The translations under genes were made by a program, and so were the position numbers. The notes below the pieces were generated by a model. It was not told where the DNA came from and did no database searches. It saw only the letters and a list, made by a program, of their open reading frames with translations. DNA of 49,341 nucleotides from sequence record SRR20825010_7068; one strand, 5' to 3'. Each line of letters starts with the position of its first letter. Positions within the stretch are counted from its first letter, which is position 1. This document shows positions 1-49,341 of the stretch, piece after piece.

Positions 1-1575
1 CACGCCGACCACATCATCCGCCTTCACGCCTTGGCTAATCAGGTAACGAGCCAATTGATTGGAGCGAGCTTCCAGTTCGGCAAACGACACACGGGTATCT
101 CCGTGCACCAGCGCAATCGCATCACCCTGCTTCGCGGCCTGCTGTGAAAACAACGACACAAAACTATGCACTTGCCACTGACCGGCCCCCTGCCCCCAAC
201 GCTTCAGCACGACCTGGTCATCCGGCACCAGCACCGCACTCTCGGTGAGCGGCAATGCTGGCGACTGCAACCACTGGTCCAGTACCTGCTCAAACGCCCC
301 CACCATTTTCCCGGCGAAGGCATCATCAAGAACGCCGTCACCGTGAACCAGCCGCAGCGTCAGGCCACCATGCTCATCCGGCCAGGCATCCAGCACCAGA
401 TCAAACGGCGTTTCCGTTACAGGCAGGTCCTCTACCCGAGCCATCAGGTTGCCCAGATTCAAACTCAACCCTTTGCCCTGTTGACGATAATTGAACGCCA
501 CCTGGAACAAGGGATGACTGCCCGAACTGCGGGAATCACTCAAGGCATCGACAATTTTTTCAAAGGGTAGATCGCGATTTTTCTTGGCGTCGTTCAAGGC
601 ACTGTGGATCTGTGAAATCCAATCGCCAACGGACAGTTCAGGGGAAACATGCCCCTGCACCACCAAGTTGTTCACGAAAAAACCCACCAGAAACTGGTTG
701 CTGCCTTTACGGTTGGCGCTAGGTACGCCAACGCGGATCTGCGGCTGCCCCGACACCCGAAACAACAGATACTGCAACACGGCAAGCAATACGGTAAAAC
801 GGCTGACGCCCTGCGCTCTGGCAAAATTTTTCAGGGTTTGCGTCTGCTTTGCAGACAGGGAGAAGTCCTGAAAGCAGGCACGGCTGGAGGCACCGGAAGG
901 TTGTGACAGGCGGGGCAAAACCAGGGGCTCGCCTTCATTTTGCAGTGTTTCGACCCAGTAATCCCGCTGCGCCCGGGCATCGTCACTGGCAAGCCATTCA
1001 GCTTCTGTTTCGACCAGATCCAGATAGGTATTTTTCAGCGGCGGCAGGTTCGGTGTCAGCCCATCACGCAAGGCACTATAGGCAAACAGAAACTCCTGCA
1101 GGAACACGCCCAGCGACCAGGCGTCGCCGACAATATGATGCAACGAGATCAGCAGCACATGCCGTTGCTCGCTCAACCTGACCAGGCGGTAACGCAACAG
1201 TGACTCTGCCTCCAGATCAAACGGTTTCGCATTGTGTTCGCGGCCCAACCGGTAGGCTGCCGCTTCCGGGTCTGCCTCGTGACTGACATCCTCAACCTGC
1301 AACGCCCTGCCCACGTGCGGTGCGATCCGTTGCCAACCCTGACCATCTCGTTCGGCAAATTGCACACGCACAATATCCTGCCGAGCCACCACATAATTCA
1401 TGGTCTGCTCAAGCGCTTCAGGATTCAGCTCGCCGTCCAGCCACAGCATGCCACCCAGGTTATAGGCCGTGCTCTGCGGTGAAAGCCGCGTAAATAGCCA
1501 CAAACGTTGCTGGGAAGAGGAAAGCGGGGTCCAGTCGGCCCCCGGGCGCACGTTCTCGATGGCAGACCCGGTCAT
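1..1575 (-). CDS. Non-ribosomal peptide synthetase, 5' part (N-terminal condensation domain plus start of adenylation domain); runs off the window
   Basis: Not in the ORF track (no stop in window). Manual translation from ATG 1575 (AAGGAG RBS at 1581-1586) gives MTGSAIENVRPGADWTPLSSSQQRLWLF..AYNLGG, the C-domain motif HHIVGD at 1123-1140, and an A1-like motif VSFAELEARSNQLARYL near 40-90. Confidence 0.93.
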   Translation of the reverse strand, partial: MTGSAIENVRPGADWTPLSSSQQRLWLFTRLSPQSTAYNLGGMLWLDGELNPEALEQTMNYVVARQDIVRVQFAERDGQGWQRIAPHVGRALQVEDVSHEADPEAAAYRLGREHNAKPFDLEAESLLRYRLVRLSEQRHVLLISLHHIVGDAWSLGVFLQEFLFAYSALRDGLTPNLPPLKNTYLDLVETEAEWLASDDARAQRDYWVETLQNEGEPLVLPRLSQPSGASSRACFQDFSLSAKQTQTLKNFARAQGVSRFTVLLAVLQYLLFRVSGQPQIRVGVPSANRKGSNQFLVGFFVNNLVVQGHVSPELSVGDWISQIHSALNDAKKNRDLPFEKIVDALSDSRSSGSHPLFQVAFNYRQQGKGLSLNLGNLMARVEDLPVTETPFDLVLDAWPDEHGGLTLRLVHGDGVLDDAFAGKMVGAFEQVLDQWLQSPALPLTESAVLVPDDQVVLKRWGQGAGQWQVHSFVSLFSQQAAKQGDAIALVHGDTRVSFAELEARSNQLARYLISQGVKADDVVGV

Positions 1576-1614
1576 GTCAGCTCCTTGCCGTTAGTGCAGA
1601 CGCAAGAGAAAGAA

Positions 1615-1818
1615 TCAGGACGCTTGCGCATCCCGCAGGCGGCGTGGACGCTGGTCTGTCCAGGTCTGATTGATATGCTCAAGGCATTCGCTCTTGTTGC
1701 CGGTCACACCGACGGCTTGCCAGCCCGCCGGGACAGGACGATAGGTCGGCCAGATGCTGTACTGCTCCTGATCATTGATGACGACCGTGAATTCCGTTTC
1801 AGGATTATCAATACTCAT
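1615..1818 (-). CDS. mbtH: MbtH-family NRPS accessory protein (67 aa)
   Basis: NDQEQYSIWP..PAGW..C LEHI..WTDQRP signature; ATG at 1818 with GAGGAAG RBS; directly upstream of the NRPS. Confidence 0.95.
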   Translation of the reverse strand: MSIDNPETEFTVVINDQEQYSIWPTYRPVPAGWQAVGVTGNKSECLEHINQTWTDQRPRRLRDAQAS

Positions 1819-1899
1819 GGCTTCCTCGCCGTTAACAAGAGTGAGAGAAAAGCGCCCCGACCTGAAAGCCCGAGCGCACAAGGAGGATTCAGCAACCGC

Positions 1900-3558
1900 C
1901 TAAATACCCGCTTCGCGCAGCACCTGAACGCTCTCGCGAGCGCTGAGGTCATCCAGTTCTTCCAACCGACCACTATCCATTTTCAGCAGGCGATCAGCTC
2001 GATCGAAATAATGATCATCGTGGGTAATGGCAATGATGGTTTTTCCGGCGGCTTGCAGGCGCGGCAGCAGATCGAGATAAAAGAACTGTCGGAATTGCGG
2101 GTCCTGATCTGCCGCCCACTCGTCCAGCAACAAGCAGTCCCGGGTCTCCATCACCGCCATTAACAGGGCCAGACGTTTGCGCTGCCCCTGGGAAAAACGA
2201 ATATCGCTGAGGCGGCCATCTTGCTGGCGCACCTTGTGCTGCATGCCCAGAGTGGCCAGCCAGGCATCCACATCCGCCGCCGCCACTTCCGTGCCATCGC
2301 CTTTCAACAGGCGACTGAACAAATGAAAATCCGTGAACACCGATGAAAAGAGCTGGCGAAAGGCAACCCGGTTTGCCTCGGTGACCAGCTCGCCATCCAC
2401 CCGCAACTCACCCTGCTGGGGCCGATACAGACCGGTGAGCAAGCGGGCAAACGTACTCTTGCCGCTACCATTACCCCCTTGCACGAAAATCAGCTCGCCA
2501 CGGCGAATGGTTAGATCCAGCGGCCCCACCGCAAAGCCCGGCGCGTCGTCCTGATCCGGATACCGGTAATGCACGCCTTGCAAGCTGAGCGTACTGAAGC
2601 CTGCCAGCGTATCCCCACTTGCCTGCAGGTCCGTCGTATCTTCAGCCAGCTCAAGCCCGGTTAGTTTGCGCAGAGAGACCCGCGCAGCCAGCAAGGTGGG
2701 TAACGCAGCGACAGCGCCAATTAAAGGCGTACGCAACAACAAAATGGTGAGTGCAAAAATGGAAGCGGTATTGGCATCCGCCCAACCACGCCCGGCAGCC
2801 AGGTAAAACAGCACCCCGATCAGTGCCAGCACCAAAACGTTGGCCAGGTTGCCGGCCACCCCATTGCAAATGTCTGCCCGGGTCACATGGTCACGGTACC
2901 CCCGGGCATGGCCATCAAATTCTTCATCAAAGAAACGGGCCGCTCGCGGCCGGTTCAGCGCCAGCTCCTTGCGACCATCAATCATGGATTGATAGTCCTG
3001 ATAAAGATGGTCATCCCCTTCACGGACCTTGCCCACATGGAAATTAATACGCCCAACCAGCCAGACGCCCATCAACGCCGTACCCAGCAACCAGGCCACC
3101 GTGACAGCAAACAGTCCCGGTGCCAGCCAGGCCAGCCACCCCAGGGCCGCCACGCTCAACGCGGCGCCGTAGACCAGCTCCGGCAAGTGCACAAAGGCGA
3201 TTGTCAGGTTGCGCAGATCGGTGCTCAGCGCCGCCAGCAGGTGCGGCCCGCCCACCTTTTCCAGTTGCTCGATATCCGTGGCCAGCACACGACGCACCAG
3301 ATCCCGACGCAGGCCGTACACCATCCGGTGCCCCAGCACATGCAAGGTCACCTGGGCGGCCGTGGCCGTGGCCAGCAGCGCCACCAGCAGCACGGCAAAC
3401 TGCAACAGCACTACGGGCAAGTCCGCGCCACCGGCTAGCAACCGCTGACTGATGAACGCCAGAACCGCCACACTCAATCCCGCACTCAACACACTGAGCA
3501 CGGCCACCGCCGCGAAGGCTTTCTTTCTACGGGAAAACAACAGGCCCATGAGGGTCAT
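1900..3558 (-). CDS. Cyclic peptide/siderophore export ABC transporter, fused permease-ATPase (PvdE/SyrD/YojI family)
   Basis: N-terminal TM segments, Walker A GGNGSGKST, signature FSQGQRKRLAL, LLLDEWAADQDP typical of the family. Confidence 0.92.
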   Translation of the reverse strand: MTLMGLLFSRRKKAFAAVAVLSVLSAGLSVAVLAFISQRLLAGGADLPVVLLQFAVLLVALLATATAAQVTLHVLGHRMVYGLRRDLVRRVLATDIEQLEKVGGPHLLAALSTDLRNLTIAFVHLPELVYGAALSVAALGWLAWLAPGLFAVTVAWLLGTALMGVWLVGRINFHVGKVREGDDHLYQDYQSMIDGRKELALNRPRAARFFDEEFDGHARGYRDHVTRADICNGVAGNLANVLVLALIGVLFYLAAGRGWADANTASIFALTILLLRTPLIGAVAALPTLLAARVSLRKLTGLELAEDTTDLQASGDTLAGFSTLSLQGVHYRYPDQDDAPGFAVGPLDLTIRRGELIFVQGGNGSGKSTFARLLTGLYRPQQGELRVDGELVTEANRVAFRQLFSSVFTDFHLFSRLLKGDGTEVAAADVDAWLATLGMQHKVRQQDGRLSDIRFSQGQRKRLALLMAVMETRDCLLLDEWAADQDPQFRQFFYLDLLPRLQAAGKTIIAITHDDHYFDRADRLLKMDSGRLEELDDLSARESVQVLREAGI

Positions 3559-3606
3559 GAGGGGTGTCCGCCTCCTTGGACAAGGAATGGATAAGAAGAG
3601 AATCGC

Positions 3607-3625
3607 AATGATATTGATTCTTATT
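3607..3625. promoter_or_regulatory. Fur box upstream of the exporter-mbtH-NRPS operon
   Basis: AATGATATTGATTCTTATT, close to the AATGAGAATnATTCTCATT palindrome, about 50 bp upstream of the operon in an AT-rich patch. Confidence 0.8.
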
Positions 3626-3758
3626 TATATATCAACCTTATTTTCGTGCGGTTAATCCCGTTTTAGCCTGTCCGTCTCTTTCTTCACATTGATGCGTATC
3701 GCCATTGCCGGAAAGTGTCCTGCTCAATACCATTCAGTGACAGAACAGGACTTATTTC

Positions 3759-4370
3759 ATGACTCAGCAGATCACCACACGCGGCCAGCGACGGCGTCAG
3801 GCATTGCTTGATGCCGCCACGCACACCTTTCTCCAGCACGGGTATGCGCGCACTACGCTGGACATGATCATTGCCGAAGCGGGAGGGTCGCGACGCAGCC
3901 TCTATGAGTATTTTGGCGATAAGCGCGGCTTGTTCAGCGCGGTGATCACTCACCACACCCACAAGATGATTCACGATATCCGTAGCCTTGAGCTAGACGA
4001 ACTGCCAGCCCGGAAAGGCCTGGAACGGCTGGGGCACGCTTTTTTCAACGCGCTGACGGACCCGGTCAACCTGGAGCTGTACCGGTTATTGATTGCAGAA
4101 GGCTCAGCCTTTGCCGAACTCGGGCAAACCGTTTACGAAGCCGGCCCCCACATGCTGCAGGAGCAGTTACTGCTTTATCTTCAGTGCCTTCACGACCGCG
4201 GACAGCTCCCCGGCGCCGAACCCAGCCCACATGCAGCCCGGCAGTTTTTTGGCATGATCAAGGCCGATTTCCAGCTCTGCGCCCTGCTGGCTCCCAACCA
4301 GCTTCCCGACGAAACCGCGATCACCGCACACATCCAGAGTTGCGTGACTCTTTTGTTAGACAACCACTAA
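3759..4370 (+). CDS. TetR/AcrR-family transcriptional regulator
   Basis: N-terminal HTH: ALLDAATHTFLQHGYARTTLDMIIAEAGGSRRSLYEYFGDKRGLF. Confidence 0.92.
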   Translation: MTQQITTRGQRRRQALLDAATHTFLQHGYARTTLDMIIAEAGGSRRSLYEYFGDKRGLFSAVITHHTHKMIHDIRSLELDELPARKGLERLGHAFFNALTDPVNLELYRLLIAEGSAFAELGQTVYEAGPHMLQEQLLLYLQCLHDRGQLPGAEPSPHAARQFFGMIKADFQLCALLAPNQLPDETAITAHIQSCVTLLLDNH

Positions 4371-4458
4371 TCCCGCCATTGGCACCACCTGTCTGCCCGG
4401 TATACATTGTAGATATCCGTCACCCTGGCCTTGGGGGCTAAGATGGCAATATTGATAA

Positions 4459-4474
4459 TGTGACAGGATTCACA
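4459..4474. promoter_or_regulatory. CRP/Vfr-type palindrome TGTGA-N6-TCACA overlapping the RBS of the endonuclease I-like gene
   Basis: TGTGACAGGATTCACA is a perfect core consensus, ending 2 bp before ATG 4477. Confidence 0.45.
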
Positions 4475-4476
4475 AT

Positions 4477-5112
4477 ATGCACAAATTTACACTTGCCTTG
4501 CTGGCAAGTTTTTTGCCGGTTTCGGCCAGCTTTGCCGATGGCATGGACGCACTCTTTCTCAAGCAGGTTTACGCTAACGGAGGCGACACCCTTTATTGTC
4601 AGGAATCCTTTCAGCCCGGTGATCGCATTTCGGTAGAACAAATTTACGATGAACGCCGGCTGGCACAGCACTTTGGTTGCCGAAGTAGTCGTCTTTGCGA
4701 AAACAATCCGCAATTCTCCGATATTCGTAAAGACCGTCACGCCCTCTTCCCTGTCACCCGCCGCGCCGAGCTGGACCGCCGGCGAACCCTGTTTGGCGAT
4801 CTGCCGGACACCACAGAGAAAAACAGCAACTGCGGTTACAAACAATCGTTCCAGGTATTCGAACCTCCCGTTACCGCCAAGGGGGACGTGGCCCGGGCCA
4901 TGCTTTATCTCCACGAACGCTACGAGCTCCCCCTGCTCGGCACCCTGGATATGTACCAACGCTGGAACCAGGAAGACCCGGTTACCGACGAAGAGCGCCG
5001 CCGTAACAACGTTATCGAACAGCTCCAGGGCAACCGCAACCCCTTTATCGACGAGCCCGACCGTGCGCAAAGCCTGCAGGGCAGCTCACCGCTGAATATG
5101 CAGTTTCCGTAG
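4477..5112 (+). CDS. Secreted endonuclease I (EndA/Vvn/Dns) family protein with apparently degenerate catalytic motifs
   Basis: Signal peptide; TLYC; FEPP..KGDVARAMLY..RY; WN..DPV..EERRRNNVIEQLQGNRNPFI C-terminal signature. Confidence 0.85.
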   Translation: MHKFTLALLASFLPVSASFADGMDALFLKQVYANGGDTLYCQESFQPGDRISVEQIYDERRLAQHFGCRSSRLCENNPQFSDIRKDRHALFPVTRRAELDRRRTLFGDLPDTTEKNSNCGYKQSFQVFEPPVTAKGDVARAMLYLHERYELPLLGTLDMYQRWNQEDPVTDEERRRNNVIEQLQGNRNPFIDEPDRAQSLQGSSPLNMQFP

Positions 5113-5198
5113 AAGAGACACTGCGCGCTTCATGCAGCAGGCAACAACACGTACGAATCACGCCCCGCTGCCCTCCGCGCTGAAACGTTAACAGGCAT

Positions 5199-5232
5199 AA
5201 AAAAACCGCACCCCGAGAGGTGCGGTTTTTTT
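5199..5232. terminator. Bidirectional rho-independent terminator
   Basis: A7-CCGCACC-loop-GGTGCGG-T7 between convergent genes. Confidence 0.9.
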
Positions 5233-5270
5233 AATGCGTGCGGCGTGTGGCGTGCCGCATGCGGCGGCCT

Positions 5271-7046
5271 TTAAAACAGATCCGCATCCAGGCTCATCAT
5301 GGTGCCCGCGCCGCTGTTAAGCTGGGCAGCCAGGGACTGGGCTTTCGGCAACACACGCTGGAAGTAGTATTGCCCGGTAATGCGCTTGGCTTTGACGAAG
5401 TCATCATCACGACCGTCTGTGGCCGCCAACATCTGGGCCCACAGCCATGCGTAAATCACATACCCGAAGATATCCAGATACTCCACCGCACCGGCACTGA
5501 TGGCATCCGGGTTGTCACCGGCCTGTGCCAGCAGCGTATCGGTAGAGGACTTCAGCAATGCCAAAGCCGCTTGCAGGTCGTCTTTTACTGCAGCCAGCTG
5601 CGCGTTGTCGCCATTGGCATCAACCCAGGCCTGGGCATCCGCCAGGAAGGCATCCACGGACTTGCCACCGTTGCGGGCCACTTTACGGCCGGCCAGGTCC
5701 AACGCCTGGATACCGTTGGTGCCTTCGTAGATCTGGGAAATACGGCAATCACGAACAAACTGCTCCATGCCCCACTCACGGATATAACCGTGACCACCGA
5801 AGACCTGCTGGCCGGTGATGGTGGTATCCAGGCCACGGTCGGTGAAGAAGGCCTTGGCAATCGGGGTCAACAGCGCCACGCGATCTTCCGCTTTTTTCTT
5901 GGCGTCTGCGTCTTCGCTGAACTTGGAGGTATCCAGCTGCATGCCCACGTAGGCGGCCAGCGCGCGGCCCCCTTCATTGATGGCACGCATGTTCATCAAC
6001 ATGCGGCGCACATCGCCGTGCACGATGATTGGGTCCGCCGGACCGTCCGGGTTTTTCGCGCCGGTGGCGCTGCGGCCCTGCAGGCGTTCGCGGGCGTATT
6101 CCACCGCGCTCTGGTAGCTCGCTTCACCCAGCCCCAGCCCTTGCAGGCCAATGGACAGACGCTCGTAGTTCATCATGGTGAACATGCACGCCAGGCCCTG
6201 GTTCGGCTCACCGATGATCCAGCCTTTGGCGTCGTCGAAGTTCATCACGCAGGTGGCGGAACCCTTGATGCCCATTTTGTGTTCGATAGAACCACAGGTG
6301 GCGCCATTGGCGTCGCCCGGGTTGTTATCCGCATCCGGCAAGAATTTCGGCACCAGGAACAGGGAAATGCCCTTGGACCCAGCCGGTGCGTCAGGCAGCT
6401 TGGCCAGCACCAGGTGGATATGGTTGCCGGTCAGGTCATGCTCGCCGCCGGTGATAAAAATCTTGGTGCCGGTGATGTTGAAGGAGCCATCGTCGTTGGG
6501 TACGGCCTTGGTGCGCAGAATGCCCAGATCAGTACCAGAATGCGGCTCGGTGAGGCACATGGTGCCGCTCCACTCACCACTGTACAGCTTGGGCAGGTAC
6601 TGGGACTTGAGCTCTTCGGAGGCGTGGGCGTCTACCGCCAGACAGGCACCGCTGGTCAGCGCCGGGTACAGGGCAAACGAGGAGCAGGCACTGTGCATCA
6701 TTTCTTCGAACAGCACCGCCAGTGACTTGGGCATACCCTGGCCACCGAACTCCGGGTTGCCGGAAAAGGCGCTCCAGCCGTTTTCGGCGAAAGTCTTGAA
6801 TGCATCCTTGAAACCGTCCGGGGTGGTCACTTCCCCGTCGTTCCAGGTGCAGCCCTGCTCATCGCTGTTACGATTCAGCGGGAACAACAGGCCTTCGGTC
6901 ATTTTGCCCGCTTCTTCCAGAATGGCATCGGACAAATCCTGAGTCACCTCTGCGGTGGCCGGCATGGAGGCCCAGAGCTGGTCCGCGTTGAACACATCGT
7001 TGAGAACAAAACGCATGTCCTCGAGGGGGGCTTTATAGGTCGCCAT
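5271..7046 (-). CDS. Acyl-CoA dehydrogenase (FadE5/PA0506-PA0508-like, about 590 aa)
   Basis: MCLTEPHSGTDLG, GTKIFITGGEHD, EHKMGIKGSATC, GGHGYIREWGMEQ, catalytic YEGTNGIQALDL; ATG 7046 has a GGGAG RBS. Confidence 0.95.
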   Translation of the reverse strand: MATYKAPLEDMRFVLNDVFNADQLWASMPATAEVTQDLSDAILEEAGKMTEGLLFPLNRNSDEQGCTWNDGEVTTPDGFKDAFKTFAENGWSAFSGNPEFGGQGMPKSLAVLFEEMMHSACSSFALYPALTSGACLAVDAHASEELKSQYLPKLYSGEWSGTMCLTEPHSGTDLGILRTKAVPNDDGSFNITGTKIFITGGEHDLTGNHIHLVLAKLPDAPAGSKGISLFLVPKFLPDADNNPGDANGATCGSIEHKMGIKGSATCVMNFDDAKGWIIGEPNQGLACMFTMMNYERLSIGLQGLGLGEASYQSAVEYARERLQGRSATGAKNPDGPADPIIVHGDVRRMLMNMRAINEGGRALAAYVGMQLDTSKFSEDADAKKKAEDRVALLTPIAKAFFTDRGLDTTITGQQVFGGHGYIREWGMEQFVRDCRISQIYEGTNGIQALDLAGRKVARNGGKSVDAFLADAQAWVDANGDNAQLAAVKDDLQAALALLKSSTDTLLAQAGDNPDAISAGAVEYLDIFGYVIYAWLWAQMLAATDGRDDDFVKAKRITGQYYFQRVLPKAQSLAAQLNSGAGTMMSLDADLF

Positions 7047-7189
7047 TTGCACATCTCCCGAAAGTTGGCAGGGTGCGAATTTTAGGCAGGCAGGCCTCCG
7101 GGTTACAGGCTTATTTGTGACCCGGCGTTCATGGCGGTCATTTCCATCAACAAATACGCACTTCGGTCACATGAAAAGGGGGGCATTGT

Positions 7190-7555
7190 TTACTTTTTCG
7201 GCTCCGGACGCCGCCACAGCCACAGTAACGTGCCGCACAGAAAGACAGGAACCGCGATTTTTACACTATTGTGCGCCCCGGACAGGCTGATCAGCACGAT
7301 GCTGATCAGCATCATGGTGGAGGCTGCGCACTTGGCCCGGCGCGATACCGCGCCTTGGTCACGCCAGTCGCGGATGCTCGGCCCGTATTTCGGGTGATTC
7401 AGCAGCCAAGCCTCCAGCCGGGGCCAGCCGCGGGTGCCCGCCCAGGCGGCCACCAGCAAAAACGGGACCGTGGGCAAGCCGGGAATCACCACACCGATCA
7501 TCCCCAGGGCCACGCAGAACACCGCCAGTAATCGCCAGGCAACGACTCTGATCAT
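7190..7555 (-). CDS. YbaN/DUF454-family inner membrane protein
   Basis: LGMIGVVIPGLPTVPFLLVAAW..PRLEAWLLNHPKYGPSIRDW..GAVSRRAK signature. Confidence 0.9.
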   Translation of the reverse strand: MIRVVAWRLLAVFCVALGMIGVVIPGLPTVPFLLVAAWAGTRGWPRLEAWLLNHPKYGPSIRDWRDQGAVSRRAKCAASTMMLISIVLISLSGAHNSVKIAVPVFLCGTLLWLWRRPEPKK

Positions 7556-7606
7556 TGCTCACACTCCTGAAACGTCACTACAGCATGCACCAGTACGCCT
7601 GCATTG

Positions 7607-7639
7607 AAAAAGGCGCCAGACACCAAATGCCTGGAGCCT
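7607..7639 (-). terminator. Probable terminator after the YdgA-like gene
   Basis: Minus strand AGGCTCCAGGCA-TTTGG-TGTCTGGCGCCT followed by a T run. Confidence 0.55.
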
Positions 7640-7662
7640 GACGTCAACGGCGACAACGCCGT

Positions 7663-9156
7663 CTAGTGAGCCCCGGAACCACTTTCTGCAGACAATTCCC
7701 CGTCCTGAGGGCCAGCCAGTCCACTGGCCGCTTCAAGACGCTGCTTGAGCATCGCAACCGGAATAGTCTCGCCATTGAGCACCACCTCACCACCACTGGC
7801 GTTGAGTACACTGCTCCAACGATCACCCTGCTGCACCACCAGCCCCTGGGCAGCCAAACCGGGCAACCGCATGGCTAACGGCGGCGGAATAACGGCTTGA
7901 TTTATATCCACCTGCACAGAGACATCCAGCATTTGGTTCATTTGCTGCTCGGTGAGCGCCTGCAGCTCTTGCAGCGGCAAGTTACGCCCCTCTACCCCGA
8001 GATAGCGGGTACGCGCATCCAGGCTGAGCTGACGCTCACCGGCATTGTCCGCCAGCAACCGCATATTCAGCTGGCTCTCTCCCGGGTGCAGCAACTGCTC
8101 CCCGATCACCGTCATCATTTCATCAATCAACGTCCTGATTCTGGCAATCGTTTGCTGCGGATCGGCGGTCTCAGTGTTGGCCATGGCCCCCAGCAGCATG
8201 TCGGTTTGCAGCTGGTCCAATTCGTTGTTGAGGGCGTTGACCTTGATCAGCGCCTGCTTGTCCAGGCCGACATAATCCACGCCCAGGTAAGCGCTATCCA
8301 TGGCTAATGGCACCATGGCACCGGCAACGTTCTCCAGCCACAAGCCGCTTTTACCGGCCAGCGTGTCGCCCTTGTTCTGGCTGTTGCCCTGCAGGGTAAA
8401 GTCGAATCCCAACAACGGCAGATCATGCTGCGCATACAGCAGCCCCTCTCCGTTAAGGTTCACGTCGGTCAACGGCAGCGTCCCCCCCAGCATGTCCACC
8501 ACATCCACCGAGCCGGTCAGCGATTCAATCGCCATTTGCCCTTGCGGTGCGTTGATATCCAGCCCCTTGACCGTCACAAAGCTGTTCACCGGGTAACCGT
8601 CGATACTCGGGCGGTGCACATCCACCTGAAGCTGCTCCAGCACGACCTTGCCCATGGGCGAATCCAGATCGACCGGGGCGAGCGCCACCCGAATACGGAC
8701 ACTGCCGTCAAAGCCGTAAAAGCTGCTCCCGACGAGAGGCGCCTTGCCCTTGAACAGTTGCTCGACCAGCGCCTTACCCTCTGGCGGCAAGGCCGACAGG
8801 TCCAGCACTTCCCGGGTGCTGGCCAGGCCGACCTTCAGCCCCTCATCGGTGAACGCGAGCGGGCCGTGATGAATCGTGCTCAGCGAACAAACCTGGCCGG
8901 ACAGCGCCGCCGCTTGCGGCATGGCCGCCAGCTCTCCTTGAATGATCAGGCAGGTATGCGCACTGGAGGACAGCAAACCCCGCTCGTAACGCACCACATC
9001 CAGCAGAACATCCTTCTGCCCCGGTAGAATTTCCATCTTCGCGACTTCATCGCGGACCACCTGCTCAACACGCAGGCCCACATAAAAGGTAGCCGCCAGC
9101 CATGCCACTACCGGCAGTACGACCAGCACCACAACCAGCACGAGTCCTTTTTTCAT
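7663..9156 (-). CDS. YdgA/DUF945-family protein
   Basis: MKK plus N-terminal anchor ending ATFYVG, YERGLLSSSA, IHHGPL, C-terminal GEVVLNG; ATG 9156 with AAGGGGG RBS. Confidence 0.75.
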   Translation of the reverse strand: MKKGLVLVVVLVVLPVVAWLAATFYVGLRVEQVVRDEVAKMEILPGQKDVLLDVVRYERGLLSSSAHTCLIIQGELAAMPQAAALSGQVCSLSTIHHGPLAFTDEGLKVGLASTREVLDLSALPPEGKALVEQLFKGKAPLVGSSFYGFDGSVRIRVALAPVDLDSPMGKVVLEQLQVDVHRPSIDGYPVNSFVTVKGLDINAPQGQMAIESLTGSVDVVDMLGGTLPLTDVNLNGEGLLYAQHDLPLLGFDFTLQGNSQNKGDTLAGKSGLWLENVAGAMVPLAMDSAYLGVDYVGLDKQALIKVNALNNELDQLQTDMLLGAMANTETADPQQTIARIRTLIDEMMTVIGEQLLHPGESQLNMRLLADNAGERQLSLDARTRYLGVEGRNLPLQELQALTEQQMNQMLDVSVQVDINQAVIPPPLAMRLPGLAAQGLVVQQGDRWSSVLNASGGEVVLNGETIPVAMLKQRLEAASGLAGPQDGELSAESGSGAH

Positions 9157-9303
9157 GGGTATTCCCCCTTCGTCCCTGTTACCCCGTTTTTTGAAGTGCA
9201 TCACTATAGCGGAAAAATGCCGGGAGTAACGATCAGCCCGCCAACCACCACAGGCGCGTTATCTCTCGCCCATTTCGCATCGTCTTGAACTCAAAAAAGA
9301 ACC

Positions 9304-9338
9304 AAAAAAAAGCCCGCCATGAGAGGCGGGCTTTTTTT
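9304..9338. terminator. Rho-independent terminator (bidirectional architecture) after the acyl-CoA dehydrogenase
   Basis: A8-GCCCGCC-ATGAGA-GGCGGGC-T7. Confidence 0.9.
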
Positions 9339-9352
9339 ATCTACAGGAAAGA

Positions 9353-11149
9353 TCAGAATGCAAAGTGTTCCGCATCCAGATCCATCATGCAGTCCAGACC
9401 GCCTTCGATGGCGCCTTTATGGCCAGCCACGCGCGGCAGGATACGCTTGAAGTAGAAGCGTGCAGTGCTGATCTTGGCCTTGTAGAAGTCTTCATCACCG
9501 GCACCGGATTCCAGTGCGGCATGGGCCACGGACGCCATGCGGGCCCACAGATAAGCCAGGGTCACGTAGCCTGAGTACATCAGGTAGTCCACAGAGGCGG
9601 CACCCACGTATTCCGGGTTCTGCATGGCCTGCATGCCGATGGCCTGAGTCAGCTCGCCCCATTCCTTGTTGTAGCCGGCCAGCGGCTCCAGGAATTCTTT
9701 CAGGTCCGCATTGTCGCCATTGGCTTCACAGAACTGGTGCACGATCTTGGTGAAGTTACGCAGGGCCTGACCCTGGGTCATCATCACCTTGCGGCCCAAC
9801 AGATCCAGTGCCTGGATGCCGGTGGTGCCTTCGTACAGGGTAGAGATACGGGCATCACGAACGTTCTGCTCCATGCCCCACTCACGGATAAAGCCGTGGC
9901 CACCGTAGATCTGCACACCGTGGTTAGCGGCTTCCAGGCCCGCTTCGGTCACGAACGCCTTGGCGATCGGAGTCAGCAGAGCCATCAGGTCGTCGGCTTC
10001 TTTGCGGGCCGCTTCGTCTTTCTCCAGCTTCACCTTGTCACCCAGCTGGGCACACAGGTAAACCAGCGCACGACCACCTTCCGCGAAGGACTTGGAGGTC
10101 AGCAGCATGCGACGTACATCCGGGTGAACGATGATCGGGTCCGCCGGGCCTTCCGGGTTTTTCGGGCCAGACAGGCTACGCATGGCGAGACGGTCCTTGG
10201 CGTAGGTCAGGCCACCCTGGAAACCGATTTCAGCGTGCGCAACACCCTGAATGGCGGTGCCCAGACGGGCAAAGTTCATGAAGGTGAACATGCAGTTCAG
10301 GCCTTTGTTCTCCGGCCCGATCAAGTAGCCCTTGGCACCGTCGAAGTTCATCACACAGGTAGCGGAGGCCTTGATGCCCATCTTGTGTTCGATGGAGCCA
10401 CAGGTCACCGCATTGCGCTCACCCACACTGCCGTTACCGTCGGTGAGGAACTTGGGCACGATGAACAGGGAAATACCCTTGGTGCCTTTCGGAGCGCCCG
10501 GCAGGCGAGCCAGAACGATATGGATAATGTTCTCAGCCATGTCGTGCTCACCGGCGGAGATGAAGATCTTGGTACCGGTGATGCTGTAGGAACCGTCTTC
10601 GTTAGGTTCTGCCTTGGACTTGAGGATACCCAGGTCAGAACCACAGCTTGGCTCGGTCAGGCACATGGTGCCGGTCCACTCACCGCTGGTCAGCTTGGGC
10701 AGGTAGCCGTTTTTCTGCTCGTCGGTACCGTGCTCTTCGATGGTCGCAACCGCACCGTGGGACAGACCCGGGTACATGCTCCAGGACCAGTTGGCGGAAC
10801 CGGTCATTTCAGAAATCGCGATACCAGCAGAACCCGGCAGGCCCTGGCCGCCGAATTCCGGGTCGCCACCCATGGCCGGCCAGCCGCCTTCCACGTATTT
10901 GGTATAGGCTTCTTTAAAGCCTTTCGGCGTGGTCACCACACCGTTATCGAAACCACAGCCTTCCTCATCACCGGAACGGTTCAGGGGAGCCAGCTCGTTT
11001 TCGGAGAACTTGGCGCCTTCTTCCAGGAAAGCATTCAGCAGTTCGCTGTTGATGTCTTCCAGACCCAGGCTGGCGTAGTGGCCATCCAGATCCAGCACTT
11101 CATTCAGTACAAAGCGCATATCGCGCAGGGGAGCCTTGTAATCCGGCAT
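9353..11149 (-). CDS. Acyl-CoA dehydrogenase (PA0506/FadE1-like), paralog of 5271-7046
   Basis: MPDYKAPLRDMRF start, MCLTEPSCGSDLG, EHKMGIKASATC, YEGTTGIQALDL. Confidence 0.95.
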   Translation of the reverse strand: MPDYKAPLRDMRFVLNEVLDLDGHYASLGLEDINSELLNAFLEEGAKFSENELAPLNRSGDEEGCGFDNGVVTTPKGFKEAYTKYVEGGWPAMGGDPEFGGQGLPGSAGIAISEMTGSANWSWSMYPGLSHGAVATIEEHGTDEQKNGYLPKLTSGEWTGTMCLTEPSCGSDLGILKSKAEPNEDGSYSITGTKIFISAGEHDMAENIIHIVLARLPGAPKGTKGISLFIVPKFLTDGNGSVGERNAVTCGSIEHKMGIKASATCVMNFDGAKGYLIGPENKGLNCMFTFMNFARLGTAIQGVAHAEIGFQGGLTYAKDRLAMRSLSGPKNPEGPADPIIVHPDVRRMLLTSKSFAEGGRALVYLCAQLGDKVKLEKDEAARKEADDLMALLTPIAKAFVTEAGLEAANHGVQIYGGHGFIREWGMEQNVRDARISTLYEGTTGIQALDLLGRKVMMTQGQALRNFTKIVHQFCEANGDNADLKEFLEPLAGYNKEWGELTQAIGMQAMQNPEYVGAASVDYLMYSGYVTLAYLWARMASVAHAALESGAGDEDFYKAKISTARFYFKRILPRVAGHKGAIEGGLDCMMDLDAEHFAF

Positions 11150-11289
11150 CTCAAATCTCCCTTAAATTACCGGTGACAATGAGGCGGGCCGCGGCTCGCC
11201 AGTGTAGGGGAGTCTCTGAAGTACTCCTTGGGACGCTAATCTTAGGTCAGGCCTCCAGCACGGCTCCACCCCTATTTGTGACCCGCAAG

Positions 11290-11305
11290 TCAAACAAGCG
11301 TTTGA
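11290..11305. promoter_or_regulatory. PsrA-type operator upstream of the acyl-CoA dehydrogenase
   Basis: TCAAACAAGCGTTTGA matches CAAAC-N4-GTTTG, the PsrA site at Pseudomonas beta-oxidation genes. Confidence 0.7.
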
Positions 11306-11458
11306 AACTACCGTTTGCCCTCTAACCGCGCTGATTTAAAAGGCATTTACCCGGCAACCGTAAAAAAGCGTCGGTCAGCCCCCGGTGGCCTCTCAAGCCC
11401 CTCGGGTTTCGGTATACTCGCGGGATTACGGTTTAACCGCCTGTTAAGGAATAGTGAA

Positions 11459-11647
11459 ATGATTGATCCGAATCTGCTGGATATTCTGGTTTGCCCGGTG
11501 AGCAAGGCACCACTGATCTACGATGAAAAGTCGGCTGAACTGAAGTGCAAGGCCAGCGGCCTGGCCTACCCGGTACGCGACGGCATCCCTGTCATGCTGG
11601 AAGAGCAAGCTCGCACCATGGGCGATGAGGAAGCCCAATCCCTTTAG
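11459..11647 (+). CDS. ycaR: Trm112-family protein (UPF0434/YcaR)
   Basis: [27 protein letters not shown] signature; ATG 11459 with AAGGA RBS. Confidence 0.92.
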
Positions 11648-11686
11648 GAACTCGCTATATCACACTTCGCCACAGGAAGGCCTTTT

Positions 11687-12724
11687 ATGCATAAGCGGCT
11701 TTGTTTTGCCCTGGCGCTGGCCAGCTCCCCGTTGTGCGCTCAGGAGCCCGTCGATAACGACACGCCGGTTCCTGATACCGCCCCCACCAGCATGACCGAA
11801 GATCAAAAGCTCAATAACTGTCTGCTGCGCAGCGCTCAGACCGCCAACGGCAAGGTGACCTTGCAGGAAATGCGCGGCTGGTGCACCAATGGCGAAGAAC
11901 AGGAAAAAATCAGCGCCCATGAAGATGCACTGCGGGCCAGACTGGCACTGGAAAACACCACCCAGGGCAATCCCTTCGTCATCACCCCCCACCGCCGCAA
12001 TTACCTGTTGCCCTACAGTTACTGGTCCAACCGGCAGTGGAACGACCCCAGCAAGAATGACAGTGATCTGCAGCCCACCGAGGTGAAATTCCAACTCTCT
12101 CTGAAAGCGCCGATCAAGGAAAAAATTGTTGATGACATCACCCTGTGGATGGCCTTCACCGGCACCTTTTACTGGCAGGCCTACAACAGCGAACTCTCTG
12201 CGCCCTTCCGGGAAGCCAATTACGAGCCCGAGCTGTTCATCACCAAGCCCATCGACTGGCAAATCGGTCCGCTGGATTCGGAATTGCTGGCGGTGGGTTT
12301 CAACCACGAATCCAACGGCCAGGATATCCCGGTATCGCGTAGCTGGAACCGGGTTTTCCTGAACTATATTTTCAAGACCAACGATTACTACTGGTCTTTC
12401 AAGCCCTGGTACCGGATTCCTGAAAGCGAAAAAGATGATCCGCTGGATACCCGTGGCGACGACAATCCGGATATCGAGAAGTACATGGGTAACTTTGAGT
12501 TGGAAGTCGCGCGCCCATTCGGCAATCACGTAGTGGAATTGATGCTGCGCAACAACCTACGCTCCGAAAACAAAGGCGCCGCCCGCATCAACTATTCGTT
12601 CCCGTTGAGCAAGCGTTTCAAAGGGCTGGTGCAAGTGTTCACGGGCTACGGGGATTCACTGATCAACTATGACGACTATGAAAACCGTTACAGCTTCGGG
12701 ATCCTGCTGACGGATTCATTGTAA
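11687..12724 (+). CDS. pldA: Outer-membrane phospholipase A (OMPLA)
   Basis: EVKFQLSLK, WQAYN..SAPFREANYEPE, catalytic HESNG..SRSWNR, DNPDIEKYMG, GYGDSLINY. Confidence 0.93.
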   Translation: MHKRLCFALALASSPLCAQEPVDNDTPVPDTAPTSMTEDQKLNNCLLRSAQTANGKVTLQEMRGWCTNGEEQEKISAHEDALRARLALENTTQGNPFVITPHRRNYLLPYSYWSNRQWNDPSKNDSDLQPTEVKFQLSLKAPIKEKIVDDITLWMAFTGTFYWQAYNSELSAPFREANYEPELFITKPIDWQIGPLDSELLAVGFNHESNGQDIPVSRSWNRVFLNYIFKTNDYYWSFKPWYRIPESEKDDPLDTRGDDNPDIEKYMGNFELEVARPFGNHVVELMLRNNLRSENKGAARINYSFPLSKRFKGLVQVFTGYGDSLINYDDYENRYSFGILLTDSL

Positions 12725-12828
12725 GAGACGCATAGAGAGACGCAACACGTTGCACGCATCATGCAACACGGCCAACACGGCCAACACGCATGGTGCGTGG
12801 TGCGTGGTGCGTGGTGCATGCAGCGCAC
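12725..12828. repeat. Intergenic short tandem repeats (CAACACGGC x2-3; TGGTGCG x3-4) in inverted arrangement
   Basis: Visible directly between convergent pldA and DUF3570 genes; a similar tract flanks the terminator at 5113-5270. Confidence 0.7.
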
Positions 12829-13956
12829 TTAATACCAGAGCGTAAACAGCAGCCGGGTTACGGTGGCATCAAAGCTGTACAAAGGCTCGGTACCGGGGGT
12901 GGTCTGTACCCGGATATCGCGGAAGTTATCGTAATCGAAATTGAAGCGGTCCACCCACAGGTGCAGGCCGGCCTTGCTGATGGTATTCCAGTTGGGTTTA
13001 CTGAACTGGAACCCCACCCCCAGGCCAATCACCGTGGATGAAAACTCGCTCAATTCCTTGTCACGGGCCAGGAAATTTTGGGCATTCTGAAACGGAAACA
13101 AGTCCGCATAAAAATCCGCATCGCCCTGCTGATAGCTCCGGTAACGGGTCTCCACCGTCCAGCTTTGTCCGATGGGTTGAATCAGTTGTAGCTGCCAGCT
13201 ATTGGCATCCACACCCCAGGAATCACTATAAATTCGGTATTCCCCGTGCAACCCGGCACGCCATGGCAGGTAATACGACAACCGGAGCGCCGTGGCGTCA
13301 CTGGTACGGGTATTGGGGTAGCGCTCTGGTTCAAAACTGTAGCTGTTGGGTGATGTCAGGTAGCGCACCGACCGGTAAGGGTTATTCAGGTAGCCCTCAT
13401 CGGTAATCAATTCATGGCCAATGCTACCGATCAGGTTTTTCGTCAGCACCTGACTCAAGCCAATACGAAAGTGTTGACGGTCCGCCTCTTCAGCGAAGCT
13501 GTTGTCGCCGGTACGGAACACTTCGTCCCAGCCTTTCGAATAGCCCAGGCTCAGGGTGGTCAGATCCCCGAAAAAATCCTGGCTCATGTCGAAGTGTACC
13601 GAGTTGGCTTCAAAGTCACTTTCTTCACTATTCCCGTAGCTCAGTGAATAAATGGCTTTGCCCGCCAGGTAATCGATGCCAACGCTTTTTTCGGTGCGCT
13701 CTTCTGAATAAGGGCTGGCACTGCTCACCACGTCAATGGAGGCCGCTGACACCTTGTCCACATAGTAATTGGCACGCACCGAGACTTTATCCGCAAAGGA
13801 CTTGCGCACCAGCACCGACGGTCCCTTGATATCCATGCCGCCACCATCGTAGGCATGGCGCAACACGTCCAGCCTGTCCTCCGGCAACACCGCCGCCAAC
13901 GCACTGGCCGTCAGCAGCCAGAGCACGCCGACGCGCAACCCCCACATCAGTTGCAT
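12829..13956 (-). CDS. DUF3570-family outer-membrane beta-barrel protein
   Basis: Signal peptide; VDKVSAASIDVVSSAS; GYLNNPYRSV..ERYP.TR; YRIYSDSWGV; RSYQQGDADFY; aromatic C-terminus; context with DUF4266, TlpA and ApbE. Confidence 0.8.
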   Translation of the reverse strand: MQLMWGLRVGVLWLLTASALAAVLPEDRLDVLRHAYDGGGMDIKGPSVLVRKSFADKVSVRANYYVDKVSAASIDVVSSASPYSEERTEKSVGIDYLAGKAIYSLSYGNSEESDFEANSVHFDMSQDFFGDLTTLSLGYSKGWDEVFRTGDNSFAEEADRQHFRIGLSQVLTKNLIGSIGHELITDEGYLNNPYRSVRYLTSPNSYSFEPERYPNTRTSDATALRLSYYLPWRAGLHGEYRIYSDSWGVDANSWQLQLIQPIGQSWTVETRYRSYQQGDADFYADLFPFQNAQNFLARDKELSEFSSTVIGLGVGFQFSKPNWNTISKAGLHLWVDRFNFDYDNFRDIRVQTTPGTEPLYSFDATVTRLLFTLWY

Positions 13957-14174
13957 CCGCAGCCTCCGCCAGCACTACCTTCTGCTCCGCGCATGGCTTC
14001 ACGGGCCTGATGCACGTGGTGCATGTAGTTATCCGATGCAGGGTTGGCTGCCGGATTCATCACCGGGTCGGCCAACCGGGCACGCTCGTAAGGCTTGAGC
14101 CAGGGTTGCACGGATGAACAGCCACTGCTCAGGGCAGCCGCAATCAACAGGGAAATCAGCGCGGTCTGTCGCAT
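13947..14174 (-). CDS. DUF4266-family small lipoprotein
   Basis: Lipobox-like LSSGC, VQPW..YER..LADPVM, REA..G..G..GGGCGCN C-terminus; overlaps the DUF3570 start. Confidence 0.85.
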   Translation of the reverse strand: MRQTALISLLIAAALSSGCSSVQPWLKPYERARLADPVMNPAANPASDNYMHHVHQAREAMRGAEGSAGGGCGCN

Positions 14175-14665
14175 TATTCGAGCACCAGTTCCTTCACTTC
14201 GGTCCGGTAGTGATCCATATAACCGTCCTTGTAGCCACGGTGGTGATAGCGCACCCTGCCATTGCGATCGATCAGGACCGTGGTCGGCATGGCATCCACC
14301 TGGTAGGTCTCACTGGTGTCGTTGGCCGGGTCGAACAGCACCGGGAAGCTCACGGGAATTTTATCCAGCAGCAGGTTGGCCTGATCCCGGTTTTCATCCA
14401 GGTTCACGCCGAGAATGGTAAAACCATAGTCGCGGTATTCCTGATAGAGCTCATCCAGCAAGGGCATTTCCGTACGACACGGGCCACACCAGGACGCCCA
14501 AAAGTTCAGCAACACCACCGTGCCGCGCAACTCGCTGAGCTTGATGTTCTCGCCACTACTAGATTTCAGGGTAAAGTCCGGCGCCGGGCCGGTTACATCC
14601 GCGCTCACCCCCAGGCTCCATACGCACAGCGCGCCACACAACACCCTTGTTAGCCATTTTCTCAT
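14174..14665 (-). CDS. TlpA/ResA-family thiol-disulfide oxidoreductase
   Basis: APDFTL, NFWASWCGPCRTEMP, cis-Pro loop AMPTT; signal peptide; ATG 14665 with GAGGGG RBS. Confidence 0.93.
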   Translation of the reverse strand: MRKWLTRVLCGALCVWSLGVSADVTGPAPDFTLKSSSGENIKLSELRGTVVLLNFWASWCGPCRTEMPLLDELYQEYRDYGFTILGVNLDENRDQANLLLDKIPVSFPVLFDPANDTSETYQVDAMPTTVLIDRNGRVRYHHRGYKDGYMDHYRTEVKELVLE

Positions 14666-14749
14666 TGTGCTTCCCCTCACTCTGTATTTGCTGCTTTTTT
14701 TATTCCGTTACGGCATGTTCTGACGACGCCTTACCGCGGCCAGCGATAA

Positions 14750-15418
14750 TCAGAAAAACACACCGATACCTGCCGTTAATTCCAGGTTATGGGTGGTTTT
14801 GTCTTCACCGAGCACATCCAGATTGAAGATGTGATCTTTCATGTCCACGCGCACCGTCATCCAGTCATTAATCAACAAACGGTAGCCCACGCCCAGACTC
14901 AGCGTGAACTGGTCATCGCCGGCGAAGTCCGTCATGCCGGCCCCGCCCATTAAATACAATGCATTGTTATAGGCACGGTTTTCCGACAGAAACGCCTCGC
15001 CCGGCAGCAGGTTGTAGCCCACGCCCACCTGGTAGTAGGTATATTCACGCTCATCATCAGTGAGCAGCTGCACACCCGCATTCAGGGTTTCAAAACTGGT
15101 TTCCCCGGCCTTGGAACGGCCCAGACTGCCTTCCAGAAATACATCCTCAGACAGGTGGTAATCCAGCCGCACCCCCAACACCGGGTCACTGCCGAAATCC
15201 TCAATGGAGAGAATGCCGGTGTAGAGGCCGATTTCGAAGTTTTCCGCATCGATATCCGCCTCTTTGATGTGGCGACGCTCGATACGGGGATCGAGTACGG
15301 ATTCCGCATCCGCATCCCGAACGGTAGTGTTGTTGTCACCCTCTTGTTCCGCCGCCAGACTTTGCAGTGGCAGCAGCAAGGATGCCGCTAAAACAGTACA
15401 GAGAAACCGAGTTTCCAT
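14750..15418 (-). CDS. Outer-membrane beta-barrel protein (OmpA-like small barrel)
   Basis: Signal peptide, alternating amphipathic strands, C-terminal LELTAGIGVFF beta-signal. Confidence 0.8.
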   Translation of the reverse strand: METRFLCTVLAASLLLPLQSLAAEQEGDNNTTVRDADAESVLDPRIERRHIKEADIDAENFEIGLYTGILSIEDFGSDPVLGVRLDYHLSEDVFLEGSLGRSKAGETSFETLNAGVQLLTDDEREYTYYQVGVGYNLLPGEAFLSENRAYNNALYLMGGAGMTDFAGDDQFTLSLGVGYRLLINDWMTVRVDMKDHIFNLDVLGEDKTTHNLELTAGIGVFF

Positions 15419-16149
15419 TCTTCCAAATTCCGGTTGTCGTCTTCCTGGGTAAACAGCACATAGCTACGGTACTCACCGCGCAGAACAAACCCCCGCGACA
15501 GGTAGGCTTTCAGGCCCGCCCCGGCGAAGGCAAAATTCTCATCACGGTTTTCCGGTGTCACCACCGTGGCACGGGGCTCGATTTTGGCGCGCCCGGTACC
15601 CAGCATGACATAGGGAGAAACCCGCCAACGCGGGAACATCTCGTGCTGCACGTTAATATCAATCAGTTTGTTGTTAGCGAAGGGGCCGCTGGCCTGAGTG
15701 AACATGGCTTCGGCGGACAGGTTCTCCGTCATCCGGTAACCCAGTGCAAACGCCAGAGAAGTCACTTCATCCAGTTCGCCCATCAGCACCGACGCCTGCC
15801 AGTGGCCGGCCTGGAATGCTTCCTGGCCCAGGTTTTTCATCTCCGGGGTTTGCTCGCTACCATCCAGGGTTGCCAGCAACGCTTCGCGAGGCACCCAGCC
15901 CACCCGGCCACGCACGGTGCTGACCTTGATCCAGCCGGCACGGCGATATTCCAGGGTCAGCGGGGCATCGCGCTCCACCACATGAAACACGGGATAACCG
16001 CGACCCGGGCCGGTGTGAATTTCCACAAACGGCTCCGCCACCTTGACGCGCACCGCCGCAGTATCCGATTTGGCATCGGCCTCAGTCTCGGGCTCAGCCC
16101 AGGCCGGAAGCACCGCCATCAGTGATAACAGAATTACAACAAGGCGCAC
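15388..16149 (-). CDS. Bacterial SH3 domain fused to an outer-membrane beta-barrel
   Basis: Signal peptide; EIHTGPGRGYPV..GWIKV..GRVGWV (SH3b); C-terminal barrel ending WKLGFSVLF; GTG start with AAAGGAG RBS. Confidence 0.8.
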   Translation of the reverse strand: MRLVVILLSLMAVLPAWAEPETEADAKSDTAAVRVKVAEPFVEIHTGPGRGYPVFHVVERDAPLTLEYRRAGWIKVSTVRGRVGWVPREALLATLDGSEQTPEMKNLGQEAFQAGHWQASVLMGELDEVTSLAFALGYRMTENLSAEAMFTQASGPFANNKLIDINVQHEMFPRWRVSPYVMLGTGRAKIEPRATVVTPENRDENFAFAGAGLKAYLSRGFVLRGEYRSYVLFTQEDDNRNLEEWKLGFSVLF

Positions 16150-16196
16150 CGGGTGCGTCTCCTTTCCAATACATGTCAGGGCGCGGGAAAGCCCGC

Positions 16197-18830
16197 TCAG
16201 TTTTCCGGCACCCGGAAGGGGTCGTTATACAGCTGCGCCCCCAGATCGATCCATTCGGCAATCAAGCGCTGCTCCGCCGCACTCAGCCAGCCTTCATGCA
16301 CGCCGCCAGAGGCGAAGCGATCAAAGAAAGCGCCGGAGTTACGTGCCTGCCCGGCCCGCACGGTAGCGGACACCGCCACCGTATCCGTGACGGGAATCGG
16401 GTTGCCATTGTTATCCAGAATCAACTCGCCGTCTTCATCGGTTTGGTAAACCACATTGCCTTCACCATCGGTGACGATAATCAGATTATCCACCAAAGCG
16501 CCGTCTTCCAGCGTCAGCTCGTTGTCGTTGAACAACAATTCCCGGTAACTGGTGAGCTGGTCCTGCTGGTCCGGTGACGCCTCACCAGTGAGCTCCAGCT
16601 GGGCAGGCGGCACTTGCAGGGCATTCATGGCATCGCGGCGGTTATGGCACGACGAGCAGGTACGATCTTCCATCACGCCACCCATATCGGCCACCCGGGG
16701 CAAATCCCAGATCGGCTGGATGTGATCTTCGTAGTGAATCACCGTCCGGCATTCCGGTTGCCATTGAGTCTGGCAGCCCACCGTGGCGGGAGCTGGAGTC
16801 TCCAGATCCTCATAGCTGAGCAAGAGTTCATCGGCCGGATCCGGCGCCGGATCACTCCAGGCGTCAAACGCCTGCATATTGATAGCCGGCCATTCGCTGT
16901 CCGGCAGGAAACGGGCAAGGGCCTGGGCCATGGTTTCCCCGGCATCGGCAAAGGGCACCACATCGGCGCGGCTGTTGGGGAACGGTTGGCCGGTGACCGG
17001 TGCGCCGTCATGGATCGATGGCGCCATACCATCGGTGCGCCCATGGGGCTGTGGATTGTTGGTTCGGTGGCAGCCCTGGCATTGCAGTGTTTCCCCGGGG
17101 CGCAAGTTCAACCAGGCTCCATGGCGGCTGAACACGGCCTTGCCGTCTGCATCCACCAGTTGCAGGCCCAGTGGTGCATCCGCCGGCACCCGGGCCCGCA
17201 CGGAACCATCCGGCTCCACCGGCACATAACCGACAATTTCCCGCATACCGAAGTTAGCTGCCCGACCAAACTGGGCTCCGCTGATATCGCGCACGTCTTC
17301 GTTGGGGATCAGAACACCTTTGGTGATACGCAGGAAACGCACCCGTCGCTGGTCCGGCGTGACCTGGGCCGGATCACTGAAATCCGCGATCGAGTTGATA
17401 CCCGGCAGCCCCGGGTTCATGAAATCGGAAAACCCGCCATCCAGATCGTAAACGCTGCGAATATCGATACGCGCCATATTGGCATCAGCCAGTGCGTCGT
17501 CCCGATCCGACACCGGCACCACGGCAGCCATGCTGCTAGCCGTGGCCACAGCCAGCTCCGTCACCCATAGCCCCTGCTGAGGCTGCACCACCGGCAACTG
17601 CGTTCCTTCTGATGGATTCAGAATCCATAGCCCGAAAGCCGGCTCGGCTTCCGGCAAACCCTGCTGCAAGTATTCGTCAGTACAGGGGCGCAACACCGCC
17701 CCGTCCTGCAAACGACACGGCGACCAGGCCATCAGGTAACGCCCGGTACCATCATTCAGACTGACCAGATCGGCCATGCGTCCGGTCACCGAGATATCTC
17801 CGGTCAGCGTGGTATCCGGGCCTGGCAGAGCTTGTTCTGCCTGCCCCGCCACCCGGCCAAACAGGGGGCCTTCACGATTAACGAAATTGTCGATATCAAT
17901 GGCCACCGGTTCCATTTGCCCGGCGGCAGTTTCACGTAGCCGGATGGCCGTTAGCAAACGGCCATCGCCCATAAACGATAACGGCAGAAACTCACGGCGG
18001 GTGTCGTCCGTGAGCGCGTGGCTCTCCGCCCCGTACAACGGCGTCAGCGCGGTCCCGTCCGGGTTTACCCGGTACAGGTCAAAGCGGTCTTCATTGTCCT
18101 TATTGTCCCAACGCAGGAACACCACCCGGCCATCTGCCTTCACCAGCGGCGCCACATCGTGGCTCATATTGAAGGTGATCTGCTGAATATCCGAGCCATC
18201 CGGCTGCATCACATGCAGGGCGAAAGCACTCACGTCGCGCCCCTCCTCAAGAGGATAAAACTGGGGTTTGCCTTCATCCAGCAGGCGAGCCCGGGCCTGA
18301 CGCTGACGAGTGGAAGAAAAAACAATGCGGCCATCGGGCAGGTAGGCGGGGTAACGGTCCTGGCCCTCTTCAGCCAGCAAATCACTGCTGATCAGACGGT
18401 GGATCACGCCGCCCTGAAAATCGTATTCCCAAACGTTCCAGGTAGGCTGCTCATCGTCATCCGCATCAGGGATTTCCGGTGCGCGGGCGGCAAACAGCAA
18501 TCGCGTCCCGTCCGGGCTGACACTGAGATCACGGATATCGTGGCCTGCACCCAGCCGCGCCGTGGTCACATCCCGGGCCTCAGCGCGGGATGAAGCACTG
18601 TCGCGCACCATCAAACGGGCACCGGCCTGGAACACCGCCGGATCTTCCAGTGTCTCCTGCGCCATCGCGTCCATGTCACCCTGGGGCGGGGTACGCTGCA
18701 CATAGGCCACCGGGATCTCGGTCACGGTCGGATCTTTTGCCTGCTCACTGCCGTCCAGGCCGCCGCAGCCACCAAGCGCTGCCAGCATCCCCAGCAGGCC
18801 GAGTCCCCCAATACGCTTTATTATTTTCAC
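16197..18830 (-). CDS. Lipoprotein: TolB/PD40 beta-propeller, hydrazine-synthase-alpha middle domain, two CxxCH heme-binding motifs
   Basis: Lipobox-like LGGC; SPDGTRLLFA, PAYLPDGRIVFSSTR, PDGSDIQQITFN repeats; GYVPVEPDGSV...VPAD..LQLVDADG..LRPGE..CQGCH (17067-17081); CSSCH (16644-16658)..EQRLIAEWIDLGA. Confidence 0.75.
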   Translation of the reverse strand: MKIIKRIGGLGLLGMLAALGGCGGLDGSEQAKDPTVTEIPVAYVQRTPPQGDMDAMAQETLEDPAVFQAGARLMVRDSASSRAEARDVTTARLGAGHDIRDLSVSPDGTRLLFAARAPEIPDADDDEQPTWNVWEYDFQGGVIHRLISSDLLAEEGQDRYPAYLPDGRIVFSSTRQRQARARLLDEGKPQFYPLEEGRDVSAFALHVMQPDGSDIQQITFNMSHDVAPLVKADGRVVFLRWDNKDNEDRFDLYRVNPDGTALTPLYGAESHALTDDTRREFLPLSFMGDGRLLTAIRLRETAAGQMEPVAIDIDNFVNREGPLFGRVAGQAEQALPGPDTTLTGDISVTGRMADLVSLNDGTGRYLMAWSPCRLQDGAVLRPCTDEYLQQGLPEAEPAFGLWILNPSEGTQLPVVQPQQGLWVTELAVATASSMAAVVPVSDRDDALADANMARIDIRSVYDLDGGFSDFMNPGLPGINSIADFSDPAQVTPDQRRVRFLRITKGVLIPNEDVRDISGAQFGRAANFGMREIVGYVPVEPDGSVRARVPADAPLGLQLVDADGKAVFSRHGAWLNLRPGETLQCQGCHRTNNPQPHGRTDGMAPSIHDGAPVTGQPFPNSRADVVPFADAGETMAQALARFLPDSEWPAINMQAFDAWSDPAPDPADELLLSYEDLETPAPATVGCQTQWQPECRTVIHYEDHIQPIWDLPRVADMGGVMEDRTCSSCHNRRDAMNALQVPPAQLELTGEASPDQQDQLTSYRELLFNDNELTLEDGALVDNLIIVTDGEGNVVYQTDEDGELILDNNGNPIPVTDTVAVSATVRAGQARNSGAFFDRFASGGVHEGWLSAAEQRLIAEWIDLGAQLYNDPFRVPEN

Positions 18831-18890
18831 CCGTTCATCCGTATTTCGTAGGTTTACATCAGTATCCCGAATATCTTCTTAAATTTCTGG

Positions 18891-18914
18891 GCGTCACTTC
18901 ACAGAGAGTGACGC
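18891..18914. promoter_or_regulatory. Perfect 8-8-8 inverted repeat in the divergent promoter region
   Basis: GCGTCACT-TCACAGAG-AGTGACGC. Confidence 0.45.
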
Positions 18915-19043
18915 AGAATGTCATACAGAATACTCACGGGATACGGGAAATCTGTTAAACGGTAATACCATTATCACTACTGGCTTGCCGGCGACCGCAA
19001 AATGCGGCCGCGGTGCTCATAGAGAACAACAAGGACCAAGCCC

Positions 19044-20219
19044 ATGAAAGGCTACCGGGGGATCATACTGATCGCACTTGCCATGGCGGTATCCGCCACA
19101 GCAACGGCAAACAGCCGGGATCAGGCTCAACGCATCCACAATCGGCTTGCCGGCGTACCGGCCGATGCCGCAACGCTGACCGAAATGGCGCAGCTGATTG
19201 ATAACAACCAGGTTGCCGAGGCCGCCGAACTGGCCATGGACAACCCGGCCTTCTATAACGTCACCATCAAGCAGTTTGCCACGCCCTGGACCAACGAAGC
19301 CCAGGACGTGTTCGCACCGCTCAACGACTACACCGCCACCATCATCGGTGTGGTCCGTGACGATGTGGACTTCCGCCGCATCCTCTACAGTGACCTGCTC
19401 TATGTGGGCAACACCAGCCCCGCGGCCTCTCCCTCCAGCAATGCCCATTATCAGGCGCTGGAAGATCAACATGCGGATCTCAGCACGGCACTCACTGAAA
19501 GCAGCCAGGCCAGCCAGTACGGTACCCCGGCAGAAGCCGTGGCCGGCGTCTTGACGACCCGCGCCGCTGCCAACGCCTTTTTCTACGCCGGCACCAACCG
19601 GGCCATGCTGCGCTTCACCCTGATGAATCACATGTGTCGTGACCTGGAGCAGGTCAAGGACACCAGCCGCCCCTCCGACCGCATCCGCCAGGACGTGAGC
19701 CGCAGCCCCGGTGGCGACAGCCGTATCTTCCGCAACAGCTGTATCGGCTGTCACAGCGGCATGGACCCGCTGGCCCAGGCCTTTGCCTACTACGACTGGG
19801 AAGGCGAACAGGAAGGCAATGGCGGCCGCATGGTCTACAACAGCGGCAACGATGCCGAGACCGGCACCCGGGTGCAGGGAAAATACCTGATCAACGGCAA
19901 CAACTTCCCCTGGGGCTATATCACCCCCGACAACAGCTGGGACAACTACTGGCGCAAAGGCCCCAATGCCAACCTGGGCTGGGATCCAAGCCTCCCCGGT
20001 AGCGGCGAAGGCGCCGCCAGCATGGGCAAGGAACTGGCCCACAGTGAAGTCTTTGCCACCTGCCAGGCAGAAAAAGTCTTCCAGACCGTGTGCCTGCGCA
20101 AACCCGCCGACGGCGCCGACACCGCCGAACTGGCCAGCATGACCAGCAACTTCAAAAACGATAACTACCGCATGAAAACCCTGTTTTCCGATGCGGCCAC
20201 CTACTGCATGGGGGAGTAA
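19044..20219 (+). CDS. Secreted c-type cytochrome-like protein (DUF1588/DUF1585-like)
   Basis: Sec signal ending ATA-N; RIHNRLAGVP; AGVLTTRA..TNRAM..HMC; CIGCH (19740-19754) followed by GMDPLAQAF; C-terminal FATCQAEKVF..YRMKTLF. Confidence 0.65.
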   Translation: MKGYRGIILIALAMAVSATATANSRDQAQRIHNRLAGVPADAATLTEMAQLIDNNQVAEAAELAMDNPAFYNVTIKQFATPWTNEAQDVFAPLNDYTATIIGVVRDDVDFRRILYSDLLYVGNTSPAASPSSNAHYQALEDQHADLSTALTESSQASQYGTPAEAVAGVLTTRAAANAFFYAGTNRAMLRFTLMNHMCRDLEQVKDTSRPSDRIRQDVSRSPGGDSRIFRNSCIGCHSGMDPLAQAFAYYDWEGEQEGNGGRMVYNSGNDAETGTRVQGKYLINGNNFPWGYITPDNSWDNYWRKGPNANLGWDPSLPGSGEGAASMGKELAHSEVFATCQAEKVFQTVCLRKPADGADTAELASMTSNFKNDNYRMKTLFSDAATYCMGE

Positions 20220-20222
20220 CGC

Positions 20223-22697
20223 ATGTCTTTTTTCCCGCTTACTTACCCTCGTAACGCCACCCTGTTCGCCAGCCTGCTGGTCGCCTTGCTCAGCGGCTGT
20301 GGCGGCAGCGGCAGCGGTGCCGACACACAACCGAACGTAGATACCGGAGGCAATGGTGGCGGCGTGAACTACAACGGTCCTGCGCCGCGCAACGCCGACA
20401 TCTCCGCGTTCAAAATCTATATCTGGAACAATCTGGTCAGTGAACAGCGCTGCGGCGCCTGTCACCGCAACCAGCAGCCCGCTTTTGTGCAAACCGGCAA
20501 CATCAACGACGCCTATGCCGCCGCCAATCCGCTGATCAACCTGAACCAGCCAGCGGCGTCGCGCATGGTGCAGAAAGTGGCCGGTGGCCATAACTGCTGG
20601 GAAGCGGACCCACAGGTCTGCGCCGACCAGATCAGCACGTGGATCAGCGCCTGGGCCGGAGAAACCCTGGGCCTGGGCGGCGGCACCACCGAGCTGGACC
20701 CACCACCCCTGTACGATCCCGGTGACAGCAAAAACTTCCCGGTGGACAGTGGGCTGTTCGAAACTACGGTGTACCCGTTACTGGAGCCGCATTGCAGCGA
20801 ATGCCACCAGAGCGATGCCGCCACCCCGCAGGCGCCCTACCTGGCCGCCGATGATGTGGACGAAGCCTACAGTGCCGCGCAAAGCAAAATTGACCTGAAC
20901 CAGCCGGCACTCAGCCGCCTGGTGGAACGCCTGCGCGAAGACAACCACAACTGCTGGAGTGACAGCTGCAGCAGCGATGCCGACGCCATGGAAGACGCCA
21001 TTCGCGCCATGGCCAACAACATTACCGCCACCGCCCCGGATGGCGACCTGGTGCTGAGCAAGGCGCTGACCGTGAACGACGGCACCTTGGCAGCCGGCGG
21101 CGGACGCTATGAAAGCAACGTGGTGGCCCGCTATGAATTCAAAACCGGTGAAGGACTCACCGCTTACGATTCCTCCGGCGTAGACCCCGCCATCCACCTG
21201 CAATTCAGCGGCGATGTGGCCTGGGAAGGCGGCTGGGGTATTCGCCTTAACGGTGGCAAGGCCCAGGGCAGCACCCAGACCAGCAAAAAGCTCACCGACC
21301 TGATTGCCGCCACCGGCGAACTGACTCTGGAAGCCTGGCTGGTACCCGCCAGCACTGGCCAGGATGATGCCCACATCATCAGTTACTCCGCTGGCACCAT
21401 GGCCCGCAACTTGACCCTCGCACAGAGTGGCAGCAACTACCTGGCCTACCAGCGCATCGGCGAAGCCACCGACAGCAACGGCGAGCCGGTACTGTCCACT
21501 GCTGACGATCCGCTGCAGGCCAGCCTCCAGCATGTGGCCATGACGTTTGACCCGGTAAACGGTCGCCAGATCTACATCAATGGCGAACTCAACGGGGCCA
21601 CCGACACGGTCCCCCCCGGCCTGCTCAACACCTGGGACGACACCTTCGCCCTGGTACTCGGCAACGAAGCCTCCAGCGACCGGCCGTGGGAAGGGGTGGT
21701 CCGTTTTGCCGCCATCCATAATCGCGCGCTCACTGGCGAACAGATCCGCACCAACTTTGCCGCCGGTGTGGGCGAGCGCTACTTCCTGCCCTTCTACATA
21801 GGCCACCTGATCGACCAGGAGGGCGCCTACCTGGTATTCGAAGTCTCCCGCTTCGACAACTACAGTTACCTGTTTGCCGCCCCCTACTTCATCAACCTGG
21901 AGCAGGATATCGTGGACACAGAAGTGGCCCTGCAAGGCCTGCGCCTGGGCGTTAACGGCCGCGTCCCTGACGTGGCCCAGTCCTTTGCCACGGTGGACAC
22001 CCTGATTGGCGGTGAAGGCTACAGCGAGCAGGGCGAAACCCTGTCTCGCCTGGGCACTCTGCTGCCCGTGGAGCAAGGCCAGGAGAACGATGAATTTTTC
22101 CTCACCTTCGAACGCCTGGGCAGCCACACCAATGTGCACACCGACCCGCAGCCCCTGCCACTGACACCCAACCAGTACGGCGAGCAACCGCTGCCCGGCC
22201 TGCGCAACTTTGCTGAAATCAACGCCACCATGAGCCAGCTCACCGGCGTCCCGGAAGGCTACGGCGAAGTGCCGGACACCTACCAGCGCCTGCGTGCCCA
22301 GCTGCCCAGTGAGGAAAATATCGAAGCCTTCCTCACGGCGCATCAAGTGGGGGTTGCACAGCTGGCCATCGAATACTGCAACGCGCTGGTGGAAGCGGAG
22401 CGTAGCAACGACGCCAGCATTCAGCCGTTATTCGTGGGCATGAATTACAGCGCCGGCGCCGACACCCTCAGCCAGCAGAACTGGAAAGACTGGGTCATTT
22501 CACCGTTGTATGAGCGCATGGTCGGTAACGGACAGGCCAGCCAGCCAGACCGTAATGGCGTGGAAAGCGAACTGGAAGACCTGCTGTTTAATACCAACCT
22601 GACCCAATGCAGCAGCGACTGCGTGGAGCGCACTGCCACCGCCACCAAAGCGGCCTGTGCCGCCATGCTGGGCAGCGCCACCATGCTGTTTCAATAA
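20223..22697 (+). CDS. Lipoprotein with two tandem CxxCH cytochrome-c repeats and a LamG/ConA-like domain
   Basis: Lipobox LLSGC plus Gly linker; CGACH (20451-20465) and CSECH (20793-20807); ARYEF..G..AYDSSG, LTLEAWL, HVAMTFD..QIYINGEL..LVLGN..AIHNRALT (LamG). Confidence 0.8.
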   Translation: MSFFPLTYPRNATLFASLLVALLSGCGGSGSGADTQPNVDTGGNGGGVNYNGPAPRNADISAFKIYIWNNLVSEQRCGACHRNQQPAFVQTGNINDAYAAANPLINLNQPAASRMVQKVAGGHNCWEADPQVCADQISTWISAWAGETLGLGGGTTELDPPPLYDPGDSKNFPVDSGLFETTVYPLLEPHCSECHQSDAATPQAPYLAADDVDEAYSAAQSKIDLNQPALSRLVERLREDNHNCWSDSCSSDADAMEDAIRAMANNITATAPDGDLVLSKALTVNDGTLAAGGGRYESNVVARYEFKTGEGLTAYDSSGVDPAIHLQFSGDVAWEGGWGIRLNGGKAQGSTQTSKKLTDLIAATGELTLEAWLVPASTGQDDAHIISYSAGTMARNLTLAQSGSNYLAYQRIGEATDSNGEPVLSTADDPLQASLQHVAMTFDPVNGRQIYINGELNGATDTVPPGLLNTWDDTFALVLGNEASSDRPWEGVVRFAAIHNRALTGEQIRTNFAAGVGERYFLPFYIGHLIDQEGAYLVFEVSRFDNYSYLFAAPYFINLEQDIVDTEVALQGLRLGVNGRVPDVAQSFATVDTLIGGEGYSEQGETLSRLGTLLPVEQGQENDEFFLTFERLGSHTNVHTDPQPLPLTPNQYGEQPLPGLRNFAEINATMSQLTGVPEGYGEVPDTYQRLRAQLPSEENIEAFLTAHQVGVAQLAIEYCNALVEAERSNDASIQPLFVGMNYSAGADTLSQQNWKDWVISPLYERMVGNGQASQPDRNGVESELEDLLFNTNLTQCSSDCVERTATATKAACAAMLGSATMLFQ

Positions 22698-22708
22698 GGG
22701 GCACGATC

Positions 22709-24295
22709 ATGAAAAGAATGATGAAAAAACCACAGGCCTTGCACCCCGACGCCCCGCTTCTGAATCTGGGCCACGGCAAACCCATTAGCCGCCGCGACAT
22801 GCTCGGCCGCGGCCTGGTGTCCGGCGCGGCCTTCGGCAGCGTGGGCCTGCTGGGCCTGTTCAGTAACCCTCGCGACGCCATGGCGGCGTTACAGGGCGAC
22901 CTGGAAACCATCAAATCCGATTGCGGCATCCTCGGTGCCGGCGCCGGCAAGATCCCGTTCATCTGTTTCGACCTGGCCGGCGGCGCCAACATCGCCGGCT
23001 CCAATGTGCTGGTGGGAGGGCAGGGCGGCCAGCTGGATTTTCTCAGCAGTGCCGGCTACTCCAAACTCGGCCTGCCTGGCGGCATGGCCCCCAGCACCGA
23101 CCCCGGCGTCGTCAACACCGATTTGGGACTTGCCTTCCACAGTGACTCGCCCTTCCTGCGCGGCATTCAGGAAAAAGCCCCCGGTGCCATGGGCAACGTG
23201 AATGGCTGCGTGATTCCGGCCCGTTCCGAGAACGACACCGCCAACAACCCTCACAACCCCATGTACGGTATTTTCAATGCCGGCGCCGATGGCGAGTTAC
23301 TATCCCTGATCGGTTCACGCAGCTCCCTGTCCGGCGGCAACTCCATGTCACCGGACGGCTCCATCATCGCCTCCGCTCGCCCTACCAAGGTGGACCGTGG
23401 CACCGACGTGACCGGCCTGGTGGACACCGGCAAGCTGGTGGGTCTGCTCTCCAAGGACGATGCCGTGTCGGTGATGGAATCCATCGCCCGCATCAGCCAT
23501 AAACGCATCGACCGTATCGACAGCGGCCTCACCGATGCCAACCGCCGCGCTAATCTGCGCGACCTGCTGCGTTGCGGCTATGTAGAAGCGGCGGATATTA
23601 CCGATCGTTATGGTGACCCCTCTGCCCTGAATATTCGTCAGGACACGGACATCCTCAGCATCTTCTCCGAGTCAGAGTTGAATGATCGGGAGTTCGAAAA
23701 AACCGCCTCCATCATGAAGCTGGTGATCAATGGCTACGCCGGTGCCGGCTGTATCTCCATGGGCGGCTTTGACTATCACACCGGCGAGCGTGGCACCGGG
23801 GAAATCCGCGACCTGCGCGCCGGCCGCTGCATGGGCGCCTGCCTGGAATACGCCCGCCGCCGCAACATGCCGTTGATGATGTACGTGTTCAGCGATGGCT
23901 CCGTTTCCAGCAACGGGCGCATCGATGATTCCACCAACGGCCGCGGCAAAGGCGAGTGGACCGGCGACAACTCGTCCACCGCCGCCTCGTTCTTTCTGGT
24001 CTACAACCCCAACGGCCGCCCAACCCTGAACACCAACGGCGCCAGCGCCGAGAACCATCAGCAACTGGGCTGGATGCGCAGTGACGCCTCGGTGGAAACC
24101 GCCGGCACCCCGGCGGCCAACAACGTGAACCTGCTGGCGGAAACCGTGTGGTTGAACTACATGGCGTTGCACGGTGAAATCGGCCAGTTCAGCACCCGTT
24201 TCCCCAATCACAGCCTGGGCAACGCCGCTTCGCTGGACAAACTGGCCGCCTTCAACCCCATCGTCAGCGGCCCCGTCTTTCCTCCTCCCGCCTGA
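22709..24295 (+). CDS. Tat-exported protein of unknown function (DUF1501/DUF1552-like)
   Basis: SRRDML twin-arginine motif plus hydrophobic stretch ending AMA; ICFDLAGGAN; GGFDYH resembling DUF1501 GGWDTH; ATG 22709 follows the previous stop with AAGGGG RBS. Confidence 0.65.
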   Translation: MKRMMKKPQALHPDAPLLNLGHGKPISRRDMLGRGLVSGAAFGSVGLLGLFSNPRDAMAALQGDLETIKSDCGILGAGAGKIPFICFDLAGGANIAGSNVLVGGQGGQLDFLSSAGYSKLGLPGGMAPSTDPGVVNTDLGLAFHSDSPFLRGIQEKAPGAMGNVNGCVIPARSENDTANNPHNPMYGIFNAGADGELLSLIGSRSSLSGGNSMSPDGSIIASARPTKVDRGTDVTGLVDTGKLVGLLSKDDAVSVMESIARISHKRIDRIDSGLTDANRRANLRDLLRCGYVEAADITDRYGDPSALNIRQDTDILSIFSESELNDREFEKTASIMKLVINGYAGAGCISMGGFDYHTGERGTGEIRDLRAGRCMGACLEYARRRNMPLMMYVFSDGSVSSNGRIDDSTNGRGKGEWTGDNSSTAASFFLVYNPNGRPTLNTNGASAENHQQLGWMRSDASVETAGTPAANNVNLLAETVWLNYMALHGEIGQFSTRFPNHSLGNAASLDKLAAFNPIVSGPVFPPPA

Positions 24296-24300
24296 CCCGA

Positions 24301-24333
24301 CCTGCCGGGGCGGCACAAGCCCGCTCCGGCAGG
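24301..24333 (+). terminator. GC-rich hairpin right after the Tat-protein gene (terminator or mRNA stabiliser, no U tract)
   Basis: CCTGCCGGGGCGG-CACAAGC-CCGCTCCGGCAGG. Confidence 0.5.
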
Positions 24334-24377
24334 TACACTGCGTTGACACTCTTGCTGACAACCCGAAGACAACTGCC

Positions 24378-25361
24378 ATGGTTTCGCTTACGCCTGTTGC
24401 CCGCCTGATCACGCTGTTCACACCTGCCCTGCTCCTGCTGCTGGCCATGCCGGCACAGGCCCAATGGCAACAACAGGACTGGGATGTGATGGGCACCCGG
24501 GCCAGCGTCACACTGTGGACCGAGCAGGATGCGGCGCCCTTGTTCGACGCGCTGAAAGAAGAAATGGCACGGCTGAATGCCTTGTTGTCCCCCTGGGTGG
24601 AGAGCAGCGAGCTGGCCCGGGTCAACGCCCATGCCGGCGAAACAACACAAACCATCAGCCTGGAGTTTTATCAGCTGCTGGTACGGTCTCTGGACTACTA
24701 TCAACTCACCGACGGCGCCTTCGACATTACCTTTGCCAGTGCTGGCCATCTGTACGATTACCGCAAAGGCAAGGCGCCGGACGATTCCGAGCTGGCCGCC
24801 GCGAACCAACATATTGGCGCCGACCGTATTGAGCTGACCGCACCGGACAAGGTGCGCTTCCGTGACCCCGGCACCCGTATCGATCTGGGCGGTATCGCCA
24901 AGGGGTACGCGATTGATCAGGGCATCGCCTTGCTGAAAGAGGCAGGCGTCAGGCACGCCTACCTGTCACTGGGCGGGGACAGTTATGTGCTGGGCGACCA
25001 CCGGGGTCGCCCCTGGGAAGTGGGCATTCAACACCCGCGCAGTAAAAAGGACATCGCCATGAAACTGCCCATGGCCGATCTGGCCATGTCCACCTCGGGG
25101 GATTACCAGCGTTACTTCATCCAGGACGGCCGCCGCATTCATCACATCCTGTCGCCGAAAACCGGTAAAAGCATCGATGGTCTGGCCAGCGTTACCGTGC
25201 TGTGTGACAACAGTATTGATGCTGACGCCCTGTCCACCAGCGTCTTTGTGCTGGGCGCCGAAAAAGGCCTGGCACTGATCAATCGTCTTCCCGGCACCTC
25301 GGCCATCATCATCGACCGGGAAGGTAACGTTACCTACTCCGATGACCTAACCGGCGGCTAA
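24378..25361 (+). CDS. apbE: FAD:protein FMN transferase (flavin trafficking protein); exact start uncertain
   Basis: VMGT, SELARVN, TDGAFDIT, IDLGGIAKGYAID, STSGDYQRYF, HHILSPKTG, DADALST. Confidence 0.93.
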   Translation: MVSLTPVARLITLFTPALLLLLAMPAQAQWQQQDWDVMGTRASVTLWTEQDAAPLFDALKEEMARLNALLSPWVESSELARVNAHAGETTQTISLEFYQLLVRSLDYYQLTDGAFDITFASAGHLYDYRKGKAPDDSELAAANQHIGADRIELTAPDKVRFRDPGTRIDLGGIAKGYAIDQGIALLKEAGVRHAYLSLGGDSYVLGDHRGRPWEVGIQHPRSKKDIAMKLPMADLAMSTSGDYQRYFIQDGRRIHHILSPKTGKSIDGLASVTVLCDNSIDADALSTSVFVLGAEKGLALINRLPGTSAIIIDREGNVTYSDDLTGG

Positions 25362-25456
25362 AAATCAGAAATCAGGTTGATGGCGGTATCGCCGGGTCTT
25401 TCGTTGAATGTCCGTCAGCGTGGCCAGAGTCGCGCCAATCTGCACTGGACCTTGTC

Positions 25457-26080
25457 TCAGGCGCGAACCAGCAAGCCGACTCCGGCCCCCACCATGACGC
25501 AGCCTGCGCCAAGCTGCATCGGCCGCCGGTAGCGTGGCGGCAAGACCACCTCCGCCAGCCGGCTGGCCAGCAAGGCGTACATCACTTTTACGCCGCCCAC
25601 CGCCAGCACCGTCACCAGCAACACCACCGCAACCCCGGTACCTTGCAGCGCAGACAAATCCACGAACACGGGCAGCAAACTGGCATAAAACACGATGGCC
25701 TTGATGTCTCCCAGCGTTACCAACAGGCCTGCCAGAAAACTTGCACCATGGTGGCCTGCACGCTTGTCGCTGTTCCCCGTCTTGCTCACGGCCGCCCGCC
25801 GGGAACGAATCAGCTGCACACCAAAACCGATTAGCCACACCGCTGCCAATATCCGTACCACCACAAACGCCGCTCCCAGCCACTGGGCCAGTGCCGCCAT
25901 ACCGAGCAGCGCAAGGCTCACAAACAACAAGTCCGCCAGCACAATACCTGCGGCCACCAGCAAACCGTGGGAAACGCCATACCGGGCTGAACGAACCACC
26001 ACCAGTGCCACACTGGTACTGGGCATCGCCGCCATGGCAACGAGAGAGAGCATCAACAGAAACAGCGACGGGATATCCAT
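25457..26080 (-). CDS. LysE/RhtB-family translocator
   Basis: AAMPSTSVALVV..G...G..AAGIVLAD; FLAGLLVTLGDIKAIVFY..LLP.F; multiple TM helices. Confidence 0.88.
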   Translation of the reverse strand: MDIPSLFLLMLSLVAMAAMPSTSVALVVVRSARYGVSHGLLVAAGIVLADLLFVSLALLGMAALAQWLGAAFVVVRILAAVWLIGFGVQLIRSRRAAVSKTGNSDKRAGHHGASFLAGLLVTLGDIKAIVFYASLLPVFVDLSALQGTGVAVVLLVTVLAVGGVKVMYALLASRLAEVVLPPRYRRPMQLGAGCVMVGAGVGLLVRA

Positions 26081-26143
26081 AAACCCTCACCAACGCAGAA
26101 TGATGCGCAATGATGTTGAATGATGAACCCTGTCAGTCTACCG

Positions 26144-26641
26144 CTAGCCCGACCGATCCAGTGCCTCACCACATAACCGGCCCTGCTCCAACTGCAGACG
26201 CCAGACATCATGGTAATCCTCCGCTTGCGGAAAATCCGCCGCGCCGGCCAGGTAGAGACTGTCGTCCCGCAGGGTTTGGCCCACCAATAACGTGCCGGTA
26301 AAGCCAAGAGGAAGCTGCAACGCAGGATAGCGCCAAGGCAGCAGGCCGCCGCTCACCCGCTCCGCCGCCACCCCGTTGAGCGCGGGCCAGCGTGCCGGTG
26401 CGGTGATTATCTCGCCCTGTTCATCCACCCCGAGCAGCCCGCTTGGTGGTGCACACAGGGCCAGCTCTGCCAGGTACAGGGCACCGTCCTCAATCGCGTA
26501 ACGGCACACATAACCGCGCCAGCAATCGGAACTGTCGCCATCGGGATAAAGATCCCAGTCCGCCGGTGAAAACGCCGCACCACTGATCACATCGAACCCT
26601 TGCCCCCTGTGGTGCAAGGAATCCAGCTGTTGCGCAGTCAC
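26144..26641 (-). CDS. Hypothetical protein (MTAQ...CWRGY motif)
   Basis: Start overlaps the TPR stop (GTGA); protein-like composition with SSDCWRGYVCRYAIEDGALYL. Confidence 0.65.
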   Translation of the reverse strand: MTAQQLDSLHHRGQGFDVISGAAFSPADWDLYPDGDSSDCWRGYVCRYAIEDGALYLAELALCAPPSGLLGVDEQGEIITAPARWPALNGVAAERVSGGLLPWRYPALQLPLGFTGTLLVGQTLRDDSLYLAGAADFPQAEDYHDVWRLQLEQGRLCGEALDRSG

Positions 26642-28560
26642 CGGGATGACCCCATGGGCGGCTGCAACGGGAACTCGGGGGACTGGGGCGCGGCATCTGT
26701 CGGTGCCTGCTCACGCTCGCGGCTGCTGCGCAAGGCGCGATGGTAAAGATCGGCCAGCCCTTCATGGGCCGACGCACTGAAACGCTTCAGGCGGTTGCGG
26801 GTTTCGGTAACCTGTTCATAGGCCGACGCCTGCAATCCGTACTGTTGGCGACGCATCAACAGCGCCCCGCGTTGCTGCAAGCGTTCCAGCTCGCCGGTCA
26901 GGGCATTCAATTCCTGCGAGAAATCTTCCAGCCGCTCGGAGCGGTAGGTGGCAAACAGCACCCGGCTGCGCAGCACACGGGTCTGCTCCAGCAACCCATC
27001 GATTTCATTAAGCTGATGCTGGCGTTCCCACTGGCGCGGCACGATGTTTTCCTGCATTTCCCACAGCAAAACCCCTTTGTAGAAGTCCAGCTTGGCGGTC
27101 ACATCCGGGCGCTTTCGCTTGCCCCAGCCCTCGGTGCGCTGCTCGGCATTCTGCTGCGCCTCCCACAGCTTGTGCTCCTTGTCGGTGGCGAAAGGCAGCG
27201 GGTCCTGTTTGGCCACGGCTTCATCGTAGCGGCGCTGCAAACGGGTCATGCGCCCCTGGAAATCCTGCTGTGACAAATCGTCCAATAGCGCTCGGGCCGC
27301 AGGGCGGGTTTCATCCTGCTTACGCCGGTGGGCAGCCATCAGTGTCTCGAAGGCCGGCAGTTTTTCCTGCCACTGGGTCAGCAGATTCTTCTGCCGCAAG
27401 AGTTCGTGGTAGTTATTCCAGCCGCGCTGAAATTCGGTGGTGGCAAACCATTCATAGAAGGTCGGAAAGCTTTTCACCCGACGCGGCAGGAACGGCGGCA
27501 CCGGGTCCATGGCGGTGGACCAACGGGGCTCGCCCACCATGGCCGTGAACCATTCACCACTGGCAATATCCGCTTCCACTTCCAGCAGGTATTGCTGCAA
27601 ACCATCGAAGCGGTCCAGCGCGGTCTCGAATGCCTGTCTGGCAGAACGCTGATCGCCCATTTGCTCGTACAGGTAAGGAATCGCCAACTGCGCTTCCTGC
27701 ACCGGCAATCGCTGGATCGACTTGGTGTCCAGTTGCTGCAGGACCGGCAGCGCCTTGCGGGGCTGATTTTCAATCAACAGGGCGCGGGCATAGAGCAGCA
27801 GGGAAATGTCGGCAAACGGCCCTTCCAGGCGAGCGTCTCGCAACAGGGCCAGCGCACGGTCTTCCTGGTCGCTGCGCAACATGTAGATCGCCAGCGCCAG
27901 CATGGCTTTTTCCTTGATGGCATTGACCTGAGCATCCCCCGGCGGCATGTTTGCCAGCTGCCAGAGCCATTCCTGCCCCAACCCGGGGTGCTTGCCGTTA
28001 ATCCAGCTGATCGCCAGGTTATAGCGCAGGTAGGCATTGAGAGGATGGTCTTCGGAGAACGCATCAAGCAGCTCTGCAGCTTCTTCATAGCGTTGCAGAC
28101 GCATCAGGGTCCGCGCCCGCAAACTGAAATACACTTCTTCCAGTTTGGCTGGCGGCTCACCGACCTGCTGATCCAGCATGGTCAGTGCCTTTTCATATTT
28201 CTGCTGACGATAATAAAGACCGGCAAGGTGGATCCATGCCCGCTGGGCGACCTCACCGCTGACCTGGGTATCCAGTAGCTGGTTGAAAACCTGCTCGGCG
28301 TCTTCGGGCATGCCGTAGGCGCTGTACATGGCCCCCAGCAGCACTTCCATATCCCCCTTGTGGATATCCACCTCACCCCGCTCCAGCGCCATCTGGGCAC
28401 GGGTCAAGGCAGCAAAATAATCGCCTTTGAGATACAGATAGGCCACCTCACCATAGGCCAGCTCCTGCACCTGATGAGGTTCATCCAGCCGGGCCCAGCT
28501 CAGGGAACTGAGTAACAACAGCCCCACCACCAGCCCTTTCAAGCTTCCGCGCATTCGCAT
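26638..28560 (-). CDS. Secreted tetratricopeptide-repeat protein with C-terminal coiled coil (640 aa)
   Basis: Signal peptide ending SWA; repeated TPR-like helices (AWIHLAGLYYRQQKYEKALTML, AQLAIPYLYEQMGDQRSARQAFETAL); heptad-rich C-terminus. Confidence 0.85.
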   Translation of the reverse strand: MRMRGSLKGLVVGLLLLSSLSWARLDEPHQVQELAYGEVAYLYLKGDYFAALTRAQMALERGEVDIHKGDMEVLLGAMYSAYGMPEDAEQVFNQLLDTQVSGEVAQRAWIHLAGLYYRQQKYEKALTMLDQQVGEPPAKLEEVYFSLRARTLMRLQRYEEAAELLDAFSEDHPLNAYLRYNLAISWINGKHPGLGQEWLWQLANMPPGDAQVNAIKEKAMLALAIYMLRSDQEDRALALLRDARLEGPFADISLLLYARALLIENQPRKALPVLQQLDTKSIQRLPVQEAQLAIPYLYEQMGDQRSARQAFETALDRFDGLQQYLLEVEADIASGEWFTAMVGEPRWSTAMDPVPPFLPRRVKSFPTFYEWFATTEFQRGWNNYHELLRQKNLLTQWQEKLPAFETLMAAHRRKQDETRPAARALLDDLSQQDFQGRMTRLQRRYDEAVAKQDPLPFATDKEHKLWEAQQNAEQRTEGWGKRKRPDVTAKLDFYKGVLLWEMQENIVPRQWERQHQLNEIDGLLEQTRVLRSRVLFATYRSERLEDFSQELNALTGELERLQQRGALLMRRQQYGLQASAYEQVTETRNRLKRFSASAHEGLADLYHRALRSSREREQAPTDAAPQSPEFPLQPPMGSSR

Positions 28561-28569
28561 AGACCGCTC

Positions 28570-29067
28570 TCAGCGCCAGTCGCGAAAACGGAAACGCGGC
28601 TGCTGCTTGGCGGTATCGTCCTCGATATGAAGCTGAACGAAATGGCGGCCGTGATTCTTGTCGAAGTGGCCGGTCACCCCCTGGCGCATTTCCCGCCCGG
28701 CAGGCCCGGTGCCAGTGATAAAGGCAGTGAGCTCGTGGTCACCATTCTTCACGTTGGCCAGCGCCAGGCGCTGCACCGCACCGTTTTTCAGGGCGCGGAT
28801 CTCCTTTTCCGTGTAGAGATGGCTGGTCAGCACTTCGCCATCCAGCTCCAGCGTGATGCTGTCCGGCTGGAAAAAGTGCCCCACATCCAGAGAAACATAA
28901 ATCCCCACCTGGGTATCGGCGGGGAACAGCAACTCTTCTTCGAGCAATAGCAGGCGTTTATTGACTTCCAGCACGTCACGTTTGAAATCGGCCAGATCCT
29001 TGTCCAGCTCGGCCCCGTGCAGCTGGGCTGCGACCAGCATCAACAACAAAATGAATGCGCGGCGCAT
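28570..29067 (-). CDS. Secreted protein: N-terminal coiled coil plus Ig-like beta domain; co-transcribed with the TPR gene
   Basis: Signal peptide; LADFKRDVLEVNKRLLLLEEELLFP; ITLELDG..HLYTEKE..ALKNGAVQRL..GDHELTA; 9 bp from the TPR gene. Confidence 0.75.
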   Translation of the reverse strand: MRRAFILLLMLVAAQLHGAELDKDLADFKRDVLEVNKRLLLLEEELLFPADTQVGIYVSLDVGHFFQPDSITLELDGEVLTSHLYTEKEIRALKNGAVQRLALANVKNGDHELTAFITGTGPAGREMRQGVTGHFDKNHGRHFVQLHIEDDTAKQQPRFRFRDWR

Positions 29068-29265
29068 GTGCGCTCCCCCGGTGTTAGCGTTTATCTACGT
29101 TGTTTTCAGATACGTTCTTTTCAGGAAATCTACCATAGCTTGTCGGCTTTGACTGTTGTGATTGTCACAGCCTGCCGGATACAAATTTACGACATCTGGT
29201 ACTTGCTTTCGCCCCGGCGATCACGCGACTATCGAGAAAGCCGGATGATTCTGTCATTCGGCCCT

Positions 29266-29352
29266 CGTGCCGGCGGCCCGGTCAGGATGCCGCACCACAG
29301 GCGCCCCGTAAGGGGCGCGGTGGTGTGACTGGCGATCGGGCCGTCCGGCACG
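29266..29352 (+). other. Long (87 nt) intergenic stem-loop with GTAA tetraloop; candidate ncRNA or REP-like element
   Basis: Nested helices CGTGCCGG/CCGGCACG, CGGCCCGGTC/GATCGGGCCG, GCCGCACCAC/GTGGTGTGAC, GCGCCCC-GTAA-GGGGCGC. Confidence 0.55.
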
Positions 29353-29465
29353 CATTAATCATCACCCTCCTCCCTGTTCTGCTTCACACTCGCAACTTTC
29401 CCGTTATGCTGCCCTCTAACTGGCACGTCGTAGCCCCCCCTGTGCCCTATGGATGGAGTGAGTAG

Positions 29466-29927
29466 ATGAAAAAAGTGGTTTCCCTGTGGATGGTCATGAG
29501 CTTGCTGATACTGAGCGGCTGCCAGAGCCTGGCTGGCCTGGAGTCCCCGGAAGTCAGCGTATCCGGCATTAACCTGAACAGTTTCAACCTGTTCGAGCAG
29601 GAATGGGGGCTGACCCTGCGGGCCCGCAACCCCAACGACCGGGAACTCACCCTCAACAGCCTGGATTACGAGATCTACGTTAATGGGGAGAAATTTGCCC
29701 GTGGACTGACCAACGAACGCATCACCCTGCCCGCCATGGGCGATGCCCAGGTCACCACCACCATTACCACCAGCCTGCTAAGCAGCCTGCAGCAGCTGCA
29801 GAAAATCCAGCAGCGCCAGGACCAGCCATTGCAATACCGGTTGGTCGGCAAGGCACGGGTAGCCGGCGTGCCGATTCCCCTTTCCTTCGACAAGGAAGGC
29901 GAAATGACACTACCGGTGATGCCATAG
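29466..29927 (+). CDS. LEA type 2 / WHy-domain lipoprotein
   Basis: Lipobox LSGC; PEVSVSGI..FNLFEQ..LRARNPNDREL..LDYEIYVNGEKFARG. Confidence 0.9.
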   Translation: MKKVVSLWMVMSLLILSGCQSLAGLESPEVSVSGINLNSFNLFEQEWGLTLRARNPNDRELTLNSLDYEIYVNGEKFARGLTNERITLPAMGDAQVTTTITTSLLSSLQQLQKIQQRQDQPLQYRLVGKARVAGVPIPLSFDKEGEMTLPVMP

Positions 29928-29974
29928 CGCTTGCCGCCCCAAGGAACACAGACCGAGCATGGTCAGGCGGGTTG

Positions 29975-30991
29975 TCAGTGTTGCTCTCTAAGCTGATGAC
30001 GAAAGCGGCCGGGGGGCTGCCCGGTCCAGCGCCGGAAGGCGTGATTGAAATTGGCGATTTCGGAAAAGCCCAGCCGCTCGCTGATTTCGGCCAGGCTGAG
30101 AATACCCAGCAATAACCACTGTTCCGCCAGCATCCGCCGGACTTCATCCAGCAGGACCCGGTAGCTGGTTCCTTCCGCCGCCAGCTGCCTGCGCAATGTC
30201 CGACTGGTGATTGTCAGTTCTTCCGCCATGGCTTCCATGTCCGGAAACCGCCCCGGCTGCTGCAACAAGCGCCGGCGCACCCGCGCCGCCACACTGCCCT
30301 TGCGGTAGCGCTGCACCAATAACTGATGGCACTGCTCTTCACACAAACGTGCTGTCACCGGATTGGCCTGGGGCAGGGGCATATCCAGCAGGCCTACCGC
30401 AAAACGGGCCTGACTGCGGCAGGAATCAAATTGCGGGGCCAGACCGAAAATCGCCTCGAATGGGGCCACCGGACGCGGCGGCAAACGCATCGCCAGCGAT
30501 GACAGCGGAATACGGCCAGCAAACAATTCTTCCTGAATCATCATCACGGCACTGGCATCCCGCGCCAACAGATACTCACGGACATCATCCGGCACACCAC
30601 TGTCATCCAGAATCAACATGGCATCATCGCCGTCTTGCTGCAGGGAGATATCCACGAACGCAAAGGTCAGATCCAGGTAGCGCAACCCAAGCTCCACCGC
30701 CTGGCGAAAAGTAGGGCTACTCAATAACGCAAAGCCCCAGACCCCATAGCTGCTCAGGTGGTAGCGCTGCCCCATGGCCAGGCCCAGCTCTGCCTCGTTG
30801 CCCAGCCCCCGGCACAGGTTGCGCACCACAGTGAGCTCCTGGTCCGCATCAATGGTGCAGTCTGCCTGGCCCAGCATGCCAGGATGAATGCCGGAACCCC
30901 GCAGACACGCAGCAACCGGCAGCCCCCGCTCTTCGGCAAAGGCCACCTGCATACGCACGCTGGTAATGGCTCGTTGTACTGTCACCGACAA
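29975..30991 (-). CDS. AraC-family regulator (OruR/arabinose-binding-2 type)
   Basis: LGLAMG..SSYGVWGFALLSSPTFRQA N-domain; C-terminal HTH SRTLRRQLAAEGTSYR..LGFSEIANFNHAFRRWTG; TTG start. Confidence 0.92.
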   Translation of the reverse strand: MSVTVQRAITSVRMQVAFAEERGLPVAACLRGSGIHPGMLGQADCTIDADQELTVVRNLCRGLGNEAELGLAMGQRYHLSSYGVWGFALLSSPTFRQAVELGLRYLDLTFAFVDISLQQDGDDAMLILDDSGVPDDVREYLLARDASAVMMIQEELFAGRIPLSSLAMRLPPRPVAPFEAIFGLAPQFDSCRSQARFAVGLLDMPLPQANPVTARLCEEQCHQLLVQRYRKGSVAARVRRRLLQQPGRFPDMEAMAEELTITSRTLRRQLAAEGTSYRVLLDEVRRMLAEQWLLLGILSLAEISERLGFSEIANFNHAFRRWTGQPPGRFRHQLREQH

Positions 30992-31028
30992 TGTCCGAAT
31001 TCCACAAATTTCTGTCCCAGAATGCCAT
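30992..31028 (+). promoter_or_regulatory. Tandem TGTCC direct repeats 21 bp apart; probable AraC-family binding site for the BVMO operon
   Basis: TGTCCGAATTCCACAA at 30992 and TGTCCCAGAATGCCAT at 31013. Confidence 0.5.
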
Positions 31029-31088
31029 AAACAAGGCGTTTATGTATCGCTAGAGTGGAACCTAACGTTATTAACCGGATTGTTTCCC

Positions 31089-32549
31089 ATGCAAGCAACG
31101 CACAACGTGGTCATTATTGGCGCCGGCTTCGGCGGACTGGGCATGGCGATTCGCCTGAAAGCCCAGGGGCAAGACGACTTGCTGCTGATAGAAAAAGGGC
31201 ACGATGTGGGCGGCTGCTGGCGCGATAACACCTATCCCGGTGCCGCCTGTGATGTGCCCTCTCATCTGTATTCGTTCTCCTTTGAACGCCATTACCCGTG
31301 GAGCCGCCGCTTCGCGCCGCAGAAAGAAATCCTTGCCTACCAGCAGTACTGCGCGCGCAAGTACGACCTGTATCGCCATATCCGTTTCAACACCGAAGTG
31401 GCAGAAGCCCGCTTTATGGATGACGCCGGTTTATGGGAAATCACCCTGACTAACGGCGACATCATCACCTGCCGTGCCCTGATCACCGCCACCGGCCAAC
31501 TTAACCAACCAGCCTACCCGCCGCTTGCCGGCATCGAGGATTTCCAGGGCCCACACTTTCACAGCGCCCGCTGGAATCATGATGAGGACCTCACCGGCAA
31601 AACCGTGGCAGTGGTAGGCACTGGCGCCAGCGCCATTCAGTTCGTGCCGGAAGTGGCCAAAGTGGCCGGCAAGGTCAAACTGTTCCAGCGCTCCGCCGCC
31701 CATGTGATTGCCAAACCGGACCGCGCCTACAAGAAAGCCGAACACTGGGTATTAAAGAAACTGCCACTGACCCAGACGCTGGATCGCATGCGTATTTATG
31801 CGGCCAATGAATCCCGTGTCCTTGGCTTTACCTCCTTCCAGAAAGCCATGGCGGTCTATGAATGGCTATTCGCCCGGCACCTGAAAAAGCAAATTAGCGA
31901 CCCGGCGCTGCGTGAAAAACTGACCCCGGATTACCCCATGGGCTGCAAACGCATTCTCATGTCCAACGATTACTACCCGGCGCTGGCCCAGGACAATACC
32001 GAGGTGATCAACTACGGCATTGATGCGGTGGACAAGAAAGGCCTTACCGACAGCAGCGGCACCCACCATGACGTGGACGTGATCATTTACGGCACCGGCT
32101 TCAAGGCCACCGACTTTCTTACCCCAATGACCATCACCGGCCGCGATGGCGTGGACCTGAATACCGCCTGGCAGGACGGCGCGGAAGCCTACCTGGGCAT
32201 CACCGTGCGCGGCTTCCCCAACCTTTTCATGCTGTATGGTCCCAACACCAACCTGGGCCATAACTCGATTATCTACATGCTGGAAAGCCAGATTCATTAC
32301 GTGCAGCAATGCCTGGCCGAAATGGAAGAGCAGAAACTGCATTCGCTGGAAGTGCGCGAAAGCGTGCAGACGCGGTTCAACGATAATGTGCAGCGTAAAA
32401 TCAGCGACACCGTGTGGGACAAGGGTTGCCACAGCTGGTACAAGACCGAAAGTGGCAAGAACACCAATAACTGGCCAGGATTCACCTTTGACTACCGCCG
32501 CCAAACCCAGCACCTGGAACTCAGTGACTACGAGTACAAATCCCTATGA
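31089..32549 (+). CDS. Type I Baeyer-Villiger / flavin-containing monooxygenase
   Basis: GAGFGG and GTGASA Rossmann motifs; GGCWRDNTYPGAACD and FQGPHFHSARW BVMO fingerprints. Confidence 0.93.
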   Translation: MQATHNVVIIGAGFGGLGMAIRLKAQGQDDLLLIEKGHDVGGCWRDNTYPGAACDVPSHLYSFSFERHYPWSRRFAPQKEILAYQQYCARKYDLYRHIRFNTEVAEARFMDDAGLWEITLTNGDIITCRALITATGQLNQPAYPPLAGIEDFQGPHFHSARWNHDEDLTGKTVAVVGTGASAIQFVPEVAKVAGKVKLFQRSAAHVIAKPDRAYKKAEHWVLKKLPLTQTLDRMRIYAANESRVLGFTSFQKAMAVYEWLFARHLKKQISDPALREKLTPDYPMGCKRILMSNDYYPALAQDNTEVINYGIDAVDKKGLTDSSGTHHDVDVIIYGTGFKATDFLTPMTITGRDGVDLNTAWQDGAEAYLGITVRGFPNLFMLYGPNTNLGHNSIIYMLESQIHYVQQCLAEMEEQKLHSLEVRESVQTRFNDNVQRKISDTVWDKGCHSWYKTESGKNTNNWPGFTFDYRRQTQHLELSDYEYKSL

Positions 32550-33496
32550 GCCTGTTTGTTGATCGCATAAGCCGTAGCCAATCGACACTTCAGCAGCTAC
32601 TGGCCGGCATTCTGCGCCAGTCACTGGCGCTGCTGTTCAAACCTGTCGCTAACCCCCGTTTCAGCTTTGCTGCGCAGCGGCGATGGCTGAACATCATGGC
32701 CTACAGCACACTCAAAGCCGGCGGCATTGGCAGCCACGACAATCCGGTGGGCAAGGTTGCCTGCCGCCACTATCAGCCACTGCATGCACAAAGCACCGTG
32801 CTCTACCTGCACGGCGGCGGTTACGTGGCCGGCAGCCCGGACAGCCACAAGGCAATCACCTCGCATCTGGCCAGATTCGCCAATGCCCATGTGGTGGTAC
32901 CGGATTACCGATTGGCCCCTGAACACCCCTGCCCCGCCGCCATCGAAGACGCCGTGGCGGTGTACCAGGCCTTGCTGGACAGCGGTGTCAGCCCCACCTC
33001 ACTCACCTTGATGGGCGACTCCGCCGGGGGCGGATTGGCTTTGGCCACACTGCAGGCGCTGAAAGCCGCCGGCACGCCGCTGCCCTGCGCGACAATCCTG
33101 TTTTCCCCCTGGGTGGACCTGACCCTGGGGCAACTTTTCGATACCGACCGGGACATCATGCTCAGCCATGCCTGGCTGGCCAGCGGTGCCTCCGCCTATG
33201 CCGGTGATGACACCCGCAACGCTCAATGCTCTCCGCTGTTTGGTGACCTGAGCGAGCTGCCTCCCACCCTGATCCAGGTCGGCGGCGATGAAATCCTGCT
33301 CAATGACAGCCACCGCCTGTGCACCGCACTGAACGAAGCCGGCACACCAGCAAGGCTTCAGGTTCACCCCCAGCGCTGGCACGACTTCCAGTTGCATGCC
33401 GGGGTACTGGCGGATGCGGATCAGGCTTTGATGACCTGCGCCCGCTTTATCCACCAACACGCAATGTCTCAACACGATAAAGGGGCCACCCCATGA
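32546..33496 (+). CDS. Alpha/beta hydrolase, HSL-type esterase
   Basis: HGGGY oxyanion hole, DYRLAPEHP, GDSAGG nucleophile, WHDFQ; ATGA overlap with the BVMO gene. Confidence 0.92.
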   Translation: MSLFVDRISRSQSTLQQLLAGILRQSLALLFKPVANPRFSFAAQRRWLNIMAYSTLKAGGIGSHDNPVGKVACRHYQPLHAQSTVLYLHGGGYVAGSPDSHKAITSHLARFANAHVVVPDYRLAPEHPCPAAIEDAVAVYQALLDSGVSPTSLTLMGDSAGGGLALATLQALKAAGTPLPCATILFSPWVDLTLGQLFDTDRDIMLSHAWLASGASAYAGDDTRNAQCSPLFGDLSELPPTLIQVGGDEILLNDSHRLCTALNEAGTPARLQVHPQRWHDFQLHAGVLADADQALMTCARFIHQHAMSQHDKGATP

Positions 33497-34251
33497 AACG
33501 CATCCTGATCACCGGCGCCGCCAGCGGCATCGGGCTGGCCACCGCCACGCTGTTTCATAATAAGGGCTGGCAGGTGGGCCTGACCGACATCAATGAAACC
33601 GCACTCGCCAGGCTGGCAAAAGCACTGGGTGGCAGCTGGTATCAGCGACTGGACGTGACCGATGCCGGTGCCTGCCAGCAAGCCTGCGAGGCCTTTTCCC
33701 GGGGCAAGGGTTTCGACGTGCTGTTCAACTGTGCCGGCATCTTGCGCATGGGACACTTCGAGGACATCAGTGCCGCCCAGCACAAGCAGATCATCGATAT
33801 CAATGTCACCGGGTTGATCAACATGACTCTGGCGGCACAATCGCACCTGCAACTACGTACCGAACCGGCAGTGATCAACATGAGCTCTGCGTCAGCGGTC
33901 TATGGCGTGCCGCACCTGGCCTCTTATTCTGCCAGCAAGTTTGCCGTGCGGGCGCTTACCGAAGCGCTCAATATCGAGTGGGCCCGCCAGGGCATTCGGG
34001 TGGTAGATATAATGCCGCCGTTTGTCAAAACGCCGATGCTGGACGACGCCGAATTCCGCGCCCCGGTGGTGGACCGATTAGGTGTGAACCTGACGGCCGA
34101 CGACATTGCCGCCAAAGCCTGGCAGGCCGCCAACGAAAACTTGCCAGTGCATAACCCGGTGGGTGGGGTCTTTAAATTCATCAAACTGCTGGACAAGGTA
34201 TTGCCCAGCGCCTCCACCAAGATGACCATGACCTTTCTCAGCCGGGAATAG
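33493..34251 (+). CDS. Short-chain dehydrogenase/reductase
   Basis: TGAASGIG, NCAG, YSASK; ATGA overlap with the esterase. Confidence 0.92.
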   Translation: MKRILITGAASGIGLATATLFHNKGWQVGLTDINETALARLAKALGGSWYQRLDVTDAGACQQACEAFSRGKGFDVLFNCAGILRMGHFEDISAAQHKQIIDINVTGLINMTLAAQSHLQLRTEPAVINMSSASAVYGVPHLASYSASKFAVRALTEALNIEWARQGIRVVDIMPPFVKTPMLDDAEFRAPVVDRLGVNLTADDIAAKAWQAANENLPVHNPVGGVFKFIKLLDKVLPSASTKMTMTFLSRE

Positions 34252-34257
34252 TCGGTG

Positions 34258-34704
34258 TCAGGGTTTCTCCGGCGGCCGGGGAAAACGGATTTTGACCTTG
34301 CGGCGGCCCCATTCACGGGCCGCCTGCACATCCTCCCCCATATAGATATCAATCTTGCGCTTCCAGCGTCGGTGCATCTTGTCTTTCACAAGCCAGACCC
34401 CGGGCAGGCCCTCCACGGTGACTTCGGTATTGTGCGTCAGCCCCATACGAATCAAGTCACGGGATACCGCGATGACCTGCATGCCCGGCTCAAGCCGATC
34501 CCCCCAGGCGGCCAACGCATGGTCGCGCCCCGCCCCCTGCCCGTGTAACGAGTTATAGGCAGACGCCGTTACCGTCAGCTCCATCATCGCCACCGCAGGG
34601 GCTTTTTCCGCCTCACAACGAGAGACCAGCCCGGTAGTAACCACCAGCACCAGGAAAAAGAACCCCGCATTCACTCGCCGTTGCAACGGCACTGCTACGC
34701 TCAT
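34258..34704 (-). CDS. 3D-domain protein (start at ATG 34704 or GTG 34674)
   Basis: VTASAYNS..IAVSRDL..VKDKM..RKIDIYMG..AREWGRRKV (three-Asp domain). Confidence 0.8.
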   Translation of the reverse strand: MSVAVPLQRRVNAGFFFLVLVVTTGLVSRCEAEKAPAVAMMELTVTASAYNSLHGQGAGRDHALAAWGDRLEPGMQVIAVSRDLIRMGLTHNTEVTVEGLPGVWLVKDKMHRRWKRKIDIYMGEDVQAAREWGRRKVKIRFPRPPEKP

Positions 34705-34707
34705 GGC

Positions 34708-35667
34708 ATGACTCTCCGTACTTTGCGCTTTTCTCTTATTGTTTTTACCGGGGTGCTGATGGCCGCTTGCAGTGTTTTTTCCGGCAAACAACCAGACACT
34801 ACCAGTATACCCGACCCCCTCCCCGAAACTGTGCGCGAGTGGGCCCCTGCCGGCACGCCACAGGGGGTCATTCTCGGCCTGCACAGCTTCGGGGATTTCG
34901 GCGCCGCGTTTGAACAGCTGGGCCCCTGGTTCGCCGAGGCCGGCTATCTGTTTGTGGCCTACGATCAGGCCGGCTTCGGCGACCGACTGGAGCAGGGACA
35001 CTGGGCCGGCGAGGCGACACTGGTGCAGGACGCCGTGACGCAAATCCGCCGCCTGCACCAGGACTACCCGCAACCCCTGTTTGTGCTTGGCGAAAGCCTG
35101 GGCGGCGCCGTAGGCATGCTCGCCGCACAACGGGAACCCGACAAGGTGGCAGGGCTAATACTCGCCGGCCCGGCGGTGCGCGAAGGTATTCGCTTTCGTT
35201 ACGGCTGGAACGCAGCCATCGCCACTGCTGCCACCCTGGCGCCAGGCTACCGCCTCACGGTGGAGCGCGATGCCGACGATCCGACCCTCTCGCCGGCCAG
35301 CGCCCAACGCCTGGCCAAGGATCCCCGCGTCATGCGTGAAGTGCGCATGGACGCGTACTGGGGGCTGATCAAGTTGGCGGACAGCGCCAGCGATTCGGCC
35401 AGCCAGCTGAACATACCCAGCCTGCTACTGTACGGGGGCAAGGATCACTCGGTCCCCGAAGCCGGTATTCGCCACCTGCGCGACCATCTGGCGGCGCAAG
35501 GCAGTTACCGTTTTTATCCGCAAGGCCCGCACCTGCTACTGCAGAGCAAAGAGTGGCAACAGGTCAGTCAGGATATCCTTCAATGGCTCCCCATGACGCA
35601 ACAGCGGCCACAGGAAAACACCGAAAATGGCCTCACCGGCCCCACTCCAACCTGTGAGGCCTGTTAA
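34708..35667 (+). CDS. Lysophospholipase/monoacylglycerol-lipase-like alpha/beta hydrolase, probable lipoprotein
   Basis: LMAAC lipobox-like; AYDQAGFG; GESLGG nucleophile; LLYGGKD; HLLL. Confidence 0.85.
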   Translation: MTLRTLRFSLIVFTGVLMAACSVFSGKQPDTTSIPDPLPETVREWAPAGTPQGVILGLHSFGDFGAAFEQLGPWFAEAGYLFVAYDQAGFGDRLEQGHWAGEATLVQDAVTQIRRLHQDYPQPLFVLGESLGGAVGMLAAQREPDKVAGLILAGPAVREGIRFRYGWNAAIATAATLAPGYRLTVERDADDPTLSPASAQRLAKDPRVMREVRMDAYWGLIKLADSASDSASQLNIPSLLLYGGKDHSVPEAGIRHLRDHLAAQGSYRFYPQGPHLLLQSKEWQQVSQDILQWLPMTQQRPQENTENGLTGPTPTCEAC

Positions 35668-35706
35668 GCTGGCGACACACCAACAGGGAAGAAGGGCAAA
35701 ACGACC

Positions 35707-36540
35707 ATGAGCAAACGCGTACTGATTACCGGCGGTAATTCTGGCATCGGCTTTTGTACCGCCGAGCAACTAGCCGGCCGTGGCGCGGAGGTGATCCTCG
35801 CCTGTCGCGACCAGACCAAAGGTCAGGCCGCCGTGGCCAAAATCAAGAATACCCACCCGCAGGCCAAAATACGTTTGTTCGCGCTGGATCTGTCGGACCT
35901 TGAACAGGTACGCGATTGTGCAGCCAAGCTCTACCAGGAGCTGGGGCACATTGATGTACTGATCAACAATGCCGGCGTGGTCCCCACCCGGCAGGAATTC
36001 ACCAAAGACGGTTACGAAATGCAGTTCGGGGTGAATTACCTGGCTCCGGTGCTGTTCACACACCTGATGCTGCCGCTGCTACAGAAAGGCACCCAGCCCC
36101 GGATTCTGCACCTGGCTTCGGTGGCTCACTGGCTGGGCCGTATCAACAAGAAAACCTGGAAAGGTCGCAAGCCCTACCTGGTCATGGACGCCTACGGTCA
36201 GTCCAAGCTCGCCAATATTCTGTTCAGCAATGTACTGGCCGACCGCCTGAAAGACACCGGCATCACCAGCAATGCCCTGCACCCCGGCGGCGTGGACACA
36301 CCGATTTTCCGTCATGTGCCCAGCGCCGTCATGGCGCTGATTCGCCCTACGCTCACTACCCCGGAAAAAGCCGCTTCGCTTCCGGTCAGCCTGGCGTTGG
36401 ACGAACAGTACGCGGATATCAGCGGCGAGTATTTCGCCAATCACAAACCGGCCCTGCGCTCCCCCCGGGCCCGCAACAGCAACCTGGCCGATGAGCTGTA
36501 TTACGACACCATGGCCGAACTGAATATGCCTGCCTTGTAA
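35707..36540 (+). CDS. Short-chain dehydrogenase (retinol dehydrogenase-like)
   Basis: TGGNSGIG, LDLSDL, NNAG, YGQSKLAN, LHPGGVDT. Confidence 0.92.
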   Translation: MSKRVLITGGNSGIGFCTAEQLAGRGAEVILACRDQTKGQAAVAKIKNTHPQAKIRLFALDLSDLEQVRDCAAKLYQELGHIDVLINNAGVVPTRQEFTKDGYEMQFGVNYLAPVLFTHLMLPLLQKGTQPRILHLASVAHWLGRINKKTWKGRKPYLVMDAYGQSKLANILFSNVLADRLKDTGITSNALHPGGVDTPIFRHVPSAVMALIRPTLTTPEKAASLPVSLALDEQYADISGEYFANHKPALRSPRARNSNLADELYYDTMAELNMPAL

Positions 36541-36605
36541 GGAAAGGACAGCAGCAAGCGACAAGCCACACGCGACAACAGGCCGGAAAGCAAGAAAGGC
36601 TATGA

Positions 36606-36652
36606 AACAGCAGGGGCCGCGTCCCGAAGGTCAGGAGGCGGCCCCTGCTGTT
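36606..36652. repeat. 15-bp perfect inverted repeat between convergent genes (REP-like or terminator)
   Basis: AACAGCAGGGGCCGC...GCGGCCCCTGCTGTT, flanked by AAGCnnC / AGCTTGn heptamers. Confidence 0.65.
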
Positions 36653-36711
36653 GGAGAAATGCCGCCCTTTATGGCGCTGTGGGCAGCTTGGAGCTTGCAG
36701 CCAACCCGTCA

Positions 36712-37293
36712 TCACTCCAGTGCGGCCACCCTGACCGCCGCTTGTAGCTCGGGATAGAACGCCAGGAACCCGGCCTCCAGTGCCTGATAGCGCGGCTCAA
36801 TTTCCTGGATGATGCCGGCAAAGTCATTGGCAAAGCGGATACGCCCGGCGATCACATCCAGCGCCTGCCCAACCCGCTCCAACTCTCCGTATTGGTTAAG
36901 CAGATCATGCTCAATCAGGCGCTCCACCCGCTCACGCATGGGGAGGTGCATCAACGGCAGGCCCGCTTGCAGATGTTGGTAATGGCGGATAATGGCTGCG
37001 TCCCGGTCATGTCCGTAGAAGGTGGCCCAGTGCTGCCACAGAAAATGATCGAACAACACGTCCAGCGCCACTCCGGCAAAACGACGCCGGCGGGCCGAGA
37101 ACCCACGGCGTTGCGCCATCACCCAGGGATGCTGGTCGGTGAACCGGTCCACCAAACGATGATTATCCAGCCCCCGGCGCAGTGGCTCACTCAGCTCGCT
37201 GACCACCGCACCGCGCATAAAATCCCCCAGTACATTACCTACCTTGGAAGGCACCGACGGTTGCGCCAGGGTCAAATGGGCCAGGTAATTCAC
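36712..37293 (-). CDS. acpH: Acyl carrier protein phosphodiesterase
   Basis: NYLAHL..GNVLGDFMRG..HRLVDRFTDQHP..LDVLFDHFL; GTG start overlapping the GNAT stop. Confidence 0.9.
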   Translation of the reverse strand: MNYLAHLTLAQPSVPSKVGNVLGDFMRGAVVSELSEPLRRGLDNHRLVDRFTDQHPWVMAQRRGFSARRRRFAGVALDVLFDHFLWQHWATFYGHDRDAAIIRHYQHLQAGLPLMHLPMRERVERLIEHDLLNQYGELERVGQALDVIAGRIRFANDFAGIIQEIEPRYQALEAGFLAFYPELQAAVRVAALE

Positions 37294-37886
37294 GATGCAC
37301 CACGGTCCAGTCGATAACGCAGGTTCTGGCACACGGCCGGCCATTCCTGCTCAAGAATGGAAAACACCACCGTATCGCGGTACACCCCGTCAGCTGAGCG
37401 GGTATGGTGGCGCAGCACGCCGTCCTGCTTGGCCCCAAGACGGGCAATGGCTGTGCGTGATGCGTGATTATGCCAGTGCGTGCGTAGCTCCACCGCGATG
37501 GCATTCAGGGTCTCGAAGGCATGCCCGAGCAGCAGCAACTTGCACTCACTGTTCACCGCGCTGCGCTGAAAACGGCGGGCATACCAGGTGTGGCCGAGCT
37601 CCAGGCGCGCATTATTCTCGTCGACACGAAAAAAGCGGGTGCTGCCGATCACCTTGCCGCTGGCACGGTGGCGCACCGCGAAGGGCATATCGCCCTGTGC
37701 CCGCCCTTGCAAAGCCGTATCGATATAATCCGCCACCGTTGCCGGGGCAGGCACCGTGGTATACCAAAGTCGCCACAACTCGCCATCGGCCGTCGCCTCG
37801 GCCAGATCCTCCGCATGGTCTGCGCACAACGGCTCCAGCACCACATGCTCGCCTTCCAGCGTGACCGGTTTTATCCATTGCTCCAT
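37290..37886 (-). CDS. GNAT/RimJ-RimL-family N-acetyltransferase
   Basis: PVTLEGEHVVLEPL, IGSTRF, LELGHTW, SRTAIARLGAKQDGVLR..RDTVVFSIL..EWP; ATG 37886 with GAGG RBS. Confidence 0.9.
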   Translation of the reverse strand: MEQWIKPVTLEGEHVVLEPLCADHAEDLAEATADGELWRLWYTTVPAPATVADYIDTALQGRAQGDMPFAVRHRASGKVIGSTRFFRVDENNARLELGHTWYARRFQRSAVNSECKLLLLGHAFETLNAIAVELRTHWHNHASRTAIARLGAKQDGVLRHHTRSADGVYRDTVVFSILEQEWPAVCQNLRYRLDRGAS

Positions 37887-37965
37887 TTGCCACCTCTGTA
37901 CGTCAGGCAATTCCATGCGCTCTCCTGCCGGCGCCCGTCTTACCTGTACCCCGGCGGCGAGAAAA

Positions 37966-38373
<408 letters not shown>

Positions 38374-38521
38374 TTACTGTGCAACCGGTGTGCCCCGGTT
38401 CACAGCTACTACGATAACTGCTCGTAAAATGTCCGCAGCAAGCGCTGTGCACCTTAGCGGCAGCCCAGAATAATGGCATTATAGTGACCTGTCGAAACCC
38501 ATCATTATCAACCGGAACAGC

Positions 38522-39430
38522 ATGGCCACTCTTTTTGTCGAAAATTTAACCGTCGCCGATTTCTCCTACCTGCACCCCAAGCGCGGCATGGTGGGCGAAT
38601 CCTGGCTGGTGGACCTGGAACTGAGCGGCGATCTGGATGATCAGGGCATGGTCTTCGACTTCGGCCACATCAAAAAGCGCATCAAGCAGATCATTGATGA
38701 CAGCGTAGATCACCGTCTGCTGGTTCCCGTGGACAATGACCAGGCCACCATCGCCGAACGCGATAACGACACCAGCCTGGAATGGGCATACCGGGGTGGC
38801 ACCATCCGCATGATGGCGCCCAGCCAGAGCCTGTTGCTGATGCCCGGTCCGGAAGTGTCCAAGGCCAGCCTGACCTTGTATCTGATGGATCTAATCCAGA
38901 CCGTCGTACCGGCGAATGTAGCGGAAGTGCGCGTGGTGCTGCGCGAAGAAGACACCGGCACCGCGCCGTTCTACCACTATTCCCATGGCCTGAAAAAACA
39001 CGACGGCAACTGCCAGCGCATTGCCCACGGCCATCGTTCCAATATTCACATTTTCGAGAATGGCCGGCGCAGCCGTTACTGGGAAAAGCTCTGGGCGGAC
39101 CGCTGGGAAGACATCTATCTGGGCACGGAAGAAGATCTGGAAGGCACCTACTACATCGATGAAATTCCCCACCACCGGTTCCGCTACGATGCCGAGCAGG
39201 GTCATTTCGAGCTGGTAATCCCGGAAGACCATTGCTACATGGTCGACACGGACACCACCGTCGAACAGCTGGCCGCGCACATTGCAGCCCAACTGGCCGA
39301 TGAAGCTCCCGGCAAGCACTTTCGGGTCCGCGCCTTCGAAGGTGTCGGCAAAGGCGCCATCGCCGAAGCCGGCGAGAACCTGCCCGGGAAAACCCATAGC
39401 AGCTGGCTCAGCGGCACATCGGTGATCTGA
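38522..39430 (+). CDS. QueD-like 6-carboxytetrahydropterin synthase family, two-domain form
   Basis: GMVFDFG..K..DHRLL in the N-domain; YSHGLKKHDGNCQRIAHGH, TTVEQLA, AFEGVGKGA in the C-domain. Confidence 0.8.
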   Translation: MATLFVENLTVADFSYLHPKRGMVGESWLVDLELSGDLDDQGMVFDFGHIKKRIKQIIDDSVDHRLLVPVDNDQATIAERDNDTSLEWAYRGGTIRMMAPSQSLLLMPGPEVSKASLTLYLMDLIQTVVPANVAEVRVVLREEDTGTAPFYHYSHGLKKHDGNCQRIAHGHRSNIHIFENGRRSRYWEKLWADRWEDIYLGTEEDLEGTYYIDEIPHHRFRYDAEQGHFELVIPEDHCYMVDTDTTVEQLAAHIAAQLADEAPGKHFRVRAFEGVGKGAIAEAGENLPGKTHSSWLSGTSVI

Positions 39431-39588
39431 GAACAAGCTCTTAGCGGCAAGCTTCAAGCTGCAACGCGGGTTAGGCTGGTACTACACGATAGTCGCCCTG
39501 CCCGCGAAAGATCAGTTGACAGTTCAACGTGAAAAGTTGAACAGGAAAGCAGGGAGAGCTTTTCCCGCTTCCCCATCCTAGCGTGTAG

Positions 39589-40536
39589 CTATTCTTCTGC
39601 CAGAATTCGCTCTGCCTCTTCCTGAATCAACCGCCGCAGCCAACGGTGAGCCACGTTGTGGTGCAACAGCGAGGACCAGGCCATTTTCAGCTCGAACTCG
39701 GGGATATCAAATGGCGGCTGTTTGATCAGCAAACGCTCATTTTGGGCCTGCATGCGCGCCACCCGGCTTGGCAGCGTGGCCACCAGGTCGTTATTCATGG
39801 CCAGCAAGGCGGGCATTTGATAATGACGAGTGAAGATGCTGATCTTGCGGCTCTTGCCCAACTGTTCCAGGGCATGGTCAATCCACCCCAGCCCGCCGAG
39901 CTTTTCCGGATTCATGCCGAATCCCACGCCAAAACCGGTTTTTGATACCCAGATGTGCTGGGCGGACAGATAGCTATCCAGATCAAAGCCTTCGGCAATG
40001 GGGTTATCCCGGTTGAGCAAGCAGGAAAAGGAGTCTTTCCAGAGGCTTACCTGGTGAAATGAGCCCGGGATTTCGTTAAAGCGATTCACCGCCATATCCA
40101 CCCGGCCCTGCTCCATGTCCTGGTAGCTCACGTCCGACGGGGTCAGGAAATCCAGCACCACATTGGGCGCCTCGGCGCGCAGGCGACGAACAATATGGGG
40201 CACCAGAGTCGCTTCCGCATAATCACTGGTCATGATCCGAAACACCCGGCGACTGTCCGCCGGCTGGAACACGTCCTCGGGGGTGAACAATTGCTCCGCC
40301 TGGGACAGAATTTGCCGCACCAACGGCCGCAGCTCCTGTGCGCGTTCCGTCGCCGTCATGCCGTCACTGGTACGGATCAGCAAAGGATCACCAAATAACT
40401 CGCGCAACCGTTTCAGCGAATTACTCATCGCCGGCTGGGTAATCCCCAGCTGCTCCGCCGCTCGGGTCACATTCTGCTCACGCAGAAGCACATCCAGATA
40501 CTTGAGCAGATTCAGATCTGCCGCACCAATATTCAT
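39589..40536 (-). CDS. LysR-family transcriptional regulator
   Basis: DLNLLKYLDVLLREQNVTRAAEQLGITQPAMSNSLKRLRELFGDPLL HTH; likely ATG 40536. Confidence 0.93.
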   Translation of the reverse strand: MNIGAADLNLLKYLDVLLREQNVTRAAEQLGITQPAMSNSLKRLRELFGDPLLIRTSDGMTATERAQELRPLVRQILSQAEQLFTPEDVFQPADSRRVFRIMTSDYAEATLVPHIVRRLRAEAPNVVLDFLTPSDVSYQDMEQGRVDMAVNRFNEIPGSFHQVSLWKDSFSCLLNRDNPIAEGFDLDSYLSAQHIWVSKTGFGVGFGMNPEKLGGLGWIDHALEQLGKSRKISIFTRHYQMPALLAMNNDLVATLPSRVARMQAQNERLLIKQPPFDIPEFELKMAWSSLLHHNVAHRWLRRLIQEEAERILAEE

Positions 40537-40545
40537 TTTATGAAT
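40531..40545. promoter_or_regulatory. Palindrome over the LysR start codon, probable autoregulatory T-N11-A box
   Basis: ATTCAT-TTT-ATGAAT. Confidence 0.5.
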
Positions 40546-40842
40546 AGCCACTCATGCCCACATCAACAGGATCAATTCTAGCACTGGCTGATCCTCACTG
40601 GCACCGTGCACCAGATCACAAGGCCATGACGTTTCTCTGTGTAAAAAAAACTTTTACGCATTTGAGTGTTAACCGTGTCTCTATTTCGCCATTACTGGCA
40701 TGTTGCCAGTATCGCCTGGAGGCAAAAAAATGCGTAAGGTCTGAAGCTTGTGTCCAGATAACAGCACAGCCTGCTCTGTTGTCATAGGCCGGCAAGCCTT
40801 TCTCGCCAGCCCCATGTAAGCAGGCGTGATTCAGAGGTTACT

Positions 40843-41115
40843 ATGACAAGCAACGCAACCACGCGAACCGAGAAGTTCGTGGTTCGTTTTCCCTGCGGTA
40901 TGCGAAACGAGGTCGCGGAAGCGGCCAACCACAGCCATCGCAGCATGAACGCGGAAATTATTGCCCGGTTGGAACATAGCCTGAAGAACTGGCCGCATAC
41001 CCTGCCCCACGGCGAAGCAGCGGTGCCGCAAGGCAACGAAGAAGCCTTCCTGCTGGAACGCTTTCGCCAACTCCCTCAAGGGAAACAGCAGGCACTGTTA
41101 GCGCTTTTGGATTAG
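40843..41115 (+). CDS. Arc-family ribbon-helix-helix regulator, AmrZ/AlgZ-like
   Basis: TEKFVVRFPCGMRNEVAEAA..HRSMNAEIIARLEHSL closely follows AmrZ DKFVVRLPEGMR..HRSMNSEIIARLEQSL; GAGG RBS. Confidence 0.88.
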   Translation: MTSNATTRTEKFVVRFPCGMRNEVAEAANHSHRSMNAEIIARLEHSLKNWPHTLPHGEAAVPQGNEEAFLLERFRQLPQGKQQALLALLD

Positions 41116-41275
41116 ATTAACTCTGCCGGGCTAACCACAGCTGCCCTTTTGTCCTTACAATACACCGCTGGCCACGTGCCCATTATCGATATGACAGTAC
41201 TTTGCACTATGATGTAGTGCATGCTGCTCACGCACGCAGTCACCGATTCATGGACTGAAAGGAGCCTCTACGGCC

Positions 41276-42505
41276 GTGACCGCAAACCAGAACCATACCC
41301 CACTGCCAACCGGCAACGATATTACGTTACCGTGGCACCTTCGCCTGCCCAAACCGCTGGAAAAGGATTTTCGCCTATATTTCCGGGCAAGCGTGGCCAA
41401 AGTCATGCCCTGGGCGCTGGCACTGGTGGCGTTCCTGATTGTCTCCGCCATGTTTATCGAGTCACGCATTTCTCCCGACGTTCTCAACATTTCCTGGCGC
41501 CCACGCCTTTTCACCTTGATGCTCACCGGCGGCTGTCTGGTATTAATCCGCAAGCCCCAATGGCGCAACTGGCTTCATGAAGCCACGCTGATACTGGCAT
41601 TCGCCATTGCCCTTACCGGCAATTATCTGGGCGCCATTGTCGATCACCCCTTGGCCTACACTTTCTTCTTTCACACCCCTCTGGCCATCCTGATGATCTG
41701 CATCCTGATACGGGTGCCATTCTATTCCGCACTGGTTAGTTCAGTGATCATGATTGGCTGCATGGTTTTCAGCCTGCAACTCGGCTCCAACCGCCATCCC
41801 TTTGAACCATCCACCCTGGTATTGGTATCACTGGCCTTTGCGAGCATGAGCCTGTTTGGCCAATACGTGTACGAGCGACTGTTGCGACAGCACTTCCTCT
41901 CCGAACATGTACTGTTCCAGCACAGAAACGAATTACACTCCGCTAATCTGGTACTGGAAAACCAGGCCACCGTCGACGGCATGACCGGCTGTATCAATCG
42001 CCGGGGAATGGAAAGCCGCCTGAGCCACCTCTATCACAAGCTGAATCAGAACAACCCGGATGCGCCAGAACGTATTACCCTGATGTTGTTCGACATCGAT
42101 TTTTTCAAACAGTACAACGATACCTATGGCCACCCGGCCGGCGATGAATGCCTGAAAAAAGTGGCGGGCGTTCCTCTGGGAATGGTGCAAAGCGATACCG
42201 ATTTCGTAGCCCGCTACGGTGGCGAGGAATTTGTCATTACCCTGACTGACTCCAGCTTCAACGATGCGCTGGTTTTCGCTGAGCGCATGCGTAACCGGGT
42301 CGAGCAACTTGGCCTTCCCCACAGCGGCTCCCGGGTCAGCCAGGTAGTCACCATCAGCGTTGGCGTCGCCTGCTCGGACGGTACCGCCGCAGACGGTGCC
42401 CAGCTCTTGAAAATGGCCGATGAAGCGCTATATCAGGCAAAAGGTGCCGGGCGAAACCGGGTAGCAATGATGAGCAATCAAGGCGTAGTGGAGATGCTGA
42501 ATTAG
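41276..42505 (+). CDS. Membrane-bound diguanylate cyclase (GGDEF domain)
   Basis: About 6 TM helices; DGMTGCINRRG, FDIDFFKQYNDTYGHPAGD, ARYGGEEF, ADEALYQAK..GRNR. Confidence 0.93.
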   Translation: MTANQNHTPLPTGNDITLPWHLRLPKPLEKDFRLYFRASVAKVMPWALALVAFLIVSAMFIESRISPDVLNISWRPRLFTLMLTGGCLVLIRKPQWRNWLHEATLILAFAIALTGNYLGAIVDHPLAYTFFFHTPLAILMICILIRVPFYSALVSSVIMIGCMVFSLQLGSNRHPFEPSTLVLVSLAFASMSLFGQYVYERLLRQHFLSEHVLFQHRNELHSANLVLENQATVDGMTGCINRRGMESRLSHLYHKLNQNNPDAPERITLMLFDIDFFKQYNDTYGHPAGDECLKKVAGVPLGMVQSDTDFVARYGGEEFVITLTDSSFNDALVFAERMRNRVEQLGLPHSGSRVSQVVTISVGVACSDGTAADGAQLLKMADEALYQAKGAGRNRVAMMSNQGVVEMLN

Positions 42506-42562
42506 TGGATAGTTGAACTGGCTATGGCATGCCGGTGCCATTAACCGCTGTCGGCGAACAAC

Positions 42563-42593
42563 AAGAGGCCGTGCTCGATGAGCGCGGCCTCTT
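42563..42593. terminator. Hairpin between the convergent DGC and hmp genes
   Basis: AAGAGGCCGTGCTC-GAT-GAGCGCGGCCTCTT. Confidence 0.6.
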
Positions 42594-42620
42594 CCGTTAG
42601 CAGCCCGGCGCTGCAGACAC

Positions 42621-43844
42621 TCAAGCGGCAAGCCCTTCTGCCGGACCGAAGAACTCGTAATGGATATCCGCATCGTCCACGCCTTTTTCCTGCAGCACGC
42701 CATACAGGGCCTTCAGCATGGGCACCGGGCCACAGAAGTAATACTCTGCGCGACGCTCTCCCACCAACTGATCCAGCAATGCACGATCCAGAAACCCGGT
42801 GCTGTCAAAACCACCTTTCGCCTTATCCTGGGCAGACGGCTCGCTGTAACGAACATGACAATGCAAATTTTCATGACTGTCCGTCAGCATTTGCAGTTCC
42901 GAAGCAAAAGGCCGAACGGCTCCATTCACGGCACACTGGATAAATATCACTTCACGCCCCTTCTGCTGAGCCAGCGCCCCATGCAGCATGGAAAGCAGCG
43001 GCGTAATTCCCACACCACCAGCAACCAGCACCAGCGGCACGCCGTCACCCGCAGAGTCAGCCAGGGTAAACTCTCCACAGGGAGGCGCCACTTCGACAAC
43101 CTCCCCTTCCTGGATATGCTCATGGATATAACCTGAACACACACCATGGGGCGCCGCGTCAGCGGGAGCCAGCTCCCGTTTTACACTGATTCGATAATGG
43201 CTTTCCCCCGGCGCGCAGGAGAGGCTGTAGTTACGCATTACCGGCTGACCACCGGGCGGCGTCACCCGTACGGTAATGTACTGGCCGGGCTCGTGCGGCT
43301 GCAGGGCCTCTCCATCCTGGCGAGCCAGGTAAAGGGAAACAATATTCTCACTTTCCTTCTCGCGGCGGGCAACGACAAAGGGCTTGAAGCCCTGCCAACC
43401 GAACGCATCCTGCTGATGCTGGTACAACGCCCCTTCACGGCCAATAAAGATGTCTGCCAACGCCCCGTAAGCCGCCGCCCAGGCATCAACGATCTCCGAC
43501 GTTTCATCAACTCCAAGCACCTCCTGAATAGACGCTAACAGGTTTGCGCCAACAATCGGATAGTGCTGCGGCTGAATCCCCAGGGAAACGTGCTTCTGGG
43601 CAATCAGCTCCACCGCATCTGCCAGTGCCGCCGGGTTATCCACGTGCTGTGCATAGGCACAAATAGCCCCCGCCAGAGCTCGCTGCTGGGTTCCAGCCTG
43701 CTGATGGGCCGGATTAAAAAAGGGCCGCACCTCCGGGTTCTCCCGGAACATACGTGCATAGAAATGCCGGGTGAGTGCCTCTCCGTTTTCCTGAAGAACA
43801 GGAACGGTTTGTTGAATAACAGCCAATTGGTCCTGCGTAAGCAC
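42621..43844 (-). CDS. hmp: Flavohemoglobin (NO dioxygenase)
   Basis: Globin domain (FYARMF..IAQKHVSLGI..HYPIVG), FAD domain RNYSLS..ISVKRE, NAD domain GGVGITP..FCGP..YEFFGP; GTG start with AGGAG RBS. Confidence 0.96.
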   Translation of the reverse strand: MLTQDQLAVIQQTVPVLQENGEALTRHFYARMFRENPEVRPFFNPAHQQAGTQQRALAGAICAYAQHVDNPAALADAVELIAQKHVSLGIQPQHYPIVGANLLASIQEVLGVDETSEIVDAWAAAYGALADIFIGREGALYQHQQDAFGWQGFKPFVVARREKESENIVSLYLARQDGEALQPHEPGQYITVRVTPPGGQPVMRNYSLSCAPGESHYRISVKRELAPADAAPHGVCSGYIHEHIQEGEVVEVAPPCGEFTLADSAGDGVPLVLVAGGVGITPLLSMLHGALAQQKGREVIFIQCAVNGAVRPFASELQMLTDSHENLHCHVRYSEPSAQDKAKGGFDSTGFLDRALLDQLVGERRAEYYFCGPVPMLKALYGVLQEKGVDDADIHYEFFGPAEGLAA

Positions 43845-43869
43845 GGCGCGACTCCTGTTGATGACATTA

Positions 43870-43890
43870 ATAGGTATTTTACATGCCTCT
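43870..43890. promoter_or_regulatory. Probable NsrR operator between hmp and nsrR
   Basis: AGGTAT-TTTAC-ATGCCT inverted repeat with 5-nt spacer (NsrR geometry); second AGGCAT half-site at 43898-43903. Confidence 0.65.
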
Positions 43891-43933
43891 TTTAAATAGG
43901 CATATTAGGCACTCATTTAATGCAGGTCAAGCC

Positions 43934-44365
43934 ATGCAACTCACAACACATACGGATTACGCCCTGCGGGCCCTAATCTATCTCACCCTCCGGCGTAACG
44001 AGCACCCGGCCACTGTCCAGGAAATTGCCGATGCGTATCACATCTCCAACAACCACGTGGCCAAGGTCGCACAGACACTGGTGCAGTTGGGTTATGTGCA
44101 AAGCTTGAGAGGGCGAGGGGGCGGCCTGGTGATGGCGAAATCCGCGAAAGAGATCAATGTAGGGGAGCTGGTTAGGCAAACAGAAAATCTCAAACTGCTG
44201 GACTGTTTTGGCACGGAATCGTCATGCCCAATAGATCCCGCCTGCAAGCTGAAGCAGGCACTGGGACAGGCACAGACAGCTTTTCTGCAGGCGCTGGATC
44301 AGTACACTCTGGCAGACTTGACTGGCAACACTGATGAACTTCGCATCCTGCTAAAACAGGCTTAA
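43934..44365 (+). CDS. nsrR: NO-sensing Rrf2-family repressor
   Basis: MQLTTHTDYALRALIYL, SNNHVAKV, RGRGGG, three Fe-S cysteines DCF..SCPIDPAC; divergent from hmp. Confidence 0.9.
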   Translation: MQLTTHTDYALRALIYLTLRRNEHPATVQEIADAYHISNNHVAKVAQTLVQLGYVQSLRGRGGGLVMAKSAKEINVGELVRQTENLKLLDCFGTESSCPIDPACKLKQALGQAQTAFLQALDQYTLADLTGNTDELRILLKQA

Positions 44366-44367
44366 AT

Positions 44368-44388
44368 CAGGGCGCGCAAGGCGCCCTG
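44368..44388. terminator. Hairpin between nsrR and the convergent small ORF
   Basis: CAGGGCGC-GCAAG-GCGCCCTG. Confidence 0.55.
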
Positions 44389-44394
44389 TCGTCA

Positions 44395-44472
44395 TTATTT
44401 ACTGGCTCTTTTTTCCCGCCGCTTCTCTTTCAGGGTTTTCTGCGGCTTTTTCTTCACTTTTTCCTTACTCAT
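44395..44472 (-). CDS. Small Lys/Arg-rich protein, 25 aa (MSKEKVKKKPQKTLKEKRREKRASK)
   Basis: Below the ORF-track cut-off; ATG with AAAGGAA RBS, TAA stop, hairpin immediately downstream. Confidence 0.6.
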   Translation of the reverse strand: MSKEKVKKKPQKTLKEKRREKRASK

Positions 44473-44562
44473 AACGCTTTCCTTTCAAACAGGTTTCATA
44501 TTTTCCGTCTTGTCTTACGGTGAAACATGCAAGGTATGACCCTCCCTCTCTATTTGAAACAT

Positions 44563-44949
44563 TCATTTTTCTGCTGCTTTTTTCACCTTCAGCAACAGAT
44601 ACCGGTGCCCATGGCCAAGGAAACTCACATTAACCACTGCTCCGGGCAAGGCTCCCAGCAAAGCAGCGCCCAATGGAGAAAGCACAGAAATATCCTTGTC
44701 CCCCAGGGATCGCTTTCCCGCTTCTGCCAACGTGAAGGACATCTGCTCTTCATCTTCAAAACTGAACAAGGAAACACGGTCGCCCACCGCTGCCGCAGTC
44801 AGCTCACACTCCACTCCACGCAACATCTCTATTTTCTCCATCACGACCATCAGCCGGACCGGCGACAGGAAAAACAGGGGATTTTTTGCTAAATAGCGTT
44901 TTCCATAGCCATAGCGACACAACGACAAACGCTCCATAAGCGCAGCCAT
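44563..44949 (-). CDS. GreA/GreB C-terminal-domain protein (Rnk-like)
   Basis: AAVGDRVSL..FTL..DISVLSPLGAALLG..G..V signature; N-terminus short and divergent. Confidence 0.75.
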   Translation of the reverse strand: MAALMERLSLCRYGYGKRYLAKNPLFFLSPVRLMVVMEKIEMLRGVECELTAAAVGDRVSLFSFEDEEQMSFTLAEAGKRSLGDKDISVLSPLGAALLGALPGAVVNVSFLGHGHRYLLLKVKKAAEK

Positions 44950-45003
44950 AACCGTTCACCAGATTGATATAAAAAAGGGATATCGAACGATGTCGACAAC
45001 GGG

Positions 45004-45032
45004 AAAAAAGCCGGACGGCTTCCGCCCGGCTT
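45004..45032 (-). terminator. Rho-independent terminator on the minus strand
   Basis: Minus strand AAGCCGGGCGG-AAG-CCGTCCGGC-TTTTTT. Confidence 0.8.
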
Positions 45033-45218
45033 AAACCGGAAAGGTGGGGAGAAAATCCATCCAGAGGGAGAAAAGATAAAACACAGCAGCGTTCCTACAT
45101 TGATATTCAACCAACTATAGAGGCAACCATAGCCGGAATAATAAATATAGCAAGAGCACCCCGGCGAGGGCCTCTATCTTGAGCATTTAGCACCCGGGGA
45201 ACGACAACAACGCACCCT

Positions 45219-46046
45219 TCATTCTTTCATCGGCGGCACCACCGTGACCGGGTCCAGCTTGACCTCGAACCAGTTCAGACGCCAATCAAGGTGTGGCCCG
45301 GTCGCGCGGCCAGAAGCGCCCACTTTCGCCACCGGGTCGCCCTGCTTCACCGTCTGCCCGTTTTTCACCAGCACTTCGCTAAGATGGATCATGGTGGAAG
45401 AGACGCCGTAACCATGATCCATGATCAGGGTACCGCCGGAGTAGTAGTTATTCTGCTGTACCAGTGTCACCACCGCATCCGCTGGCGCCACTACCAAGGT
45501 ACCCGTGGGCCGAGCTACATCCACGCCGTAGTGCGGCCGACCTGGCTTGCCGTTATAAACCCGCTGACTGCCATAGACGCCGCTGATCCGCCCGGTGAGT
45601 GGCCACTGAAAATCGCTGAGAAAAGCCATCAGATCAGAATCGGTATCCCGCGCTGTTTTGATCTCGGCCACCTCTCGACGGATGCGCTTGAGCACCGCTT
45701 CCGGTGGCGGCTCGACTGTGCGCTTGGGCACGCCCTCAATACGCTGAATCGCATACTCACGCTTTTCCAGCGTCACCGACACCTGTTGCTGTTTATCGTT
45801 TTTTTCCAGCACCAGTGTTTGTTGCAGATCGGCATCACGCCCTACCCCCACAACGAAAAAACCCGCATCGGAGGTGCGCACTGCCCGGTCGCCCAGCTTG
45901 ACCGCCACACCCTTTTCCACCTGCCCACGCAACAAGGAACCCTGAGTACGCGGCCCTTCCAATGACAACAGCCAATCGCTGGCCATGGACAACGAAGACA
46001 ACAGGCAAAGCAGGACAAAACAAGGAATACGCACAGAAAACCTCAA
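45219..46046 (-). CDS. M23-family metallopeptidase
   Basis: Signal peptide; HYGVD (HxxxD), DHGYG..HLS, ATGPHLDW. Confidence 0.92.
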   Translation of the reverse strand: MRFSVRIPCFVLLCLLSSLSMASDWLLSLEGPRTQGSLLRGQVEKGVAVKLGDRAVRTSDAGFFVVGVGRDADLQQTLVLEKNDKQQQVSVTLEKREYAIQRIEGVPKRTVEPPPEAVLKRIRREVAEIKTARDTDSDLMAFLSDFQWPLTGRISGVYGSQRVYNGKPGRPHYGVDVARPTGTLVVAPADAVVTLVQQNNYYSGGTLIMDHGYGVSSTMIHLSEVLVKNGQTVKQGDPVAKVGASGRATGPHLDWRLNWFEVKLDPVTVVPPMKE

Positions 46047-46097
46047 AGACTAATGGGTCTATGGTTCTGCAGGCGTAGCGCGCCTGCAGAAAAAACA

Positions 46098-47684
46098 TCA
46101 CAAAAACGCGCTGCCATCTTCCACATCCAGTTGCACCGGGTCCAGATGCATCTCGCCATATTGACGCCACACCCGCGAGCGGATGAACAGCTGATAGAGA
46201 TCCGGATCCAGGTGGTCGTTGTCGCGCATGCGCTGCATGATGCCCAGCGCTTCACTGAGTTTCAGCGGTGTTTTGTAGGGACGCTCCTTTGCCGTAAGCG
46301 CTTCGAACACATCAGCGATGGCCATGATGCGGGCAGGAATCGACATCTGGTCGCGGGTCAGGCCGAGCGGGAAGCCCGTGCCATCCATTTTTTCATGGTG
46401 GCCGCCAGCGTATTCCGGTACCCGCTGCAGTTTGCGCGGGAACGGCAATGAACCCAGCATATCCAGCGTCACATCCATGTGGCCGTTGATGATCTTGCGC
46501 TCCTCCGGGGTCAGAGTGCCGCGCGGAATGCACAGGTTGTACACCTCATCATCGCTGAGCAATGGTTTTTTCTGACCCCAGGCATCAGTCCAGCTACGCG
46601 CGGCTATCTCTTTTACCCGCTGCTGATCGACGTCGGCCATGGCCTCGCCGCCCCGGTTAATCCGCTCCAGAAACGCCAGCTCTTCCTTCAAGGCATCAAT
46701 GGACTCTTCCATGCGCTGCCGGTGGGACGGCTCTTCTGCCGGTTTCAGCAAACAGTCTTTTTCGTAGCGAAACTGGATTTCTGCCCGCAGAGCAGCAAAG
46801 CGGCTGGCCACTTCATCAATCCGGTCGTGCAATGTGTGCAGCTTGGTGGACTTGTCCAACACCGAATCCGGGGTGGCCAGCTTGCCGCAGTCATGCAGCC
46901 AGGCTGCCACGTGCAGCTCGTACCAGCCCTCTTCATCCAGCGAGAAATCCGGGAACAATGCCTGATCATCACAGGTGGCCTGGGCCAGCATTTCGGTGAT
47001 GACCGGCACCCGCTGACAATGCGCACTGGTATGGGGGCTTTTCGCATCAATGGCCTGGGCCAGCACTTTGATAAACGCGTCCAGCAAGTCCTTGAGTTCC
47101 TGCACCTGGCTGAGATTGCTCAGGGCAATCCCGCCGTAGGTCAGCAGGGACTGGAAAATCAGGTGCCCATGCTCACCCAGACGTTGCAGATTGCGGGGCA
47201 CCGGTTTGTCGTAAGCCAGTTGCAACACACCGGTGACCAGGCCTTCGTGGTTATACAGTGGCCAGAGCTGCACGCCTTTGGCTTGCGGGGCCAGTGCCGC
47301 CAGCAATGCCTGATCCGCCTCATTGAGGGATGTTTGCGTCAATGCCACGGTGAGGGGCTCACCGGCGGCGAAACACTGCTCCACAATACCAGCGGCGCCA
47401 TCAGCCTCATCGGCTAATGGGCGGAACCACTGTGGTGCCTCCTTTACCGCATCACTTTCACCGGTCCCATCGCGACACAGGCAGTTCAGCCCGGCCCGGG
47501 GGCGGCCATCGGTATACAGCCATACCCAGCCCGTGTCTGCATGGCACAGGTAGAGTACTTCCTTGAGCAGCGCATCAAGCAGACGGGGTACATCTTTCTG
47601 CTCACTCAGATGCTGTGCTACCCGCAACAGTCTGGGCAACTGCGCGTTGTCTGCCATCTGTTGCGTCTGTGAGGGTGTCATCAT
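46098..47684 (-). CDS. GAF-like sensor plus HD-GYP phosphodiesterase
   Basis: IDAKSPHTSAHCQRV, AWLHDCGK, HHEKMDGTGFP.GL, IADVFEALTA.ERPYK. Confidence 0.9.
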   Translation of the reverse strand: MMTPSQTQQMADNAQLPRLLRVAQHLSEQKDVPRLLDALLKEVLYLCHADTGWVWLYTDGRPRAGLNCLCRDGTGESDAVKEAPQWFRPLADEADGAAGIVEQCFAAGEPLTVALTQTSLNEADQALLAALAPQAKGVQLWPLYNHEGLVTGVLQLAYDKPVPRNLQRLGEHGHLIFQSLLTYGGIALSNLSQVQELKDLLDAFIKVLAQAIDAKSPHTSAHCQRVPVITEMLAQATCDDQALFPDFSLDEEGWYELHVAAWLHDCGKLATPDSVLDKSTKLHTLHDRIDEVASRFAALRAEIQFRYEKDCLLKPAEEPSHRQRMEESIDALKEELAFLERINRGGEAMADVDQQRVKEIAARSWTDAWGQKKPLLSDDEVYNLCIPRGTLTPEERKIINGHMDVTLDMLGSLPFPRKLQRVPEYAGGHHEKMDGTGFPLGLTRDQMSIPARIMAIADVFEALTAKERPYKTPLKLSEALGIMQRMRDNDHLDPDLYQLFIRSRVWRQYGEMHLDPVQLDVEDGSAFL

Positions 47685-47937
47685 GGGCTATCCAGCTCCA
47701 TCGGGTTCATCCTTGGACTCTCATTGTCATCTATCCCTGCATCCCCGCCCCAAGCATAGGCGGGCGCCCGGAAACAGGCAAAATTCTGTGCCATACGTCG
47801 GTTAATCCACGATAGGCGCACTAAAGGCCGCAAAATCGCACCCCGAAGGGTGCTTAACGGCCCCCGCACCTTGAAGCGGGGGGCCTGATTGCCTACCATC
47901 TGCCGGTTCTGAGCCAATCACCTGGATCCCTTGTCTC

Positions 47938-49341
47938 ATGAGTGTGAGCTATCAACTGCCCGATGGGGCAAGCATGGAGTTTGAGCAGCCGGCCTCCGCC
48001 TTCGAGATCGCCGGACGTATCAGCAAAAAACTCGCCAAACAGGCCCTGGCCGCCAAGGCCAACGGCAACCTGATCGACGTCTATCTGCCCATCGACGACG
48101 GCGCCACGGTGGAAATCATCACCCGGGAGACCGACGAGGCCCTGGAACTGATTCGCCACGATGCCGCCCATGTCATGGCCGAAGCCGTACAGGAGCTGTT
48201 CCCGGATACCCAGGTGACCATTGGCCCGACCATTACCAACGGCTTCTATTATGACTTCCATCGGGACACCCCGTTCACACCGGATGACCTGAAAACCATT
48301 GAAAAGCGCATGCAGGACATTGTGCGCCGCAATGAGGAAATTCGGCGTGAAGTCTGGGATCGCGATGAAGCCGTGGCGTTTTTCCTGGAGAAAGGCGAGG
48401 AGTTCAAGGCCGAAATCATCCGCGACCTGCCCGCCGATCAGGAGGTAAGCCTCTACCGCCAGGGCGAATTCATCGACCTGTGTCGCGGCCCGCACCTGCC
48501 CAGCACCAGCAAACTGGGTGACGGCTTCAAGCTGACCAAGGTGGCCGGCGCCTACTGGCGTGGCGATGCCAACAACGCCCAGCTACAGCGCATCTACGGT
48601 ACCGCCTGGCGCGACAAAAAAGAATTGAATGCTCACCTCAAGCAGCTTGAGGAAGCGGAAAAGCGTGACCACCGCAAACTCGCCAAGGAAATGGGCCTGT
48701 TCCATATCCAGCAGGAAGCGGTGGGCAGCATGTTCTGGCACCCGAAAGGCTGGCGCATGCGCCAGAACCTGGAAAACTACATCCGCGGCAAGATGGAAAA
48801 AGGCGGCTATCAGGAAGTCTCCACCCCGCAGATGATGGACCGCATCCTCTGGGAACAATCCGGCCACTGGGACAAGTACGGCGAAGACATGTTCACCGTC
48901 TGCACCCACGACCACAAAGAAATGGCCGTGAAGCCGATGAACTGCCCGGGCCACGTGCAAATTTTCAAGCAAGGCATCACCAGCTACCGGGACCTGCCGA
49001 TTCGCCTCGGTGAGTTCACCACCCTGTTCCGTAACGAAGCTCACGGCGCCCTGCATGGCCTGATGCGTGCCCGCTCGTTCAGCCAGGACGATGCTCACAT
49101 CTTCTGTACCGAAGAGCAGGTCAACGAAGAAACCGCCGGTTTCATCAAGATGCTGCGCGAAGTCTATGCCGACTTTGGCTTCGACTCGTTCCGCATCAAG
49201 TTCTCGGACCGCCCGGACAACCGCGCCGGAACCGATGAAACCTGGGACAAGGCCGAAGGCGCGTTGCGCTCGGCGGTGGAGTCCCTCGGACTGGAGTGCG
49301 AACTGAACCCGGGTGAAGGCGCCTTCTACGGCCCGAAACTG
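47938..49341 (+). CDS. thrS: Threonine--tRNA ligase, 5' part; runs off the window
   Basis: Manual translation from ATG 47938: TGS domain [76 protein letters not shown]. Confidence 0.96.

Follow-up and report, generated by a model that had tools for sequence, protein, structure and literature searches.

The window, a stretch of 49,341 nucleotides (record SRR20825010_7068), carries between positions 12829 and 25361 ten genes for exported proteins, which are arranged in two divergent arms (Table 1). This arrangement, including the strands, was proposed in a preliminary description of the locus and is confirmed by gene calls and family searches, with the N-termini (signal peptides and lipoboxes) judged by eye. 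The motifs named in that description are all present: five CxxCH motifs spread over three proteins (two in g06, one in g07 and two in g08), a WCGPC thiol motif, a CxC tail and a Tat-type RR motif. Alignments of 56–81 orthologues show no variation other than gaps in any of the five CxxCH, in WCxxC, in RR or in the CGC tail. Three outer-membrane barrels were also expected and are recovered, two by Pfam OMP_b-brl matches and the third by the AlphaFold model of the DUF3570 protein. The suggested outer-envelope location fits these three barrels, together with three lipoproteins that, judged by eye, lack Asp at position +2. When the spacer between the arms is aligned across 7 Alcanivorax loci, the mean column identity is 72% and runs without any variation lie near CACAG and GAATGTC; a consensus scan of 18831–19043 gave no sigma-70 site.

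Table 1. Features of the cluster and of the neighboring TPR pair (positions in the window)
Feature	Position	Strand	Description and best evidence
Left arm, g01–g06	12829–18830	-	
g01	12829–13956	-	DUF3570; PF12094, 8.5e-38, 130.7 bits (cut-off 25)
g02	13947–14174	-	DUF4266 small lipoprotein; PF14086, 1.5e-19
g03	14174–14680	-	Exported TlpA/ResA-like thiol:disulfide oxidoreductase, WCGPC; AhpC-TSA 2.3e-30, Redoxin 2.6e-27
g04	14750–15418	-	Small outer-membrane barrel, OMP_myx_plus family; TIGR04565, 2.1e-52, over cut-off
g05	15388–16149	-	SH3 plus small outer-membrane barrel; OMP_b-brl 1e-8, SH3_4 2.3e-6
g06	16197–18830	-	877 aa lipoprotein, PD40 and HZS_alpha domains; PF18582, 3.9e-17, over cut-off
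Divergent intergenic spacer	18831–19043		213 bp; block conserved among Alcanivorax loci
Right arm, g07–g10	19044–25361	+	
g07	19044–20219	+	391 aa secreted mono-haem protein, CIGCH at 233; PSD2/DUF1585-like C-terminus
g08	20223–22697	+	824 aa lipoprotein, CGACH at 77, CSECH at 191; Laminin_G_3, 6.5e-21
g09	22709–24295	+	Tat-exported protein; probable start 22709, longest ORF from 22607
g10	24378–25361	+	Exported ApbE (FAD:protein FMN transferase); PF02424, 4e-82; probable start 24378, longest ORF from 24174
g13	26638–28560	-	640 aa secreted TPR and coiled-coil protein; TPR families; GltC-like by position and size
g14	28570–29067	-	165 aa secreted protein, always precedes g13; 35% identity to first gene of G001:C19

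The DUF3570 protein belongs to a divergent subtype that scores about 95–140 bits and covers the Pfam model in part, against about 290–450 bits for full-length classical copies. It has two adjacent candidate FMN-attachment sites, DKVSAAS at residues 67–73 and DVVSSAS at 75–81. Among 41 aligned sequences D67, A72, S73, D75, V76 and S81 never vary, and 40 have A80. The two site motifs read SAAS and SSAS as against the published [S/T]GA[S/T]; S, A or T stands at the G position, where just 1–2 of the 41 sequences have G, and there is practically no variation in the D at −3, the A and the last S. The AF2 model is that of an outer-membrane barrel, all-beta with 17–18 strands (pLDDT 90.4), and the loop with the sites (72–82; pLDDT ~51) lies between strands 58–71 and 83–98. 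In a structure comparison the model is closest to the PelB, PgaA and BcsC barrels (Z 20.9, 20.2 and 18.7), and the Mtr barrel gives a generic barrel match only (6r2q_B, Z 14.6, rmsd 8.4 over 294 aligned residues). The stop of the DUF4266 gene overlaps the start of the DUF3570 gene by 10 nt, and its lipoprotein ends in GGGCGCN, a tail that is invariant in 56 of 56 sequences.

Clusters of ApbE, DUF3570, a thioredoxin-like protein and DUF4266 were described as widespread flavinylation clusters ('DsbD systems'), in which the DUF3570 protein carries FMN at two serines, attached by a cognate ApbE (Meheust et al., 2021, eLife, PMC8238504). The window cluster resembles them in having the four families together, two candidate DUF3570 serine sites, an exported ApbE and a DUF4266 with CxC at its C-terminus. 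The label 'undescribed' in the preliminary description goes too far for this quartet, which had already been published. No DsbD family match was found among the scanned window ORFs, and the DsbD of the nearest genome (G001) sits on another contig, outside the cluster; in this the window is like the 316 clusters without DsbD reported in the same work. It differs from the published clusters in its divergent DUF3570, with A or S where the published site has G, and in its redoxin, which fits AhpC-TSA/Redoxin and not PF13899, the family named there. The best NCBIfam match of this redoxin is the ResA subfamily (6.4e-35, under its cut-off), and its WCxxC motif is found in 61 of 61 sequences. The ApbE gene corresponds to the second of two in G001. 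DUF3570 is the only recognizable ApbE substrate family in the cluster, and it lies on the arm opposite to ApbE. What the window cluster has beyond the published description, in the sections considered here, is a pair of small barrels, three haem proteins, a Tat enzyme and the connection with an Agl-Glt-type motor.

Of the two small barrels, g04 has an acidic N-terminal extension and is the sole gene above the TIGR04565 cut-off in each of the 5 genomes searched, while g05 matches the same family weakly (4.8e-9). The lipoprotein g06 combines a beta-propeller with a haem domain like that of the hydrazine synthase alpha subunit (HZS-alpha), with CQGCH at 584 and a second c-haem motif, CSSCH, at 725; both motifs are invariant in its orthologues, gaps aside. 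A profile of 33 orthologues aligns collinearly with hydrazine synthase alpha (5c2v chain A; E 3.6e-17). Significant stretches cover the propeller, the middle domain, which has the first CxxCH, and the helix at the C-terminus; the segment of the second CxxCH is non-significant. Against the equivalog NF052339 it reaches 49 bits (cut-off 800). Unlike hydrazine synthase alpha, g06 is a lipoprotein in an aerobic host, encoded in a cluster without a beta/gamma partner, and a search for such a partner gave no match to peroxidase or MauG-like families among the cluster proteins. More than 600 structural homologues of hydrazine synthase alpha are known, none with proven function. The sequence likeness hints at small-molecule catalysis rather than mere electron transfer.

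In the right arm, the g07 protein of the window matches PSD2 under the Pfam cut-off (1.3e-4, 22 bits; cut-off 25.8), and among its orthologues PSD2 is found in 32 of 38 at E ≤ 0.01 (best 2.4e-6) and PSCyt3 in 3 of 38; the CxxCH is present in 69 of 69 sequences. The g08 lipoprotein has a LamG domain followed by a conserved C-terminal domain; Laminin_G_3 is found in 38 of 38 orthologues and Cytochrome_CBB3 in 17 of 38, and despite the LamG_3 domain there is no match to PSCyt or PSD domains in g08. No Pfam match, DUF1501 (PF07394) included, was obtained for g09 or its 56 aligned family members (0/57). Its AF2 model (pLDDT 86.6) resembles alkaline-phosphatase-superfamily chains in all 50 listed VIA matches (Z 9.1–11.9), and hhalign against 8 DUF1501 proteins gives a probability of 69% (E 4.4e-5). 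The RR and a GG[YF]DYH motif are invariant in 81 sequences. Judged from the model and the profiles, g09 has an alkaline-phosphatase-superfamily fold and is a distant relative of DUF1501.

Modules that pair PSCyt/PSD cytochromes carrying Laminin_G_3 with Tat-exported DUF1501/DUF1552 proteins were described in Planctomycetes and Verrucomicrobia (Kamneva et al., 2012, PMC3542564; He et al., 2017, PMC5615132). For this part, too, the label 'undescribed' goes too far. Like them, the right arm has secreted CxxCH proteins, one with LamG_3, that adjoin a Tat-exported enzyme-like protein, and g07 has the PSD2-like C-terminus. It differs in its gammaproteobacterial host, its single copy and its tie to a flavin module, and the kinship of g09 with DUF1501 is at profile level only. 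As far as the profile comparisons go, the right arm represents a diverged version of the modules that combine a PSCyt/LamG cytochrome with a Tat DUF1501-like protein.

Across many gammaproteobacterial lineages the gene order g01–g06 and, divergently, g07–g09 is found again, in 55 of 80 related loci, which is the neighborhood conservation that the preliminary description had named as a check. This order, together with the invariant motifs of the orthologues, indicates that the cluster is more than a chance assembly. The hosts are mostly marine, and the culturable ones include Alcanivorax, Marinobacter xestospongiae, Shewanella maritima, Microbulbifer harenosus, Paraglaciecola arctica and Alteromonas nitratireducens. 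In a sample of 401 genomes from the class, g09 is found in 48, DUF3570 in 91 and both in 46; the two lie within 15 kb of each other in 28 of these 46, and with the synteny across lineages this bears out the earlier view that the two arms belong together. Of the 48 g09 genomes 46 also have a GltD-like gene, and in 36 genomes such a gene is no more than 25 kb from a DUF3570 gene; 14 genomes have the GltD-like gene with neither a DUF3570 match nor g09, and 28 have DUF3570 without a GltD-like gene.

The right arm g07–g09 is an optional add-on, a point absent from the preliminary description. In eight fetched loci g07–g09 are missing while the left arm and the motor set are kept. Four of these show a single-strand string of ApbE, g06-like, g05, g04, TlpA, DUF4266, DUF3570, g14, g13 and GltD-like genes, and the other four are partial. 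In eight 'classical' DUF3570 loci TlpA is found in seven and ApbE in five, with g04–g09 and the motor genes in none. Because TlpA is kept in seven of the eight in the absence of g04–g09, it goes with DUF3570 and not with the cytochromes.

The secreted TPR pair reported to follow the cluster is real, but in the window a LysE gene and a 165 aa ORF separate it from ApbE, and its link to a motor was missed. The intervening genes are rare (LysE in 4 and the ORF in 2 of 80 loci); g13 adjoins the cluster in 33 and g14 in 34 of the 80. Through the pair the cluster is connected with an Agl-Glt-type ExbB/ExbD/TonB-like core, which in relatives consists of g14, three TPR proteins (~640, 950 and 190–260 aa), ExbB, two ExbD and a GltG-like TonB protein (~325 aa). 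In 15 of 17 assessable genomes such a Glt-like set lies next to the cluster. It may follow g09, follow g01 or be placed divergently, so that the linkage between cluster and motor outlasts rearrangement. In the window, which is Alcanivorax DNA, only g13 and g14 of the motor set are present, and ExbB, both ExbD and the TonB-like protein are absent; the sole GltD-like set of the nearest genome is on another contig, G001:C19. Compared with this complete set, g13 shows 26% identity to the 642 aa first TPR protein (E 3e-37), and g14, for which profile searches gave no family match, aligns with the 172 aa first gene at E 6e-35. The TonB-like protein of the set matches NF033768 (AgmX/PglI C-terminal domain) with 58.7 bits (cut-off 40; 4.8e-16) and NF033760 (GltG) with 53 bits (cut-off 650; 1.9e-14). 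On sequence grounds, the TPR pair belongs to the Agl-Glt-type core.

A gammaproteobacterial 'core complex' of gltC, gltD, gltE, gltG, aglR, aglQ, aglS and one extra gene was described by Luciano et al. (2011; PMC3169522), and its function was called 'not known' (Luciano et al., 2011; Islam et al., 2020, bioRxiv). The motor genes of the relatives have the same order and sizes as Maqu_1807–1814 of the Marinobacter core in Table S3 of that work. A link to DUF3570, haem or thiol genes is not mentioned in the sections of these accounts considered here. We tentatively liken g13, g04 and g05 to GltC, GltA and GltB by size and order in Table S3, by the OMP_myx_plus name and by one Myxococcota look-alike cluster.

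A further check named in the preliminary description, predicted pairing, was run on DUF4266 and DUF3570 and gave 0.86, with 0.01 for the best control; of 78 solved complexes 51 come up to this mark, as do 2 of 108 mismatched pairs. The runs share at least 71% of contacts and the partner pLDDT is at least 66. Because the predicted contacts fall on alternate strand residues all round the barrel, DUF4266 is predicted to sit inside the DUF3570 lumen. The MtrAB porin-cytochrome and LptDE are plug-in-barrel outer-membrane complexes, and the prediction here likewise places a lipoprotein or redox protein within the lumen of a barrel. By this model, DUF4266–DUF3570 could serve the passage of electrons or of a signal across the outer membrane. 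The lack of likeness to Mtr and Pcc seen at the outset stands: there is no deca-haem protein, no protein has more than two CxxCH, and the modeled barrel has 17–18 and not 20–26 strands. In contrast to Mtr, a Cys-Gly-Cys tail and covalent FMN would serve as the redox groups.

A mechanism that fits these data, which we hold with about even confidence, is that the window carries a copy of a conserved, modular system that works as a motor-linked thiol-to-flavin-to-haem redox machine at the outer membrane. Its module A would be the flavinylated DUF3570 barrel with the CxC lipoprotein DUF4266 lodged in its lumen, served by a TlpA-like periplasmic reductase and a dedicated ApbE and accompanied by the small barrels g04 and g05 and the hydrazine-synthase-alpha-like di-haem propeller lipoprotein g06. 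The optional module B would comprise the mono-haem PSD2-type protein, the di-haem LamG lipoprotein and the Tat-exported alkaline-phosphatase-fold enzyme, and module C would be the Agl-Glt-type core. Reducing equivalents may pass from inner-membrane DsbD to TlpA (the direction is a guess), then to the Cys-Gly-Cys tail of DUF4266, on to the two FMNs of the DUF3570 loop and finally to outer-membrane c-haems, where some substrate would be turned over. The proton-driven motor may gate, assemble or expose this outer-membrane platform, by analogy with Agl-Glt, which is described as acting on the lipoprotein CglB in Myxococcus. Against this reading, a plain electron chain offers no evident role for the alkaline-phosphatase-fold enzyme and LamG.

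One other possible option, which we consider unlikely, is that the modules are independent neighbors and that g07–g09 form a self-contained cytochrome/LamG/phosphatase-fold unit of the PVC PSCyt plus DUF1501-like type beside a DUF3570 module. Loci L057 and L077 have g07–g09 with no DUF3570 nearby, G398 has them far from its DUF3570, and the complete genome G045 has them with a partial g06 match and neither DUF3570 nor a GltD-like gene; all eight fetched loci that lack g07–g09 keep left arm and motor, and the PVC modules stand alone in the accounts considered here (PMC3542564, PMC5615132). Yet DUF3570 and a GltD-like gene accompany g09 in 46 of 48 genomes, the divergent arrangement persists in 55 of 80 loci, and G332 carries all genes on a single strand. 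In addition ApbE, with DUF3570 as its only recognizable substrate, is often the last gene of the right-arm operon, as in the window.

TonB-type uptake is another reading, and a quite improbable one, in which flavin and haem proteins would process, for example, Fe(III) at the surface and the ExbB/ExbD/TonB-like set would import the product through a barrel. It would suit the mostly marine hosts and the genes for ExbB, two ExbD and a TonB-like protein that are linked to the cluster in 15 of 17 genomes, as well as the published observations that 25 DUF3570 clusters include a VIT1 iron transporter and that flavinylation has general links to iron (Meheust et al., 2021; PMC8238504). However, no 22-strand TonB-dependent receptor, inner-membrane importer or siderophore gene is conserved in the loci, the TonB-like protein matches the GltG/AgmX type and not TonB, and a convincing Fur box was not seen in the spacer by eye. 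We give still less credence to a role of the thiol and flavin genes in biogenesis only, where TlpA, like ResA or CcmG, would keep apocytochrome cysteines reduced and the barrels and lipoproteins would form a structural Glt-like platform without redox output. The ResA match of g03, the five haem-attachment sites of the cluster and the description of GltA/B/H/K/C as a non-redox platform in Myxococcus agree with it. Against it, TlpA stands beside DUF3570 in seven of the eight classical loci with no cytochrome homologous to g06–g08, and the invariant FMN-site residues, the invariant CGC tail and the dedicated second ApbE favor a working redox centre.

Returning to the redox machine, we tentatively extend it to a bolder proposal with a modest chance of being right, namely that its engine is the Agl-Glt core, the forerunner of the motors for gliding and the spore coat in Myxococcus. 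The ExbB/ExbD/GltG-like motor would operate, via TPR scaffolds, a platform made of the plugged flavinylated barrel, two GltA/B-like barrels and the propeller-haem lipoprotein as the counterpart of CglB.

The DUF3570 flavinylation quartet and the PSCyt/LamG plus Tat modules were already described, and both are unexplained; literature searches found no paper that describes the whole combination. Added here are the DUF3570 barrel model, the predicted position of DUF4266 in its lumen, the collinearity of g06 with HZS-alpha and the linkage to the Agl-Glt-type core. The cluster wires together three orphan systems, namely DUF3570 flavinylation, the planctomycete-type cytochrome plus Tat-enzyme modules, unexplained since 2004–2012, and the gammaproteobacterial Agl-Glt core, and their co-occurrence in culturable bacteria means that one study system could serve for all three. 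Should the thiol-to-flavin-to-haem path prove real, electrons would have a route to the outer membrane distinct from Mtr-type conduits. If the core is indeed its engine, a motor would gate the transfer of electrons across the outer membrane, or the exposure of a haem enzyme at the surface, with no need for multihaem cytochromes.

The open reading frame (ORF) map and the family scans of the window agree gene for gene with the gene list of the preliminary description (see the table). The cluster carries five CxxCH motifs, a GGGCGCN tail and an RR motif; signal peptides and lipoboxes were assigned by eye only. None of the scanned window ORFs matched the DsbD family. The flanking genes are unrelated to the cluster: one flank carries phospholipase A1 and acyl-CoA dehydrogenases, the other LEA_2, an AraC regulator and a flavin monooxygenase. 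Of the two genes that separate ApbE from the secreted TPR pair (g13 and g14), the LysE gene is found in 4/80 and the 165-aa ORF in 2/80 of the loci fetched from relatives, all of them Alcanivorax. Short repeats make up the gap that separates the phospholipase A1 gene from the convergent DUF3570 gene, with roughly three copies of CCAACACGG followed by roughly three to four of GGTGCGT. In this gap the contig of RNA library X2 differs by 12 listed small deletions and the depth in library X4 exceeds 1100 on about 30 bases, oddities that are probably the result of low-complexity cross-matching or of a strain-variable terminator.

Table. Features of the window. Genes g01 to g10 are taken from the ORF map and the family scans; the last column gives the number of loci, out of the 80 retained, with a tblastn match.
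Feature	Coordinates	Strand	Loci with match (of 80)
Interior of non-ribosomal peptide synthetase gene (condensation and AMP-binding domains), unrelated to the cluster	1-1575		
Gap between convergent phospholipase A1 and DUF3570 genes	12725-12828		
g01, DUF3570	12829-13956	minus	56
g02, DUF4266, GGGCGCN tail	13947-14174	minus	58
g03, TlpA/ResA-like redoxin, WCGPC	14174-14680	minus	60
g04, OMP_myx_plus barrel	14750-15418	minus	58
g05, SH3 and barrel protein	15388-16149	minus	58
g06, 877-aa lipoprotein, PD40 repeats and hydrazine-synthase-alpha middle domain	16197-18830	minus	65
Divergent spacer between g06 and g07, 213 bp	18831-19043		
g07, 391-aa protein, weak PSD2/DUF1585 match	19044-20219	plus	71
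g08, 824-aa LamG_3 lipoprotein	20223-22697	plus	80
g09, Tat protein, no Pfam family	22709 (probable start)-24295	plus	
g10, ApbE	24378 (probable start)-25361	plus	
LysE-type exporter, between ApbE and g13	25457-26080		
165-aa ORF, no export signal, no family match, between ApbE and g13	26144-26641		
Flavohaemoglobin (globin, FAD and NAD domains), unrelated to the cluster	42621-43844		

Scanning with g09 as the query and one genome per species gave at least 577 relatives, from which 80 loci were retained and compared by tblastn with 14 window proteins. The retained loci come from Alcanivorax at 83-97% identity and, at 56-66% identity, from Shewanella maritima, Marinobacter, Colwellia, Thiodiazotropha, tubeworm symbionts, Sedimenticola, Paraglaciecola, Alteromonas, Microbulbifer, Ketobacter and Steroidobacteraceae. 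The full order, g01 to g06 on the minus strand followed by g07 to g09 on the plus strand, is kept in 55 of the 80 loci. Most of the others are cut by the contig or flank limit; in L057 and L077 the upstream sequence is there and the left arm (g01-g06) is absent. All cofactor motifs are invariant, gaps aside, in the 41-81 aligned orthologues. Since the order is kept in 55 loci and the motifs do not vary, the objection that these genes do not co-occur in other genomes fails, and the preliminary description is borne out on this point as well as on the conservation of the CxxCH motifs. Insertions were also observed in some lineages. In Thiodiazotropha-type loci (L021, L041, L054, L060 and L061, at ~11.6-14 kb; L094, 16743-18700) a second Lgt (prolipoprotein diacylglyceryl transferase, PF01790) and a DUF3187 outer-membrane protein are inserted between g09 and g14, in some together with an exported isoaspartate methyltransferase-like gene seen by eye. 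In Steroidobacteraceae-type loci (L027, L030, L033 and L048, just past g09) and in genome G386 (L119, 8363) a second TlpA-like gene lies between g09 or ApbE and g14.

By clustering flank ORFs with the known genes masked, we found that in many loci the genes past g09 are g14, g13, a ~950-aa TPR lipoprotein (GltD-like), ExbB, two ExbD and a TonB-like gene, an Agl-Glt-type core that we call here the motor set; in L014, L018 and L020 ApbE is the final gene, after this set. Among the sampled genomes 28 have g09 and DUF3570 no more than 15 kb apart, and longer stretches were fetched for 18 of them, with long contigs preferred. The motor set adjoins the cluster in 15 of 17 assessable genomes (G049 was left out because its contig is too short) and is not nearby in G253 and G263, the GltD-like gene of the latter being ~21 kb off. 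It is positioned after g09 in seven genomes and after g01 in seven, and G332 has it divergent from a one-strand operon g07-g08-g09-ApbE-g06...g01. Because the linkage survives such rearrangement of the motor-set position, the gene neighbourhoods argue for a shared function of the motor set and the redox cluster.

The GltD-like gene, called at E<=1e-40, is present in 77 of the 400 genomes of the class sample and in 46 of the 48 genomes with g09, co-occurrence counts that are not independent events since the sampled genomes are related. In 36 genomes, nine of them without g09, it is no more than 25 kb from a DUF3570 gene. Eight of these nine g09-less loci were fetched. Four carry the one-strand string ApbE, g06-like, g05, g04, TlpA, DUF4266, DUF3570, g14, g13 and GltD-like, with ExbB, ExbD, ExbD and the TonB-like gene next, as far as the stretch extends; the other four carry a partial string. 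Because g09-less loci keep the left arm and the motor set on one strand, the basic unit is, judging from gene order, the left arm with the motor set, and g07-g09 are an add-on. Evidence against a joint system is that the modules are also found apart (G045, G398, L057 and L077). In the class sample, 14 genomes have just the GltD-like gene, and a GltD-like gene is absent from 28 genomes with DUF3570; the DUF3570 count, 91 of 401 genomes, includes G040, which is flagged as unpublished and is used for no other claim. Several genomes have two GltD-like genes, one by the redox cluster and one elsewhere.

A gammaproteobacterial 'core complex' was described as gltC, gltD, gltE, gltG, aglR, aglQ, aglS and one additional gene, with a function given as unknown (Luciano et al., 2011; PMC3169522). 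An Alcanivorax strain is included in the trees of that paper, and for Marinobacter its Table S3 holds a 324-aa GltG homologue, two ExbD, one ExbB and TPR proteins of 189, 952 and 648 aa; no entry for the additional gene was found in this table. In the nearest genome, the Alcanivorax G001, the sole GltD-like match is on a contig other than the cluster's, in a complete stand-alone Glt-like core (G001:C19; L082, 7231-16533) of eight genes encoding, in order, 172, 642, 981, 263, 230, 176, 166 and 329 aa. The TonB-like protein of this set has an above-cut-off match to the AgmX/PglI C-terminal domain and a match to GltG at 1.9e-14; for the 263-aa TPR protein, GltE (5.8e-10) is one of several TPR models matched. 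The window g14 and g13 have 35% and 26% identity to the first and second genes of this set, respectively. Hence Alcanivorax retains a dedicated g14/g13 pair by the redox cluster, with the remaining motor genes elsewhere. In the published account of the Agl-Glt platform at the outer membrane, the barrels GltA/B/H, the lipoprotein GltK and the TPR protein GltC expose CglB, a propeller-domain lipoprotein. By analogy, g04/g05, DUF4266, g13 and g06 may parallel the Myxococcus platform parts and CglB; this is suggestive, and the family name of g04, OMP_myx_plus, points the same way. So do two further observations: g04 is the sole match above the cut-off per genome in five genomes, and one Myxococcota look-alike cluster was found.

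The system had been presented as undescribed, which does not hold for its core, since clusters already published by Meheust et al. (2021; PMC8238504) hold the same four families, ApbE and DUF3570, the thioredoxin-like family and DUF4266 (227 clusters with DsbD and 316 without). The same article shows that a DUF3570 protein of Chlorobium receives flavin on two serines from its own ApbE, and it terms the function of DUF3570 uncertain (PMC8238504). The DUF4266/DUF3570/TlpA neighbourhood has a passing mention in one paper. Our literature searches found no account linking the DUF3570 module with HZS-alpha-like or PSCyt-like cytochromes, or with the Agl-Glt core; such neighbours may be listed in the supplementary tables of Meheust et al. 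In eight loci of classical (full-length, high-scoring) DUF3570 copies, TlpA is found in seven and ApbE in five, and none of g04-g09, g13, g14 and the motor genes is present. G001 has two ApbE genes, and since the cluster copy is the second of them, a role dedicated to the cluster fits. Fused forms are suggested by some high-scoring DUF3570 matches (G341:C1:4568616-4570127, G396:C84, G250:C173, G205:C7 and G167:C44) whose open frames span 860-964 aa, roughly double the usual length.

The DUF3570 model is a 17-18-strand barrel (pLDDT 90.4) whose top structural matches are the export barrels PelB, PgaA and BcsC (Z 20.9, 20.2 and 18.7), followed by porins, and some homologues have a Porin_4 match. 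Its site motif differs from the published motif at the glycine, and the two candidate FMN sites are placed in a poorly defined loop between strands three and four, which would face outward or fold into the lumen provided that the protein has a periplasmic N-terminus like other barrels. Prediction of a complex between mature DUF4266 and DUF3570 scored 0.86, a level attained by 51 of the 78 solved complexes and by 2 of the 108 mismatched pairs, and the best control scored 0.01; contact agreement between runs was at least 71% and partner pLDDT at least 66. The contacts fall on alternate strand residues around the full circle of the barrel, and therefore the DUF4266 peptide is predicted to sit in the DUF3570 lumen.

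A g06 profile of 33 orthologues matches the hydrazine synthase alpha subunit (5c2v_A) at E 3.6e-17 and is collinear with it in the propeller, in the middle domain that carries the first CxxCH and in the C-terminal helix, whereas the segment with the second CxxCH aligns only in a non-significant stretch. A function in hydrazine synthesis was rejected, as g06 scores 49 bits against an equivalog cut-off of 800 and the beta/gamma partner is absent; more than 600 structural homologues of the alpha subunit are described, none with a proven function. An Mtr-like conduit was rejected, in line with the preliminary description, given the absence of a multihaem protein from the cluster.

In the right arm, the PSD2 match is found in 32 of 38 g07 orthologues, and g08 orthologues have LamG_3 in 38/38 and a class-I cytochrome c model in 17/38. 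Against solved structures the g07 sequence had no match, that of g08 had a sialidase LamG-like module as its sole match, and that of g09 had just biased WD40 or importin and weak Tat-signal matches. The g09 family has ~1230 clusters at 50% identity, with no Pfam match in any of 57 members. Foldseek returned nothing for the g09 model (pLDDT 86.6) at E<=0.001, and in the VIA structure search all 50 of the matches listed belong to the alkaline-phosphatase superfamily (Z 9.1-11.9). In a profile comparison with eight DUF1501 proteins (probability 69%, E 4.4e-5) the GG[YF]DYH of g09 is aligned with GGWDTH, so that at the level of profiles g09 is DUF1501-like, yet not a member by the Pfam model. The public (NCBI) name of g09, 'general secretion pathway protein GspF', was rejected because the protein is Tat-exported with an alkaline-phosphatase-type fold and has no membrane-protein features; the label seems to be an annotation error that has spread. 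The right arm is similar to modules of Planctomycetes and Verrucomicrobia that combine a PSCyt/PSD cytochrome, often with LamG_3, and a Tat DUF1501/DUF1552 protein, whose function is likewise given as unknown in these sources (PMC3542564; PMC5615132).

In the divergent spacer no convincing Fur box was seen by eye and no sigma-70 site was found by consensus scan, the regional site count being no higher than in shuffled sequence. A spacer block is conserved among seven Alcanivorax loci and is a candidate operator; its copy in the window includes the inverted repeat GTCACT...AGTGAC. In RNA-library contigs from four libraries of three studies (X2, X3, X4 and X10) both arms are covered in 30, 30, 28 and 22 of 30 bins, the unrelated flank has a similar depth and one contig spans the spacer; this coverage proves neither transcription nor co-regulation, as DNA carry-over is possible.

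ApbE attaches FMN to Ser/Thr of exported proteins, TlpA-type redoxins are reduced via DsbD/CcdA, CxxCH is the mark of c-haem attachment, proteins are exported by Tat in folded form, and ExbB/ExbD-type stators draw on the proton gradient and act on outer-membrane partners via TonB-like proteins. In the working that we propose as the likeliest, electrons would pass from DsbD, whose gene is elsewhere in G001, to TlpA, then to the Cys-Gly-Cys tail of DUF4266 inside the barrel, from there to the FMNs of DUF3570 and finally to the haems of g06 and, if present, g07/g08; the flow could also run the opposite way. The g09 protein and the LamG domain would handle or hold a substrate, and the motor set may serve in gating or assembly of the platform.
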